The translations under genes were made by a program, and so were the position numbers. DNA of 63,031 nucleotides, the filler included, from Stramenopiles sp. TOSAG23-6 (Eukaryota): assembly GCA_900128565.1 (NCBI GenBank). It is 49 parts of 49 records of this genome, joined end to end, with 100 filler letters (N's around TTAATTAATTAA, not from the genome) between each part and the next. Parts side by side here need not be neighbours in the genome. Positions count along the whole stretch, not along the records: positions 1 to 1,203 come from LT639483.1; positions 1,304 to 2,505 come from LT639486.1; positions 2,606 to 3,807 come from LT639487.1; positions 3,908 to 5,108 come from LT639488.1; positions 5,209 to 6,409 come from LT639489.1; positions 6,510 to 7,710 come from LT639490.1; positions 7,811 to 9,010 come from LT639491.1; positions 9,111 to 10,310 come from LT639492.1; 41 more parts are not named here. One strand, 5' to 3'. Numbering within the stretch: the first letter of the stretch is position 1; every line of letters starts with the position of its first letter. Below are positions 1 through 63,031 of the stretch, in pieces. A model generated the notes under the pieces. The model saw nothing but the letters and a program-made list of their open reading frames with translations, was not told where the DNA came from and did not search any database.

Positions 1-2
1 TG

Positions 3-1144
3 GTAGATGCCGATAGTATAGAGAGATCAGTGAATCGGGGTGTGACTATTCTTAAACTTTTGCGAGATATCGCCCAAGAATTTACCACTAAAAAACAAGG
101 GAAAAAGGACCCTAGTATGGTCTTCGCAGACTTGGGTATGACGGCTTCTGTGCTTTTGTTGGAATTAAAGCGTTGCAACAGGGAAGTATTTGTTGGTCTT
201 CACGAATCAAAGAAGCTTGTTACTGCAAAAAAGGAATCTCTTGATGCAGCTTTTCTTGGTTTGCAAAATCTTGAATATGAAAAAGCTCATTTACTACGTC
301 AAATTGAACGAAACCAGTCAATTAAGACTGTTGAAATGGACAAAATAAAACTTGTATCTGAAAAAGAGTACAAAAAGTCGACTGGTGATACTTTAAAACG
401 GCATGGTAATGACCGACATGCATATCAGTTAAGTCGCTTAGCTCATGAACTATCAACACGACAATCTCAGCATCAAGCTGGCGAGGAGCTTGAATTTAAG
501 CGAGTTGCAATAAGCCGCCAGACTGCGGCGAAGTCTCAATTTATTAGTGGCCTGCCACGCCATCTCCGACAAATCGAAAAGTCTACTGAACCCCTACAAA
601 AGTACATTAAAATGCCAACATCATTGCGTCGTAAGAAACATGAACGTGCTAAATCATTGCCTTCGCCTTTATACGTGCTTTACTGTCAATTTGAAGGATA
701 TATTGACGCTTTTTCTTCACAACAGTCTGGAAGCGTCTCTAACATCAGGTACGTTTTCATTTGAATTTCGATTTTTTTTTTTTTGGTAAAAAAATTTTGT
801 ACCTAAAGCAAAACAAAATTATTATTTTGTACATATCAGTATACACATTTACGACGAGGAAGAAGAAAACGAAGAAGAGCGAAGACGAAAGTTTCCTTCT
901 AGAAAACGAAAACGGGTCGAGAAGGATATCGGTGCTAGCAAAACTAATAAAATTGCAGAGAAATCTGTCGTTGTTGAAAATTCTACTATTAAAACAGACC
1001 AATTGAATTGTCCTGTTGGACTTGGAATTTATCTCAGAATAGAAGTTGAAGATAAAAGCGGTAGACAGGCAGTTGATATTATATTTAGACATTTACCTTT
1101 ACTTAATGCCGTTACTGCTGAAACACGTGGGCATCCTAACGCAT
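3..1144 (+). CDS. THOC5: THO complex subunit 5-like (partial; intron 749-839)
   Basis: LLELKRCNR..K..LDAAFLGLQNLEYEKAHL, HAYQLSRLAHELSTR, FISGLPRHL..IEKSTEPLQ, AKSLPSPLYVLY match THOC5/FMIP. Confidence 0.85.
749..839 (+). mobile_element. Introner-family intron, GT-AG, flanked by ATCAG direct repeat
   Basis: aac atc ag|GTACGT..TTGTACCTAAAG..tacatatCAG|t ata cac joins the two open frames. Confidence 0.75.
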
Positions 1145-1203
1145 GTATGTTTTATTTTTTTTTCAAATTCGAATTTTTTTTTCGTACGAAATTTTGTACC
1201 TAA

Positions 1204-1303
1204 NNNNNNNNNNNNNNNNNNNNNNNNNNNNNNNNNNNNNNNNNNNNTTAATTAATTAANNNNNNNNNNNNNNNNNNNNNNNNNNNNNNNNNNNNNNNNN
1301 NNN
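1204..1303. other. Artificial contig linker (N-TTAATTAATTAA-N); first of ~48, recurring every ~1.28-1.30 kb
   Basis: Identical 12-mer with stops in all six frames flanked by ~44 N; spacing decreases steadily along the window, as expected for length-sorted contigs. Confidence 0.99.
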
Positions 1304-1356
1304 TTGTACCTAACAATTTTTTTAGATTTTTTTTGAAATATTTTTCCAAAATACAT

Positions 1357-2266
1357 GCCTGTTGTAGTACAATTACTGTTGCATCCTCATTCTTGGGTTC
1401 GTCTGGCATCTTCTCGGATAGTTGGTATGTTTGTATCAAGAACAAATCCTAAACAATTATCGGATAATTCAAATAATTGTATAACAGAAAAAAGTTTTTT
1501 GTGCAATCCAGGAATTCTCTTTGATCTAGCTAAATTTTCTTGCATGCAATTACAAAGTACAATATTGACTGAAAATCAAGCCCGACAAACAATTAAAAAT
1601 TTAGTGTACTGTGGTATTGCTATGTCATTTAATCCAACACTTTGTTTTACTGAAGAAATCAAAAAAGAGATATTTGAAAATGAATCTGATGAAATGTCAA
1701 AAACAATTCAAGTATCAGAAAGACCATTAAATTGGTTGTTTCATCGTATGGCAGGTTTGTGTCGCGAACAAAGAAGAATAAAACGTGACAAAAATGGTAA
1801 AGTAGCTCGTGATGCTGCAGAGCATGCTCTTCGAGTAGGTGATATTACAGGTATCAGACGTCGTGCAGTATTCAGATGGTTTGGTGCAATTACAGTGTCT
1901 TTGAATGTGAACAAAACTGCTTCTTATTTATCTGTTGTTTTACCCGTTTTATTACAAGCTCAAGCTAAAATTGAAGGAAGAGAAGCAAAACATGCCAAAC
2001 GATCTGAGCAAAGCACAGCAACATTAGCACAAGAAGTTCTTGCTTTATTATCAAAAACTCATGATTCAAAAGTTTATTTAGATGAGCATCATAAGTCTGT
2101 GTTGAAATATAAAGAAACGAAACGTGAACGAAAGAAAAAAAGAGCAATTGAAAAAATTGTGAATCCTATGGCACATACTCAAAGAAAACGTGCTAGACAT
2201 TTACATGCTAGAGCACAAAGAAAACTTAAACTCCAACAGCATAAAATGAAGGAAGGAAGAAGATAG
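1357..2266 (+). CDS. UTP20: UTP20-like (U3 snoRNP) C-terminal exon
   Basis: LLLHPHSWVRLASSRIVG, ARQTIKNLVY, RRRAVFRWFGA, basic tail; preceded by element 3' end CCAAAATACAT|. Confidence 0.8.
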
Positions 2267-2658
2267 AGATTGTAGAGATTATATATTGAATTTTCAACCG
2301 CATAAAATGAAGGAAGGAAGAAGATAGAGATTTTAGAGATTATATATTGAATTTTGTATGTAAAAGATATCGCCATATATATGAAAAGTGAAAAAGACAA
2401 AAGCAAAATATTAATAGAATTTTATTGTAAAAAGAGTAATAAAGATTATATACTCTATTGGTAAAATACTTTCAATTCTTCGTTTTCCTACTCGTTTCTT
2501 CATCTNNNNNNNNNNNNNNNNNNNNNNNNNNNNNNNNNNNNNNNNNNNNTTAATTAATTAANNNNNNNNNNNNNNNNNNNNNNNNNNNNNNNNNNNNNNN
2601 NNNNNTTGTACCTAACAATTTTTTTAGATTTTTTTTGAAATATTTTTCCAAAATACAT

Positions 2659-3568
2659 GCCTGTTGTAGTACAATTACTGTTGCATCCTCATTCTTGGGT
2701 TCGTCTGGCATCTTCTCGGATAGTTGGTATGTTTGTATCAAGAACAAATCCTAAACAATTATCGGATAATTCAAATAATTGTATAACAGAAAAAAGTTTT
2801 TTGTGCAATCCAGGAATTCTCTTTGATCTAGCTAAATTTTCTTGCATGCAATTACAAAGTACAATATTGACTGAAAATCAAGCCCGACAAACAATTAAAA
2901 ATTTAGTGTACTGTGGTATTGCTATGTCATTTAATCCAACACTTTGTTTTACTGAAGAAATCAAAAAAGAGATATTTGAAAATGAATCTGATGAAATGTC
3001 AAAAACAATTCAAGTATCAGAAAGACCATTAAATTGGTTGTTTCATCGTATGGCAGGTTTGTGTCGCGAACAAAGAAGAATAAAACGTGACAAAAATGGT
3101 AAAGTAGCTCGTGATGCTGCAGAGCATGCTCTTCGAGTAGGTGATATTACAGGTATCAGACGTCGTGCAGTATTCAGATGGTTTGGTGCAATTACAGTGT
3201 CTTTGAATGTGAACAAAACTGCTTCTTATTTATCTGTTGTTTTACCCGTTTTATTACAAGCTCAAGCTAAAATTGAAGGAAGAGAAGCAAAACATGCCAA
3301 ACGATCTGAGCAAAGCACAGCAACATTAGCACAAGAAGTTCTTGCTTTATTATCAAAAACTCATGATTCAAAAGTTTATTTAGATGAGCATCATAAGTCT
3401 GTGTTGAAATATAAAGAAACGAAACGTGAACGAAAGAAAAAAAGAGCAATTGAAAAAATTGTGAATCCTATGGCACATACTCAAAGAAAACGTGCTAGAC
3501 ATTTACATGCTAGAGCACAAAGAAAACTTAAACTCCAACAGCATAAAATGAAGGAAGGAAGAAGATAG
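2659..3568 (+). CDS. UTP20: Exact duplicate contig of the UTP20 fragment
   Basis: 2606-3807 is identical to 1304-2505. Confidence 0.8.
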
Positions 3569-3972
3569 AGATTGTAGAGATTATATATTGAATTTTCAAC
3601 CGCATAAAATGAAGGAAGGAAGAAGATAGAGATTTTAGAGATTATATATTGAATTTTGTATGTAAAAGATATCGCCATATATATGAAAAGTGAAAAAGAC
3701 AAAAGCAAAATATTAATAGAATTTTATTGTAAAAAGAGTAATAAAGATTATATACTCTATTGGTAAAATACTTTCAATTCTTCGTTTTCCTACTCGTTTC
3801 TTCATCTNNNNNNNNNNNNNNNNNNNNNNNNNNNNNNNNNNNNNNNNNNNNTTAATTAATTAANNNNNNNNNNNNNNNNNNNNNNNNNNNNNNNNNNNNN
3901 NNNNNNNTAGGTACAAAATTTCGTACGAAAAAAAAATTCGATTTTTTTGTTAAAAAAAAAAATGAAACATAC

Positions 3973-5063
3973 ATAACCATTCTTCATCACTCTCCAGAGG
4001 CCTTAAATGACCGGGTGGTGTATTAACAATACAGTATTGTGGAGATTCAGAAGATTGTGATTTTCTTTCTGAAGGTTTTGTCTTTGTCGGTGTTTGGTGT
4101 ATGTTTTGCGTCGAATTGGAATTATCATTTTTTGTATTACATTCCGCACCGAACAATTTTTTTGTCGTTGTTGTAATTTCCATTGTATTTTTGTCACTTT
4201 CATCTGGCACACAATTTTTTTGAACACAATTTTCTGCATCTACTTTCATATTATCTACAGAATCACATAAATTTGGATTTGTAATATTATCTACAGACCC
4301 TAAGGAAACACATCCATTTCGTGAATTTGTAGAATGTTGTGTGAGATGTAAATTCTCATTTGATGTATGAGCAGATTTTGTGTCATTTGATGTATGAGCA
4401 GATTTTGTGTCACGAATTCGCTTTTTAGGTGAGCCAAACATCCGACGAAATCGTTCTCGAAGTTCCTGTTCTAATTTCACAGCGGCATCTATTGCTGCAG
4501 CAGATAACTTTGGTTTTTGAGAATGATGTATTTTGGAAAAATATTTCAAAAAAAATCTACAACAATTTGTTAGGTACAAATTTTTTTTTTTTTTACGGAA
4601 AATAAAAAAAAAAAATAAATTCGATTTTTTTTTTACCGTAAAAAAAAAAACATAAAACATAAAACATAAAACATACATCAAACAAATAGGTCGTTGTCGG
4701 TCGTAGATACCCACAGAGGTTTTGATGGCTCTTGGTAGTAAACTGTTTTGATGATAAAAGAGGATTACCAACAGAAAAAATATGATCAGGATTTCCCGTG
4801 ATATTGACTGCATTGGTAAAATTAGAAGAGGATTTACATGCCACATTTTTTGAGTGTGTATTTCCTGAAAAAGAATGTTGATACGTAGGCAAAGGCACCA
4901 CGAGAGTGTCCTTTACAGTTTTGTTTTTATTTCGATGTCGGCGATTTTTCTCATTTTTTTTACTTTTATTTGTTGAACGGCGAACATTTCGTGTATTTTT
5001 TCGTACTCTTGATGAAGTATTGCTACGACGCCTTTGTTGTGGTAGACCTTGGTCGATGCTATC
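3973..5063 (-). CDS. Hypothetical low-complexity protein, 2 exons (GT-AT intron 4526-4676)
   Basis: ttt gat|GTATGT..AATACAT|cat tct caa joins two open frames in phase 0. Confidence 0.6.
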
Positions 5064-5287
5064 CTGTATTTTGGAAAAATATTTCAAAAAAAAAAAAAAA
5101 ATTGTTAGNNNNNNNNNNNNNNNNNNNNNNNNNNNNNNNNNNNNNNNNNNNNTTAATTAATTAANNNNNNNNNNNNNNNNNNNNNNNNNNNNNNNNNNNN
5201 NNNNNNNNTTCGTACGAAATTTTGTACCTAACAATTTTTTTTTTTTTTTGGTAAAAAAATTTTTTGAAATATTTTTTCAAAATTCAT

Positions 5288-5584
5288 GGTGTCATCAAAA
5301 CAAGATTAATTCTACATGTAGAGTGTGATCCACATTTACTAAAAGTTCCTCAATGGTTGGTTAATGTTGGATTATACACTGTTGCTCCATCGATGCATAC
5401 GATGATTAATGATACTTTATTACAAGTCTTATTACTTGACAAGAATAAAAAAAATAAAAAAAATGAAAAAAATGAAAAAAATAAAAATATTCCTGAAAAA
5501 ATGCAAAACAGAATGAAGCAGAGAAAATTATATACATCTATACAACATCGAGTGTCTTGTCTTATGAATTCTATGAAACAATAA
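5288..5584 (+). CDS. START-like domain protein, last exon
   Basis: TRLILHVECDPHLLKVPQWLVN..VAP resembles the START C-terminal strand/helix; follows AATTCAT|. Confidence 0.45.
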   Translation, partial: GVIKTRLILHVECDPHLLKVPQWLVNVGLYTVAPSMHTMINDTLLQVLLLDKNKKNKKNEKNEKNKNIPEKMQNRMKQRKLYTSIQHRVSCLMNSMKQ

Positions 5585-5748
5585 AATATATTTAACCCTA
5601 ACCCTAACTCAAGTGATTTTTTTTTTTTAATTTTTAAAAAATTTTTAAATTTTTTAAAATTTTTTATTTTTAAATATTTTCTCACATAAAAAAAAATGAT
5701 AGGAAAACATCATAAAAATCAAAAAAGATTTATGCTAGTAATAATACT

Positions 5749-6356
5749 TCATGTATCTTTTCAAAATATTCATTTTCATTATTGTTTTTACAATCATTGG
5801 CTAGTTCAGTCAAGATTAATACACATTCCTTCCTTTGTAAAATGTATTTTGGAAAATATTTTTTGAGTTTTTTTTGTTAGGTACAAAATTTACTATGAAA
5901 AAAAAAAAAAAAATTTCAAAAAAAATTTCAAAAAAAATCCAAATTCAATTTTGAAACCGTACATATTTTTTACTACATTGTCATTGATTAATAAATTATC
6001 AATTATTTTTTTTGCTTCACTTATTTGTTGCATTTGAATAAAAACTCGAGTTAACCAGATGTGAACAAGTGAGTTATTACAGTTACATTTATTTGCTTGT
6101 AGTATTGCTTGTTGTGCATCTATATAAGCTTCATATAAAAAATTGCAAATTCCAAGTCTTAGCCAAACAGTTGAGAAAAAGTGTGTCATGTTACCCGGTA
6201 CTATCATTTTGGTCAGAATTAATTTTGCTTCACTGAGCATGTTTGTCGCAATATACTGCTTTGATAATTGTAATTGAATTGCTACACCATTCATAGACGT
6301 ATTGAATGAAAACATGTTTGTTCCATTTAGTAATGAATTTGTTTGTTTGTTTTGGA
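5749..6356 (-). CDS. TPR-like protein C-terminus (GT-AT intron 5842-5962)
   Basis: VWLRLGICNFLYEAYIDAQQAILQAN TPR-like; aat at|GTACGG..TACAT|t tta caa continues the frame. Confidence 0.55.
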
Positions 6357-6561
6357 ATGTATTTTGGAAAAATATTTCAAAATTTACTAAAAAAAAAATT
6401 TGTTAGGTANNNNNNNNNNNNNNNNNNNNNNNNNNNNNNNNNNNNNNNNNNNNTTAATTAATTAANNNNNNNNNNNNNNNNNNNNNNNNNNNNNNNNNNN
6501 NNNNNNNNNCTAATCTAACCTAACCAAAAAAAAAAAAAAAAAATATTTTTTTACAAAACAT

Positions 6562-7550
6562 GTACGATGTAAAGAATTACTTGATATTATGATACGTGTG
6601 AAGAATGCAAAATCATTTTCTGATCAAGAAAATTATAGTATTGAAAATGCGTATATTCAATGCGTCCCTCAGCAAAACTCTGAGAGAATTAAAATACAAC
6701 TTCCTATTATACATCAATTTATTGAATATCTAATTTTTGATGTATTAAAATCGACAAAAGTTGTCGTTACATACAAAGTTTTAAAGAAATTACCTTGGGA
6801 TTCTGATTCAACGATAATGTATGTTTTATTTTTTTGAAATATTTTTTTGAAATATTTTTTTTTTTTAATAGTAAATTTTGTACCTAACAAATTTTTTTAG
6901 AATTTTTTTGAAATATTTTTCCAAAATATATGCCTTTTCTAGTAAATACCTTTTTGAATGCAACGCGTGGTGAATATAAAAAATTAGCATGTCGGTGTTT
7001 ATTATTACAATATTGTACAAATAATTCTTTTGTTCCGCTGAGTAATATGTATGTTTTATTTTTTTTTAATATTTTTTTTTTTAAATTTTTCATAGTAAAA
7101 TTTGTACCTAACAAATTTTCAAAATTTTTTTTTATTTTTTTTTTAAATATTTTTTTTTAAATTTTTTTTAAATTTTTTTTTATTTTTTTTTAATTTTTTT
7201 TCCAAAAAATTTTCATAGTAAAATTTGTACCTAACAAATTTTCAAAATTGTTTTGAAATATTTTTCCAAAATGCATGGTAGTTCGTTGTCTTGATCAATT
7301 ATTAGAGTCGATTCATTTTGGTTTACAAAATCCAAATTATTGTAATCAACAAAAACAAATTGGTGAAATTTTAATGCTGGGATGTTTATATGAATATGCT
7401 ATGGTTGATGCAAAGACTATATTTGATGTATTATTTGAAATTATTGAAATTGGACACGAAATCCCAGAAGAAATGTTAAAAGAGATACAAGCAAAAAAAG
7501 ATGTCAACTTGAAAGATTTTGTCAGTATGAACACAAGAAAATCTCATCCT
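6562..7550 (+). CDS. UPF2: Nonsense-mediated decay factor UPF2 (MIF4G region), 3 exons
   Basis: IENAYIQC.P, HQFIEYLIF, VLKKLPW, LDQLLESIHFGL..NQQKQI..LGCLYEYAMVDAKTIFDVLF follow the UPF2 order. Confidence 0.85.
6819..6931 (+). mobile_element. Introner-family intron, GT-AT (TAT acceptor) in UPF2
   Basis: ata at|GTATGT..TGTACCTAAC..CCAAAATATAT|g cct ttt. Confidence 0.85.
7049..7276 (+). mobile_element. Introner-family intron, GT-AT, internally duplicated (two branch motifs) in UPF2
   Basis: aat at|GTATGT..CCAAAATGCAT|g gta gtt cgt. Confidence 0.8.
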
Positions 7551-8342
7551 GTATGTTTTATTTTTTTTTTTACAAAAAAATCGAATTTATTTATTTTTTT
7601 TTTTACAAAAAAATCGAATTTATTTTTTTTTTTTGGTAAAATTTTTTTTTTCATACGAAATTTTGTACCTAACAATTTTTTTTTTTTTGGTAAATTTTGA
7701 AATATTTTTCNNNNNNNNNNNNNNNNNNNNNNNNNNNNNNNNNNNNNNNNNNNNTTAATTAATTAANNNNNNNNNNNNNNNNNNNNNNNNNNNNNNNNNN
7801 NNNNNNNNNNTACAATTATGCTCAATGTTTTGTATGTATGCTGCTTACTTTGACTTTCGACTGAAACTTTATCACTTATACTTCGACTTGTGTGTGTGTG
7901 TAAACACGTGCCATGCATGGTGTAAAAGAACACGAAATATTGTCTTTTTTTTCAAAATCACGAAATCTCTTACAAATGAAAAAAATCAAGAACTTTCTTC
8001 ATAAAAAAAACATTTTGTGTTGTAACTTGTAACAGATTTTACTGCGTATTTCCTTTTACGTAAGAATTTGTCATACTTTTCAACAAATCTTTCTTGACAT
8101 TCAAAAAACAACTATACCATAATTTCATCTATATTATTCGCCTTAAAAGAGTATAGATACATTGTATACTATACTATTACGCTGCATTTAACATTTGTAT
8201 ACTATATTGGATCACAAAAGTAGTACAAAACGAGTGTCTTTGTCCACACGTCATTTCAAATTCTTCCTTGACAGTTTACCTCTCGGTCTTTTTCTACACG
8301 ACGCAACGAACACTGTACGACACTCATTGAAAACATATAAGC

Positions 8343-9010
8343 ATGTCTTGCTCGAGTACTAAACGAACATGTAAGCGCAGAGACACAGATTTAATGAAAT
8401 TGATGATGTCTGACTACGAAGTTCATCTAACTGATCATGACAGCTCTGCTGATTTTTTCGTCAAACTTTCCGGACCTAATGAAACAGCGTACGAAGGTGG
8501 AACTTGGAAGGTTCACGTCCAACTTCCAATTGATTATCCGTATAAATCACCATCTATTGCCTTTGATAACAAACTGTACCATCCAAATGTTGATGAAATC
8601 ACAGGTTCAGTTTGCCTTGACGTCATCAACCAAACATGGTCGCCCATGTATGTTGTTGTATTTTGAGTTTTTTTTGAGTTTTTTTTGAGTTTTTTTTTTC
8701 GTAGGTAATTTTGTACCTAAGAACTTTTTTTTTTTTTTAAATTTTTTTACGAAAAAAAAAAAATGAAATTTTTTTTTACAAAACTGTTTTTTTCATACAA
8801 TTTTCTATATCTAACAAAAAAATGTTTGAATGTTTTGATATTTTTTTTTCTACAGGTTTGATTTAATTAATGTGTTTAATGTGTTTTTACCACAATTATT
8901 AAGATATCCAAACCCTACAGATCCTCTTAATGGTGAAGCAGCTGCATTATTATTAAAAAATCCAAAATTATATAATGAAAAAGTAAAGGATTACGTGTAC
9001 GTCTCTCAAA
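8343..9010 (+). CDS. UBE2H: Ubiquitin-conjugating enzyme E2 (UBE2H/UBC8), intron 8648-8855
   Basis: [71 protein letters not shown]. Confidence 0.95.
8648..8855 (+). mobile_element. Introner-related intron with canonical GT-AG ends
   Basis: ccc at|GTATGT..TTTGTACCTAAG..TTCTACAG|g ttt gat gives conserved SPMFDL. Confidence 0.85.
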
Positions 9011-9110
9011 NNNNNNNNNNNNNNNNNNNNNNNNNNNNNNNNNNNNNNNNNNNNTTAATTAATTAANNNNNNNNNNNNNNNNNNNNNNNNNNNNNNNNNN
9101 NNNNNNNNNN

Positions 9111-9470
9111 AATTTCAACTGCCAACTGACCAGTAGTTTTTGTTTTGAAGTTTACACAGTTGTATGTCATCCAATTTCTGTTTTTTTCGTCAGTAGTCTT
9201 CTTACCCTTCTTGCGTTGATTGCAGTAGAATGTATCTCCCAAAATGTTGATATCAGTAATATCAAACGTTTGATGAATTCGTTGAATGTCGGCAAGCGCA
9301 AGCTTATCTTTGACTTTCATTTTGTGTGTCACGATATTCGTAGTAGCCGTCCAGTTTGGAGGTAGAAGTATACGAAAAGCATTACCATCATGTTTTACAG
9401 TTACAGTTACAGTCATTCCAACATTAAACAAAGCAAGTAGAATGATCCAACATAAACGAATACCTTTCAT
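9111..9470 (-). CDS. Secreted protein N-terminus, unknown
   Basis: Signal-peptide-like MKGIRLCWIILLALFNVG; open to contig end. Confidence 0.5.
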
Positions 9471-9843
9471 GGTTGGATTGTATTTGTATTAGTATTTGCG
9501 TTTTCTGGCGTATAAAATGACAAGGTTCCTTGGTCAGCTGATAATTTGACGCCGGCGGAAACAAACCTGCTTCGCTCACAGCGATTCGATTCGGTGAGAT
9601 ATAATTAATATTCGGTGTCTTTGTGGAGCTAATAATTGTAAAAAATGGTCATAAAAGCGGATAAAAGCAATGGTTAAATAAAATTGAAAAACGTAATCTA
9701 TAATAAAGATTTAACATTTTATTTTTTTTTATTAGACACTCGTGATATGATCTGTACAATTTTGCCATATATATACAAGTGAAATCAATAAAACATTGGT
9801 TTTACACAATTTTCATTTTTTTTGAGATTTTTGTTCACACTTA

Positions 9844-10310
9844 CTACCCATCTTGTGGTAAATTTAAAGGTCTCTGCAGTTTATATGCTTTAATTGCCTT
9901 ATCATATGCTTTTGCAGCAGATTTTTCATCATTGAAGTAACCCAAATATTTTTTTTTTCCATTAATTTGAATTTGAGCTTTCCATTTTTTCTTTGTTTTA
10001 TGCCAGTTGACACCTTTATATTTTGATGTTAGTTGTACTTGTGATTTGAAATTCATTCGACGTTTCTCTTGTAAACCGTTCTCAATTATAAATTTATCAT
10101 ATCTTCTTGCTGCTTCTTTTTCATTTGTAAAATAACCAAGAAAATCTCTTTTACCTTCATAGCGGACAGTCGCAGCCCATTTCTTATTGAATTTATTCCA
10201 ATAAACACCAAGAAATATTGATGAGTTCACGTAATTATGAGGATCTCTTTTTCTTCTCTTTCGACGTTTACGGCTTGTTCCATTTTTATGTTCACTTGTA
10301 TCATCAGTAG
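9844..10310 (-). CDS. Protein with two AP2/ERF DNA-binding domains (partial)
   Basis: SSIFLGVYW..KKWAA..LGYFTNEKEAARRYD and SKYKGVNW..KKWKAQI..YLGYFNDEKSAAKAYD. Confidence 0.9.
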
Positions 10311-10410
10311 NNNNNNNNNNNNNNNNNNNNNNNNNNNNNNNNNNNNNNNNNNNNTTAATTAATTAANNNNNNNNNNNNNNNNNNNNNNNNNNNNNNNNNN
10401 NNNNNNNNNN

Positions 10411-10709
10411 CAATAGTGGGAACTTTACTTTGCACAGTTTTGAAATGGATAATAATTGATCGATTTCAATTACCACCATTTGAAAGAGGACATCTTGCAA
10501 AGAGTATGGTTATTGTTCTATTGTCTATAGTTTTTTTTGTCAAGGCACTAGATGATCAAAAAGATCCGTATAGGTCTTATCATGGATGCTGGCATTTGTG
10601 TATAGGTTTTGGTTCATACTACAACTGGACTATTTTACCTTCGCCAAATGAACGCAATCAAAAAAGTATCAACAACAAACTTGAGAAGACACATATGAAA
10701 ATTTCATAG
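10411..10709 (+). CDS. TMEM8/PGAP6-like (CREST superfamily) membrane protein C-terminus
   Basis: TM helices and Y..YHGCWH motif. Confidence 0.6.
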
Positions 10710-10897
10710 GGTTGTTTTTATTTATACGATAACAATAAACTGTAGTACATCAGGTATTTTTGATAATTTATTCATTGGTAAATAACCAAAGATACCTTCC
10801 TACATTTTACCTGTATCGTAAAAATATCCACATCCCTTATGATGTAATATATACAAATATGTACAATGGACTATATACATATATACACGTAGTTTCA

Positions 10898-11489
10898 TTA
10901 TTTCGCTCTCAAATCTTTCAAAAGTCGTTTTGCTAAATAGAGTTTTTTACCAGATGTGGAAAGTCCACGTTCTTCAAGCTCTCTTTTTAGGTCTACTACT
11001 TTTTTTGTCCTCAAAATTTGTTTCAGTGACATGATTTGTTTTGGTATACATTTTTTGTTTTTATTTTTTTTCTGATGTGTCGTGTTGTGAAGCTTTGACG
11101 GGATCTTTGATTCTGTGTTGGAGACATTTAGCAATGAGAAGATAGGATGATACGTAGTAATAGATGTGTTTCTTACTTTTGGTGTAAGTCCTGTAGAATC
11201 ATCAACTGGAGTGTTACCATGCTTTAGTAACTTGGACGATGAAGTATTAATTCTTGGACTTTTTGTAGGACGAACAAAAACTGAGGGAAACTTNNNNNNN
11301 NNNNNNNNNNNNNNNNNNNNNNNNNNNNNNNNNNNNNNNNNNNNNNNCAGACTCCTCGGAATCACTTATGATATCGCAAGTGGGATTAAATGTCTCTAAC
11401 ATTTCAATATAAGATGAATACTTGAGACCATTGGGATTGAACGTTGTTGAAGAAGGTGTACGAGGGGAAGAAATTGTGAAATTCATCAT
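10898..11489 (-). CDS. Low-complexity protein with C-terminal SAP domain (internal gap)
   Basis: KKVVDLKRELEERGLSTSGKKLYLAKRL. Confidence 0.7.
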
Positions 11490-12214
11490 CGTATTACAAA
11501 TGGATCAATGAAAACCGGTAATATTCGGTAGCTGTAGACAAGTCAATTCGTAAGGAGAATTAATTAACAGAAAAAGACCAAAATCTTTCATAAAAATTTT
11601 GACACTCTCCNNNNNNNNNNNNNNNNNNNNNNNNNNNNNNNNNNNNNNNNNNNNTTAATTAATTAANNNNNNNNNNNNNNNNNNNNNNNNNNNNNNNNNN
11701 NNNNNNNNNNCTCTTATGAAGCCAACCAAAACGAACTGGCGTAGGCCACTTACCGTTCTCTACATTTGGAAAAAAGTTTACTGAGATTTCACGATCAAAT
11801 TTCGAGAGTGCAAGCACTCCACGCGTGTGTGGTAAGAGCGCATTTTTTGCTTCCGTCATTACTTCAAACTTTAATTAACATCAATGAAATGTCGAAGGTA
11901 TATCAGAATATTCAATAGAGTCGCGTTGCTTCTACAACAAACAACACTTGAATCGAATGAAGAAGAAAAACAACGCTTGAGTCTTGACTTGAGTCAGAGC
12001 TTATGACCGTCTATATTTTTTAGTTATATTTTGTGCATTCGTACTAAATACATGAGATTCTGTAATAAAAGCCATCGCAGCTGTTAATCATTTTCAAAAA
12101 ATTAGCTACTGTGTGACTCGTGTCGAGCAAGCGCACGTGTGCGCAAAACTTTGTTTCTGTTTCTTCTTTGTTCTCTTCTTCAGATAAGTCGACACAATTA
12201 AATTAACTTGAATC

Positions 12215-12906
12215 ATGTCTCGAGTTGTACAAGCATGCGTCAAATTCGAGGGCCGTGCGCCACCAAAGGCCCTTCCGGATCTTGTATGGGGAGTAATCTT
12301 CTTTGGTTTGTTTATGGCACAAATAATTAGTATGCTTTACATTATTTTCGACACAAACACTTCTGGAGACTTTTTGGATGAACAAGTCATTGACTGCCCC
12401 GGTACTACAATATCCAGATCAGTTTATTCCTTTAAGAAAATATCTCAATCTACCAAAGAAGAATGGTGTGCATGTAGATCGAAATATGGTGACTGGGGTC
12501 GAAGACTTTCAAGAGACTCTACAAAGTACACGATGTATACGTTCTTTGAGAAACGACCTGAAGTTCCTGCTATCATGGGTGTAACAGTTCTTGCTATTTC
12601 TGTCGCTTGGTTAATTTTGCTTCGGTATTTTGCTAAACCAATTATATTTGCGACAATGTTTATTCAAGCAGGTATTGGCTATGTATTTGCAGCTGTATGC
12701 TTTTATTACGACTTGACAACTCAAGCAATTTTGTGCCTAATTGGTGCGTCTGCATTTCTGGCGTATGTGTTTGTTCGCCGTCAGAAATTCATAAACGCTG
12801 GTAACTTTATGTCTCTCTCTGTCAAAGGTCTAGGCAAACAGTGGTCTATCTTTTTCGTTTTATTGCCATTGCGATTTTTGTATTGCCTCTTTCTCTGGCT
12901 TAACAC
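12215..12906 (+). CDS. Choline transporter-like (CTL/SLC44) membrane protein, N-part
   Basis: N-terminal D..W..IF TM, Cys-containing loop, WLILLRYFAKPIIF, VRRQKFINA. Confidence 0.6.
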
Positions 12907-13006
12907 NNNNNNNNNNNNNNNNNNNNNNNNNNNNNNNNNNNNNNNNNNNNTTAATTAATTAANNNNNNNNNNNNNNNNNNNNNNNNNNNNNNNNNNNNNN
13001 NNNNNN

Positions 13007-13501
13007 ATTGAATATATTCCTCGTTTAGCGCAACAACTAGGGGTATCATTTTTTGAGGAAAAACTTGGTTCCTTATGCATGGATTGGTTAGCTGACAAGG
13101 TGTTTTCCATTCGAGAAGCTGCGATACATAATCTTGGCGTATTATCAGAACAGTTCGGAAGTGAGTGGGCAGCGATAAATATTGTTCCGCGTATTCTTAG
13201 TTTGCGTGATAATGTAAGTTATTTGCAGAGAATGACAATGTTATCTGCAGTTCGGGTCCTATCTGGTACAATTGGAGATGCTACTTTGATAAATGAAATG
13301 CTTCCCGTTGTAATTGGTATGAGTAAAGATAGTGTCCCCAACGTAAGGTTCAATGTCTGTAAGACATTGTCTGGAATTGCACCAAAGTTGCCACCTACTG
13401 TTGTGGCAGAGCATATCCTTCCTACATTAGAGACAATGTCTCAGGATAGTGATACAGACGTAGTGTACTTTGCCAAAAAGGCTTTGACGTCAATTTCATG
13501 A
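13007..13501 (+). CDS. PPP2R1A: PP2A scaffold subunit A C-terminus
   Basis: IEYIPRLAQQLGVSFF..LCMDWLADKVFSIREAA, DSVPNVRFNVCK, D.DTDVVYFA. Confidence 0.97.
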   Translation: MEYIPRLAQQLGVSFFEEKLGSLCMDWLADKVFSIREAAIHNLGVLSEQFGSEWAAINIVPRILSLRDNVSYLQRMTMLSAVRVLSGTIGDATLINEMLPVVIGMSKDSVPNVRFNVCKTLSGIAPKLPPTVVAEHILPTLETMSQDSDTDVVYFAKKALTSIS

Positions 13502-13864
13502 TAATAATACGATTTTTTAATTCAAGTGTACGCTTTTGAAGTTTTAATGGAAATAGTAATGATTCATGTCTAAAGTGACTATAGATATTATGCATTAAAC
13601 TATCCCTGTTTTCATACATTTATTATAAGTGAAGATTTCCTTTATATTGAGTAATATCAAATTTCTTAATTTTTTTCCAATTCATTTCACTCCAATATTT
13701 TTTACAGTCTGAAATACAAAAAACACCGAAAACACGAAATGTTGTTGTCGAATGTTGTAAATATGCGCATATATCTTTTGAAAAGATTTTTTTTGTCCCT
13801 ATATCTCATATCTTTTGAATTCGATTTATACCCCACTGGTTAAAGTTACTTAAACTACGTGCAT

Positions 13865-14202
13865 ATGAATTCCAAACTCTATTTTTTTATTGCATTTACT
13901 TGCATCTCTTCAACAGCATCGTTGAAATGTGCCGTGTACAATACTAAAACACCTCCAACCAGTGCCGTCACAACGGCGTGCACCTCACAGAGCTATGCCC
14001 AAGCTATATCTGGTAATGGAAAACCTTGCCTCGAAACCTGTGACACCGGAGATATCTGCCGGCATACGAGTACGAGTACTCAAGGGACATTCGGCGATTG
14101 TATTGCAAAAAAAGATGTTACACTTAGCGGGTGCATTGCGGGGACTTGTGAGTGTCAGTGGGAAACGGACAACTGCAACATCGGAAAGTGCAGCAACTCG
14201 TC
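13865..14202 (+). CDS. Small secreted Cys-rich protein, Ly6/uPAR (three-finger)-like
   Basis: Signal peptide, LKC start, 10 Cys ending CECQWETDNCN. Confidence 0.5.
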
Positions 14203-14549
14203 NNNNNNNNNNNNNNNNNNNNNNNNNNNNNNNNNNNNNNNNNNNNTTAATTAATTAANNNNNNNNNNNNNNNNNNNNNNNNNNNNNNNNNNNNNNNNNN
14301 NNGTCAATATCCTTAATTAATATCCCAAATCGGGCGTTTCTTATAATAAAAAATCAGATAATAATTTGATTTTCTTCAACTCCGAACAACTCAACTCGCG
14401 CCGAAATTTTCGATTCATTCGATAAAATATAAACACAAATTATAATTTGGAACAAAAAAGTAAAAGATTTTTTTGTGCAAAGGTTTATAGAAACACTGTT
14501 CTCTTCAAGAATGTATATCTGATAGTATCTAACAGGTTGTTTCTTGGAA

Positions 14550-15063
14550 ATGGGTCGTCTGGGTCGTTTTGGTGATCTTTTTCGGTCACGAGAACAAAAT
14601 CTATTAAAATGGCGTTCAAAGCATCTTCGAAAGTTGCGTGAGTTAGGTTGCACTGCGAGAATATCTTCACCAATGGTTTGTCCAATAAACACGGACGCTC
14701 CTATTCGGATAGATGTTGGACAAACAAATCCTACATGTAATTCTGAGTCAGTAATAGCCGAGATGAATATAATTGGTACAGAAGTAGAGTGTGATTTGTC
14801 TATTCCGGTACCAAACAGACCTACGTTAACTTTACGGGTGAAACTCCCACCTGACTTTCCTAATTCACCTCCTACCATTCGAATTCTACCTCTAGTAAGA
14901 CACATTCTCCTACATAGTTTAGTGTATGCAAATGGTCATTTCATCACCGAAGTTATCGAAACAATTTCACCAGAAAACTGGAAATATCACACAAAATTAT
15001 CACATCTTGTTCAACGGATTATTTTGACGTTTCTTGAAAGACCAATTCGACTTGAACCTACAG
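14550..15063 (+). CDS. UEV-domain ESCRT-I protein (VPS37A/Vps23-like)
   Basis: LTLRVKLPPDFPNSPPTIRILPLVRH..WKYHTKLSHLVQRIILTFLERP. Confidence 0.65.
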
Positions 15064-15669
15064 NNNNNNNNNNNNNNNNNNNNNNNNNNNNNNNNNNNNN
15101 NNNNNNNNNNNNNNNNNNNNNNNNNNNNNNNNNNNNNNNNNNNNNNNNNNNNNNNNNNNNNNNNNNNNNNNNNNNNNNNNNNNNNNNNNNNNNNNNNNNN
15201 NNNNNNNNNNNNNNNNNNNNNTGTTTTTTTTCGTACGAAATTTCGTACCTAACGATGTTTTTTTTAGTGTTTGTTGATGTACCATTTATTTTAATTTCAA
15301 TTGTTTTCTTCAAATTTATTTTTCATCCTTCAAAAATACAACATCTTACATATTTCATTATATATATATATATATTTGTACAATACATGCATGTATTAAA
15401 GGATATTTGAAAATAACACGTTTTCTTCTAGAGTTTTCAAAAGAAAAAAGTTCAATTATTATTGCACAATTCTGCGATGGTGGACGAACTGCGTTACNNN
15501 NNNNNNNNNNNNNNNNNNNNNNNNNNNNNNNNNNNNNNNNNTTAATTAATTAANNNNNNNNNNNNNNNNNNNNNNNNNNNNNNNNNNNNNNNNNNNNAAA
15601 TTTTTTTACAAAAAAAAAAAAAAAAAAAAAAAAATTTGGTAAAAATTTGGTAAAAATTTGAAAAAATAC

Positions 15670-16637
15670 ATCAGGTGTTCTAAATCCAATTGTATCTCCT
15701 GGTAAAGATGCTGGTGGTGCAGTAATAGCCATAGGAATATATTCCATACTATCTTTGTTATTTGAATCAATTATGTTAGGGTTAGGGTTATCCAAATAAT
15801 CATCATCAAAACTTTTTGTTTCATAATATGAATCATCATCAATACAATTATTATTTTTTGAATTAGGGTTAGGGTTAAAATTTAAATTTTTCAACTCCAT
15901 TTTGTCATAATTACTAAAATGTGTTTGTACGTGATTTAAGTGATTTAAGTGATTTAAGTGATTTAAGTGATTTAAGTTATTTACGTCATCAAATGGTAAA
16001 TTGAATGAATCGCCCAGAGATTTCACTGAAAAAATTCCGATTCGTAAATTTGCCTTTGATTTCGTGTTTTTTAATACTTTTGATGACGTGTCAACTGGAA
16101 TTGCTTCAACGATATCATTATACCGACGATTTGTACCAAATTTTCGTTCTTTTTTTTCCTTGATTCTTTGTAAATGAGCTATATATATATTGTGAAAAAA
16201 TATAGATTTTTTTTGTTTGTTTGTTTTGTTAGGTTTGAAATTTAAAAAAAAAAAAATTTTAAATTTTTTTTTCAAATTTTTTCAAATTTTTTTTAAATTA
16301 AATTTTTTTAAATTTTTTTTTTTCAAATATTTTGAGAAATGAAAACGTATATTCTTGATTTGGTTCATCATCTAACAAATTTCCAGATTTTGAAATTTCA
16401 TTTGCTAATGGATGTAAACTATTTGGAAATATTTTTTGACAAATAATATTTTCTAATTGCTGAACTTTTCTGAAATTCTTATTATTTTTCATTTTTTGAC
16501 TAGGGTTAGGGGTAAATTCATCTAATGGAACATTTTTGATTCCTAATTTTCTAGATATTTGTACTAAAGTATTTGAAATGATATCAATATATTCAAGAAA
16601 TGATAAAGGACATTGTGCATCAATTAGGGATACTATA
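15670..16637 (-). CDS. Hypothetical Asn-rich protein, 2 exons (intron 16185-16350 with ATACGT donor)
   Basis: Upstream intron ends TACTAAC..CCCACAG (canonical); gaa t|ATACGT..CACAATATAT|at ata gct; (GTGATTTAA)n and TTAGGG inserts in frame. Confidence 0.55.
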
Positions 16638-16755
16638 CTGTGGGAAAATATGTTGTGTAGTAAGTAGTTAGTATAGAATGAATTAGGTTTACTATGTTTA
16701 GTATGAATTAAAAAAAAAAAAAAAAAAAAAATTTTTAAAAAAAAAAAAAAAAAAA

Positions 16756-16791
<36 letters not shown>

Positions 16792-16891
16792 NNNNNNNNN
16801 NNNNNNNNNNNNNNNNNNNNNNNNNNNNNNNNNNNTTAATTAATTAANNNNNNNNNNNNNNNNNNNNNNNNNNNNNNNNNNNNNNNNNNNN

Positions 16892-17135
16892 CACATGGCT
16901 ACATCTGAAGGACTTGTCCAAAGAGATGCATCACAAAATTACAGATCATTTGTTCTTTCAAGATCATTTTTTGCAGGATCTCAGAGATTTGGTGCCATTT
17001 GGACAGGTGATAATAAATCTGATTGGGGGCATTTGAAAATGTCATCTAAAATGATTCTCACCATGGGTATTTCTGGTTATCCGTTTGCTGGTGCTGATAT
17101 TGGAGGTTTTTTTGGGAATCCTGACAAAGAATTAT
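16892..17135 (+). CDS. GANAB: Glycoside hydrolase family 31 (glucosidase II alpha-like) exon
   Basis: RSFVLSRSFFAGSQRFGAIWTGDN..W.HL..GADIGGFFGNPD.EL. Confidence 0.93.
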
Positions 17136-17242
17136 GTATGTTTTATTTTTTTTAATTTCGAATTTATTTTTTTTTCGTACGAAATTTTGTACCTAACAAT
17201 TTTTTTATAATTTTTTTTTTGAAATATTTTTCCAGAATACAT

Positions 17243-18085
17243 GCATCATGTGCATTCAGAACTTCGCCGAGCTACTTCAATTATTGGTACTTTATTAAGA
17301 AAATCGTCAGTAAAACTTTATACTAGTCATTTTAAGATTATGGTAAATGCACTCTCTTGTCCTATTTCATGGATGTCAGATAATATTGATAAAGATGATT
17401 CTCAAGAACGTACTAAAGGGACGTTTTGTTTCGTATGTGAAACTCCGTATCATATGGTACGTGATTGTCCTCAACGTGTACGAGAGAGGAAAGAAAGACG
17501 TTCGGAAATTTGTTATAAATGTGGTGAGTCTGGTCATAATATGCAAAAATGTAAAAATACAAAAGCAAAACGACGTGCAAAGGCTAGAAAAATGCAAAAA
17601 GAAGAACAAAAACGACAACGACAACAGGAATTTGAAAGAGTTAAACAAATGCGAAAGCAAAGAAGACAACAGCAACTAGAACAACAGCAACACATGCAAC
17701 GAAAACAAGAACAAAAAAAGCATTCCAAGTTAAATATTTCCGATTTGTCTTTTGATCGTAAAGCTAGGACAAAGTTTGACAGACTGGACGAAGATGAAAA
17801 ACAAAATGTATGTAATTTAATAAATCAAACACTTAAGAGAGATGGGCGTATGAGTAATCCTAGTGCATTTCTTATCAGTTGTATACGTAAAATACAAAAA
17901 CAACAACAAAAAGAACAACAGAAACAAAACCAACAGCAGAAACAAAGCCAACAGAAGCAACAAAACCAACAACAGAAACAACAGCGACATAATCAAAGTA
18001 AAAAAAAGAATCAAAATAGGAAAAGTCAAGAAAAAAAACAACATCAGCAGCAGCAGCAAGTACAACAAAAACAACAAAAAAAACA
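17243..18085 (+). CDS. CCHC zinc-knuckle, Gln-rich protein fragment (unrelated to upstream GH31)
   Basis: CFVCETPYHMVRDC and CYKCGESGHNMQKC; NPSAFLIS motif; poly-Q tail. Confidence 0.7.
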
Positions 18086-21000
18086 NNNNNNNNNNNNNNN
18101 NNNNNNNNNNNNNNNNNNNNNNNNNNNNNTTAATTAATTAANNNNNNNNNNNNNNNNNNNNNNNNNNNNNNNNNNNNNNNNNNNNCACATGGCTACATCT
18201 GAAGGACTTGTCCAAAGAGATGCATCACAAAATTACAGATCATTTGTTCTTTCAAGATCATTTTTTGCAGGATCTCAGAGATTTGGTGCCATTTGGACAG
18301 GTGATAATAAATCTGATTGGGGGCATTTGAAAATGTCATCTAAAATGATTCTCACCATGGGTATTTCTGGTTATCCGTTTGCTGGTGCTGATATTGGAGG
18401 TTTTTTTGGGAATCCTGACAAAGAATTATGTATGTTTTATTTTTTTTAATTTCGAATTTATTTTTTTTTCGTACGAAATTTTGTACCTAACAATTTTTTT
18501 ATAATTTTTTTTTTGAAATATTTTTCCAGAATACATGCATCATGTGCATTCAGAACTTCGCCGAGCTACTTCAATTATTGGTACTTTATTAAGAAAATCG
18601 TCAGTAAAACTTTATACTAGTCATTTTAAGATTATGGTAAATGCACTCTCTTGTCCTATTTCATGGATGTCAGATAATATTGATAAAGATGATTCTCAAG
18701 AACGTACTAAAGGGACGTTTTGTTTCGTATGTGAAACTCCGTATCATATGGTACGTGATTGTCCTCAACGTGTACGAGAGAGGAAAGAAAGACGTTCGGA
18801 AATTTGTTATAAATGTGGTGAGTCTGGTCATAATATGCAAAAATGTAAAAATACAAAAGCAAAACGACGTGCAAAGGCTAGAAAAATGCAAAAAGAAGAA
18901 CAAAAACGACAACGACAACAGGAATTTGAAAGAGTTAAACAAATGCGAAAGCAAAGAAGACAACAGCAACTAGAACAACAGCAACACATGCAACGAAAAC
19001 AAGAACAAAAAAAGCATTCCAAGTTAAATATTTCCGATTTGTCTTTTGATCGTAAAGCTAGGACAAAGTTTGACAGACTGGACGAAGATGAAAAACAAAA
19101 TGTATGTAATTTAATAAATCAAACACTTAAGAGAGATGGGCGTATGAGTAATCCTAGTGCATTTCTTATCAGTTGTATACGTAAAATACAAAAACAACAA
19201 CAAAAAGAACAACAGAAACAAAACCAACAGCAGAAACAAAGCCAACAGAAGCAACAAAACCAACAACAGAAACAACAGCGACATAATCAAAGTAAAAAAA
19301 AGAATCAAAATAGGAAAAGTCAAGAAAAAAAACAACATCAGCAGCAGCAGCAAGTACAACAAAAACAACAAAAAAAACANNNNNNNNNNNNNNNNNNNNN
19401 NNNNNNNNNNNNNNNNNNNNNNNTTAATTAATTAANNNNNNNNNNNNNNNNNNNNNNNNNNNNNNNNNNNNNNNNNNNNCACATGGCTACATCTGAAGGA
19501 CTTGTCCAAAGAGATGCATCACAAAATTACAGATCATTTGTTCTTTCAAGATCATTTTTTGCAGGATCTCAGAGATTTGGTGCCATTTGGACAGGTGATA
19601 ATAAATCTGATTGGGGGCATTTGAAAATGTCATCTAAAATGATTCTCACCATGGGTATTTCTGGTTATCCGTTTGCTGGTGCTGATATTGGAGGTTTTTT
19701 TGGGAATCCTGACAAAGAATTATGTATGTTTTATTTTTTTTAATTTCGAATTTATTTTTTTTTCGTACGAAATTTTGTACCTAACAATTTTTTTATAATT
19801 TTTTTTTTGAAATATTTTTCCAGAATACATGCATCATGTGCATTCAGAACTTCGCCGAGCTACTTCAATTATTGGTACTTTATTAAGAAAATCGTCAGTA
19901 AAACTTTATACTAGTCATTTTAAGATTATGGTAAATGCACTCTCTTGTCCTATTTCATGGATGTCAGATAATATTGATAAAGATGATTCTCAAGAACGTA
20001 CTAAAGGGACGTTTTGTTTCGTATGTGAAACTCCGTATCATATGGTACGTGATTGTCCTCAACGTGTACGAGAGAGGAAAGAAAGACGTTCGGAAATTTG
20101 TTATAAATGTGGTGAGTCTGGTCATAATATGCAAAAATGTAAAAATACAAAAGCAAAACGACGTGCAAAGGCTAGAAAAATGCAAAAAGAAGAACAAAAA
20201 CGACAACGACAACAGGAATTTGAAAGAGTTAAACAAATGCGAAAGCAAAGAAGACAACAGCAACTAGAACAACAGCAACACATGCAACGAAAACAAGAAC
20301 AAAAAAAGCATTCCAAGTTAAATATTTCCGATTTGTCTTTTGATCGTAAAGCTAGGACAAAGTTTGACAGACTGGACGAAGATGAAAAACAAAATGTATG
20401 TAATTTAATAAATCAAACACTTAAGAGAGATGGGCGTATGAGTAATCCTAGTGCATTTCTTATCAGTTGTATACGTAAAATACAAAAACAACAACAAAAA
20501 GAACAACAGAAACAAAACCAACAGCAGAAACAAAGCCAACAGAAGCAACAAAACCAACAACAGAAACAACAGCGACATAATCAAAGTAAAAAAAAGAATC
20601 AAAATAGGAAAAGTCAAGAAAAAAAACAACATCAGCAGCAGCAGCAAGTACAACAAAAACAACAAAAAAAACANNNNNNNNNNNNNNNNNNNNNNNNNNN
20701 NNNNNNNNNNNNNNNNNTTAATTAATTAANNNNNNNNNNNNNNNNNNNNNNNNNNNNNNNNNNNNNNNNNNNNCACATGGCTACATCTGAAGGACTTGTC
20801 CAAAGAGATGCATCACAAAATTACAGATCATTTGTTCTTTCAAGATCATTTTTTGCAGGATCTCAGAGATTTGGTGCCATTTGGACAGGTGATAATAAAT
20901 CTGATTGGGGGCATTTGAAAATGTCATCTAAAATGATTCTCACCATGGGTATTTCTGGTTATCCGTTTGCTGGTGCTGATATTGGAGGTTTTTTTGGGAA

Positions 21001-22067
21001 TCCTGACAAAGAATTATGTATGTTTTATTTTTTTTAATTTCGAATTTATTTTTTTTTCGTACGAAATTTTGTACCTAACAATTTTTTTATAATTTTTTTT
21101 TTGAAATATTTTTCCAGAATACATGCATCATGTGCATTCAGAACTTCGCCGAGCTACTTCAATTATTGGTACTTTATTAAGAAAATCGTCAGTAAAACTT
21201 TATACTAGTCATTTTAAGATTATGGTAAATGCACTCTCTTGTCCTATTTCATGGATGTCAGATAATATTGATAAAGATGATTCTCAAGAACGTACTAAAG
21301 GGACGTTTTGTTTCGTATGTGAAACTCCGTATCATATGGTACGTGATTGTCCTCAACGTGTACGAGAGAGGAAAGAAAGACGTTCGGAAATTTGTTATAA
21401 ATGTGGTGAGTCTGGTCATAATATGCAAAAATGTAAAAATACAAAAGCAAAACGACGTGCAAAGGCTAGAAAAATGCAAAAAGAAGAACAAAAACGACAA
21501 CGACAACAGGAATTTGAAAGAGTTAAACAAATGCGAAAGCAAAGAAGACAACAGCAACTAGAACAACAGCAACACATGCAACGAAAACAAGAACAAAAAA
21601 AGCATTCCAAGTTAAATATTTCCGATTTGTCTTTTGATCGTAAAGCTAGGACAAAGTTTGACAGACTGGACGAAGATGAAAAACAAAATGTATGTAATTT
21701 AATAAATCAAACACTTAAGAGAGATGGGCGTATGAGTAATCCTAGTGCATTTCTTATCAGTTGTATACGTAAAATACAAAAACAACAACAAAAAGAACAA
21801 CAGAAACAAAACCAACAGCAGAAACAAAGCCAACAGAAGCAACAAAACCAACAACAGAAACAACAGCGACATAATCAAAGTAAAAAAAAGAATCAAAATA
21901 GGAAAAGTCAAGAAAAAAAACAACATCAGCAGCAGCAGCAAGTACAACAAAAACAACAAAAAAAACANNNNNNNNNNNNNNNNNNNNNNNNNNNNNNNNN
22001 NNNNNNNNNNNTTAATTAATTAANNNNNNNNNNNNNNNNNNNNNNNNNNNNNNNNNNNNNNNNNNNN

Positions 22068-23261
22068 TTCAAACGGATGAAAATTGTGCTAGTGATAGTA
22101 GTAAAGTCTCTATTGATTCAAAACTACAAATTCAAACGGATGAAAATTGTGCTAGTGATAGTAGTAAAGTCTCTATTGATTCAAATCTACAAATTTCTAA
22201 CACTAACAGTAAAGTTTCAAATCTACAAAATGTTTTCCCTGAATCAAAAAAAAATGTAACAAATGATATTACAGAATCTTCGTGTGCTACAAATAATTTA
22301 TCTAAGGAAATTAATACAACAGAAATGTTGAATCAGACAGAATTTTCCAATTCAGAAAACCCCAACCCTAATCAGACAGAATTTTCCAATTCGGTTGAAA
22401 TTACAAATGGTCTGAAAGATAATAATATATTCATGGCTACTAATAATGATGATGTAAATGATACCAATAATTTGTCAAGTAATAAAAGTCGTAGTGAAAA
22501 TAATGATGTCCCTAACCCTAATGATAGTAAAAATAATGATGACCCTAACCCTAATGATTCCGATACTGAATCAGATATGTCACAAGATTTAGAAATAGAA
22601 AAATCGTCAAGTAATAAAAGTCGTAGTGAAAATAATGATGACCCTAACCCTAATGATAGTAAAAATAATGATGACCCTAACCCTAATGATTCCGATACTG
22701 AATCAGATATGTCACAAGATTTAGATGACCTTACTTCTACCTCAGTCAATATAACAGATGATGCATGTAGTAATAAAATCAATTATTCATCAAATTTAAG
22801 TTCTGTAGATAAAAAGTCTAATATTGCATCACAAATTCATTCAACAAAACAATCAGAAAACTGTCAATATATCACGAATACACACAAAAATGATGAATCG
22901 AGTCATGCTGAAACTACAGATGAAGAAGATGGTATTCATAATGATACAATCGATGAAGATGTCAGTCATAATGATACAATCGATGAAGATGTCAGTCATA
23001 ATGATACAGTGACTTCAATTATATCTAACTCAGATGGAGAGACTACGGATGAAAATAATGATGATATAATGGAACTAGTAGCAGAGCCTAAAGTGAAAAA
23101 AAAATCTGGAAATATGAAAGAAGATCAAGAAAGAAAAATAGATGAGAAAAAAGAATCTTTGGAGAAGGAAGAAGAAACAAAACGACAAAAACTTTTGTTA
23201 GAAGCAAAATTAAAAGCAGAACAAGAGGCGAAATTAAAAGCAGAACAAGAGGCGAAATTAA
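22068..23261 (+). CDS. Acidic Asn/Asp-rich repetitive protein fragment
   Basis: Long open frame; in-frame tandem repeats (63, 129, 30, 24 nt); DPNPND motifs. Confidence 0.6.
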
Positions 23262-23362
23262 NNNNNNNNNNNNNNNNNNNNNNNNNNNNNNNNNNNNNNN
23301 NNNNNTTAATTAATTAANNNNNNNNNNNNNNNNNNNNNNNNNNNNNNNNNNNNNNNNNNNNT

Positions 23363-24555
23363 TTGAGTGTATGTGTTGTAGAGAAGGGTGCTGAAGTTGG
23401 AGCTCATATTCTTTCTGGGAATGTGTTTGAGCCTCGAGCCCTCGATGAATTACTGCCCTCGTGGCGTGAAGATGAAAGTTGCCCCGTGAAAACAGAAGTC
23501 AAAGAAGACCATTTTTTATTCCTTCAAGATGAAAAGAAGTCTATAAAAGTACCAAATTTTATTCATCCAAAAGCAATTCACAACGATGGAAATTATATCA
23601 TTAGTCTGGGTCAACTTTGCCGTTGGTTAGGCACACAGTGCGAAGAAGCAGGAGTAGAAATATACCCTGGATTCTCCGCCTCTGAAGTACTCTATCGCCC
23701 AGATGGTGGTGTGGCTGGTATAGCTACTGCTGATATGGGCGTTAACAAAGATGGATCTCCAAAAAATTTTTGAAATATTTTTTTCACAATACATGTAGTG
23801 AAACTGTAATGAAAAAGTTTGGTCTTCGAGATGCTCCGCCTCACCTTGCTAATGAGGATAAGAAGGAAGCTGATCCTCAATCTTACGCCCTGGGTGTTAA
23901 GGAAGTTTGGCAAATCCCTGAAGAAAAATGCAAACCAGGAACAGTTGTACATACGTGGGGATGGCCATTGACTGATATGAAAAACCCCAAAGATAAGACT
24001 TACGGAGGTGCTTTTCTGTATCATATGGAACCAAATCTAGTACTATGTGGTTTCGTTACCGGATTAGATTACGCAAATCCATATATATCACCTTACAAAA
24101 CGTTTCAAGAATGGAAAAGGCATCCAAAAATAAGTGAATATTTAGACGTTGATGGTGCAGAATGTATTCAATATGGAGCTAGAGTTTTGAATGAAGGTGG
24201 TTATTACGCTTGTCCGAAACTTACGTTCCCTGGAGGCATGTATGTTTTATTTTTTTTTCAATTTCGAATTTTTTTTTTTTCGTACGAAATTTTGTACCTA
24301 ATAATTTTTTTTTTTGAAATATTTTTCCAAAATACATGTTACTCGGTTGTTCCGCCGGTTTCTTAAATGCAATGAAAATAAAAGGTAGTCATACAGCCCT
24401 CAAATCTGGAATGGTAGCAGCTGAAGCAACTTTTGCGGGTTTATTAGGATTAGATAGTACCCTGAAAACGCCTGCACCTGAAATATCCGTATGGGACTAT
24501 CAAATGTCAGATGAATCAGGTGAGCCAGCAATAAAATCTGATGAAAGTTCGATAG
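23363..24555 (+). CDS. ETFDH: ETF-ubiquinone oxidoreductase (partial; apparent deletion near 23770; GT-AT intron 24240-24337)
   Basis: VEKGAEVGAHILSGNVFEPRAL, GVEIYPGF, YALGVKEVW, LDYANPYISPY, YGARVLNEGG..PKLTFPGG|MLLGCSAGFLN..KIKGSHTALKSG. Confidence 0.97.
24240..24337 (+). mobile_element. Introner-family intron, GT-AT, contains no AG at all
   Basis: ggc at|GTATGTTTT..TTCGAA..CGTACGAAATTTTGTACCTAAT..CCAAAATACAT|g tta ctc ggt; removal gives FPGGMLLGC, colinear with ETFDH FPGGLLIGC. Confidence 0.93.
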
Positions 24556-24987
24556 NNNNNNNNNNNNNNNNNNNNNNNNNNNNNNNNNNNNNNNNNNNNT
24601 TAATTAATTAANNNNNNNNNNNNNNNNNNNNNNNNNNNNNNNNNNNNNNNNNNNNTTGTCCCAGGAATCAAGGTTGATATGGGAGTCAAACCTCTTTTCG
24701 TAACTGATAATCGTCGATACAGCAACGACAGTATTACTAGTATATCTTACTTAAATTTTTCCGTTTGGGGTCAATTTCTTCGAGTAAAAACATCATTTCC
24801 AATAGTACAATACACTGAATAAATTCATTTGTTATTTGTTCAGCGTACTTAGTATTGATGACTAACGATGATGTTGTAATCAATAAAATGACACGAAGGA
24901 AACCTCCGGGAAAATTGCAGCCTCCAAAAAAAATGCAAACAGAGTTTTTTTTTCAAACAATTAAACGCTTCTCCTGTTCGATTAGAT

Positions 24988-25848
24988 ATGCAAGCTTTGC
25001 AACAATCTCGAGGTGATTTCAATCTGAGCAGGGGATTTAGGCCGGGTGGCCTAAAACGAAATGGTGCAAATTTATCCAGAAGGAAGAAAGAAGTCCCATG
25101 TAGCCCATATATCAAGCACATTATCAGCATTGAACTCAACGATAAGCATCAGTTCAGGAGAGTTCAGAAAAAGAAGAAAAAGGTTTCATTTCCCTCTAAA
25201 ACAAGAGTTTCAGTCAGCGAATTGCAACTTGTGAATGATGCTAATCAGTATAGACAACAATCTGGCTTTGGCCAAAGTACAGTCAATGCAGAAAGACAAG
25301 ACAAAAATAGATTAGAAATAAAAAATCAACAGCGAAAAAAAAAAATAAGACCTTCCTCAGTTCATGTTAGAAATATTTCTGGGAGCAAACAAAATCTATT
25401 AAATCAACAGAACAATATTAAGATAGCTTGGGGGGAAATACCGGATTGGATTAAGCAGCGTGAAACAATTAATAGAAAACAACCAAAATTCATTCTTCAC
25501 GGTCAACATATCAAGAAGGATGTCACTCCGCAAATTCGAAATTCGTTACGTACGAAATTTGGTACGGATTCAGTTAATAAAAGTAGTAGTACAAAGATTT
25601 TTACAGCTAACGCGAAGTACAAAAACAATGATAGTAATATTGGAGGAATGAGATATTATTCTCCCAATATATCAAATATGCCTAAGCCAGTTTTTGTCAT
25701 CACGGAAGCAAAAGAAAAAAAATCCAAGAAAAAAGTCTTTTGTAATTTGAATACTGATTTTAAAAAGAGTCGTAGAATATGTAATACTAAGAATAAGCAC
25801 AAGGTAGCATTATCTCCAGCTATGAGAGAATATAAATTCTCCTCGCCA
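24988..25848 (+). CDS. Hypothetical basic protein
   Basis: 287-codon open frame, no family recognised. Confidence 0.5.
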
Positions 25849-26057
25849 NNNNNNNNNNNNNNNNNNNNNNNNNNNNNNNNNNNNNNNNNNNNTTAATTAA
25901 TTAANNNNNNNNNNNNNNNNNNNNNNNNNNNNNNNNNNNNNNNNNNNNAATTTTTAAATATTTTCCCAATCATCGGACATTTTTGAGTCGATTATTGTTT
26001 GTTACTCTAGCTACTAGAGCTGAAGTAAAAAGTTATTTTAATTAAATCTGTATTCAA

Positions 26058-27141
26058 ATGAGGATTGTCAAACTATTTATTTGCCAAAGTCTTTTTCTTC
26101 TTTTTGTTCCATGCACTTCTCAGTTAAGTGGTTTCTTGGGAACATGGAGAGAGACTGACCCGAGTATGTGGGGATCTTGGTTTCGGAATAATGATCCCGA
26201 TGGAAAATCGGAAAAAACTTGGAGAATGGCATACAGGATCCAAAGAGATTCCCTATTTGTGGCTTTAAAGATCCAGTAATGCCTGGACAACGTGGAAAAG
26301 ATAAAGATGGAATATCACAGCATCATTGCACATATTGGGCCGAGAAGAAGTGTAATTTCAAAATGGGGGGTAGAAATGTATGTAGAGAAATGGAACGTCA
26401 GTGTAAAAAGTCCTACTGTAATCCACTTTGTTTACTTGCAACGTGGGGTGTCGAATCTATTCTAAAGCCTGGTGCAAAATGTGAAAAGTGGGATCGCTGT
26501 AATGCATTTAAGAAGGAAATTCAATCCCCTCGTGTTCATCACGCTTTTAACGCAGTCGTCACTGCCTGGGGTTGGGATCGCGCAGATTGGGTCTATAAAT
26601 TTGTAGAACAACGCATTTATGGAGATATGTTTCCATCTGCTGCAATACCAATGCGTTCGTGTCTACATGACCCTGAATTAGAGGATAAGTTTTTAAAAAA
26701 TAATCGAAATAAAAGAGAATGGAATGGTTGTGAAGAATGCAAAAAATTAGTTAAACTGAAATTATTCTCAAATGGGCCAGAATCAACAAAAAGGCCAGGC
26801 ACAAGAGAAAAATATGGTTGTGTTTATAGTAACGCTCCAAGTGAATATCCACATGGTCGAATCCAGCCTAAACCTAAACCAAAAAAGGCTTCAGCAATAT
26901 CAAGAATGTTCGAAGCAAATCTACTTAAAGGAAATATGTTTGTTTTCATCATGAATTTCGAATTTATTATTTTTTCAAAGAAATTTTGTACCTGACAAAA
27001 AATAATTGTGACATATTTTTTCATAATGCATCAAATCGGATTTCCCAGACCACCCCTCAATGCAGGATAGGTGCGAACAGGTTCGTAATTTATTTGAAAA
27101 ATCGAGAAGAGGAAGATCAGGTATTGAATCAAAATTTGAAC
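26058..27141 (+). CDS. Secreted Cys/Trp-rich protein (frameshift near 26215; GT-AT intron 26938-27031)
   Basis: Signal peptide; aat at|GTTTGT..CCTGAC..AATGCAT|c aaa tcg keeps the frame open. Confidence 0.5.
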
Positions 27142-28618
27142 NNNNNNNNNNNNNNNNNNNNNNNNNNNNNNNNNNNNNNNNNNNNTTAATTAATTAANNN
27201 NNNNNNNNNNNNNNNNNNNNNNNNNNNNNNNNNNNNNNNNNAAAAAAAAAAAAAAAATTTAAAAAAAAAAAAATTGAAATATGTTTTGATAGTATAGGGA
27301 CATCCACGAGGTATGCGATTACTATCCATGGTTATGCTAAAAAGTGGTGACATTATTGGTGCAATTTCAACATTACAAGTTTTATTATATCAAAACAAAA
27401 ATAACAAAAATAACAAAAATAACAAAAATATAGGAAAACTTTTTACTCCAATTTCTCAACAAAATTCAAAAAATGAAAAAAAACATTTGAAAATACAATT
27501 ACAAAATTTTGATTTTTTTAATAATTTTATTACAAAATTTGATATTGAACGATTAGAAAGCACATTTCTCCTATCTTTGATTTACTTGGAATTATATCAT
27601 ACAAAACAATGTATGTTTTATTTTATTTTTTTTTTACAAAAAAATCGAATTTTTTTTTTTTTTTTTTTTACGGAAAAAAAAATTTTTGAAATTTTTTTCC
27701 GAAAAAAATTTTTTTCAACCAAAAAAAAAAATCGAATTTTTTTTTCATACGAAATTTTGTACCTAACGATTTTTTTTTTACTCAATTTTTTTTTTCAACC
27801 AAAAAAAAAATCGAATTTTTTTTTCATACGAAATTTTGTACCTAACGAATTTTTTTTTTACTCAATTTTTTTTTTTGAAATATTTTGAAAAAATACATAC
27901 AGCATTGGATGATATTCAATCATTAGGAATTGAAAAGTATGCTAATGAAGTTTTTTCATCATTACAAAATTTTCGTTCATCATTTGAACATATGCACAAA
28001 CCTGTTCCAGAAGAAATTGCAATTACATTACGGAATCTAACATATGGACCAGGTGGTCATGTATGTTTTACTTTTTTTTTTTTTTTTTTTAAAAATTTTA
28101 TTTTTTTTTTTTACAAAAAAATCGAATTTTTTTTTTTTTTTTTACGGAAAAAAAAATTTTTGAAATATTTTTCCGAAATACATGTTTGTTTCAAAACAAA
28201 AATGATAAAAAACAGGTCTGTTCCAATAATGAATATGCTGCATTAGCAGTGCAATATATAAAAAGTATTGTTCAATACAAAACAATAGATTTTATTAAAG
28301 CAAATGTATGTTTTATTTTTTTTTTTTTCAACCAAAAAAAAAAAATCGAATTTTTTTTTCATACGAAATTTTGTACCTAACCAAAAAAAAAAAAAAATTT
28401 TTTTAAACCAAAAAAAAAAACAAATTTTTTTTTNNNNNNNNNNNNNNNNNNNNNNNNNNNNNNNNNNNNNNNNNNNNTTAATTAATTAANNNNNNNNNNN
28501 NNNNNNNNNNNNNNNNNNNNNNNNNNNNNNNNNAAAAAGCGAAACATAAACGAACCTAAACAACTGTAGCATTCCATTTCTTAGCATATTTTTAGTGTGT
28601 ACAGTACATCAAATTAAA

Positions 28619-29724
28619 ATGACATTTGAGCGAATGAAAGTTGAGTCCGTTGGACAGTCTGACTTTGAAGTAAAAAAGTCCAAAACGATCAAAGTTCTAT
28701 TTGTCGTTGTAGGCATTAGTCTCATTGCTGCGCTTCTATACGGTTCATATCGATCGTATCCTCATTCAAGGCATTCTACAAAGACAAGCTCTTCACCAAA
28801 GAATCATGTTGAAAATAACACACCAGTGTTTACGCAGTATACTCCAGATTCGATCGGTAAATATTTGACAAAGTCACTGAGTGATTACAAAGTGAATGTT
28901 ACAAGAAACGAGAAATTAGCGAAAGAAAATCTTGAACGTGCGTCAAAAGTCTATGATGAGGCTTTTGGTAAGGCCAGTGAAGACGTTATTACAGAAGTAC
29001 AAACTTATGCTGCTAAAGTCCAAAATGCTGAAGAAAATTCTGAACCTGATCATCAACACAGAACTTCTGAAGAACACGAGAAGCATCCTCGACGTCTTGT
29101 TAAAAATGAAGAACAAGTAAACGAAGAGGCTAAAGACGAAGCATCAGAACGACGTCTTGTTAAAAATGAAGAACAAGTAAACGAAGAGGATCAAGACGAA
29201 GCATCAGAACACAACGAAAACACCAAACATACCAAAAACAATCAAGATGCAGTCAAAGTATCTGAACAAGACGTACAAAACGAAAACAAAACAGCACAAA
29301 ACATACGCGGCTCAAACAATCTACTTTCAAAAGATCCAACAACACCTGCCCCAACACCAACACCAACAACACCTGCACCAAAACCAACAACACCTGCACC
29401 AACACCTGCACCAACAACACCAGCACCAACACCTGCACCAACAACAACACCAACAACACCTGCACCAACACCTGCACCAACAACACCAACAACACCAACA
29501 ACACCTGCACCAACAACACCAACAACACCTGCACCAACACCTGCACCAACAACAACACCTGCACCAACAACACCAACAACACCTGCACCAACAACAACAA
29601 CACCAACAACAACAACACCAACAACAACAACACCAACAACAACCCCGACAACACCAAATTCAACAAATATACAACAACCCGATGACAAAGCATCAAACAA
29701 TCTACATTCAAAAGATCCAAATTC
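28619..29724 (+). CDS. Type II membrane protein with Pro/Thr mucin-like repeat
   Basis: TM VLFVVVGISLIAALLYG; (PTTPA)n at 29337-29657. Confidence 0.7.
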
Positions 29725-29824
29725 NNNNNNNNNNNNNNNNNNNNNNNNNNNNNNNNNNNNNNNNNNNNTTAATTAATTAANNNNNNNNNNNNNNNNNNNN
29801 NNNNNNNNNNNNNNNNNNNNNNNN

Positions 29825-31015
29825 TTGTTTTGAGCTAGAACAGATGCAAGAAGCCGAAGAAGCCTTACTAGGAAATTATGCAAATAATAGTTCGACTTGT
29901 CGAACGAAACCTGCAATTCTGAACTGTGGTAACGTTCCTGGAGGTCCTAGTGGTTTATATCTCCTTGGTTGTATAAATAGGAAAGCAAATAGAGTAGAAA
30001 AGGCTAAAGAATATTTCATTGAGAGTCTGAGACATGATCCTTTTCTTCGTGTATCCTATCAAGCACTATGTGAGCTTGGTATTGATTTGCCGTCTGAGTT
30101 TTTATTTGATCTCGAAGATCGATTTGATGATTCTGTCGGTGCCACTCCTGCACCCTTGGCAGCTCCAACTCGATTATTTGATTTAAATCAAAGTAGCACT
30201 AGTATGGATGGAATGACTCCGATGTGTTGAGCTCAAATCAGGAACAAAATCAACTGAGAACAAATATTCATTTGCAGAGACTGATAAACAAGCACAATTA
30301 CAATTTCAAGAAATGCAGAGTAGTAGCGGAGTTGCTTCAGCATCAGACTCCTTTGCATTTGCAACTTTTACTCCTCAATTTACTCCACAACAACGACAGC
30401 AACATACTCAAAATATCGTGACTGGATCTGCAAGTGTGGGAGTCACACCTGAGTATGGTGTGCTTGGACTTAATACGGGTGCTATGGATACTCCAGCACC
30501 ACTTGAAGGAAGTCAAAGTTTCATTGCTGCACAAGCAAATGAATGTGTGAACCCTGCTGCTAAACGAGCATTGCGTGGTGGTCGTCATTTGCCACCAAAA
30601 GGACCATCTCGTACTCGTCGTGGTGCAGAGCAGAGATTATTATTTCCTCAGACAGAAGAAAAAGAACTAGAAAAAAAAGATGATTGTGCAAAATCAAGTA
30701 CTCGTCGTAGTAGTAATGAATTTGAACGAGAGAAACGTCGCTGGTCTAGCTCTATTAATGCAGAAAATGGACGAAGTGGACACCATACAAGGTCTGCTCA
30801 CGAAGAGATATGTTGGATAATGCACCAAAATCCCATAGCGCGGCAACAATACGTAGAGAACAGGAAGAAGAACGAGAGCGAGAGCGCCAAATTGGTCATA
30901 CCGATACAAATTCCTTTGGAAAATCAGCAGGTCATACAATAATTAGACTACTTCGTAAAGGTTTAATGACTAGTGCACTTCGATCACATCCAGATTCATT
31001 CCAAGAATTACGTGA
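29825..31015 (+). CDS. CDC27: CDC27/APC3-like N-terminal TPR and linker (two frame breaks)
   Basis: EAEEALL..GLYLLGCI.RK.NR.EKA.EYF..SLRHDPFL..SYQALCELG. Confidence 0.75.
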
Positions 31016-31115
31016 NNNNNNNNNNNNNNNNNNNNNNNNNNNNNNNNNNNNNNNNNNNNTTAATTAATTAANNNNNNNNNNNNNNNNNNNNNNNNNNNNN
31101 NNNNNNNNNNNNNNN

Positions 31116-32306
31116 CTCTATAAAGTATTTGTGTTTGGAATTGAATTTCAGCCCCTGCTGAACTAAATTTGCCTCCCCCTTCGTCTTTTCGTTCAATGGT
31201 CGCAGTTATTGTAAAGTACTGGTTGCTGGAATTTAACATGAGATCATCGTCGCGTACTACCGGCATGAAATCGCTCGAAACACCAATACTTTATAGAGAT
31301 GATCTCAAAAGTGAGAGTTGGAAATTAATTCATGATACACAAAGCACTTGGGAAATTAATTGCGAAGAAAACAAAAAACACTGTGAAGCAATCACGATAT
31401 TTCGCCAGGTGAAGTTGTCATATCCACAATACAAAGTAAAGATGCATATTATGCGGGATTTACCCACAGATTTAGAATTCATTGAACAAATAAGATATAC
31501 AGTGCGCAACGTTAATGCTTCTTTTACATTTTTTGAGTTGTCAGTCAAAGGTATCATATTAGGTTTTACCCTTTGGCGGTACTGTAATTATAATACATCG
31601 CTAAACTTTGGTGTATTTTACCCTTTTACTATAACTGCTTCAAAGCAGATAGAGAATAGATTAGTATCTAAGTTGCTCACGTCACTATTTTTATTCATTG
31701 ATCCATTTTTCTTTTTATGGTGCATCTTTGGTATAGTTGAGTTTCGTTTTATTTCTATTATCAGTATACTCTCTTCATGGTTCTTGTTTTATGGTGTACT
31801 TTTGGTTTGGCTCTTGTATGCTTTTAGAAAAAGACGAGTTTCGGATAGAGGAAACACTGGAAGAGCTTCAGCGGTGCGTATTACAGCGTTAACTGTCAGT
31901 ACTTTCTTGGGTCTATTTTGGGTAATATCGTTGGTGTTGGCAGTATACGTATCTTCACAAATTTATAAGAATCCAACCTACAACTATATGAAATTTAAAT
32001 CTAATTTTGNNNNNNNNNNNNNNNNNNNNNNNNNNNNNNNNNNNNNNNNNNNNNNNTGCGGAATTTCTGGAATAGCACTTTTACTATTTGGAGTTCTAGT
32101 AAGCACAAGTATGATTATGGGTGCAACGTTGAATAGAAGAAGCAGCAACGAAAAAGATATAACATGGGATGTAGACCGTTCATCTCGAGCATTATTTTTG
32201 TTCTCTTTTACATTTACCTACGTCGGAATGATACTTCTCTCGTTGTATCCGTACTTCGTATCCACCGAGAAGATTACTCTTCATACTATATTTGAGTCAT
32301 TGCTCA
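31116..32306 (+). CDS. TMEM181/Wntless-like multi-pass membrane protein
   Basis: VNASFTFFEL, LFLFIDPFFFL, several TM helices. Confidence 0.55.
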
Positions 32307-32691
32307 NNNNNNNNNNNNNNNNNNNNNNNNNNNNNNNNNNNNNNNNNNNNTTAATTAATTAANNNNNNNNNNNNNNNNNNNNNNNNNNNNNNNNNNNNNN
32401 NNNNNNAATTTTGTACCTAACAATTTTTACAAAAAAAAATATTTTTTCATACTATATGTAGTACTTATAAAAGACTTGGAGAATTTGCAAGATATTTTTC
32501 TTCTTTACCTAGTAGAGGAGGTCTAATTGCTCAAGCGTTTGGATTAGGTTTGTATGTTTCTCTCCATGTCTCTCATGACTAGGGTTAGGGTTAGTACAAT
32601 ACATTTTTTTGTAGTGTTTTTTTGTGTTGATTTTTGCAAAGATTTTTTTGTACCTCATATATTGTATTGTTTTGATTTTTTTACAATACAT

Positions 32692-33079
32692 ACTTTTGTT
32701 TCTCTCGAGCCTGACGCGTATTATCCTAATAATTTCAATGATTTTGCTTCTGGTTTAGTCACTCTTTTTGAATTATTAGTTGTCAATAATTGGTTCATCA
32801 TTATGGATGGTTTTGCTGCTGCTACTGGTTCTGATTGGAGTAGGTGGTTTTTCATTTCGTGTACGTTTTCATCTTGAATGTATGAATTTTTTTTTGAGTT
32901 CAATTTTTTTTTTCGTAGTGAATTTTGTACCTAACAATTTTTTGTAAAAATAAACTTTTGTTCACTATACATGGTGGCTATTCGCTGTAGTAATGGTTCT
33001 TAACTTAGTTGTAGCATTTGTTTTAGAAGCATTTGAAGAAAATCATTTGAAGAAAAACACCGAAATCGATACAATATAA
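32692..33079 (+). CDS. TPC: Two-pore calcium channel (TPC) second pore and S6; GT-AT intron 32861-32972
   Basis: YYPNNFNDFASGLVTLFELLVVNNWFIIMDG..WSRWFFIS|WWLFAVVMVLNLVVAFVLEAF. Confidence 0.9.
32861..32972 (+). mobile_element. Introner-family intron, GT-AT
   Basis: tcg t|GTACGT..TTGTACCTAAC..CTATACAT|gg tgg cta. Confidence 0.88.
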
Positions 33080-33786
33080 ATAATGATACAATCTTTCACA
33101 ATTTTTTTTTTTTTTTCAAAAAATATTTTTATTTTTCAATTTAAAAAAAAAACATGATTGCTGACAAACTTATATATTATTATTAGAGGAGACTTCCCCC
33201 TGAAAATCGTTTTTTGTATTACACTGCACATTTTTTTTGTTTGGTTCTGTTCTAGCATATCAAAATCCAAAAAATCCAAAACATCATGTATTGTGAAAAA
33301 AAATATATATTTTTTTTTGAGTGAAATATTTTTGTTAGGTACAAAGTTTCGTACGAAAAAAAAATTTAGAAAAAAAATTGAAAAAAACATACATGATTCA
33401 GAGTAATGTACAAAAAAATCGTTCCGCCACACATCAACGTACTATGAATTTTTATCGTAAATACAAAGGCACTCGTGTTGCTTTTTTAGTAGGTTTTTTT
33501 TTTATAAAATCTGATAATGTAATTTCTCGTACCTGAGAAGAATATATTTTGGAAAAATATTTCAAAAAAAAAACTAAAATTTGTTAGGTACAAAATNNNN
33601 NNNNNNNNNNNNNNNNNNNNNNNNNNNNNNNNNNNNNNNNTTAATTAATTAANNNNNNNNNNNNNNNNNNNNNNNNNNNNNNNNNNNNNNNNNNNNTATT
33701 TTGGAAAAATATTTGAAAAAAAAATCGTTAGGTACAAAATTTCGTACGAAAAAAAACATCGAGTTTGAAAAAAAAATAAAACATAC

Positions 33787-34887
33787 ATGCCGTGGCGAGA
33801 AGATCCAAGAAGAGTTAAATTTTGGATTCTTTCTTCTTCATCCATGCCACCCTCCAGATAAGGTGTAAAGCACTTTCTTCGCAAATTCTTGGATATTTTA
33901 TATAATTCCTGGGGAATACGTTTTGAGTCTATATTTTTCATAACGTGGTCTAAATGGATTCTATGTATTTTGGAAAAATATTTCAAAAAAAAAACTTAAA
34001 TTTGTTAGGTACAAAATTGCGTACGAAAAAAAAATTCGATTTTTTTGTAAAAAAAAAAATAAAACATACATATCGTCGCCACGATAAATTCCAATTAGAG
34101 TCGTTCTTTACTATAGTTTCTATATTATGTAATCTCAACGTATTATCTTCTTGATGTAGAACATGTTCCAAATTTGTGGAATCTTGTAACGAAAGCATTT
34201 TATCCAGATAATTGTTTTTCTTTACTGAATGAAAATCATCAATCGTAATTTGTTTTTCGATTGTGCTATCATAAGTACGAAAGTTTCGTATACTTTGTAA
34301 TTGAGACATTGCTTGGATAGATATATTTGGTGGGAGATCGAGTGTGAAACGTTTATGATAATTTTTGTATCTCCATGGTTTGTGAAAAAATAGTAAACAT
34401 TGTTTTTTGTTAGGTATACAATTTTCTATATAAAAAAAAATGAAATTCATGATGAAAACCTACATTTGATTTTCATAAACAGTTTTTCCAATTCGTCAAT
34501 ATTCAACCGTTCGATCTCACTTTTTCCAGGGAAAACCATTACATGATTCTTGTTCAATGGCAATGGAGTACCATCCTCGGTGATTACAGTCGTACCATCT
34601 CCATCTTCAAACCATGAAGGCGTTGTTCCGTTGAAATGAGATAGTTGATGGATTATGAAAAAATATTTCAAAAAAAATCTAAAAAAATTTGTTAGGTACA
34701 AAATTTCGTATGAAAAAAAAATATTTCAAAAAAAATCTAAAAAAATTTGTTAGGTACAAATTTTTTTTTTTTCGTAAAAAAAAAAAAAAAAATATTTAGA
34801 TAAAAAATTGAAATGAAAACGTACATGCACCCTCTGGACATCGTATACATCGAACACCCAAATTAAGGGAGTTGTATTCATCATTGN
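33787..34887 (-). CDS. Hypothetical protein, 4 exons; GT-AT introns 34648-34824, 34375-34463, 33963-34069
   Basis: cat|GTACGT..CCAT|caa; aaa t|GTAGGT..CCAT|gg; tat|GTATGT..TACAT|aga all chain into one open frame. Confidence 0.7.
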
Positions 34888-35124
34888 NNNNNNNNNNNNN
34901 NNNNNNNNNNNNNNNNNNNNNNNNNNNNNNTTAATTAATTAANNNNNNNNNNNNNNNNNNNNNNNNNNNNNNNNNNNNNNNNNNNNAAAAAAATTGTTAG
35001 GTACAAAATTTTTTTTTTCGTAAAAAAAAAAAAAAAAAAATTATTTACTAAAAACATTTTTTGAAATATTTTTCCAAAATATTTTTTTTTTTTTGGTAAA
35101 AAAATTTTCATAGAAAACAATTAC

Positions 35125-36071
35125 ATATATTTTTGTGCTCAGTCGTAAGGCAATGGACGACACGAAATTTCTATTTTTATTATTTTCAATTTGTTTTGGA
35201 ATTTGTTTTGAAATATTTTCTGGATTATTGTTCAGATGATCCACAGTGTACAAAAATTTGATTGAACGAATCCATCGACCATTCACAAAATCTGCAAATT
35301 CACGTAATAATCCAGGAGAGAGTAGTTGTAAAATATCTTTCTGATGTTTTGCTTTAAATAAATCTTTGCATTGTAAAAAAAACAGACGCAATTTAAACCC
35401 TAAACTTTGAGACACATTTATTTTGGAAAAATATTTTTTTTTTTTTTTTTGGATAATAAAAAAAATTTNTTAGGTANAAAATTTTTTTACNAAAAAAAAA
35501 AAAAAAATTCGAAATTCAATTTTGAAAACGTATATTAATTTCTTTTAGGTAGTCATTCAAATAATCATTTAACTGATTTGATTGAATCGATGCTTGATTT
35601 CGTGTACTTACTATCCCACAGACGGCTCCTACGACATAGGCATAAATGCCAGCCCCAAAGAGCATGTATTTTGGAAAAATATTTCATAAAAAAAAATTTT
35701 GAAGATTTGTTAGGTACAAAAATTTTTTTTTCGTAAATAAAAAAAAAAATTAAATGTAAACATACATAGTAATTGTTACAAATATTCTCTCTATAGTGTT
35801 AGTAGGTACTATATCTCCATATCCAATGGTTGTTAATGTCGTAACTGCCCAATATAATGAAACTGAATACCGAAAAGACGGCGATTTGTCACGTAAATCA
35901 AAAGCTTCTGAATTATTTGAATATTGAGTTAACCAAGAATCTCTCAAACCCGGTAACACGCCAATCATATGCCAAGCACACGAAATCCAATGGGAAAGCG
36001 TTAATACTGCTATCAAAAATTTTATTAATGATACAGTGGAGAAGCGTAAACTAAATCTATTTTGAAATCTT
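35125..36071 (-). CDS. Cyclic-nucleotide-binding-domain K+ channel (S5-pore-S6-C-linker), 3 exons
   Basis: HWISCAW, SLYWAVTTLTTIGYGDIVP.N..ER, M|LFGAGIYAYVVG, C-linker ILQLLSPGL. Confidence 0.92.
35416..35533 (-). mobile_element. Introner-family intron with AT-AT ends
   Basis: att aat|ATACGTTTTC..CCAAAATAAAT|gtg tct caa, phase 0, restores the C-linker. Confidence 0.75.
35664..35765 (-). mobile_element. Introner-family intron, GT-AT, in channel S6
   Basis: act at|GTATGT..TGTACCTAAC..CCAAAATACAT|g ctc ttt ggg. Confidence 0.9.
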
Positions 36072-36272
36072 GTGTATTTTGGAAAAATATTTAAAAAATT
36101 TTGAAAATTTGTTAGGTACAAAATTTTTATAAAAAAAAAAATTCGATTTTTTTTTTTTTTTTTTTTTTTTTTNNNNNNNNNNNNNNNNNNNNNNNNNNNN
36201 NNNNNNNNNNNNNNNNTTAATTAATTAANNNNNNNNNNNNNNNNNNNNNNNNNNNNNNNNNNNNNNNNNNNN

Positions 36273-36774
36273 TTTCATATTTGGAATCGTTTCCAATAAA
36301 GGCTGCCTGCTCCCGCGATAAAAACCCCCTCTACAGCGTTGTGGGTCAAATGCTTCCAATGCAAGCTTTGATGTTTGTTGCTTAGCCAAGGTATTATTCG
36401 ATTTTGATGCAGATGAAGAAGGAGAGTTGCCATTAAAAGTTGGTCAAGTTATAGAAGTTTTAGACAAAGAAGGTGATTGGTGGCTCGGTCGGCTCCAGGG
36501 TTCACTCAACGAAGGAGAGTTTCCATCGAATTATGTGGAAGTTTTACACAGTGAAGGAAAAACTTCTGGTAATGAAGTCAACTCTAATTCGAAAAAAACA
36601 ATCAAGGCTGTTGCCCTATATGACTTTGATGGTAGTGATGAAGGAGACTTGGCATTTTCCAAGGGGGATATTTTATTCGTACAAGATTGTGGTTTAGAAG
36701 GTTGGTGGCAAGGCAGCATAGAGGGCTCTGAAGTCACAGGAAACGTCCCACAGAATTATCTCAAAGTTCAATAA
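36273..36774 (+). CDS. Protein C-terminus with two SH3 domains
   Basis: AKVLFDFDA..GEL.LKVGQVIEVL..GDWW.G..GEFPSNYV; AVALYDFDG..DLAFSKGD..GWW.G..G.VPQNYL. Confidence 0.92.
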
Positions 36775-36966
36775 CTTTCATAATAAAGTAAATTTTAATT
36801 TTATGCAGTATTTATCTCTGTACAGTACATCATTTTTTTTGTTAAATATAAAAAATATTTGAAAAACCATCCAACGAAAGAAATATTGCGCTCGCGAAAA
36901 TTTAATGTGCAATGTACAATTAAATTTCACACGCGAATAATATCCGCAAAAGCTTTAGAAAAAATA

Positions 36967-37084
36967 GTAGCTCAGCAAGCAGGCTTCCAAACGGGTCCCC
37001 CACGATCGTACTAGCTGCTCTCAACCGGGCTTAACTTCTCAGTTCGGATGGGATGAGGTGCTGGTCCGGTGATATGGCCGAGCT
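36967..37084 (-). rRNA. 5S rRNA gene
   Basis: AGCTCGGCCATA..CCCATCCGAACT..GAAGTTAAGC..TAGTAC..TGGGGGACC..GGAA..GCTGAGCT; ends pair; T6 terminator at 36959-36964; TATA-like ~25 nt upstream. Confidence 0.93.
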
Positions 37085-37145
37085 GAGATTAGTGTGTAAG
37101 TTTAAGTATATATACAACAATCACTATTGACTTTCTGAAGTAATA

Positions 37146-37405
37146 TAAATGTAAATGTAAATGTTATGTAAATGTAAATGTAAATGTAAATGTAAATGTA
37201 AATGTAAATGTAAATGTAAAATGTAATGTAATATCGTAATGTAATGTAAAATTTAATGTAACGTAATGTAAAATGTAATGTAAAATGCGATGTAATTCGT
37301 AATGTAAAATGTAATGTAATATTGTAATGTAAATGTAATGTAAAATGTGTAATGTAAAATTAAATGCAATGCAAAAATGTAATGTAAATGTAAAATGTAA
37401 TGCAA
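37146..37405. repeat. Degenerate (TGTAA/TGTAAA)n satellite
   Basis: Directly visible 5-7 nt tandem units. Confidence 0.95.
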
Positions 37406-37411
37406 AAAATA

Positions 37412-37458
37412 CAAGACGGCGCAGAATCGAACTGCGTTGTAAAACTACTCCAGTAGCA
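37412..37458 (-). tRNA. 3' part of a tRNA or tRNA-like gene (truncated by contig end)
   Basis: T-arm CGCAG-TTCGATT-CTGCG, then 7-8 nt and a T5 run; anticodon not assignable. Confidence 0.5.
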
Positions 37459-37558
37459 NNNNNNNNNNNNNNNNNNNNNNNNNNNNNNNNNNNNNNNNNN
37501 NNTTAATTAATTAANNNNNNNNNNNNNNNNNNNNNNNNNNNNNNNNNNNNNNNNNNNN

Positions 37559-38551
37559 TCTCATTCTGTTTCTGTTGTGACTCTTCCAAATAGTATGACT
37601 ACACGAAATACTAATAATAATTTTTCCAGTAATACTAATAATAATCCTACTAATACTACTAATGATACATTTGTACATCTAAAAAATCAAACGACAACAA
37701 ACACCAATATAGAAAAAACACGACATATAGAAAAAACACGAAATATAGAAAAAATACGAAACAGTATTACTGTGTTTTCTATAAACAAATTATGGCATTT
37801 ATTATGGATAACAATTACAGAAGCTAGTCAACAATTATTACACATATGGCCTGTGCATACAGATAACATACTTTCAATGACACGAAAACCTGAAAAAACA
37901 AAAAGTCAAGTATCTCGGAATAGATTACCTTCTAAATGGTTCACAAATGATGAAAATGATGGGGAAGAGAACCCTAACCCTAACCCTAACCCTAGTGATG
38001 AAAATGAAAATGAAATTTTAAATATTTCAAATCTTGATACGACAGACAATACATCTACCATACATACACAAAACTCGTCCAAACCAAAAAGATTAGGGTT
38101 AGGGTGTGTACAGAATAATATTGAGTGTTCAGCATCAACAGAAGAAAAAAATTTTGAAAATATTTTTTTTGGAACATCTCCGACATCTCCGACATCTCCA
38201 AACTTTAAAAAACCTCCATTAGTTCCGAAAGTAAATACATTATCTTGTTCTTCTATAATAGGGTCAAAAAACAATACTATTTCTTCATCATCTACGATAG
38301 GGTTAGGGTTAAAAAAGGATAATATCGAAAATAGTAAAAATGATATTATTACAATTAACTCATTACAATTATTACTTCCAAAACCTCCGACAACAAAAGA
38401 ATATTATAGTAAGAATGATTCAACTGTAACGAGAAAACATAATGATATTATAAATACTACTACTAATAATAATAATAATAATAATGATAATACTACTATT
38501 AATAATAATAATAATAATGATACTACTACTACTAATAAAAAAACAATATAA
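37559..38551 (+). CDS. Asn/Thr-rich low-complexity C-terminus with in-frame telomere-like inserts
   Basis: Open frame; NPNPNPNP and LGLG segments; 30-nt repeat after the stop. Confidence 0.6.
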   Translation, partial: SHSVSVVTLPNSMTTRNTNNNFSSNTNNNPTNTTNDTFVHLKNQTTTNTNIEKTRHIEKTRNIEKIRNSITVFSINKLWHLLWITITEASQQLLHIWPVHTDNILSMTRKPEKTKSQVSRNRLPSKWFTNDENDGEENPNPNPNPSDENENEILNISNLDTTDNTSTIHTQNSSKPKRLGLGCVQNNIECSASTEEKNFENIFFGTSPTSPTSPNFKKPPLVPKVNTLSCSSIIGSKNNTISSSSTIGLGLKKDNIENSKNDIITINSLQLLLPKPPTTKEYYSKNDSTVTRKHNDIINTTTNNNNNNNDNTTINNNNNNDTTTTNKKTI

Positions 38552-38843
38552 AAATTGGGAAAAATAAAAAAACAATACAAAAATTGGGAAAAATAAAAAA
38601 ACAATATAAAAATTGGGAAAAATAAAAAAATAATGCATGCAAAATTGGGAAAAATAAAAAAACAACGCAAAAATTAGGAAAATTAAATCAACATTGATAT
38701 AAATATGGAAGTAATGAACCAATGAAGAAATTTCATTGCTGTGNNNNNNNNNNNNNNNNNNNNNNNNNNNNNNNNNNNNNNNNNNNNTTAATTAATTAAN
38801 NNNNNNNNNNNNNNNNNNNNNNNNNNNNNNNNNNNNNNNNNNN

Positions 38844-40027
38844 AGCCGAGGTTACAACTGTCCCTGAAGCTCCAGTATATACGCCGTCGACAATATTGAC
38901 CGGTTTTCCAATACTACACCAGTTACGTGAATCGATAGTATCACCTTGAGGAGGATTGGAGGAACTTGATTGTGACAAAACTACTTCTCTGATTGGAGTA
39001 CGCTTTGTTAACTCGTGTCTGTAGGAAATGTCAGTAGTATTTTGTATGTTTTTGATCTCATCTTTGGTGGATTTTTTTGTATTGTTTTTTATACTCAATA
39101 GTGCCAAAATAACAGGCAAAATAGACTGCTCGGCAAGTGATAAAGCTGATGGAACAGCTGGGATTTCGGCAATTGGGGATACTCTATTCACTGCAACACG
39201 CTGAGATACAGAAGTAAATGCAGATTCTATAGATCCAAATGCTACAACTACATGTGTCGCACCAGGAGTATACTGTAGTAGAGTTCCAGTGACGGGGGGT
39301 CTAGCATCCGATCTTACAGAAACTCGCCCACCTACACACAAATAATCACAATACCCGCCCAACACAGCTAATGCCGCGATCGAACGAGCCATTATAGGTT
39401 GCTCAAAATCACTTTTAGATCCCTCAGATGAGGCCGCCTTACTAGATTTTTCAGTGTCCTCGTCAATGCTACATTTTAAATTTTCATTTTGAATATACTC
39501 CCTGACATCAGCCAGCGCTTGCCGTATTGCACCTGTGACACGACGACGCCAATTTCGACTATTCATAAGAACTCTTAATAAATNNNNNNNNNNNNNNNNN
39601 NNNNNNNNNNNNNNNNNNNNNNNNNNNNNNNNNNNNNNNNNNNNNNNNNNNNNNNNNNNNNNNTTTATTAGTAGATTTCTCTGGGACTTGCACAAAAAGA
39701 GTCGATCCAATCGTAATTAAAGCCGAGTCAATTAATAAATCAAAATCATTTACAAGTTTCATGCCTCGCAATAGTGGGAGTGAAATTGGGGGAAGAATTG
39801 TTCGCAACAAACGTGATACCAGAAATCGATTACATGGTGATAGCCCGGGTAATGTTGTATTCTTAATGAGATATCCAAGAAACACAGGATTTGCAAATTG
39901 TGCCTGGGCCGCTTTTAAATTACTTACTGTCACTGCAAAACGTAATAATTTCCTCAAATATGCATTAATTGAAAATGGATTAATAATCAATAAATCCTGG
40001 CCTGTTCCAATGCTTTCATCAATTACT
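38844..40027 (-). CDS. Fragment of a giant HECTD4/HERC2-like E3 ligase
   Basis: ARSIAALAVLGG..LCVGGRV..GTL..VVVAF resembles a block shared by HERC2/HECTD4. Confidence 0.55.
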
Positions 40028-40197
40028 NNNNNNNNNNNNNNNNNNNNNNNNNNNNNNNNNNNNNNNNNNNNTTAATTAATTAANNNNNNNNNNNNNNNNN
40101 NNNNNNNNNNNNNNNNNNNNNNNNNNNTTTTTTCGTACGAAATTTTGTACCTAACAATTTTTTTAGAATTTTTTTGAAATATATTTCCAAAATACAT

Positions 40198-40368
40198 GCT
40201 GTTTGTCCTTACTCTGCTTCAGAAGAATTTATGAGTCGTGTTACATTGGTTGACGATAAAAATCTTGTCAGCATGAAAAATGGGTTGCATGATTTAGTGA
40301 CTAATTGCAATACTGAACTTGCAGACAAAATATTTGATTGGATTAAACCTCGACTCGTTAAAAAATAA
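40198..40368 (+). CDS. Alpha/beta hydrolase (monoglyceride-lipase-like) last exon
   Basis: AVCPYSASEEF..DK.L..NGLHDL..IFDWI..RL. Confidence 0.7.
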   Translation, partial: AVCPYSASEEFMSRVTLVDDKNLVSMKNGLHDLVTNCNTELADKIFDWIKPRLVKK

Positions 40369-40525
40369 AAAAAATTCTTTCCCCTGGTACCCGGTAATAT
40401 ATTTTGTGCATAAAATTATTATTATCAGATCTCGTGTAACACGTGTTGTAGTGGCAGTTTTCAGTTTAGTTTCTTCCAAATCAAGTAGTCCATCGAAAGT
40501 AATAATTTCCACAAGCAATAAAAGT

Positions 40526-41218
40526 ATGTTTTCTTCGACGTTTTCTACAGTACTTCGCGGGGGAACCATTGCATGTAGGCAGTCATCAATTAGGAACTCT
40601 GTCGTTCGTTCTTTGGGTTCCAACGCAGCAGCTGCTGCTTCATCTACTTTTGAGGGCAAGGTTCCAGCTAAACTAGTCAAAGACTTACGCGAGCGCACAG
40701 GTGCCCCACTTTTGGAGTGTCGTAATGCCCTTCGTGAAGGAAATCTTGAAATTCAGGCTGCTGTGGAATATTTACGAAAAATTGGAATGGCAACTGCAGC
40801 GAAAAAAGCTGGGCGTACGACGAGTGAAGGTCTTGTTGGTGTGATGCTTTCTGACTGTGAGACGACTGCGGTGTCGGTTGAAGTCAATAGTGAGACCGAC
40901 TTTGTATCTCGAAATGAATTATTCCAAAATCTTGTTGACTCAATCACAACAAGTGCGCTTATATCTACTACTATTGCTCCAACGTGTGACAGTGGTGAAT
41001 TAGAAAAGCCACAGGATAAAGTTTCTAACTTTATCAAATCAACTTTTTATAGTGTATCTGGAGAAGAGTCAAAAGATTCGATCGAGTCGCAACTGAAAGA
41101 GGCTGTTGCAACACTTGGTGAAAACCTTACTATAAGTCGCGTATCGAAAATTGCTGTTAATGATCCTTTAGCTGCAGGATCCGCATCGAAACCAGGGACT
41201 CTTGGTATCTATGTTCAT
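40526..41218 (+). CDS. TSFM: Mitochondrial elongation factor Ts (partial)
   Basis: Transit peptide; LVKDLRERTGAPLLECRNAL, AAKKAGR..EG, VEVNSETDFVSRN, LGENL, GIYVH|GTATGT. Confidence 0.95.
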
Positions 41219-41526
41219 GTATGTAGCCCTAACCCTAATCATGAATTTCGAATGTAATATTTTACTATGAAAATTTTGTACCTAACAATTTTTGTAACCA
41301 ATTTCGATTNNNNNNNNNNNNNNNNNNNNNNNNNNNNNNNNNNNNNNNNNNNNTTAATTAATTAANNNNNNNNNNNNNNNNNNNNNNNNNNNNNNNNNNN
41401 NNNNNNNNNTTTTTTTTTTATTTTAAAAAAAAAAATTTTTGGTAAAAATTTTTTTTTTCCGTAAAAAAAAAAAAAAAATTCAATTTCAATTTCAATTTCA
41501 AAATTAAAAAAAAAATAAAAACATAC

Positions 41527-42591
41527 ATTTTTATAACATTGACAATTGCATCTAGAACTTCATTGGCTGCCCAAGGATTGACATTTACAGCACCATTGAG
41601 AACTCGGCTACATATCTTTTGAAATAATATTTTTTTTTTTCATACAACTTTTGTTAGGTCGATATTAAAAAAAAGTTTAAAATTTTTTTTTTTTTTAAAT
41701 TAGGGTTAGGGGTAAAAAATTCAATTTTGAAAACGTACATCCAGAGAATTGACTTACAATGACTACTCCATTAGTATTAGTATGCACATATTCTAATGGT
41801 AATAAATTAAAAGATTCACGCACAGATGTTGTGATAAGCGCATCAGCTGCTAAATAATAAGAAATTCTTTCTTCCATCTCGAGAGAATTCACTTCAATAA
41901 ATTCAATTGTACATAAAGTATGAAAAAATATTTCAAAAAAAATCTAAAAAATTCTGTTAGGTACAAAATTTCGTATGAAAATTAAAAAAAAAATTCAATA
42001 CATTTAATTGTACCTGGGCAAATATCATTTGTTTCCTTTTGTAATTTGAGTATTTCAGTTCTTGTTTCACCAATACGTTTTTTATTTGCATCAATTCCAG
42101 ACCTAGTTGTTAGACCAATTTGTACCAAAGCTACTTTTTCATGTAACTGAGGGTATGTATTGTGAATTTTTTTTTTTTTTTTTTTTTTAAAAAAAAATCG
42201 TTAGGTACAAAATTTCGTATGAAAAAAAATTTTTTTTTTTTAAAATAATAATAATTGTACAAACATACATTGTTCTAACATTGATTTGAATGCTAATAAT
42301 TTAAATGGAATTCCTCTAATTCTTGTTAATTCATCAATGCCTAAAAATAAAAACTTTTTCTTATGTCTTTGTAAAACTTCCTCAACATTATCCTGTGGTT
42401 TTGAATGTATGTATTTATTCAATATGGAAGGTTCAATTCCTGGATGGGATATGAATTGTGAAAAAAAAAATGTCAAAATTTTTTCAAAAAATTTGTTAGG
42501 TACAAAATTTACTACAAAAAAAAAAAAATTTGAAATTCATGATGAAAATCTACACCGTAATTGTGACGTCACGACCTTGCATGTGAACCTT
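41527..42591 (-). CDS. TPS: Trehalose-6-phosphate synthase (GT20), 5 exons; four GT-AT introns
   Basis: V|SHPGI, LGIDEL..RGIPFKLLAF..LEQ|YPQLHEKVALVQI, AADALITTSVRESFNLLPLEY, VSQFSG|CSRVLNGAVNVNPW; introns 42451-42553, 42155-42268, 41913-42001(or 42013), 41612-41738. Confidence 0.92.
41612..41738 (-). mobile_element. Introner-family intron, GT-AT; neighbouring AGs are out of frame
   Basis: gga t|GTACGT..CCTAAC..AAAAGATAT|gt agc cga; AG 4 nt upstream or 4 nt downstream breaks the frame. Confidence 0.88.
42155..42268 (-). mobile_element. Introner-family intron, GT-AT
   Basis: caa t|GTATGT..CATACGAAATTTTGTACCTAAC..CACAATACAT|ac cct cag. Confidence 0.9.
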
Positions 42592-42691
42592 NNNNNNNNN
42601 NNNNNNNNNNNNNNNNNNNNNNNNNNNNNNNNNNNTTAATTAATTAANNNNNNNNNNNNNNNNNNNNNNNNNNNNNNNNNNNNNNNNNNNN

Positions 42692-43873
42692 CTGTATTTC
42701 CTGGGGTTTTTATAGTATTTACAAAAAATGATTGAAAAAATAATTTCAATTTTTTCAAGACTTTTCTATTTGTTGGTGGCTGTTCACATTGACTTAAACT
42801 AAAATCCACTTCTATGAGAGAAGATTCATTCAACTTTGTAGCTGTAACAAAGCGCACGATATCAGGAAGGGTAGAATTTTCTACTTCACTTTTAGCATCT
42901 TGGATAATTTTGTGTGATCTGTTTTTCCTAGTTGTTCTACACATTGTAATCCTTTTATGATGATGAGCCTATCTATTGAGCTTTCACAAAACTCTATAAT
43001 ATGATTAATCCAATCTAGGAGAAGAATTGAAGGTAAATACTGTACCCCTGGATGGCTAAATAATGCAATTATAATATCAAGTCCGAGATGTACGATCTTT
43101 TTGTCTGAACTAGAACAATTTTCAAGTAATTTATCTATGATCCCTTTTTTCATTAGGGACATATTCACTTGTGGAGTGCAAACAACGATATTATAGAGGA
43201 AACCGAGAGAATATAACAAAATAATTCTTTGCTTTTCTTTGCTACATGCTAAAAGAATCTCATTAATTCCCGGCATTGTGGAAATTTCGTCACATTNNNN
43301 NNNNNNNNNNNNNNNNNNNNNNNNNNNNNNNNNNNNNNNNNNNNNNNNNNNNNNNNNNNNNNNNNNNNNNNNNNNNNNNNNNNNNNNNNNNNNNNNNNNN
43401 NNNNNNNNNNNNNNNNNNNNNNNNNNNNNNNNNNNNNNNNNNNNNNNNNNNAAGAAGTTAGAACCGTATTACACGTATTGACATCTATATGTTGCAGTAA
43501 TAATGTAATTAAACCATGTTCGACAAGGTCTTTTGAAAAACTCCCCTCTTTGAAGCAAATATATGCTAATGCTGTTGATATTTCAACCAACAGTTTTGTA
43601 TTAGTTGAATCTTTCAGAGTTTCCAATAACAGAAAGTGCCCATTCGAATGCATAAAATCTACTGAAGTTAGAACCGTATTACACGTATTGACATCTATAT
43701 GTTGCAGTAATAATGTAATTAAACCATGTTCGACAAGGTCTTTTGAAAAACTCCCCTCTTTGAAGCAAATATATGCTAATGCTGTTGATATTTCAACCAA
43801 CAGTTTTGTATTAGTTGAATCTTTCAGAGTTTCCAATAACAGAAAGTGCCCATTCGAATGCATAAAATCTACT
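42692..43873 (-). CDS. Armadillo-repeat-like protein fragment (210-nt exact duplication, gap, frame break)
   Basis: ALAYICF..LVEHGLITLL; SLGFLYNI..KKGIIDKLL. Confidence 0.55.
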
Positions 43874-44028
43874 NNNNNNNNNNNNNNNNNNNNNNNNNNN
43901 NNNNNNNNNNNNNNNNNTTAATTAATTAANNNNNNNNNNNNNNNNNNNNNNNNNNNNNNNNNNNNNNNNNNNNTCGTACGAAATTTTGTACCTAACAAAT
44001 TTCGAATTTAATTTTTTTTACAATACAT

Positions 44029-45094
44029 GCTCAAAGTACCTGTCCAATCTCCGATTATTTCAAAGACTGGAATTGACTTTATATCTGCAATGAAAAATAC
44101 GGCACAATTAAGTTTTGATTTGTTTTTGAATGAAATGGAAAATGATCCAAAATCAACAAATAGTGAAAAAAATGACAAAACTGAAAAAAATGAGCATTAT
44201 CAGAGTTTTCTATTATATTTAGTAAATATCAAATTACTTTGGTTCTTTGCATCTCTGCCATTGCATGTATCTTTTATTTTTTTCAATTTTTTTCCTAAAT
44301 TTGTTTTTCGTACGAAATTCCGTACCTAACAAATTTTACAATTTTTTTTTTTTTCACAATACATGGTGGTTCCTTTTCTATAATGATTGAAAAAGTACTG
44401 ACTTATGCAAGAACAATTTTATTGTATATTGTACTTTCACCAAAAGATGATATTTTGGATAATTTTAATAATTTGAATATACCAGAAGATATATTTTCGT
44501 TTATTTGTAATTTAGCTCAATTATGTTTTGATAATGAATTTGTATACAAAGTAACCAATGATGAAATGAGAATGCTTGAAGTTCTTAAAAAACAGATACA
44601 ATTAGAAGTAGAAGCAAATGAGAAAAAAACGAAAAAAACCTTGACATTAGCAAAAATATTGGTACTTGGTTCTTACATACCTTTACATATCCTTCCTTTC
44701 GCATCACAATTAGAATTTTCGTATAAATATTTGGTACAAAATATGAGAGAATCTCCTAATATTCGTGAAAATACCGAAATATTTCAATCGATGAATATGT
44801 ATGTTTTATTTTTTTTCAATTTCTAATTTATTTTTTTTTTTTATAAAAATTTTGTACCTAACAAATTTTCAAAAATTTTTTTTTGAAATATTTTTCCAAA
44901 ATACATCATAAATGAACAATTACTATATCCCAGAATTCAAGCCAAAATAAAAAAGTCAATTCAAACAGAACGAAATACAACGAAATTATTTTTCGCGGAA
45001 GAAAATGAGAATAAAAAAAACAAAAGTATTTCTGAAATTGTTCGCCAGCAGTATGAAGAGAACCCATATCCAAGATGGAAATCACTCTATGGAT
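44029..45094 (+). CDS. TPR/class-I SAM-methyltransferase-type protein; GT-AT introns 44267-44364, 44799-44906
   Basis: IEKVLTYAR, LAQLCFDNEFVY, SEIVRQQYEENPYPRW after splicing. Confidence 0.75.
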
Positions 45095-45254
45095 GTATGT
45101 TTTTCATACGAAATTTTGTACCTAACAATTTTTTTTTTTTTTTTTTTTTTTTTTNNNNNNNNNNNNNNNNNNNNNNNNNNNNNNNNNNNNNNNNNNNNTT
45201 AATTAATTAANNNNNNNNNNNNNNNNNNNNNNNNNNNNNNNNNNNNNNNNNNNN

Positions 45255-45398
45255 CATTATTGTGCTGCGTGTGAGACAAATAATTGTAATATCTTTATGA
45301 GCTGGGGTGCTCTCCGAGGTATGCCTTCAATGTCATCAACAGCTACCCCTGTATTATTATTGGCTGTATTTGGGTTAGCATTTGTTTTGACGGTATGA
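45255..45398 (+). CDS. C-terminus of Ly6/uPAR-like, probably GPI-anchored protein (not in ORF track)
   Basis: HYCAACETNNCNIFMSWGALRGMPSMSSTATPVLLLAVFGLAFVLTV*. Confidence 0.55.
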   Translation, partial: HYCAACETNNCNIFMSWGALRGMPSMSSTATPVLLLAVFGLAFVLTV

Positions 45399-45820
45399 CT
45401 TTCAGAAAATCATTTATTGTATTTCCAAAATTGATATTTTCTCTGTGTATTTAAAAAACAATGCACTCGGAGATTGATGGAAATTTTTATGTATTTATAA
45501 CACAAGAACAATCAAAATTGAATTTTATCATTAAAAAGTGTTTATTCGTTTATTCAGTAAAAATATGTTTTCACTTGTAGTACAAAATTTTCTTACAAAA
45601 TTTAAAAAAATATGTTTTTAACGTATAGTACAAAATTTTCTCTCAAAATTTAAAAAGAGTGTTTATCTTTATTTTATGAAGAAAAAAAGTCCGTTTTATA
45701 TTATTTTCAACGCAGATTTTATTTTGTCACATAATTGGTACATTTCCACAAGCAATATAAATTTAATTTCATTAACAAAACAGTAATTTCGAGTTATCTC
45801 CACAATAATAGTAATCTTTG

Positions 45821-46382
45821 TTAAGAATTTTGAAGTAACTTTTATTTATTAATCTTTTTTGTTAGGTACTAAATTTCGTATGAAAAAACATTTATCATTT
45901 TAGCATATTTTCAATTTTTGTTGGAGACACAAGTTGAAGCCAACTGGTTCAACATCTTCTGCGCTGCTGACAGTTTCGATTGCCAATTTTCTATTTCTTT
46001 TGAATCGTTTTGAGAATCTCCTTGGATGACTGCTTGATTAAGCTTAGGGTTAATAGTCAAGTGCATCATACACCACCGTATGTCTCGTTCAGCTCGTCGA
46101 GTTCTATACAAAAGTTCTTGATTCGAATTCATTCCTGAAGGCAAACCATCCCCGGGAGGTATTTCTGGGCATTTTAATCTTGTTTTAGCACCATCAACTT
46201 CAATTCTATTAATTATATTACTCAATTGAGATCTTTTTTTTGCTTTCTCAAGTTGGACCAAAGCATCAGCAAAGCTTGGTGATTGTGCAGCTACAATAGA
46301 CAAAATCCAAGGATATTTTGTTTCCACATCTTTAAAAGGATCCAAGTCTTTCTTTGGTGGCAATAATACACAATCAAGAATC
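45821..46382 (-). CDS. Hypothetical protein C-terminus; probable intron 45823-45930 splitting the TAA stop
   Basis: act t|GTGTCT..CATACGAAATTTAGTACCTAAC..AATTCTT|aa. Confidence 0.5.
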
Positions 46383-46534
46383 ATGTATTTTGGAAAAATA
46401 TTTCAAAAAAAATCGTTAGGTACAAAATTTCGTANNNNNNNNNNNNNNNNNNNNNNNNNNNNNNNNNNNNNNNNNNNNTTAATTAATTAANNNNNNNNNN
46501 NNNNNNNNNNNNNNNNNNNNNNNNNNNNNNNNNN

Positions 46535-47714
46535 GAAGTACGCAGGCTGGCGTTTTGAACAAAGCGATAGATAAAAAAGACTCAAAGTATGTTCTGAAGA
46601 GATCGTCGGTAGCTTCAGATAGCACCAGGAGTACTCAAAAGTTGGATGAGACACCGAATACTCTTGTGCGGACAGCACCAGAGGTAAAAAGTAGACGTAC
46701 TCTTGATAACCTCTTAGAAGAGTTTAAGGCTGAAAAAGCAGTGGAAAAAGCAGTTGAAACTGATCCAGACTTTCATAAAAATATATTCATTCGTCGCATT
46801 GACCCAGATTCTACTGAAGAAATAATCTACGATGTATTTGATGAATATGGAGATGTAAAAAGCGTTAAAGTCATGTGGCCTCGCACCGATAAAGAAAGGT
46901 CACGTGGCTATAACACTGCGTTTGTTCGATTTAATACTAGAACTAGCGCTGAAGCAGCATTTTATGGTTTGAATGGATCTAAACGTCTTGGTCGCATTCT
47001 TAATCTATGTTGGGTAAAACCTCGGAAAAGCAATGCATATAGTAGTGAATATTCTCGACCTGGCAAAGACCAAACACAAATATCAGGTGTAAGATCAAGT
47101 ACAATACAACAAACAAACCTAAACCCTAGTAGTATATCTCTTGGATCAAATATCACTTCAGAAAGTAATACTTCAAATATCAATTTAGAAAGTAATACAA
47201 TAGATGGAGTATCGAATCCGAGTGAACAAATTTCGACTTCACATGTAGATAGAATTGCAGCTATTGCAGNNNNNNNNNNNNNNNNNNNNNNNNNNNNNNN
47301 NNNNNNNNNNNNNNNNNNNNNNNNNNNNNNNNNNNNNNNNNNNNNNNNNNNNNNNNNNNNNNNNNNNNNNNNNNNNNNNNNNNNNNNNNNNNNNNNNNNN
47401 NNGTATAAACGTTGCAATTATGGTATCTCGACCTCGGGATGAAAGAAAAGCTTCAATTATTGAACATCTTGCAAACTTTGTTGCTTCTGATGGTGAAAAA
47501 TTTGAATCTGAAATTATTCGACAAGAATTTCCACGCCATCTAGCCGCAATAAATAACTCTGAAACAGGATCAAACGACTTTGATTTTCTTTTTAATATAG
47601 GTTCGGAGGCTAATTTGTTTTATAGATGGTGTGTATTTTCCAAAACTATTCGTAATGTGAAATCGTGTGTTGGTGGTGATGTTATGAAGAAAAATGATAA
47701 TAATTCATATGAAG
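46535..47714 (+). CDS. U2SURP: U2 snRNP-associated SURP/RRM protein (SR140)
   Basis: YGDVKSVKVMWPRTDKERSR..NTAFV.F; SURP IIEHLANFVASDG.KFE..F.FLF..FYRW. Confidence 0.9.
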
Positions 47715-47814
47715 NNNNNNNNNNNNNNNNNNNNNNNNNNNNNNNNNNNNNNNNNNNNTTAATTAATTAANNNNNNNNNNNNNNNNNNNNNNNNNNNNNN
47801 NNNNNNNNNNNNNN

Positions 47815-48600
47815 TTGCTTTGACTCCACTGGAACTGCCACACTTTGCTTTGACTCCACTGGAACTGCCACACTTTGCTTTGACTCCACTGGAACTTCCA
47901 CACTTTGCTTTGACTCCATTTGTGGCAATAAACCCCAATCAAAAGTTCCATCCGAAACATTTCGATTATAATGAAGCCAAATTCCACATGAAGGAACATT
48001 TGGTACAATATTAATTTCAAATGAAATAGGAGAAATACTTAAAAGTCTCATGTCATCATCAAGTATAGCTTGAAGAGCTTCAACCTCTTGCTTTTGTATT
48101 TGATTTTTAATTGCTGATATTGACAATTTTGAACTGCAATCAGTTTTTTCATATTCTTTTGATGAAACTATACTGTTATCATTCAGGTAACTATCTATGG
48201 GTGAAACTATTATGCTATTATTATCATCAACTACGGGTGAAAGTATTATTCTATTATTATTATCATCTATAATTGGCGAAACAAGCGCAGGTGATGGAAC
48301 TACCACTGGAACCGACGCATTGGGATTACTTGCCAAAGGTGTATAACTATTATTATCAGCCAAATTGTTTATATCTCTATCTAAAACAGGAGAATACAAT
48401 TCTTTCTTCAATTCGTTACATAACTTTATGACATCTTCTTCAGTAGAACAAACATCGGCTGATAGAAACAACTGCGGTACAGCTCCATCTCTTTCTAAAT
48501 GAGATTCATCATCTTCAAGTAATCCAAGTATATAGTCTATAAGCTCACTATCCAGTAAAATCGATCTTTTTGATAAAAAGGAATCAAACAATTCACGCAT
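47815..48600 (-). CDS. RWD-domain-like protein with 30-nt C-terminal repeats
   Basis: QKQEVEALQAILDDD; (VPVESKQSVA)n. Confidence 0.55.
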
Positions 48601-48803
48601 CGACAGTCAATATTATATCTCAAGAGAAACACAAAGTAGGGTGTAATGAATAAATAAAAAAAAAGTTGACCGAAGGAACTCAAAATATTTTTTTCACCCA
48701 CGAAATCGAAATGTGGTACCCGGTACCATTTTTTTCCAAAAAAAAAATATTTTTTCATTTCGAAAAAAAAAAAAAAAAAAAAAAAGTTTATATGGATGCT
48801 TTC

Positions 48804-48899
48804 AGTCCTGCCTGGGAGTCGAACCCAGAATCTCTTGCTCACTTCTAAAGTACTTCCTTAAACCGAAGGCAAGCGCCTTATCCATTGGGCCAACAGGAC
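48804..48899 (-). tRNA. tRNA-Arg(TCG) with 23-nt intron (48840-48862)
   Basis: GTCCTGT/GCAGGAC acceptor, TGGCCCAATGGATAAGGC D-arm, CTTGC-CT-TCG-G^A-GCAAG, CTGGG-TTCGACT-CCCAG. Confidence 0.95.
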
Positions 48900-48938
48900 A
48901 CATGTTCAAAGGCAAATTCGAAGTATTTAAACAACATT

Positions 48939-48993
<55 letters not shown>

Positions 48994-49135
48994 NNNNNNN
49001 NNNNNNNNNNNNNNNNNNNNNNNNNNNNNNNNNNNNNTTAATTAATTAANNNNNNNNNNNNNNNNNNNNNNNNNNNNNNNNNNNNNNNNNNNNTAACAAA
49101 AATATTACAAAAAAAAAATATTTTTCAAAATACAT

Positions 49136-50187
49136 TGAGATATTTTCTACTGATGATTCTGCGAAATATTTAGGAGATACTTTTCAAATTGTATCAGAAA
49201 ATAAAGTACATGAAAATAACAAAAGTGATGAAAATAACAAAAGTGATAAAAATAACAAAAGTGATAAAAAAAGTAAAAGTGATGAAAATAACAAAAGTGA
49301 TAAAAATAAAAAAAGTGATAAAAATAACAAAAGTGATGAAAATAACAAAAGTGATAACCCTAACCCTAATACACAAACTTCAGATATTGAAAAAGGATTT
49401 GTTGTTCAACGTTATATACAAAATCCTTACTTAATTAATGGAAAAAAATTTGATATGCGCATTTATGTTTTGGTGACTTCTATTAATCCGTTGACTGTTT
49501 ATCGATTTAACAATGTATGTTTTATTATTTTGAATTTTGAATTTTTTTTTCATACGAAATTTTGTACCTAACGATTTTTTTTTATTTTCGGTAAAAAAAA
49601 AAATATTTTTTCACAATATTTTTNNNNNNNNNNNNNNNNNNNNNNNNNNNNNNNNNNNNNNNNNNNNNNNNNNNNNNNNNNNNNNNNNNNNNNNNNNNNN
49701 NNNNNNNNNNNNNNNNNNNNNNNNNNNNNNNNNNNNNNNNNNNNNNNNNNNNNNNNNNNNNNNNNNNNNNAATTTCCTATAAAAAAATAAATTTGAAATT
49801 GAATAAAAAAAATGAAAAATATGAAAATGATAATAATGAACAAAAGGGAAGTAGATGGTCAATTCGAGTCAGTTTTCATCACATGAATTTCGAATTTATT
49901 TTTTTTTATTTCTTTTTTTTTTTTGGTAAAAAAATTTCGTACCTAACAATTATTTTTTTTTTTTTTAATATATTTTCATTGATACATGGTTTATTCAAAT
50001 ACCTAAGTAATGTCGAAAATATTGGATCTGAAAAAGTAAAAAAATTAAAAAACGATATTGATGACGTCATAGCTGCATTGATGATTGGTACTGAAAATTT
50101 TATGTATGATGAAATTTTGAAATCTGAAGCAACGCGAAAAAATTATTTTGAAATTTTTGGGCTTGATATTGAAATTAATACTGATTT
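49136..50187 (+). CDS. TTLL: Tubulin-tyrosine-ligase-like (polyglutamylase family) fragment
   Basis: [51 protein letters not shown]. Confidence 0.92.
49868..49987 (+). mobile_element. Introner-family intron, GT-AT, upstream exon does not end in AT
   Basis: att cga|GTCAGT..CGTACCTAAC..GATACAT|ggt tta. Confidence 0.8.
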
Positions 50188-50372
50188 GTACGTTGTACAT
50201 AAAATTTTTGAATGTTTTTTTTTCATACGAAAATTTGTACCTAATACATTTTTAAACGTTTTTTATAAAAATNNNNNNNNNNNNNNNNNNNNNNNNNNNN
50301 NNNNNNNNNNNNNNNNTTAATTAATTAANNNNNNNNNNNNNNNNNNNNNNNNNNNNNNNNNNNNNNNNNNNN

Positions 50373-51522
50373 GTATCCCGAACTTTATATAGCGCTGATA
50401 TATCCCAAGATGAGTTTACTATGCAAATTCCAGTCGTAGTGTATGATAAATTGCCTGGACGTTGTCCAGCTGGGCCACGAACACTTGAGGATGTAAGTGT
50501 GGAACATAACGAAGCTGCCAAAGAATTTGATACAACGCTAGCTGCTTTTGAAAAGTCTTCTCAGTTTCTTCCTTCTTCAGATGCGTGTAATGCCGATATT
50601 CTCGGAAAGCCCACGCTGATATTCAACTTTGCGATTGGTTCTCTTTTAAACGCTGCCTCTCAGCGACTTACAAAACTCAAGGAGCAGCTTTGCGATCAAG
50701 GAATCCCCCGAAATAATATTAGTAGTATAAGAGATATCATAAAATCGACGCACGTGGATTGCTATAAATTTGCAAGTATAAGCGAAGGATTCTCTCGAAA
50801 ATGGTCATATGAGAGTCACGGACCTTGGTATATCAAAGCAGTCAATTTGCACGAGGACTCCTCCAACACAACACCAGTGCTAGGTACGTTTTTCAAAATT
50901 GAATTTTTGTTTTTTTTCATACGAAATTTTGTACCTAACATTTTTTTTACGAAAAAAAAGTTCGCAATGCATGTGCTTTAGTTCATTCCAATAAGGAAAA
51001 ATTTGTTTCAATGAGATCAAGAGAAAAAGGGTACGATATTTTGACTATTCCAGCAAAAAAGTTGCTCATTGATGATTATTCATTAGGTACGAAATTTGGT
51101 ACAAAAAAACATGAGATAACGCTCCAGGATTTATTCCCATGTCGAAAGATTTTTGTATATGCATACGGTCAAAAAGCGAATCATATAAACCCTAACCTTA
51201 CTAACCCCACAGTAGTACTACCACCAAAATTATTAAATATTCAAAATAATAATACAATACAGAAAATTTCTGAGAAAAAAAAAAGAAAGTCTGTACTGGC
51301 TCAATCGTATATCGATGTATCTTATCAAGCTTAAAAAAATTGTCAATTTTTTTAAAATTTTTACTATAAACATTTCGTACCTAACAAAAAAATAAAAGTT
51401 TTGAAATATTTTTTCATAGTATATGTAATAATTAGTGGACTACTTCAACATGATGCTTTACTATCCAACGATAATGACATTCATGTATATGGAGGGCGAT
51501 CAATAGAATCAAACCCTACCAT
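50373..51522 (+). CDS. Hypothetical protein, 3 exons (introns 50884-~50972, 51317-51424)
   Basis: Frames chain across element copies; atc gat|GTATCT..AGTATAT|gta ata. Confidence 0.6.
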
Positions 51523-51650
51523 GTATGTTTTATTTTTTTTCAAATTCGATNNNNNNNNNNNNNNNNNNNNNNNNNNNNNNNNNNNNNNNNNNNNTTAATT
51601 AATTAANNNNNNNNNNNNNNNNNNNNNNNNNNNNNNNNNNNNNNNNNNNN

Positions 51651-51681
<31 letters not shown>

Positions 51682-51737
51682 GTATGAAATTTTGTACCTA
51701 ACAAATTTTTTTTGTATGAATTTTTTTTACAATATAT

Positions 51738-52789
51738 GAACGTCAATTGCAGATTATTAATTCTAAATTAATGAAGCAATTATCTCAAGCGGAACTAGAT
51801 GCGTCATCACAAAGACAAAGTCGTGAACGTTTCAATAGGGTATCAAATATATCAATGATGAATCATAGAACGAATAGCAGAGAGCATGATGACCAATATA
51901 CACGAAATATCAATGATAGATTTAATGAGTTTGACACTGCGTCAATACACCCTAACCCTAATATGGACAATGCAACAAGTAATAGAAGTCAAATGAGTAG
52001 TAGTACGTATGATAGTATAATAGACACAAATGATAAGAAACACATTCAATCTGAAACGAAAACAGAACAAAATTCAAAACATTCAAAAAATGTAAAAAAT
52101 GTAAAACATTCAAAACATTCTGAAACATTTTCGAAACCAATCACAGAAACAAATTCTCAAGTAGCAGCACTAAAATCACAATTTAAAGCACAAATTGATC
52201 GATGGAATGGTATGTATGTTTTATTTTTTTGAAAATTTGAATTTTTTTTTTTTTGAAAATTATGTACCTAACAAATTTTTTTAGATTTTTTTTGAAATAT
52301 TTTTCCAAAATACATTCTTGAATCTGACGAAGATGACAATGAGACTTTTGAAGCAAGTAACCCTAACCCTAATAACAATGAGAACTTTGAAGCAAGTAAC
52401 CCTAACCCTAATGACAATGAGACATTTGAAGCATTTACTACATCAAAAACATATGACACGTGGCACCAGGACCATGACGATCATAGCACAGACAGACCTG
52501 TTTCATCTGATACACAACAATCTACATCGGTATCGTTATCAAGACCAACAACTCAACAGGAAAAAAACAAAATAAAAACAAAAAATAGTAAAAAAAATAA
52601 TAAAAAAAATATAAACCCTAACCCTAGCTATACAAACAAAAGTAAAAAAAAAGAAAGTCTTGATGATATGATGAAAACAGGACAAAATGATGCTGCAGAA
52701 GCAAGTATTGATAGAATAAATCAATTTTTACAAAGAAAAAAACGTGATGCAATAGAAAAAAAATTAGAACGGGACAAAAACTTACGAAT
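51738..52789 (+). CDS. Hypothetical coiled-coil/low-complexity protein (GT-AT intron 52214-52315)
   Basis: ggt at|GTATGT..TACAT|t ctt gaa; NPNP inserts. Confidence 0.55.
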
Positions 52790-52928
52790 GTTTGTTTTCA
52801 TTTTACCTTTTTTTTTTCAATTTTTTTTNNNNNNNNNNNNNNNNNNNNNNNNNNNNNNNNNNNNNNNNNNNNTTAATTAATTAANNNNNNNNNNNNNNNN
52901 NNNNNNNNNNNNNNNNNNNNNNNNNNNN

Positions 52929-53294
52929 AATTGGAAAACAAATAATCTAGAAAATCGACTAAAACACACAAAGCGATGTACTCGATGGTTGTCCGTTTTC
53001 TTTTCTTTACTTTTTTGTTTTATTTCATTTTTTAAGATTTTTTTATTTTTTTTTTTTTTGGTTTCGTACGAAATTTTGTACCTAACATAAAAAAAATTAA
53101 ATTTCAAAAAAAAATATTATTCACAATATTTGTATGAAGCTGCTCAATGTATGGAAAAACGAGTTATTCATTTAGAAAAAGATATCAAATCATATATCGA
53201 TGTCGCTGATATCGAATTAAATCAACTCTTACACGATGATGACGTCATCGAGGCAAATAAACTTCAATTTGAGTTGAAAAAAAAAATGAAGTAA
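52929..53294 (+). CDS. Hypothetical C-terminus; probable GT-TT intron 52991-53131
   Basis: tgg tt|GTCCGT..CGTACGAAATTTTGTACCTAAC..CACAATATTT|g tat gaa gives the longest frame. Confidence 0.5.
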
Positions 53295-53403
53295 ACGCTG
53301 AGAAATGGAGAAAAGAATCAGAGTTTTTACACCAGTCATGTAAAACATATGATATATGTATAATGATAAAGTATATAAAAAACAAATTTTATTTTCTTAC
53401 AAT

Positions 53404-54008
53404 TCAACAATTTGTTCTTTTTTGTCTTTTTCTCTGTCTATTATCATCATCATCACTTTCATCATCACTTTCATCTTCTTCTTCATCATCATCACTTTCA
53501 TCTTCTTCTTCATCATCATCACTTTCATCTTCATCATCTTCAAAATCTGATTCTGAAGATTCATTCTCTGATTCATTGTCTAATTCATTCTCTGATTGTT
53601 CATCACCATCAATATTGACTATAGGTAATAATTTAGCAAGATCGTCTACATTACAAACTAAATTCCAAATTCGTTCGGCATTGGCAGCATTAGAACCATT
53701 TAGTTGAGCTAAACCGGTGTGAATATCTAAACTACCTTCAAGTCTACTTAAAACAGTTGTACGTCCATCTCTCATCCCTACAGTAGTCAATGATAATTTT
53801 GTATTTTCCATTACATGTTTTGATTTTTTTGAATTTTTAAAATTTTTAAAATTTTTAAAATGTTTTGAATTTTTATCTAGACCACAGTTTCCTTTTATCA
53901 TACACTGCGTGTACCAAGAACCATCCTTTTTTTGTACAATATAATTTCCAGTGACTTTACCACTATGATGAATATCCAAAACACCTTTTGCAATTGTCGC
54001 ACAGAGCA
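53404..54008 (-). CDS. Hypothetical protein last exon with acidic tail
   Basis: Open frame after ACAATACAT|; (ESDDDEEED)n. Confidence 0.55.
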
Positions 54009-54308
54009 ATGTATTGTCAAAAAATATTTTTTTTTTTTTTTGGTTAAAAAAAAAAGAGTTGGGTAAAAAATTTCCTTAAAAAAAAAAAATTCGTTTTTTT
54101 TTAAAANNNNNNNNNNNNNNNNNNNNNNNNNNNNNNNNNNNNNNNNNNNNTTAATTAATTAANNNNNNNNNNNNNNNNNNNNNNNNNNNNNNNNNNNNNN
54201 NNNNNNTTTTATTTTTTTTTTTACAAAAAAATCGAATTTTTTTTTTATAGTAAATTTTGTACCTAAGGATTTTTAGTTTTTTTTTTTGAAATATTTTCCA
54301 AAATACAG

Positions 54309-55383
54309 TCTTTAGCAGATTGTGGCAATCAATATCTTCTCGCCCTAGGTATTAAAAAATCAGAAAAATTACCCACTGGTGTTCACGTTTGTTTATAGTA
54401 TTCATTTTTTGTATTTTTTGTATTTTTTTTATTTTTTCTATTTTTTCTATTTTTTGTATTTTTTTTAATTAGGGTTAGGGTTTAATATCAAATACGAAAA
54501 TTCCATTCCTACTGAAACAANACCTAATGTTTTTTTTTNTAACTANAAAATATTGTTACACAATATATCCATATGGTTATGCTAATGAAAGATACATTTT
54601 TGGTCTTATGTCAGGAGTTGGAATGTACGTTTTCATCATTTTTTTTTTTTTTTTTTAAATATTTTTTTTCGTACGAAATTTTNTACCNAANAANTTTTTT
54701 TAGATTTTTTTAGAATTTTTCAAACTACATCTTCTTCTTAGGTTGCGGGGTCACTTGTTACCATGGACTCCATTTATTATTCAATCCACAACCTCTGGAC
54801 AACCTTCCATTAGGAATAGGTATCATGGCAACTGCAGGAGCCATTGAAGGATACACTTTACACGTATGTTGAATTTGTATTATTATTTTGAAAAAAAAAT
54901 TGAAATTTTTTTTGAAATTTTTTTTTGAAATTTTTTTTTAGACGTCATTTAAAATAGCAAAAAAAAAAAAAAAACTANTTTTTTTTTTTTTTTGAAATAC
55001 GTTTTCACAATATTTGTCGCCATTCAAGCCGTTCGTAATGCTGCAAGAGAAACAAGAATGACATTTGGAGATTATATTCGAAAAGGCCCAGATCCTGTAC
55101 GTTTTTTTTTTTTTTTTTTACTTTTTTTTCAAATTCGAATTTTTTTTTTTCGTACGAAATTTTGTACCTAACAATTTTTNTTTTTTTTTTNCGGNAAAAA
55201 AAAATTTTGAAATATTTTTCTACAATACATGTATCNACGGCTGTATTATTAGAGGATGGAGCTGCTGTAACTGGCGTGTTTATTGCTGGATCTTGTATGG
55301 CAATGACCCACATAACTGGTAACTTACTATGGGATGCTGTAGGAACACTATTTGTTGGTGGTTTGCTAGGTGGTGTTGGTATA
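54309..55383 (+). CDS. SLC30A9: Cation diffusion facilitator ZnT9/SLC30A9-like, 5 exons; no internal intron ends in AG
   Basis: SLADCGNQ.LLALG..H|PYGY.NERY..L.SGVG|IFFLG.G..YHG..EG.TLH|VA..DP|VSTAVLLED.AAV.G; introns 54387-54568 GT-AT, 54625-54730 GT-AT, 54864-55015 GT-TT, 55097-55230 GT-AT. Confidence 0.93.
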
Positions 55384-55664
55384 NNNNNNNNNNNNNNNNN
55401 NNNNNNNNNNNNNNNNNNNNNNNNNNNTTAATTAATTAANNNNNNNNNNNNNNNNNNNNNNNNNNNNNNNNNNNNNNNNNNNNTTTTTTTTTTTTTTTTT
55501 TTTTTTTAATTTTTTTTTTTTTTTTTTTTTTGAATATTTCATAACAAAACTTCGTTTTAATTTATACAAATCAAAATATTAGTCTATTCATTTATTATAC
55601 ATATCTAAGAAGTATTACAATAAGCAGCACTGGAGGAAAGAGATCTACAACACTATCAATAAAT

Positions 55665-56576
55665 TTAAAATTGTTGTTCTGGAAGACCACTGTGAAAATT
55701 AAACATAATTACTTTCCCATTATCAACAACTGCCCAAAGCAAAGAAACAGAATCAACAGTTTCTGATGCTGCTAGTGCTGCATTTATACAATCAGGTGTT
55801 GGTGGTGAGGAGGTAAAATCACAGATAAATACACGAAAATTCGGAGGGTAATTCTTATCAATAATGACAGACTCATTAGCATTAGAGTTAGGAACAGACT
55901 CATGGCTTACACTTTCTTTTACTTTTGTTTCCATGACGTCATTGTTTATTAAATTTTGAGTTTCTCCAGCCATAGGTTTTGACACAATATTTTTCTTCGT
56001 ACACAAATATTCAGAATTACCATCAACTTCAGTTTGTGAATTCGTACAATGTTGTTGTCTTACTTCGAGACCATACCGTTTATTAAATCTAGTATTAGGC
56101 ATCCACACATCAAATGCACACCACTTTTCTAACCATGAAACCGGTGAATTAGCCTTGATAGATACAATTCTAGGCGAAGTTGAGGTTAACTCAAATGCTT
56201 TCTTACACTGTAACACAACGGGAGGACTATTTCGATACCGCCTAACCGTGTATCCAGCATTACGTAGATGAGAGTAGACTAATTGACACTGCATAGACAC
56301 TGCATATGGAGTCAAAAGGGGACCATATATAAAATGTTCGTATCCCCAACGAACGTCTAACTCTTCTCTTTCTTCATCCATGTTTCCTTCCGCTATGTTA
56401 GGTTTAATATATAGTCGGAGTTTTCCAAGATTCATCAGAAAAAGGGCTTCCTCTGGGTATAGGAAATGCAAAGCACTATGATGGAATCCAAGAGACCGAA
56501 GATATCGACCGCGTTGAGTCGTGACCTGTATGGTGTTATTGATTGTATCCCAAGAAGCTTCACATACTTTTACCAT
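55665..56576 (-). CDS. TSEN54: tRNA-splicing endonuclease subunit Sen54
   Basis: RGRYLRSLG..LYPEEALFL..G.L, VYSHLRNAGYTVRR, FDVWMP..F.K, AVVDNG. Confidence 0.85.
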   Translation of the reverse strand: MVKVCEASWDTINNTIQVTTQRGRYLRSLGFHHSALHFLYPEEALFLMNLGKLRLYIKPNIAEGNMDEEREELDVRWGYEHFIYGPLLTPYAVSMQCQLVYSHLRNAGYTVRRYRNSPPVVLQCKKAFELTSTSPRIVSIKANSPVSWLEKWCAFDVWMPNTRFNKRYGLEVRQQHCTNSQTEVDGNSEYLCTKKNIVSKPMAGETQNLINNDVMETKVKESVSHESVPNSNANESVIIDKNYPPNFRVFICDFTSSPPTPDCINAALAASETVDSVSLLWAVVDNGKVIMFNFHSGLPEQQF

Positions 56577-56580
56577 ATTG

Positions 56581-56659
56581 ATATAAAGCAGTGAAACTAA
56601 AACTATATAAAGCAGTGAAACTAAAACTATATAAAGCAGTGAAACTAAAACTATATAAA
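56581..56659. repeat. 24-nt tandem repeat (~3.3 copies)
   Basis: TATAAAGCAGTGAAACTAAAACTA units. Confidence 0.9.
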
Positions 56660-56759
56660 NNNNNNNNNNNNNNNNNNNNNNNNNNNNNNNNNNNNNNNNN
56701 NNNTTAATTAATTAANNNNNNNNNNNNNNNNNNNNNNNNNNNNNNNNNNNNNNNNNNNN

Positions 56760-57032
56760 TATCAGAATCCGCTTGTAGAAGACGGGAACTCATTATGAGA
56801 GTCAAAGATAAATTTAAATTGTTTGGTAGACAAATTGTTTTACATAATGCACAAGTCAGAGCGTTGAATGATGGTGAAGCATCGCTACAACATTTAAAAT
56901 TTCAACTGTACTTGAAATTCATTGAATGTGTCACAATTCCATCTGAAGCTGCAAGTAGAATTATTGAAACTCTGGAATATCCACCATGTAGTTCATCTGG
57001 AGGTTTTTTAGGTATTGTACTGCAAGTATGTT

Positions 57033-57063
<31 letters not shown>

Positions 57064-57880
57064 TTTTTTTAAATATTTTTTCATAGTGCAAGGTGGCTGG
57101 TTTCGTTCGGACGAATGCACAGCGCCTGCATATCTAAATAATCTAAATAATGAAAGTAAAACAAGTCCTACTCAAATAGATTGTTATTGTTTTAAATACG
57201 AAGCTTCTGAATATTCGAAAAAAAAATTTTGGTCAAAAAAAAAAAAAAAGGCAAAATATCTACAGCATTAGTTCCTAAATCTCTCGCTCTCAAAGGCATA
57301 CATGATTTATGTACATGTGATGACAATTATATAGTCGATGATATTACTGGAAATTGTGTACTTCCTCACCTTTTTTGTGAAAAAAAATGTAAAAAAACAG
57401 GCTATATAAGTACAAAACTCGTATGTGAATGTCTTCGTCCTCCCGAGATTGAGCAAAACATTAGATGTAAACCACCAGCTACTTATAATGTATGTTTTTT
57501 TTTTCAAACTTTTTTGAAATATTTTTTCAAACTTTTTCTTATAGTAAATTTTGTACCTAAGAAAAAAAAATTTTTACGGAAAAAAAAAATTTTGAAATAT
57601 TTTTCCAAAATACATAAAGAAATGGGTCATTGTCTATGTGAAATGATAAACAATACAGAGTTATCTTACCAATATGATGTAGATGGAAATAGAGAATTAC
57701 AATGCATATGTAATCATCCATATGAATTAGATATAAGCAGTGGTAAATGCATATGTAAGCCAGAATATGAAGGAAGATGTAACCCAAAGCCAAAGCCAAA
57801 CGGAACATGTGAATTTCCAAGTATATTAAGTACGGATATATTTGGTAATACAACAAATTATTGTGTTTGTTCTTATCCAT
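56760..57880 (+). CDS. EGF-like Cys-rich protein; introns 57026-57091 (GT-AA) and 57490-57615 (GT-AT)
   Basis: CxC..Y..D..G.C repeats; tat aat|GTATGT..TACAT|aaa gaa. Confidence 0.6.
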
Positions 57881-58046
57881 GTACGTTTTCACAAGTTTAA
57901 ATTTAACTTTTTTTTTTTTTTTTTTTTTTTTTTTNNNNNNNNNNNNNNNNNNNNNNNNNNNNNNNNNNNNNNNNNNNNTTAATTAATTAANNNNNNNNNN
58001 NNNNNNNNNNNNNNNNNNNNNNNNNNNNNNNNNNTACAGTTGAACA

Positions 58047-59209
58047 ATGCCAAAACGAAATGCAAATTCACCTTTTGAAACTATTCTGGAGGAAGTAGGT
58101 GTCGATTTGACACACTCAGAAGACAAGGAGAACAATAATGATGAAAATGATACCGAAATTATCGTCCCTAAAGGTGTACAATGTCGCGATCCTTTAAAGA
58201 TGAGTGGTGAATTGGAGACGTTATTTTCGAGTGGACGATATCGTGCTAGTGATTTCATGCAAGGTCTTGAAAGTTTTTTGAGCGATGAAACGAACCTTCG
58301 TAAATGTTTAATGCCAATGATTCTGTCTCAACACAAAAGACAACGGTTCAATACAACCTGACTTGATACAACATATTCTTATTAGCTTAGTTCCAGAATA
58401 TATGGACAATAATAATGATTGTAGTCGTTTGGTAGATAACATGACTAAATTATTACTTTCACAACTCAAATGGCTCGAGTTCATTAGTGATAGTTCGGCT
58501 CTGACGGATACTTTACTTGAATGTTTACAAGTTTGTCCATCAAAGGTACAAATTGAAATTGTTGGGTTTCTTCCTGAAATCCTCGATGATAGTCACCAAG
58601 AGAGAATCGTGATGGGTCTTCAGGAACTCATGGAAAATGATATTTCTATATACGTTTTCAAAATTGAATGTAATTTTTTTTTTCATACGAAATTTTGTAC
58701 CTAACAAAACATTTTTACTAAAAAAAAATATTTCTTTACAAAACATGGTCGTTCATGTGTTAGAATGTTTTAGCAACCTTCAACTCACACCAAAACTCCT
58801 AGAATCAGTCATGAAGTGGGTATTAGAAACATTAGCTTCAACAAGAATGGAAGACTTACCTGTCATTTTACGATTTTTAATGCAAAGTGTCCCTCCTGAT
58901 GTGTCCGTTGCAAAGCAAGTCGTACTACAACTTCGTACACAACTTCGCCTGTCGAATAAACCAGATATAAATGAAGCAGCTCAAGAAGTCCTGTTAATGG
59001 AAGCATTATCTAATGGACTTCATTTTAGAAGTGATATTGCTGAAATATTTTTGGAGGTCATTTCAGACGCAAAACAAGCAATTGTCTTTGATTTATGGAT
59101 TCTTTTATTACTATCTGAAATCGAACTTTGGCGTAAAAATGCAATTATTCTTTTTCGAAAAAAAATTTCATCTGGGCAATTTACACATCTGCTGTTAAGG
59201 GATTGTTTT
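58047..59209 (+). CDS. FANCD2: Fanconi anemia D2 N-terminal region (frame break ~58340; intron 58650-58746)
   Basis: LLSQLKWLE, VQIEIVGFLPEILDDSHQ, VLECFSNLQL, EDLPVILRFLMQS, LRTQL. Confidence 0.9.
58650..58746 (+). mobile_element. Introner-family intron with AT-AT ends; no AG inside
   Basis: tct at|ATACGTTTTC..CATACGAAATTTTGTACCTAAC..CAAAACAT|g gtc gtt. Confidence 0.82.
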
Positions 59210-59309
59210 NNNNNNNNNNNNNNNNNNNNNNNNNNNNNNNNNNNNNNNNNNNNTTAATTAATTAANNNNNNNNNNNNNNNNNNNNNNNNNNNNNNNNNNN
59301 NNNNNNNNN

Positions 59310-59896
59310 GATTCCGCGCGTGCCAAGGCGACTGCAATGCTATTAAAGGAAAACAAAGGCCTTCTTAGTTTAGATGTGTGTAAAAAATTGCTCTCATATC
59401 CTAGTATGAAACGATCGTGGCTGATTTCGTTTTTTGATGCTGGTGGCTTTGATGCCGTATTTGAAGCTTTAAATAACTTCCGGAGGGCACGTATTCAGCT
59501 TGGTAAATGGAATGTTGAACAAGCTGAATTGGNNNNNNNNNNNNNNNNNNNNNNNNNNNNNNNNNNNNNNNNNNNNNNNNNNNNNNNNNNNNNNNNNNNN
59601 NNNNNNNNNNNNNNNNNNNNNNNNNNNNNNNNNNNNNNNNNNNNNNNNNNNNNNNNNNNNNNNNNNNNNNNNNGATTCCGCGCGTGCCAAGGCGACTGCA
59701 ATGCTATTAAAGGAAAACAAAGGCCTTCTTAGTTTAGATGTGTGTAAAAAATTGCTCTCATATCCTAGTATGAAACGATCGTGGCTGATTTCGTTTTTTG
59801 ATGCTGGTGGCTTTGATGCCGTATTTGAAGCTTTAAATAACTTCCGGAGGGCACGTATTCAGCTTGGTAAATGGAATGTTGAACAAGCTGAATTGG
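59310..59896 (+). CDS. Formin GBD/FH3-like fragment (222 nt duplicated across a gap)
   Basis: SWLISFFDAGGFDAVFEAL resembles the GBD SW..F...GG..L motif. Confidence 0.45.
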
Positions 59897-60484
59897 ATAT
59901 GTTTTGCAACAAATGAAGATAATGATAAAAACCAAGAAAGTTGGGATGATGATGAACTTGGTGAATCGCTAGGTCACATGCAGGTTGTCGAAGCATTTCG
60001 ATTTTTCAGTCGAGAGCACACTGAAGTACTTTGTTTTTCATCAACAAAAAAACTTTGTCGGAGTCTAAAAGATAATCCTGACGTAGGGGGTAACCTGTTG
60101 AAGATCCAAAAAGACAGAAACAACGTAGAAGATCTTTTACGAACAGTTTTTCGTGAACTGGCAGAGAAATCGACATTTGATAAACTTCTTGCAACTGTTG
60201 ATGAAGATAAAAAATGTGAGCAAGATAGAGAGAATCTAGTTCTTTTGGAAAAGGAAACAACACGAGCTGTACAAGACTTAGAAAAAGAATTGGAGGAGGA
60301 AAAATACGAACATCAAGAAGAAGTCAAACGCCAAAATGATTTGGTAGAAACCCTTAAGCAAAAACTAAGTAGAATGGAGAGTACATCAGCTATGCAAATG
60401 GAATATAGACGTGCAGAATCAATGTCAAAGCTAGCATCAAAACAACGGACAGGTAATCAAGTCTTAAAAGATCATGAAAGAAAG
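59897..60484 (+). CDS. IQCG: IQCG/DRC9-like flagellar coiled-coil protein fragment
   Basis: STKKLCRSLKDNPDV..NL.KIQ.DR followed by a long coiled coil. Confidence 0.65.
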
Positions 60485-60584
60485 NNNNNNNNNNNNNNNN
60501 NNNNNNNNNNNNNNNNNNNNNNNNNNNNTTAATTAATTAANNNNNNNNNNNNNNNNNNNNNNNNNNNNNNNNNNNNNNNNNNNN

Positions 60585-61758
60585 CCGCCACAAGTCTTAG
60601 AGCATGTGCTATATTCACCATAACCTCCGACGCAGTCGACCGGTCGAGGAACAGTGCAGCACATTCTATTAGAACAAGTATTCTCAGGACATCGAATAGT
60701 CTTGGGTTTAGCATGCAAGCTATTTACAATATCTTGCGAACAATCAAATGGCTTCGGATTTGATGGGCTTGCTTCAGTATTAGCACACGTGTGAAGGACA
60801 ACGGTACAGCAGATGGAACCATCACATGCCCCTTTTCCGTTATCTGCACACTTGACATCTTTTGGAGTTGCAGTCAAATCATGGTCATGATTCTTGCAAG
60901 AGTAAGGAGTCGGAGTTCCATCGCCATCGATGTCGTTACATGTTCTTACAGTGGATGGTGTCACCGTACAACATGTTGTAGCATTACAATTTTCAGTACA
61001 TTGAACGGTTTCGGGTTGTGCATCCAACTCTTTTGCTTCATTTGCACAGTCGAAGGCTACTGGATTTGCTGTACATTCTTTACCGGAGCAAGTTATTGCA
61101 CTAGGCGTTAAACTTATTGCCTTTTCCTCATTAGAACAGTCAAATGGAGTTTTCAAGTCTCCTCCTAGCGCATTTCTATCAGCACATGTCCTAGGTATTG
61201 GCGTGACTGTACAGCAAAGTGACTCCAAACAAGTCTCTTCTTGTGCGCATTTGATCTTTTCAGGTTCATTAGATAGATTCTTTGCATTATTAGAACAGTC
61301 GAAAGCGTTTGAAATACCGTTCGCTGCAGGATCAGCACATGTTCTTTGGAACCGAGTGCAGCATTCCTTTGCTGTACATTGAAGCGCGTCTTCTGTACAT
61401 TTAATATCGCTTGGATTTTTATCAAGTAGTTTCTTACCACTTGTAAGTGTGGCACAATCAAAAGCTGTACCATCAGATTTACCATCTGCATCACGATCGC
61501 TACAAGTTCGTTGTGGTGGTGTAACAGTACAACATAAGTCCATTGTACAGCGCTTGTTATTGCATCGAACTTTTTCTGGTTCTGGATGCAACGTCTTTGG
61601 GTGGCCAGCACAGTCGACTGCATTATCGCTATCTGTGTTACCAATGGCATCTGGATCCAAACAGGTACGACGAAGTCGAGTACAACATTCAGCGGCGGTA
61701 CAGTTAAGCGCAGAGCAGATTTTGGATGTCGGTTTTGTCATCAGCGTCCTTGTTTCTT
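60585..61758 (-). CDS. Extracellular Cys-rich repeat protein ending in a TSP1-like domain
   Basis: ~45-aa RTC..FDC..C..C..CCT repeats; PVDCVGGYGEYSTCSKTCG. Confidence 0.8.
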
Positions 61759-61979
61759 NNNNNNNNNNNNNNNNNNNNNNNNNNNNNNNNNNNNNNNNNN
61801 NNTTAATTAATTAANNNNNNNNNNNNNNNNNNNNNNNNNNNNNNNNNNNNNNNNNNNNTACGAAAAAATTCGAAAACGAATCTTGTCCAATTTCAAATGT
61901 AGTTTTTTTTTTTTAATTTTTTTTTTTAAATTTTTGTATCTAAAATATATATATATTCAATATATATTCTACAACACAT

Positions 61980-62941
61980 CTATTTTACATGAGGAACGAG
62001 ATGTAAGAAGTCTTGATGTTCAAATAAGACCAAAAAATCAAATTCATTTTGAATCATTCACATTTCACGAAATGCATACAACAATTTCATTTTGTTCAAG
62101 TAAAAAATCTAAAAAATCTTCAGAAAAAATTCAACATTTAAAAAATAATCAAAATTGTAGTCACGCGAGTCATAAAACATCAGTCTTAGGTGTGCTTTCA
62201 AGGATTACGGATGCAAACATTAAACTTGAAGGTATCTATATGATTCATGTCTTAATCACGTCAAATAGATTATTAGAAGTTGTAAACCAACATTATCATA
62301 GCCAATTTAAAAAACAAATGAGTCGACTTCTTGCAAGTTTAGAAGTATTAGGGAATCCAAGTGCTTTACTATCTAGTTTACATACTGGAGCAAGTGATTT
62401 CATAAAGGAACCGATGAGAGGCGCTGCTCAAAGTGGACTTGGTTTAGCACGAGGTGTTGCGAAAGGTACAGCCAGTTTAGCTCGTCATGTTTCTGGAGGT
62501 CTATCACGTTTTGGATCAGATTTAACTGGGAATTTATCCAATGCATTATCTCATGTATCCTTTGATGAGGATTACATTGCAATTCATTCAGGTCGATCTC
62601 GAGCCTCAAATATTGGAGATGGGCTTGTTATTGGTGCTAAAAATCTCGCTAGTGGTTTGTTTCAAGGTGTTACTGGTGTAGTTACTCAACCATATAAAGG
62701 AGCAATGAAAGAAGGTGGTGTAGGATTTGTTAAAGGTGTTGGAAAAGGTTTAATTGGTCTCCCAATCAAATCACTTGCTGGTGCATCTGGAATGGTTTCA
62801 AATGCTTTAGATGGAGTTTCAGCGTCAAGTAAAAATTCACAAGACAAAAAAAGAAAAAATTTGGCTCAAACAGAACAAATTCGACGATGTAGAATGGTAT
62901 ATGGTCCAAATAGATCTTTAAAAACATATTCAAATGAAGAT
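61980..62941 (+). CDS. VPS13: VPS13-like C-terminal (ATG_C) region
   Basis: LASLEVLGNP..L.TG..DF..EP..GA, SFDEDY, GVTGVVTQP..GA..EG..GF.KGVGKGLIGL. Confidence 0.93.
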
Positions 62942-63031
62942 GTATGTTTTATTTTTTTTTGATTTTTTTTTTTTTGATTTTTTTTTTCCGTACGAAATTT
63001 TGTACCTAACGATTTTTTTTTTTTTTTGAAT

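What the first reader, a model, noticed from the sequence alone, without database searches (positions are those of the whole stretch)
1145..63031. One introner-like family with short terminal inverted repeats and a 2-bp duplication that supplies the acceptor
Seen: more than 50 whole or truncated copies of GTATGTTTT-(T)n-TTCGAA-(T)n-CGTACGAAATTTTGTACCTAAC-(T)n-GAAATATTTTTCCAAAATAC-NN in unrelated genes, all sense to the host, in all three phases. The ends GTAT(G)TTTT / AAAATAC are inverted repeats. The last two exon bases usually equal the last two intron bases (AT..AT mostly; TT..TT at 52991 and 45823; AA..AA at 57026; AG..AG at 749). Known: introners are non-autonomous DNA transposons whose target-site duplication can provide a splice site. 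Inference: this element prefers AT targets, carries its own donor and branch point, and is excised without a scar because the duplicated dinucleotide serves as acceptor even when it is not AG.
Basis: partly seen in the sequence, partly recalled or inferred. Interest (0 to 1): 0.9.

Follow-up and report, generated by a model that had tools for sequence, protein, structure and literature searches.

The report
Repeated intron family ending in AT
An AT-rich marine protist carries many copies of one roughly 100-base intron that starts with the usual GT but ends in AT instead of the near-universal AG, which matters for how introns spread and how their ends are recognised.

Summary
The family is real. 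The core 22-mer has 39 matches against 0 expected. nhmmer gives 64 hits, 56 of them in unique contigs.

The window is 49 short contigs joined by linkers, and 4 are exact duplicates.

I curated 36 complete introns:
- 34 start with GT.
- 33 end in AT, 2 in AG and 1 in TT.
- 25 follow an exon ending in AT.

Removing exactly GT...AT keeps the reading frame in 24 of 28 decidable cases. It is also colinear with homologues at 5 junctions. Non-AG acceptors are therefore well supported.

Nine of the 11 introns whose exon does not end in AT still end in AT. The exon/intron match (25 of 36) does not exceed chance given the two marginal frequencies (23.1 expected, P=0.10). AT is the family's own acceptor, in fixed register after a conserved 3' box.

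A mobile, introner-like origin is plausible:
- Introns of unrelated genes are up to 89% identical.
- Every well-scoring copy with a clear context is sense.
- The best-conserved copies all sit at AT|.
- One site is uninterrupted in the closest relative.

Mobility is not proven. I found no transposase and no polymorphism, and the inverted ends show no covariation.

The parts
24240..24337 (+). Reference full copy in the ETF-QO gene: exon..GGCAT|GTATGTTTT..TACCTAAT..CCAAAATACAT|GTTA
   Evidence: HMM score 55.1. Exon 1 aligns up to residue 349 of 2gmh_A and exon 2 from residue 351, leaving one residue for the split codon AT|G.
33963..34069 (-). Full copy, AT|GT..AT|, phase 0
   Evidence: Best HMM score, 62.5. 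Frame-consistent with 130 and 88 open codons on the two sides.
44799..44906 (+). Full copy, AT|GT..AT|, phase 2
   Evidence: Score 56.2; frame-consistent.
52214..52315 (+). Full copy, AT|GT..AT|, phase 2; a TAG 31 nt before the end is bypassed
   Evidence: Score 53.1; 164 and 170 open codons on the two sides.
17136..17242 (+). Full copy; identical copies in duplicate contigs at 18430-18536, 19724-19830 and 21018-21124. The junction forms an ATG.
   Evidence: Score 53.6. The frame test is inconsistent here, possibly because this is a 5' UTR/start-codon junction.
57490..57615 (+). Full copy, AT|GT..AT|, phase 0
   Evidence: Score 46.1; 93 and 94 open codons.
35664..35765 (-). Full copy in a K+ channel gene, just after the pore TTIGYGD motif; AT|GT..AT|
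   Evidence: Score 42.8. The upstream exon matches K+ channel structures. The downstream exon found no PDB match.
4526..4676 (-). Full copy with an expanded 5' part, AT|GT..AT|
   Evidence: Score 40.9; 144 and 191 open codons.
6819..6931 (+). Full copy ending ATAT|
   Evidence: Score 40.6; frame-consistent.
7049..7276 (+). Copy with an internal duplication of the branch module; ends GCAT|
   Evidence: Score 37.8; frame-consistent.
27611..27898 (+). Longest copy (288 nt), with a tandem internal duplication; AT|GT..ACAT|
   Evidence: Frame-inconsistent as assembled.
28061..28183 (+). Copy, AT|GT..ACAT|; frame-inconsistent as assembled
54387..54568 (+). Divergent intron of the ZnT9-like gene: AC|GTTTGT..ATATAT|CC. 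It has no boundary repeat and contains a TTAGGG repeat.
   Evidence: Colinear with P0002 residues 46|47. Repeat lengths are 0 and 0.
54625..54730 (+). AT|GTACGT..CTACAT| in the same gene
   Evidence: Colinear with P0002 G64|I65.
54864..55015 (+). AC|GTATGT..ATATTT| in the same gene; ends in TT at the usual register of the 3' box
   Evidence: Colinear with P0002 109|110. An alternative reading shifted by 2 nt is not excluded.
55097..55230 (+). CT|GTACGT..ATACAT|GTA: a well-conserved copy whose exon does not end in AT
   Evidence: Score 35.8. The junction P|V is colinear, and Pro is conserved in P0001 and P0002.
54207..54308 (+). 3' part of a copy ending ..CCAAAATACAG| (AG in place of AT), just before codons SLAD
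32861..32972 (+). GT|GTACGT..ATACAT|GG
   Evidence: Frame-consistent, with 104 and 34 open codons.
749..839 (+). Divergent relative with canonical ends, AG|GTACGT..ATCAG|, in THOC5
8648..8855 (+). AT|GTATGT..CTACAG|: exon ends AT but acceptor is AG
57026..57091 (+).
   Evidence: Placed only by frame and by the register of the 3' box.
52991..53129 (+). TT|GTCCGT..CAATAT|TT; the end could also be 53131 (TT)
   Evidence: Undecidable in the frame test.
41913..42013 (-). AG|GTACAA..CTTTAT|GTACAATT: the intron start repeats the first 8 nt of exon 2
35416..35533 (-). Copy with ATACGT in place of GTACGT at the donor; ends AAAT|
   Evidence: Borders not verified.
58650..58746 (+). Second copy with ATACGT at the donor; ends ACAT|
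   Evidence: Borders not verified.
7551..7710 (+). Young-looking 5' part with the exon ending in CT; the 3' end is lost at the contig end
5842..5962 (-). Further complete member, AT|GTACGG..ACAT|. Other complete members are at 26938-27031(+), 32552-32691(+), 33286-33392(-), 34375-34463(-), 34648-34824(-), 41612-41738(-), 42155-42268(-), 42451-42553(-), 44267-44364(+), 49868-49987(+), 50884-50972(+) and 51317-51424(+).
   Evidence: Table.
1145..1203 (+). 5' part cut by a contig end. Other contig-end fragments, as nhmmer hits, are at 1303-1356(+), 3908-3972(-), 5065-5108(-), 5208-5286(+), 6357-6409(-), 28306-28384(+), 33544-33597(-), 33697-33786(-), 36073-36141(-), 40126-40197(+), 45093-45132(+), 46383-46435(-), 49515-49617(+), 51675-51732(+) and 62982-63016(+).

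Best explanation
What it is: a high-copy family of short spliceosomal-type introns (median 112 nt) in an AT-rich marine protist.

Each copy carries all its own signals:
- a donor GTAYGT followed by Ts;
- palindromic middle motifs (AAATTCGAATTT and TTTCGTACGAAA);
- a branch-like box TTTTGTACCTAAC, about 45 nt from the 3' end;
- a T-rich tract;
- a conserved 3' box TYCAMAATAYAT, whose last two bases are the acceptor (AT in 33 of 36, AG in 2).

Splicing removes GT...AT exactly. It passes over AG dinucleotides that lie between the branch box and the AT.

Shown:
- the family exists and has these borders;
- the frame and homologue colinearity hold across the junctions;
- the acceptor is independent of the upstream exon's last two bases.

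Inferred:
- The family arose by repeated insertion (introner-like) into transcribed genes at sites reading YAT|G. The exon-side AT is therefore a target or 'proto-splice-site' preference, which decays in older copies.
- The intron-side AT is part of the element and is held by splicing.

Not resolved here: whether insertion was DNA transposition with a 2-bp AT duplication or reverse splicing.
For: Family and borders:
- 39 core matches against 0 expected; 56 hits in unique contigs.
- Of 36 complete introns, 34 start GT and 33 end AT.

Exact excision:
- 24 of 28 decidable introns are frame-consistent, against 1/3 by chance (p=1.6e-8).
- In ETF-QO, exon 1 ends at residue 349 of 2gmh_A and exon 2 starts at 351.
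- Four junctions of the ZnT9-like gene are colinear with P0002.

AG bypassed: 10 of 29 AT-ending introns have an AG between the branch box and the acceptor.

Acceptor independent of the exon:
- 9 of 11 introns with non-AT exon ends still end in AT.

Descent rather than signal constraint alone:
- Full-length identity between introns of unrelated genes reaches 0.89, and 0.95 for 3' halves.
- Modules are duplicated internally.
- 16 of 90 contig ends lie in family hits.
- 3232 contigs of a seawater DNA run and 619-720 contigs of each RNA run match the stretch. The summed depth concentrates on the element, not on the exons.

Insertion-site signal:
- Introns behind an AT exon end score higher against the family profile (mean 31.3 against 15.7, p=0.004).

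Recent gain at one site:
- The closest relative's genomic ORF, P0020 (80% identity by tblastn), reads FPGGMLLGCSAGF straight through the 24240 site.
- The same relative is interrupted at places where this genome is not.
Against: - No junction-spanning transcript was obtained. The one read-laying run covered the exons of contig 22 poorly.
- 4 of 28 introns are frame-inconsistent as assembled. The assembly is poor: it has single Ns, duplicate contigs, and about 20 ETF-QO codons missing at 23765-23784.
- For AT/AT introns, GT..AT cannot be told from AT..AC using mRNA alone. Only 55097-55230 argues for GT..AT, through its conserved Pro.
- One colinear intron ends in TT (54864-55015), and two copies have ATACGT at the donor.
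- There is no direct proof of mobility: no polymorphism, no DNA-level empty site, no intergenic or antisense copy and no autonomous element.
- The closest full-length pairs still differ by 11% or more.
Confidence: 0.6

Rival explanations
1. The element is a non-autonomous DNA transposon (MITE-like) with ends GTAT..ATAC. It inserts at AT with a 2-bp duplication, and the right-hand copy of the duplication is the acceptor.
For: - 24 of 36 introns are AT|GT..AT|.
- The best-conserved complete copies all sit at AT|.
- The uninterrupted site in the relative must read ..AT G.. because it encodes Met. Filled and empty sites therefore differ as element plus one AT.
- There are suggestive rare matches: AG/AG at 749 and AA/AA at 57026, each with a 5-nt repeat on the exon-end/intron-end side. 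The start of the intron at 41913-42013 repeats the first 8 nt of exon 2.
Against: - There is no excess of matches beyond the marginals (25 against 23.1, P=0.10).
- 9 of 11 non-AT exon ends pair with AT. These include CT/AT in a well-conserved copy and AC/AT, both fixed by colinearity.
- The copy at 54207-54308 ends in AG, although the exon before it must end in a His codon (CAY).
- The inverted ends are 4 perfect bases. They show no covariation (257 paired cells against 253.8 in shuffles).
- No antisense or intergenic full copy and no transposase were found in the window.
- The longer boundary repeats are not significant against mismatched pairs.
Confidence: 0.22
2. No mobility. These are old introns that look alike because this organism demands very strict intron signals, or because gene conversion homogenises them.
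For: - Nearly all introns in the window follow the same plan, including very divergent ones.
- Strict signals are known in other small genomes. A note from another window reports this for Ostreococcus; I did not check it.
Against: - Similarity extends to stretches with no known signal role and to subfamily-specific variants and duplicated modules.
- The 24240 intron is absent from the closest relative, and that relative's interruptions lie elsewhere.
- The exon-side AT is tied to the best-conserved copies.
Confidence: 0.1
3. The introns are not removed by the major spliceosome. Either they are minor (U12-like) introns, or they are excised through pairing of their ends, as proposed for euglenid and diplonemid nonconventional introns.
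For: - The donor GTATGTTTT shares 7 of 9 bases with the U12 donor consensus GTATCCTTT (consensus recalled, not from a call).
- U12 introns tolerate non-AG ends (recalled).
- AU|GUAU..AUACAU| can pair across the 5' junction with a 2-nt stagger (my own reading of the sequence).
Against: - The branch-like box lies a median of 45 nt from the 3' end. That is far for U12 (recalled range).
- The predicted folds are no better than shuffles, with z from -1.48 to +0.23 in 8 copies.
- There is no covariation between the ends.
- The donor and branch box resemble yeast-type major signals (recalled).
Confidence: 0.06

Closest known systems
Introners / introner-like elements (Micromonas, Aureococcus, dinoflagellates, fungi), as surveyed in PMC12130899 (passages read) and bioRxiv 10.1101/2022.06.06.494994 (search listing only)
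   Same: Many similar short introns in unrelated genes, carrying their own splice signals. The surveys describe target duplications that can contribute a splice site, and classify most introners as TIR DNA transposons.
   Different: - The acceptor here is AT, not AG.
- The survey's curation step names only AG and AC as 3' sites and discards families with unconfirmed unusual sites (passage read). A family like this one could therefore have been dropped.
- No transposase, clear TIR or demonstrable TSD was found here.
Amoebophrya introner elements among non-canonical introns (PMC7789003, passages read)
   Same: Repeated introns in a marine protist with non-canonical borders, short direct repeats overlapping the exon/intron border, and inverted repeats at the ends. 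A MITE-like origin has been discussed for them.
   Different: - In Amoebophrya the inverted repeat is 8-20 nt and forms a hairpin, the direct repeat is 3-5 nt, and the splice dinucleotides show no clear signature.
- Here the donor GT and acceptor AT are nearly fixed, the repeat is 2 nt, and the inverted ends are 4 perfect bases with no stable fold.
Non-canonical introns of Fritillaria borealis (known to me from citations in PMC7789003 and PMC12621601 and from recall; paper not read)
   Same: Most introns are non-canonical, are thought to derive from MITE insertions, and are removed by a U2-type spliceosome.
   Different: The splice sites there are highly divergent (an AG-A(N) pattern as cited). 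Here there is a single conserved GT...AT pattern with a yeast-like donor.
Euglenid and hemistasiid diplonemid nonconventional introns (PMC12621601, abstract and passages read)
   Same: Borders are not GT-AG, short direct repeats sit at the borders, and a MITE origin has been suggested.
   Different: Those have variable borders and extensive pairing of their ends, and their removal may not involve the spliceosome. Here the spliceosomal-type donor and branch box are conserved and there is no significant structure.
AT-AC and U12-type introns
   Same: The 3' end is not AG. 16 of the 36 introns could formally be read as AT..AC by shifting both borders 2 nt.
   Different: - The U12 donor and branch consensus are not matched.
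- The GT start (34 of 36) and AT end (33 of 36) are more consistent across the family than an AT start (25 of 36) and an AC end.
- The conserved Pro at 55096|55231 favours GT..AT.

Membership tests
Introner (intron-generating mobile element) | Many similar intron copies in unrelated genes | tested here: met
   56 hits in 45 unique contigs. Full-length identity reaches 0.89 between introns of different genes.
Introner (intron-generating mobile element) | Copies are spliced out precisely | tested here: met
   The frame test gives 24 of 28. Five junctions are colinear with homologues. No junction-spanning transcript was seen.
Introner (intron-generating mobile element) | Recent gain: empty sites in relatives or polymorphism | tested here: inconclusive
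   One site (24240) is uninterrupted in the closest relative's ORF, P0020, at the protein level. That relative is interrupted elsewhere. No DNA of the relative was available and there was no population test.
Introner (intron-generating mobile element) | Transposon hallmarks: terminal inverted repeats and a target-site duplication | tested here: inconclusive
   The ends GTAT/ATAC show no covariation. AT/AT occurs in 24 of 36, but there is no excess match.
Introner (intron-generating mobile element) | Autonomous partner encoding a transposase or reverse transcriptase | not testable with these tools
   No whole genome is held. Ten ORFs of the window show none.
Amoebophrya-type introner elements | 8-20 nt inverted repeat forming a hairpin that joins the intron ends | tested here: not met
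   z-scores range from -1.48 to +0.23 in 8 copies. Only 4 perfect terminal pairs exist.
Amoebophrya-type introner elements | Variable, non-conserved splice dinucleotides | tested here: not met
   GT in 34 of 36 and AT in 33 of 36.
U12-type (minor) introns | Donor RTATCCTT and a branch box TCCTTAAC close to the 3' end (consensus recalled) | tested here: not met
   The donor is GTATGTTTT. The box TACCTAAC lies a median of 45 nt from the end.
U12-type (minor) introns | Minor snRNAs present | not testable with these tools
   Rfam finds only a 5S rRNA and a tRNA in the window.
Tc1/mariner-type MITE | TA target-site duplication (recalled) | tested here: not met
   The flanking dinucleotide is AT, not TA.

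The most novel reading that the evidence does not exclude
In this lineage the default acceptor has shifted from AG to AT, and it is read at a fixed distance after a conserved 3' box. The shift went together with the invasion of one introner family, which now supplies most of the genome's introns. Both the exon end and the intron end changed from the canonical ..AG| to ..AT|. That would point to a change in a shared recognition component, for example U1 or a second-step factor.
Probability: 0.3. Interest if true: 0.85.

Novelty: new variant of a known kind. Interest (0 to 1): 0.62.

Why it matters
**Acceptor recognition.** Almost all known spliceosomal introns end in AG. The known exceptions are rare classes or have no fixed ends at all. 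A large intron family that keeps a textbook donor and branch box, ends in AT, and skips available AGs would be a natural experiment on how the 3' splice site is chosen.

**Annotation.** Gene finders and introner surveys that accept only AG or AC acceptors would mis-annotate such a genome and miss such a family.

**Intron spread.** If the family is mobile, it offers a case for asking how new introns spread in marine protists. It also lets one ask whether a short duplication, or none, accompanies insertion.

Tried and rejected
- **Whole genome.** None is held. No genome-wide census, snRNA search or transposase search was possible.
- **Metagenome scan.** A scan with a 17-mer of the core gave 64 loci.
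- **Viral contigs.** The 22-mer core has 0 exact matches.
- **Read laying.**
Exon bins had little or no cover, so no splice junction could be read.
  - The listed joints link repeat copies and are not introns.
  - One poly-A RNA contig (X9, record 31) begins to match at 27897, two bases before exon 2, with 29 of its letters unplaced. That is compatible with splicing at ACAT| but shows nothing by itself.
- **Presence/absence in DNA runs.** This could not be judged.
- **Same-organism proteins.** Two database searches found none. The best hits were 65% identical for the ZnT9-like exon and 82% over part of the query for the ETF-QO exon.
- **Naming the relative.** The cluster look-up gave no names for P0020 and P0041.
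- **ESM Atlas.** It gave only the family name ETF-QO and no useful taxon.
- **K+ channel junction (35664-35765).** The upstream exon matches channel structures. The 43-aa downstream exon matched nothing, so colinearity was not shown.
- **Earlier notes of this scan.** There was nothing on this genome or on look-alike sequence. One note on Ostreococcus introns in another genome is only an analogy.
- **Literature.** Searches found no paper describing a lineage or intron family with GT-AT borders or these motifs. Supplements are closed, so tables of splice-site classes in the introner surveys could not be checked.
- **Rejected readings.**
  - A 4-bp ATGT duplication: only 1 of the 11 best-scoring copies has GT at the start of exon 2 (listing).
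  - A duplication that includes position -3: most of the best-scoring copies mismatch there (listing).
  - Ciliate-type TA..TA DNA excision: it would add 2 residues and break colinearity with 2gmh.

Full report
**What the window is.** The 63,031 bases are not one locus. They are 49 contigs of 1,173-1,203 bases, sorted by length and joined by N44-TTAATTAATTAA-N44 linkers. Contig 3 is identical to contig 2, and contigs 15-17 are identical to contig 14, which leaves 45 unique contigs (53,447 bases). GC content is 24-35%. Public runs that hold the sequence are seawater metagenomes and metatranscriptomes, plus small DNA runs of a coded 'organism A', so this is a marine protist. I did not determine its taxon. 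An AP2-domain protein is present. The only named ETF-QO match is a partial dinoflagellate protein at 68% identity over 43% of the query, which is weak evidence.

The assembly is poor. It contains single Ns. About 20 codons of ETF-QO are missing at 23765-23784, next to an intron 3' piece that has no donor. And 16 of 90 contig ends fall inside family hits.

From coordinates I curated 36 complete introns, and later added one more at 57026-57091. Among the 36:
- The median length is 112 nt, with a range of 89-288.
- 34 begin with GT. Two begin ATACGT.
- 33 end in AT, 2 in AG and 1 in TT.
- The upstream exon ends in AT in 25. AT makes up 9% of dinucleotides in long ORFs (p=1.7e-18).
- The first base of the downstream exon is G in 20.
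- Phases 0, 1 and 2 hold 15, 8 and 13 introns.

Every well-scoring hit whose flanks allow a strand call is sense to the neighbouring coding frame. The only two 'opposite' calls are weak hits of 12.4 and 17.5 bits. I read the 17.5-bit one as a product of the palindromic core.

**Are they really removed at GT...AT?** I took the longest open frames upstream and downstream independently. On that basis, 24 of 28 decidable introns are consistent with removing exactly the curated interval. Four are not and 8 are undecidable. Chance is one third (p=1.6e-8).

- **ETF-QO (24240-24337).** Exon 1 aligns to pig ETF-QO up to residue 349 (..FPGG) and exon 2 from residue 351. That leaves one residue for the split codon AT|G.
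- **ZnT9-like gene of contig 43.** Four successive junctions are colinear, without gaps, with a 65%-identical homologue, P0002:
  - AC|GTTTGT..ATATAT| at 54387-54568;
  - AT|GTACGT..CTACAT| at 54625-54730;
  - AC|GTATGT..ATATTT| at 54864-55015;
  - CT|GTACGT..ATACAT| at 55097-55230.
- The first of these four has no repeat at its borders, so its GT...AT reading is unambiguous if the proteins are colinear.
- In the last, reading the borders 2 nt to the left would turn a Pro that is conserved in both homologues into His.
- An AG lies between the branch box and the AT acceptor in 10 of 29 AT-ending introns, and it is passed over.

Non-AG acceptors are therefore well supported. What is missing is a junction-spanning transcript. 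My one read-laying run, on contig 22, gave almost no exon cover.

**GT..AT or AT..AC?** For AT|GT..AT| introns the mRNA cannot tell GT..AT from AT..AC. Across the family, a GT start (34 of 36) and an AT end (33 of 36) are much more regular than an AT start (25 of 36) and an AC end. The bases before the terminal AT vary among AC, AT, GC, CC, TC and AA (listing). The intron ends in a fixed register after a conserved box TYCAMAAT. The rare ends ACAG|, ATTT| and GCAA| fall in that same register.

- Exon end and intron end are identical in 25 of 36 introns (24 AT/AT and 1 AG/AG). Shuffling the intron ends among introns gives 23.1 matches on average (P=0.10).
- The 2x2 Fisher test of AT against non-AT gives P=0.22.
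- Of the 11 introns behind a non-AT exon end, 9 still end in AT. Their exon ends are TT, GT, GT, AG, GA, AG, TT, AC and CT.
- The copy at 54207-54308 ends in AG. The exon before it must end with the His codon of the HSLAD motif, so that exon end is not AG.
TT..TT at 52991 is out of frame with the upstream ATG. The copy at 45823 lies after a stop codon and has no donor.

- If ambiguous ends are placed by register, 57026 is AA/AA with a 5-nt repeat (TGCAA), and 52991 may be TT/TT.
- The intron at 749 is AG/AG with a 5-nt repeat.
- The intron at 41913-42013 begins with the first 8 nt of exon 2.

A search for such repeats in mismatched donor/acceptor pairs gives 10 of 12 matches in 2.4% of pairs and 11 of 12 in 0.3%. 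The few long repeats seen are therefore not significant. A strict AT-target, 2-bp duplication remains indistinguishable from an element that ends in AT.

**What the exon-side AT may be.** Introns behind an AT exon end score higher against the family profile (mean 31.3 against 15.7, Mann-Whitney p=0.004). All introns scoring above 36 bits sit at AT|. So AT marks the well-conserved, presumably younger copies and is partly lost in divergent ones. That fits a property of the insertion site better than a requirement for splicing. The mRNA junction consensus is YAT|G.

**Inverted ends and structure.** The ends are complementary over GTAT/ATAC, followed by a T-run against an A-run. If the exon AT is included, AU|GUAU can pair with AUACAU|. 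Three results speak against a functional helix:
- Eight copies fold no better than shuffled sequence, with z from -1.48 to +0.23.
- Across 36 introns, the paired cells number 257 against 253.8 in shuffles (286 of 2000 shuffles reach the observed value).
- Divergent copies show no compensating changes.

The inverted repeat is therefore a weak argument for a transposon, and a hairpin-based excision is unlikely.

**Mobile or not?**

*For descent and spread:*
- Identity between introns of unrelated genes reaches 0.89 over the full length and 0.95 over the 3' half. The median is 0.63 in this low-complexity setting.
- There are subfamily variants and internally duplicated modules.
- Contigs break inside the element.
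- In a seawater DNA run, 3,232 contigs match contig 22 at 90% or more. Summed depth is in the tens of thousands on the element bins and at most a few hundred on exon bins. The three RNA runs show the same pattern. The tool warns that other organisms may contribute, so this is not a copy number.

*The relative.* The closest relative in the protein collection is an NCBI genomic contig of 21.6 kb with two ORFs, P0041 and P0020.
- P0020 is 80% identical by tblastn.
- It reads ..FPGGMLLGCSAGF.. straight through the 24240 site.
- The relative's frame breaks after ..PLTDM and after ..QMEDE, where this genome is continuous.
- Intron positions in this gene therefore differ between the two relatives. 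The uninterrupted site encodes Met, so it must contain AT followed by G.

*Against proof of mobility:* I have no DNA-level empty site, no polymorphism, no antisense or intergenic full copy and no transposase among ten ORFs. No whole genome is held for a wider search.

**Comparison with what is known.**
- **Introners.** They are established, and most are classified as TIR transposons (PMC12130899, passages read). That survey's curation step names only AG and AC as 3' sites, so a GT-AT family could have been dropped.
- **Amoebophrya introner elements.** These combine non-canonical borders, 3-5 nt direct repeats across the borders and 8-20 nt inverted repeats (PMC7789003, passages read). They are the closest in concept, but they lack fixed dinucleotides and form hairpins.
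- **Euglenid and hemistasiid nonconventional introns.** They have variable borders and strong pairing of their ends (PMC12621601, passages read).
- **Literature searches.** Searches for GT-AT introns or for these motifs found nothing comparable. Supplements were closed.

**Verdict.** The introner-like reading is plausible but unproven. The proposed role of a duplicated dinucleotide as acceptor is not supported. The more striking fact is that a large, regular intron family uses AT as its acceptor.

Noticed in passing
window, 17 sites, e.g. 22510-22521, 37972-37989, 52361-52372, 41227-41238, 54469-54480: Two-unit telomere-like repeats (CCCTAACCCTAA) occur 17 times against 0 expected. Some lie inside coding frames, where they read as Asn-Pro repeats (NPNPN) in several unrelated ORFs. 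Others lie inside introns, for example 41227 and 54469.
   Followed up: partly
window 23765-23795 (contig 19): The ETF-QO gene lacks about 20 codons that are present in the relative's ORF P0041. At that place there is an intron 3' box with no donor. This looks like an assembly collapse between two similar introns.
   Followed up: partly
window 2606-3807 and 18186-21967: Exact duplicate contigs: contig 3 equals contig 2, and contigs 15-17 equal contig 14. This is redundancy in the assembly and inflates repeat counts.
   Followed up: yes
window 25520-25570 (contig 20) and 51038-51115 (contig 40): Fragments resembling the palindromic middle of the element (AAATTCGAA....CGTACGAAATTTGGTAC) lie within apparently coding sequence. 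They produce weak matches on the opposite strand.
   Followed up: no
window 35416-35533 (-) and 58650-58746 (+): Two family members have ATACGT where the others have GTACGT at the donor. An alternative in-frame reading uses a GT four bases further in.
   Followed up: partly
window 36967-37085 (-) and 48804-48899 (-): A 5S rRNA gene, and a tRNA gene that spans 96 bases for a 71-position model, so it probably has an intron. Contig 44 encodes a Sen54-like tRNA-splicing endonuclease subunit.
   Followed up: no
window 37132-37414 (-): A long tract of degenerate short repeats of the TTACA/TTTACA kind lies next to the 5S gene.
   Followed up: no
window 41913-42013 (-) and 32552-32691 (+): The first 8-10 bases of these introns repeat the start of the downstream exon: GTACAATT at 41913-42013, and a 10-of-12 match at 32552-32691. 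This is not significant against mismatched pairs, but it is worth checking genome-wide.
   Followed up: partly

Follow-up and report, generated by a model that had tools for sequence, protein, structure and literature searches.

The window is a stretch of 63,031 nucleotides of Stramenopiles sp. TOSAG23-6 DNA; it consists of 49 contigs of approximately 1.2 kb each with N linkers between them, and is not a single locus. The source is the assembly of an AT-rich eukaryote, an uncultured marine protist (21.1 Mb, 6236 contigs), in which 18S is present. A TTLL gene, a ZnT9 gene, an ion-channel gene (TPC) and a gene labelled TPS carry introns of one repeated family (Table 1). The labels TPC and TPS come from a sequence-only reading of the window, and a Pfam search with the TPC gene gave no match. 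The exon before the TTLL intron at 49515 matches TTLL proteins. Used alone, the exon downstream of the 49868 intron found no homologue, whereas the upstream exon was matched, and TTLL homologues have no insertion at the site of this intron. Elsewhere in the window there is a tRNA gene (48804-48899, minus strand) with an over-long anticodon loop and an uncalled anticodon, which is probably intron-bearing, and at about 57000-57100 a short T-rich intron-like stretch ends in CAG, apparently without a branch box. AACCCT telomere-like repeats lie within exons and some family introns (window 49357-49370, 51189-51207 and 54470-54483, and locus L008).

Table 1. Introns, exons and branch-point-like box in the window. 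Coordinates are window positions and a slash marks an exon-intron boundary.
Feature	Position	Strand	Description
TPC intron	32861-32972	+	tcgt/GTACGT..CAT/gg; upstream GT
TPS, second intron	41913..42013	-	upstream AG, downstream AT; absent from the sequence-only reading
TPS intron	42553-42451	-	acggt/GTAGAT..CAT/at; upstream GT
TTLL, upstream family intron	49515..49623	+	AT/GTATG; 3' end lost in N gap
TTLL exon	49771..49867	+	ends ...W-S-I-R (CGA); N gap before
TTLL intron	49868-49987	+	120 nt; cga/GTCAGT..CAT/ggt
TTLL branch-point-like box GTACCTAAC	49939..49947	+	putative branch A 49946, 41 nt before 3' end
TTLL exon	49988..50187	+	begins G-L-F-K-Y-L
TTLL, next family intron	50188..50272	+	TT/GTACG; cut by contig end
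Diverged family copy	50884..50972	+	upstream AG, downstream AT; absent from the sequence-only reading
ZnT9 intron	54387-54568	+	cac/GTTTGT..TAT/cca; upstream AC
ZnT9 intron	54625..54730	+	GT...AT, AT repeat intact; G-I-F-F continuous with homologues
ZnT9 intron	54864..55015	+	GT...TT, upstream AC; mild counter-example
ZnT9 intron	55097-55230	+	cct/GTACGT..CAT/gta; upstream CT

The sequence-only reading had singled out five junctions (TTLL 49868, ZnT9 54387, ZnT9 55097, TPC and TPS 42553) at which the direct repeat flanking the intron is broken and the intron still ends in YAT. All five were recovered in place and as written. The TTLL copy is free of stop codons, as had been stated, and its retention would add 40 residues; the exon-side differences are also as described, being synonymous in TPC (Ser) and at ZnT9 54387 (His) and conservative in TPS (Val/Ile). 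The expectation that these junctions would be unambiguous in cDNA does not hold. If GT...AT is called register 0, the register is unique at one junction of the five, ZnT9 54387. The same mRNA would arise from registers 0 and +1 in TTLL, -1 to +3 at ZnT9 55097, -1 to +1 in TPC, and -1 and 0 in TPS. Register -2 can be told from register 0 at all five, and register -1 at two.

An exact search with a 17-nt core of the family gave 4487 matches in the assembly (control, 0), a figure that does not equal the copy number because the assembly is redundant. Near-identical contigs stand in rows in the window, four at 16892-21967 and two at 1304-3807. Similar introns are spread over unrelated genes of varied Pfam families, as is the case for introners. 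We called copies in a wider sample of 81 sequences (851,115 bases, the window among them) with a scorer that is blind to the four boundary bases. This gave 490 de-duplicated calls, of which 186 passed the filters and 180 were kept, six with odd starts being dropped as likely miscalls. Because donor positions +3 to +7 and acceptor positions -3 and -4 are set by the filters, counts in these columns are circular. From the five named junctions the set contains only TPC and ZnT9 55097. Chimeric joins at or near family introns were seen in L093, L094, L080, L143 and L146, where one upstream exon leads to different downstream exons. Those at family repeats include the gamma-tubulin and CCT6 loci and are able to fake single diverged copies. 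Open frames of at least 30 codons flank 43 of 48 diverged copies on both sides, and similarly 117 of 132 concordant copies.

The donors of the 180 copies are GT (161), AT (13) or GC (6), and the 3' ends are AT (146), AG (10), GT (10), TT (5), AC (5) or other (4). The YAG acceptor of U2-type introns is thus the exception, and sliding the boundaries brings no further copy to AG. The 10 copies that do end in AG are in the same register, with a median branch distance of 36 nt compared with 38 nt. One such canonical copy, with an upstream AT, lies at window 8600-8860, in a gene that we take to be ubiquitin-conjugating-enzyme-like. Canonical introns also persist beside the family, since CCT6 (L146:1001-1152, minus strand) has an ordinary GTAAGT...TAG intron without the family branch box. 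Copies that start with AT (ATATG, ATACG) are found in the window at 26934 and in the 58630 region.

A 2-nt direct repeat flanks 132 of the 180 copies. Where the intron ends in something other than AT, the end is identical to the upstream dinucleotide in 21/34 copies (1.8 expected), which shows a real 2-base duplication. The two sides of the repeat are not equivalent: the upstream dinucleotide differs from AT while the end is AT in 35 copies, and the reverse is seen in 8 (n=180, binomial p 4e-5). At position -2, 32 copies have lost the A upstream while keeping it downstream, and one shows the reverse; position -1 alone (17 vs 9, p 0.17) shows no significant asymmetry. Concordant non-AT copies are as near to the family consensus as AT/AT copies (p 0.42), and the 35 diverged copies are further from it (p 0.0005). 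One reading of this is that young copies carry whatever was duplicated and that older copies hold or gain an acceptor AT.

These counts bear on three further claims of the sequence-only reading. The upstream dinucleotide, which had been taken to behave as coding sequence, is not free: it is AT in 119/180 copies against a background of 9.6%, and it pairs with U1 (below). The downstream AT had been called a constrained acceptor and it is indeed preferred, but it is not fixed, as 34/180 copies have another end and RNA shows the removal of a GT...TT copy. Finally, the proposed direction of change, in which the exon-side AT diverged, goes beyond the data. At ZnT9 55097 the Pro is kept in 108/114 homologues, so this site was probably never AT, and it is more likely, from the protein alignment, that the acceptor moved toward AT. 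TTLL homology is barely informative, the junction residue being R in 1/10 and H in 0/10 aligned homologues, so that Arg and His are barely separated.

The donor consensus is GTAYGTTT and the box-to-end distance has a median of 38 nt. In 163/177 copies there is an earlier YAT after the branch box, and therefore the 3' end is not chosen by scanning for the first AT. A conserved ...AATAC motif, 30-59 nt past the box, is the likely 3'-end cue. The terminal inverted ends amount to just GTAT/ATAC (about 4 nt); positions +4 and -6 do not covary and the +1/-3 association is weak (p 0.12). A(+1) co-occurs with C(-1) (3/13 compared with 3/167, p 0.005), giving three AT-AC copies among the 180, one of which is also explicable by duplication.

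The sole U1 snRNA found begins AAACGUACAUG, where the Rfam consensus has AUACUUACCUG. This 5' word is perfectly complementary to CAT/GTACGTTT. Nucleotides 1-11 depart from the Rfam consensus three times, each time matching the donor consensus of the family, and the changed bases pair with T(+7), with Y(+4), where G can pair with C or U, and with the exon T(-1). Over the 180 copies, in which +3 to +7 are fixed by the filter, the mean pairing is 9.6/11 for this U1 and 7.2/11 for a canonical U1; the duplex energy is better with this U1 in 179/180. The TTLL donor makes 7.5/11 pairs with either. The gene scores 54 bits, below the Rfam cut-off of 69.5, and is present on two contigs at identical coordinates. 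Differences are also present in the loops of stem-loops 1 and 2. A canonical U1 12-mer is not enriched in the assembly (58, compared with 68 for the control), and of the 40 matches to the 5' word in a metagenome scan, none continues like the U1 of this protist. U5, U2, U1 and U4 lie head to tail within 640 bases (L069:9-645, G000:C1146) and U6 lies elsewhere. The pairing regions of U2, U4, U5 and U6 are standard, with an intact ACAGAGA box in U6. The family branch box TACCTAAC is complementary to the intact U2 GUAGUA with one extra C, which points to its use as branch point, as with the position predicted for the TTLL copy. Taken together, the data suggest that U1, known here from its gene, is co-adapted to the donors of the GT...AT family.

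U1 pairing by itself is no proof of the cut site. In the usual U1 geometry C8 lies opposite G+1, and this, together with G(+5) against U6, places cleavage before GT. The principal alternative keeps the same U1-paired bases and cuts two bases further upstream, so that the intron would start at the upstream dinucleotide (AT, GT, TT and so on) and end TAC or TAT, in the manner of the AG-AC and AG-AT introns of Fritillaria or of AT-AC introns. Such a Y-A-C/T end is chemically plausible and is better conserved (A in 98%, in part forced by the filter), and A(+1)-C(-1) is a tolerated pair (bioRxiv 10.1101/212811). The mRNAs from registers -2 and 0 are identical in 132/180 copies. However, register -2 would create a junction stop in five of the 48 diverged copies and register 0 in none; the first base of the exon would be more conserved than the first base of the intron (32 vs 1), G(+5) would lose its place against standard U6, and 10 GT/GC-AG copies would become non-canonical.

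The ZnT9 gene aligns gap-free with homologues across four junctions. At 55097, register 0 gives the conserved Asp-Pro and register -2 would give Asp-His, which excludes register -2 there. At 54387 the His-Pro pair (H 30/36, P 33/36 homologues) rules out registers -3 and +1 and leaves -2, -1 and 0. At 54864, register 0 gives His while register -2 would give Leu, the commonest homologue residue in a variable column (15/54). A gamma-tubulin TT/GT...GT copy leaves exactly one split codon. Its residue is presumably Phe, the product of register 0 or -1. Swapping the dinucleotides is silent in 12/44 diverged copies, a count with no null model that we have not used as evidence. All in all, a cut two bases upstream seems very unlikely to us.

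Register -1 would make the introns TG...CA, removed by an unusual or non-spliceosomal route in which pairing between the terminal GTAT and ATAC might act as guide. Short inverted ends do exist, and the mRNA is the same as for register 0 in 154/180 copies and at three of the five named junctions. Against this, stops would arise in 2/48 diverged copies, TTLL would read AG..CA and ZnT9 54387 CG..TA, the ends lack covariation at +4/-6, and full U1, U2 and U6 signals fit register 0; we regard this route as extremely improbable. The five junctions had been said to argue against both AT-AC and TG-CA. For AT-AC this stands, and the support for GT...AT over AT...AC comes mostly from the U1 5' end, the register -2 stops and the ZnT9 homologues; TG-CA is broken by TTLL and ZnT9 54387 only (2/5). 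We conclude with considerable confidence that the register is GT...AT.

RNA from the organism is found in seawater metatranscriptomes, in which exon pieces match with 0-1 differences. Four such runs contain just 5-6% of the words of window 49094-59093. At locus L062, a 93-nt GT...TT copy is exactly removed in RNA contigs of X1 and of X4, both samples being from one study, and in one X4 contig the same is true of a 93-nt AT...AT copy (L062:3460-3552). No equivalent register of either copy is GT-AG, which shows that non-AG copies are removed exactly. Both copies keep their repeats, so the two joints leave the register unfixed and are also compatible with register -2. For the four diverged copies of L062 no joint is among those listed, which is evidence neither way. 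One contig stops 2 nt before a register-resolving boundary, with 15 letters undisplayed, and, when looked for, no highly expressed gene was found to carry a diverged copy. Very many RNA contigs from X1-X4 match the interiors of L062 introns, some of them into exon-like flanks. They combine signal from many loci and represent unspliced RNA, stable introns or carried-over DNA.

The abundance of such intron-containing contigs would suit retention of many copies, or their splicing at a canonical AG close by, with AT not being the working acceptor. An AG lies between the branch box and the end in 43/177 copies and an in-frame AG within 30 nt downstream in 62/170, and the TTLL copy stays open if retained. 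Yet ZnT9 is gap-free over its four junctions, the two copies removed exactly have no AG, and only 11/165 copies would be open if retained. Such use of AG or retention is accordingly a highly unlikely explanation for the family.

Among the spliceosomal proteins, the alpha-finger of Prp8 (L072) is identical to the human one except for K to R in the MKWKK stretch. Prp8 differs at 62/1334 conserved columns overall, so single changes are not diagnostic. Near human residues ~1250-1256, ASGSTTF is replaced by TAGQATF, with another residue in 116-120 of 120 homologues at three of the positions. One U2AF2 and Slu7 are present. U2AF1 was not found in this incomplete assembly, either with two back-translated patterns or in 16 CCCH-finger matches; a candidate at C1280 proved to be an unrelated RRM protein.

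U12-type introns have the donor RTATCCTT and a branch box of their own that lies near the 3' end, and U11 has its own pairing pattern. A transformed minor system of this type, tolerant of many terminal pairs as in Physarum, might account for the 13 AT starts and the three AT-AC copies, and the family branch box loosely resembles that of U12-type introns. However, the family donor does not follow RTATCCTT and is complementary to U1 rather than to the U11 pattern, and the branch distance is about 38 nt. U12 and U6atac were not found in the incomplete assembly, a search that had no positive control and carries little weight. We consider a U12-type origin the least credible of the alternatives.

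We therefore favour, with good confidence, a reading in which the family consists of U2-type, major-spliceosome, introner-like introns served by a co-adapted U1. The element would insert with a 2-base target duplication, mostly at AT; the duplication is shown statistically and the mode of insertion is proposed. Cleavage would fall just before GT at the 5' end and, at the 3' end, just after the two bases downstream of a conserved ATAC or ATAT. The changed U1 (5'-AAACGUACAUG) would pair with CAT/GTAYGTTT, to which it is complementary. Standard U6 would then take over +4 to +6 and set cleavage before the G, as established splicing biochemistry has it, and U2 would pair with TACCTAAC. The duplicated dinucleotide would serve as acceptor, with A(-2) favoured because it is expected to pair with the branch A, and with the last base relaxed from G to mostly T. 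Older copies would keep or gain the downstream AT while the exon side follows the needs of the protein. The net consensus would be AT/GT...AT/G, which differs from the usual AG/GT...AG/G in having T in place of G at each -1 position.

In yeast, the post-catalytic structure has G(-1) paired with G(+1), A(-2) paired with the branch A, and the pyrimidine at -3 read by Gln1594 (bioRxiv 10.1101/212811; PMC12262433). A YAT end keeps the A(-2) and -3 contacts and alters G(-1), which agrees with both the tighter constraint seen at -2 and the association of A(+1) with C(-1). The data may also point to something larger, namely that an introner takeover shifted the whole major-spliceosome code from AG/GT...AG/G to AT/GT...AT/G. 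This would mean jointly that U1 changed where it faces the exon (C9 to A), that the active site routinely docks G(+1)-U(-1) with an unchanged Prp8 alpha-finger, and that U2AF1 lost its AG reading or had it rewired, letting nearly any 2-base duplication act as acceptor. Taken as a whole this proposal is tentative, and we rate it slightly short of evenly balanced. If it is true, the element could land nearly anywhere harmlessly.

What makes the family important is the matching U1 and the range of non-AG ends more than the five junctions. The terminal G of introns has been explained structurally by its pairing with the first G (bioRxiv 10.1101/212811). Most introns sampled here end in T, in a genome whose U6 is standard and whose Prp8 alpha-finger is unchanged, and so offer a natural test of the strictness of the G-G pair. 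The altered U1 suggests co-evolution of the spliceosome with a mobile intron family, on the exon side too, and the spread of introners without AG becomes testable. On a practical level, annotation of this organism will go wrong with gene finders that require AG. The combination is unreported in the literature searched; subscription papers and the supplements of introner surveys and preprints lie outside that literature and may list it. The same literature yielded no description of exon-side co-evolution of mobile introns and U1.

A 3' AT terminates 34% of the introns of Fritillaria borealis and 44% of those of F. pellucida (PMC13326754; PMC11282704). As here, the major spliceosome is used, the origin is MITE-like, and YAY stands at the intron end, often also just upstream of the donor (PMC13326754; PMC11282704). 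In contrast, the main classes in Fritillaria are AG-AC and AG-AT, two U1 versions share identical 5' ends and U2AF is duplicated (PMC13326754), whereas in this protist non-GT donors do not dominate (GT in 161/180), one family dominates the sample and the 5' end of U1 is changed. Co-evolved U1 ends have been described in Entamoeba (AACAAAC) and Mastigamoeba (ACGUAC) (bioRxiv 10.1101/2022.06.08.495308). The U1 of this protist shares the ACGUAC change at +4 with Mastigamoeba and the A opposite +7 with Entamoeba; the changes described for those two genera are on the intron side (bioRxiv 10.1101/2022.06.08.495308), while here C9 to A pairs with the exon T(-1) and is accompanied by a non-AG acceptor. 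The introners of Micromonas, Aureococcus and others are alike in that thousands of similar introns occur, the element giving the donor and the duplication giving the acceptor (PMC11282704; PMC12130899). Elsewhere, however, introners have AG acceptors, with AG and AC as the 3' sites in the survey (PMC11282704; PMC12130899), in comparison with AT, GT and TT ends, a 2-nt duplication and ~4-nt inverted ends here. Finally, the introner elements of Amoebophrya likewise form repeated introns whose ends are not GT-AG and which are bordered by direct repeats, but they have no clear terminal consensus, their inverted repeats are 8-20 nt long and U1 is apparently missing (PMC7789003), whereas the family described here has a sharp donor, a branch box and a matching U1.

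Follow-up and report, generated by a model that had tools for sequence, protein, structure and literature searches.

Candidate transposon-derived introns with AT ends, three of them starting with A, in a marine stramenopile

The window and its genes

FANCD2, a K+ channel gene and THOC5 are among the host genes of an intron family in the window, that is, the whole stretch of DNA that was analysed (63,031 bases). The window consists of 49 contigs of 1,173-1,203 bases each, sorted by length and separated by N44-TTAATTAATTAA-N44 linkers. Contigs 1 and 2 are identical, as are contigs 13-16. The 45 distinct contigs contain 53,447 bases. The host is a marine protist with AT-rich DNA; the G+C content of the window is 25-33%, and parts of the FANCD2 contig are present in seawater metagenomes and metatranscriptomes.

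Rfam searches of the 53 kb of distinct sequence matched 5S rRNA and tRNA only. No minor snRNA was detected by Rfam in these 53 kb, a stretch too short to say much on this point. Pfam annotation included an open reading frame with an AP2 domain, which would suit a MAST-type marine stramenopile without being proof of one. The intron core had 0 matches in a viral-contig collection.

An abundant intron family with AT ends

The family is stereotyped and present at a very high copy number. Its layout comprises a GTAYGT donor, a CCTAAC branch motif, about 44 nt and a HAT end. About 50 distinct tails bearing CCTAAC occur across the 45 distinct contigs. The tail module is near-identical among copies: a T run is followed by CRTACGAAATTTTGTACCTAAC and a T-rich stretch, in many cases also by GAAATATTTTTCCAAAATACAT, before the coding sequence begins. 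The upstream end reads GTATGTTTTA or GTACGTTTTC. The summed contig depth in the DNA run X1, a 2024 seawater metagenome, was approximately 1.7e5 at the intron core versus approximately 5 at the flanking FANCD2 exons.

Signals were counted in the 21 family copies that are complete on one contig. The first intron base is G in 18 copies and A in three; no other base occurs. T at +2, A at +3 and G at +5 are present in all 21 copies, and T at +6 in 20. The last two intron bases are AT in 21/21 copies, with the end placed by our family alignment. They are preceded at position -3 by C (16 copies), T (4) or A (1). The first exon base downstream of the intron is G in 11/21. The branch A of CCTAAC is located 34-59 nt from the 3' end in 20/21 copies, which are all 20 copies having the motif. 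The upstream exon ends with AT in 17 copies (P=3e-12 against our own rough estimate of 0.13 from base composition), and the four copies with a different exon end still begin with GTACGT. Family copies sit between two ATs and must leave as the element plus one AT. It follows that the 3' end of the intron is HAU, not YAG.

The reading frames were in line with this end. Of the three registers, the one with the intron end at the family AT opened the longest downstream frame in 18 of the 21 copies (binomial 1e-6). Homology backs three of the junctions, one in FANCD2 and two in the K+ channel gene. The copies at 17136, 27611 and 34824 failed the frame test; in the copy with donor 27611, the frame agrees with a CAG 4 nt downstream instead of the family AT. 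A strict frame-margin test was passed by 15/21 copies (binomial 4e-4), including all three A-start copies.

Several G-start sisters have features of their own. The sister in THOC5 (749-836, plus strand) begins with GTACGTTTTC. Its upstream exon ends with AG, and a CAG 3 nt downstream would likewise keep the frame. A protein search with THOC5 returned the window's own protein alone. Another copy beginning with GTACGTTTTC (32861-32972, plus strand) follows an exon that ends with GT, not AT. Except for position +1, the initial 20 bases of the copy at 41612-41738 on the minus strand are identical to those of the A-start copies in FANCD2 and the K+ channel gene.

Many near-identical copies in unrelated genes and a target-site duplication at the junctions, two hallmarks of introners, were both observed. 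Candidate inverted repeats at the family ends are limited to GTAT versus ATAC and to runs of T and A. The duplex between the intron ends is weak (approximately -2.8 kcal/mol), with end-to-end pairing in the minimum-energy fold of 8/21 copies. Inspection of the listed family copies by eye revealed no covariation between the donor and an internal CRTACG motif.

The GTRNGT-like donor and the CTRAY branch are those of U2-type introns; the 3' site, however, is CAT, TAT or AAT instead of YAG. U12-type introns have the donor consensus RTATCCTT and a branch about 10-26 nt from the 3' end. The family has neither. The G at +5 in every complete copy and the T at +6 in all but one occur where the U12 donor has CC, so that the preliminary description was right to find no U12 donor in the A-start copies. 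The branch A at 34-59 nt and the T-rich tails also speak against a minor (U12-like) spliceosome, or a hybrid one, as the machinery that splices the whole family. Such splicing seems quite improbable, even though 6/8 positions of GTATGTTT match the U12 donor consensus and CCTAAC is similar to that of the U12 branch site. The termini would be compatible with it. Table 2 of Sheth et al. 2006 (PMC1557818) contains 12 AT-AT and 7 GT-AT U12-type introns from human plus mouse. As these termini are on record and tolerated in U12-type introns, they are not new as such. The introns in that table and the family alike have G or A at +1 opposite a terminal T. The former have a U12 donor and a near branch and are rare singles, whereas the family has GTAYGT or ATACGT, a branch 34-59 nt from the end and repeated copies.

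The FANCD2 intron

The A-start intron in FANCD2 spans 58650-58746 on the plus strand. It has 97 nt and reads ATACGT..TACCTAAC..CAT. The branch-site motif TACCTAAC is located at 58698-58705 on the same strand, and 42 nt separate its branch A from the end of the intron. A literature search on this motif gave nothing useful. The upstream exon (58321-58649, plus strand) ends with AT in codon phase 2 and matches positions 146-238 of the Pfam FancD2 profile (E=3e-15). The downstream exon (58747-59209, plus strand) reaches to the contig end and matches profile positions 244-309 (E=9e-12). A protein search with the downstream exon returned no homologue.

For FANCD2, as for the K+ channel, the exact length that is removed is fixed by the homology of the predicted proteins. 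Residues 11-104 of the upstream exon match residues 145-235 of human FANCD2 (chain 6vaa_B), with residue 104 corresponding to human residue 235. Five more residues and the junction codon fill human positions 236-241. The first V of the downstream exon pairs with human residue 242. The exons are colinear with the human chain without an indel, and the Pfam coordinates concur. Owing to this colinearity, exactly 97 nt must go. Removal of its first nine residues lowers the Pfam FancD2 score of the downstream exon from 43.8 to 36.5 bits. A junction from ATACGT to an in-frame AG 27 nt downstream was rejected as it loses these nine residues, which align to human 242-250 and are worth 7.3 bits. For a donor at the GT at +5, no AG of the required phase exists within 30 nt.

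Position +1 of the FANCD2 intron is a genuine A in the DNA, as seen in one contig of a second data set and for FANCD2 alone. Contig record 3 of X1 (328 bases, depth 4.25) spans 58371-58699 and has A at 58650. It has two differences to the window and no others: A to G at 58551 and C to T at 58653, the latter making the donor ATATGT. A second X1 contig covers 58704-58902 with no difference. A sequencing or assembly error as the origin of the A-start copies is very improbable. The assembly is fragmented, with duplicated contigs and single Ns in the K+ channel intron, which would suit an error. The A kept in X1 contig record 3 argues against it, and three errors at one position of about 38 donors, with 0 at +2, +3 and +5, would be unlike random error. 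RNA-library contigs cover positions 58346-58549 of the FANCD2 contig, short of the junction.

The X1 contigs extend over the exon-intron border at either end of the FANCD2 intron with exon-like depth, and none of these DNA contigs joins across it. This bears on an excision of the elements from DNA, as for the eliminated sequences of ciliates, instead of from RNA. In favour of such an excision, each copy is flanked by short direct repeats and has to be removed precisely. It is extremely improbable in view of the X1 contigs and of the donor, branch site and T-rich tail carried by the copies. A cut between the internal TAs would also, by our reasoning, add two residues, contrary to the ungapped alignments. 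We infer that the A-start introns are removed by RNA splicing.

Two introns in the K+ channel gene

The K+ channel gene is encoded on the minus strand and contains two family introns. Exon 1 (35766-36172) carries the pore region, assigned by Pfam Ion_trans_2 (E=5e-12) and by alignment to the protein P0004. The first intron (35664-35765) is a G-start sister with the structure GTATGT..CCTAAC..CAT; its removal is ungapped against P0003, P0004 and P0006. Exon 2 (35534-35663) lies between the two family introns and codes for the inner helix according to homologue alignments. The second intron (35416-35533) has 118 nt and is an A-start copy, ATACGT..TACCTAAN..AAT. Exon 3 (35129-35415) has an approximate lower end, with the next family donor near 35128. 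Single N letters are present inside the K+ channel intron.

Exon 3 was used as the query of a full HMMER search, which identified seven distant homologues and the public gene model P0002 (164 residues). A comparison of the K+ channel exons with solved structures gave 0 matches. The predicted product of the family register forms one ungapped block with 7/7 homologues. The product of the GT at +5 joined to TTTAG needs a junction gap of 4 residues against 6/7 homologues, and it is outscored by the family-register product in 7/7. The three-exon product has its junctions at residues 135 and 179. It aligns without gaps over both junctions to P0004 (query 89-236), P0003 (88-233) and P0006 (101-234). 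These alignments support 35664-35765 as a putative GT..AT family intron that is backed by homology and serves as a control for its A-start neighbour. Homologues carry a single Met at the first junction and Asn-Val at the second; hence, the second AT at each of the two sites is a duplication.

The public model P0002 is identical to a splice product of the GT at +5 and TTTAG 16 nt downstream. Its start ATG combines the final two bases of the preceding family intron with the first exon base. It omits the pore exon, which is present on the same contig. With the odd ATG and the missing pore exon, P0002 looks like a model limited to canonical sites. Gene finders restricted to GT-AG mis-model such genes: in P0002, the pore exon is lost and a false junction is introduced.

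The A-start copies as a set

The third A-start copy is located at 16185-16350 on the minus strand, in a gene without assigned function. It reads ATACGT..AACCTAAC..TAT. Pfam and protein searches with the gene around 16350 gave insignificant matches only and no homologue. A TAG 6 nt past 16185, with the intron end at 16179, is equally in frame. The GT at +5 has an in-frame AG 19 nt downstream. This copy may be removed by any of three in-frame cuts, with the intron end at TAT (16185), at TAG (16179), or with the GT at +5 joined to the AG at +19.

The motif RTACGTTTTC occurs 10 times in the window without a mismatch, compared to 0.44 expected from shuffles. Six of these are G-start and four A-start. 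ATACGTTTTC is present at 58650 (plus strand), 35533 (minus) and 16350 (minus), where six sister copies carry GTACGTTTTC. The fourth ATACGTTTTC, at 54997 on the plus strand, was rejected as a donor because it falls in the tail of an intron starting at 54864. In a metagenome collection, a search for the A-start copies gave 38 loci, every one an unrelated chance match.

Open frames of 109, 50 and 136 codons end at the A-start donors 58650, 35533 and 16350, respectively, and a CCTAAC branch motif is located downstream of each. The preliminary description had reported ATACGT in place of the sister G at 58650-58746, 35416-35533 (minus) and 16185-16350 (minus). It had also stated that frame restoration needs removal at the register of the family. 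The three sites proved to be family members with A at +1, and the frame lengths uphold the register. Cuts at these coordinates reopen 155, 124 and 196 codons. With acceptors shifted by +1/+2, the frames shrink to 5/8, 4/6 and 1/21 codons in the same order. Homology adds its own evidence for FANCD2 and the K+ channel.

The A-start copies occur only in the ACGTTTTY subfamily, with 3/11 donors versus 0/27 in the remainder (Fisher p=0.02). The comparison with only those donors that have a branch motif in reach is 0/17 (p=0.05). This confinement could reflect common descent of the A-start copies rather than a general tolerance. By eye, no further derived letters were seen that are common to the three copies and distinguish them from G-start copies, for example the one at 41738.

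The A-start copies may be damaged elements that are retained, poorly spliced or rescued by cryptic sites, with the GT at +5 and a downstream AG. In-phase AGs for this GT are found at +16 in the K+ channel and at +19 in the 16350 copy, and the K+ channel intron has GT..AG ends in P0002. In yeast, Parker and Siliciano reportedly showed in 1993 that a G1-to-A change blocks the second splicing step, which would favour damage. An in-phase AG is, however, frequent by chance. It occurs in 8/21 complete copies, so its presence in 2/3 A-start copies is unremarkable (p=0.32). FANCD2 has no such AG within 30 nt of the GT. The K+ channel product made with these sites is gapped in 6/7 homologues and scores lower in 7/7, and P0002 looks restricted to canonical sites. 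Damage is an unlikely explanation in the light of these findings. The downstream GT (ATAC|GT) with another acceptor had been named in the preliminary description as evidence that would count against its reading. It fails for FANCD2 and the K+ channel; the 16350 copy keeps an in-frame AG for it.

Register of the cuts

The DNA offers more than one position for the cuts. With AT in the exon before the intron and AT at the intron end, the mRNA is identical whether the cuts are AT..AT, TA..NA or AT..AN. Because the exonic AT precedes each A-start copy, the termini are unreadable from DNA or cDNA. For FANCD2, the equivalent cuts are 58648-58744, 58649-58745 and 58650-58746.

Both cuts may be located 2 bases upstream of the family register. 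The exonic AT would then form the first intron bases, and the change from G to A would affect position +3. The exon ends with AT in 3/3 A-start copies and in 17/21 complete copies, as this shift requires. In FANCD2, the tail C-A-T would give an AC end; AT..AC is an established functional pair of termini, and AU..AC is accepted in the P-complex model. The other two copies do not follow: the shifted cuts are AT..AC for FANCD2, AT..AA for the K+ channel and AT..AT for 16350, and 3' ends of AC, AA and AT have no consistent rule. The last base of the shifted intron is C in only 16/21 copies and the start is AT in 17/21, while the unshifted ends are present in 21/21. The four copies lacking an exonic AT still start with GTACGT, and the GTAYGT donor match would stand 2 nt off the cut. 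The shifted register has a small chance of being correct. The unshifted AT..AT cut is favoured over the shifted registers, as judged from the conservation of its ends (21/21 each) and the fit of the GTAYGT donor to this cut.

The register also determines the relation to U2-type AT-AC (type II) introns. These have A at +1 in an otherwise major-consensus donor (PMC1557818, available text), like the A-start copies. They end with C, whereas 3/3 A-start copies end with T when cut at the family register; AC is possible solely for FANCD2 with a 2-nt shift.

Proposed splicing of the family

No bases of spliceosomal introns are more highly conserved than the G at +1 and the G at -1, whose contact is a textbook check of exon ligation. 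FANCD2 and the K+ channel are conserved genes that appear to need the removal of introns without G at +1 or at -1. The three sites are best explained as copies of a transposon-derived, introner-like family of the major-spliceosome type that is removed with an AT end and tolerates A at +1. We give this explanation a probability of roughly 0.55. The donor would still be defined by the invariant positions +2 to +8 together with the branch site. Exon ligation would dock the terminal U against the first intron base. This base may be G, forming a G-U pair, or A, forming an A-U pair, and a change from G to A at +1 would be tolerated. A terminal U that permits this change, as proposed in the preliminary description, is plausible; three cases give no statistical power, and the 16350 copy may end with AG. 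We infer both the pairing logic and the choice among the three equivalent cuts. The removal of the A-start copies that is demanded by homology of the predicted proteins points to an unusually tolerant splicing.

A more far-reaching reading is tentative. The major spliceosome of the host might routinely ligate at HAU in thousands of transposon-born introns, with G-U or A-U as the first-last contact. In that case, the A-start copies would be natural covariation evidence for this contact and point to an altered Prp18/Prp8/Prp22 fidelity system. If confirmed by RNA, the tolerated A-start introns would represent a natural system for a harmless relaxation of 3' splice-site fidelity. They would show how a transposon turns a 2-nt target duplication into a splice site and inform on the first-last base pairs that the catalytic core accepts.

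The pairs differ from those of normal splicing. In the P-complex, the last G pairs with the first G, A-2 pairs with the branch A, and AU..AC is allowed (bioRxiv 10.1101/212811). This framework of first-last pairing, on which the preliminary description drew, covers G+1/G-1 or A+1/C-1; G-U and A-U are not among the normal-splicing pairs in the available part of that account. A U-1/G+1 pair was proposed for yeast without Prp18, in which CAU and UAU are the best non-G 3' sites (Roy et al. 2023, PMC10711555, available text). CAU/UAU 3' sites are common to this yeast and the family, and the yeast sites are aided by upstream U tracts. HAU represents low-level errors of the yeast mutant, whereas HAT is the regular end of the family and +1 is also A. 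By this analogy, Prp18-less yeast may be regarded as the closest working model for the 3' end of the family.

A literature search that covered main texts, mostly from open-access journals, found no account of this intron family. Term searches in the main texts of the MAST genome papers PMC5778133, PMC12614181 and PMC8163842 revealed no discussion of intron signals. Among the matches listed, no paper combined introners with MAST-3 or MAST-4. Transposon-derived introns with odd ends are known from Micromonas, Fritillaria borealis (AG-AC, AG-AT) and Amoebophrya (PMC11282704). GT..AT or AT..AT ends are not described for transposon-born introns in the available text of that paper. Its introns and the family have in common many copies, target duplications of which one is co-opted, and a tolerant spliceosome. 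The family differs from them by a strong yeast-like GTAYGT and CCTAAC, a 2-nt AT duplication and GT..AT or AT..AT ends.

Family copies with other frames or AG ends

The copies of this repeated, transposon-like intron family were compared at the family register, that is, with the intron cut at the terminal AT of the family. Among the 21 complete copies, those at 749, 32861, 50884 and 55097 (all plus strand) are the only ones in which the upstream exon lacks a terminal AT. An in-phase AG lies 3 to 24 nt past the family AT in all four; among the AT-flanked copies, an in-phase AG within 24 nt is present in 5 of 17. These four copies may use AG. The intron at 27611-27902 (plus strand), which carries a duplicated branch-site module, fits the frame with a CAG located 4 nt beyond the usual CAT, and AG ends are therefore found in the family too. 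A further copy (17136-17242, plus strand) belongs to a gene encoding a CCHC zinc knuckle. Cut at the family register, its frames are off by 2. Its contig is one of four, all identical, that extend from 16892 to 21967. Given this fourfold occurrence, the gene may be gag-like and derive from a retroelement, or the contig may contain an assembly error.

Variation in the FANCD2 intron and abundance of its core

The +4 position of the FANCD2 intron (58653) is free to vary: a contig of the seawater metagenome DNA run X1 has T where the window has C, changing ACGT to ATGT. This is a CpG-to-TpG change. The intron core (58671-58716) was very abundant also among RNA-library contigs, with summed depths of about 5 × 10^4 in run X6 and 3.6 × 10^4 in run X8. 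This depth could stem from RNA that is still unspliced, from transcripts of the element or from DNA carried over into the libraries.

Gene models

The public gene model P0002 of the K+ channel (35044-35663, minus strand) takes as its start ATG the last two intron bases together with the first exon base, and leaves out the pore exon. It forces a GT-AG intron at the price of a 4-residue gap in comparison to homologues. Annotation of this organism with canonical sites only is probably wrong in many genes.

Composition of the window

The window consists of 49 short contigs in length order, connected throughout by linkers (1204-1303, 2506-2605 and so on) of the form N44-TTAATTAATTAA-N44. Gene neighbourhood does not hold across different contigs. 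The contigs at 1304-2505 and 2606-3807 are identical. One coding stretch is present twice (59310-59530 and 59674-59900), once before and once after a gap of 141 N, probably as a scaffolding artefact. The minus strand carries a 5S rRNA gene (36967-37085) and a tRNA match (48804-48899), which at 96 bases could accommodate an intron.

The telomere-like motif CCCTAACCCTA has 22 sites, with 0 expected, for example at 15777-15787 and 41701-41711 (minus strand) and at 22510-22520, 37972-37994 and 52361-52410 (plus strand). These sites may be a second type of short insertion. Several are located in long open frames, where they would read Asn-Pro-Asn-Pro, and one lies within a family intron.
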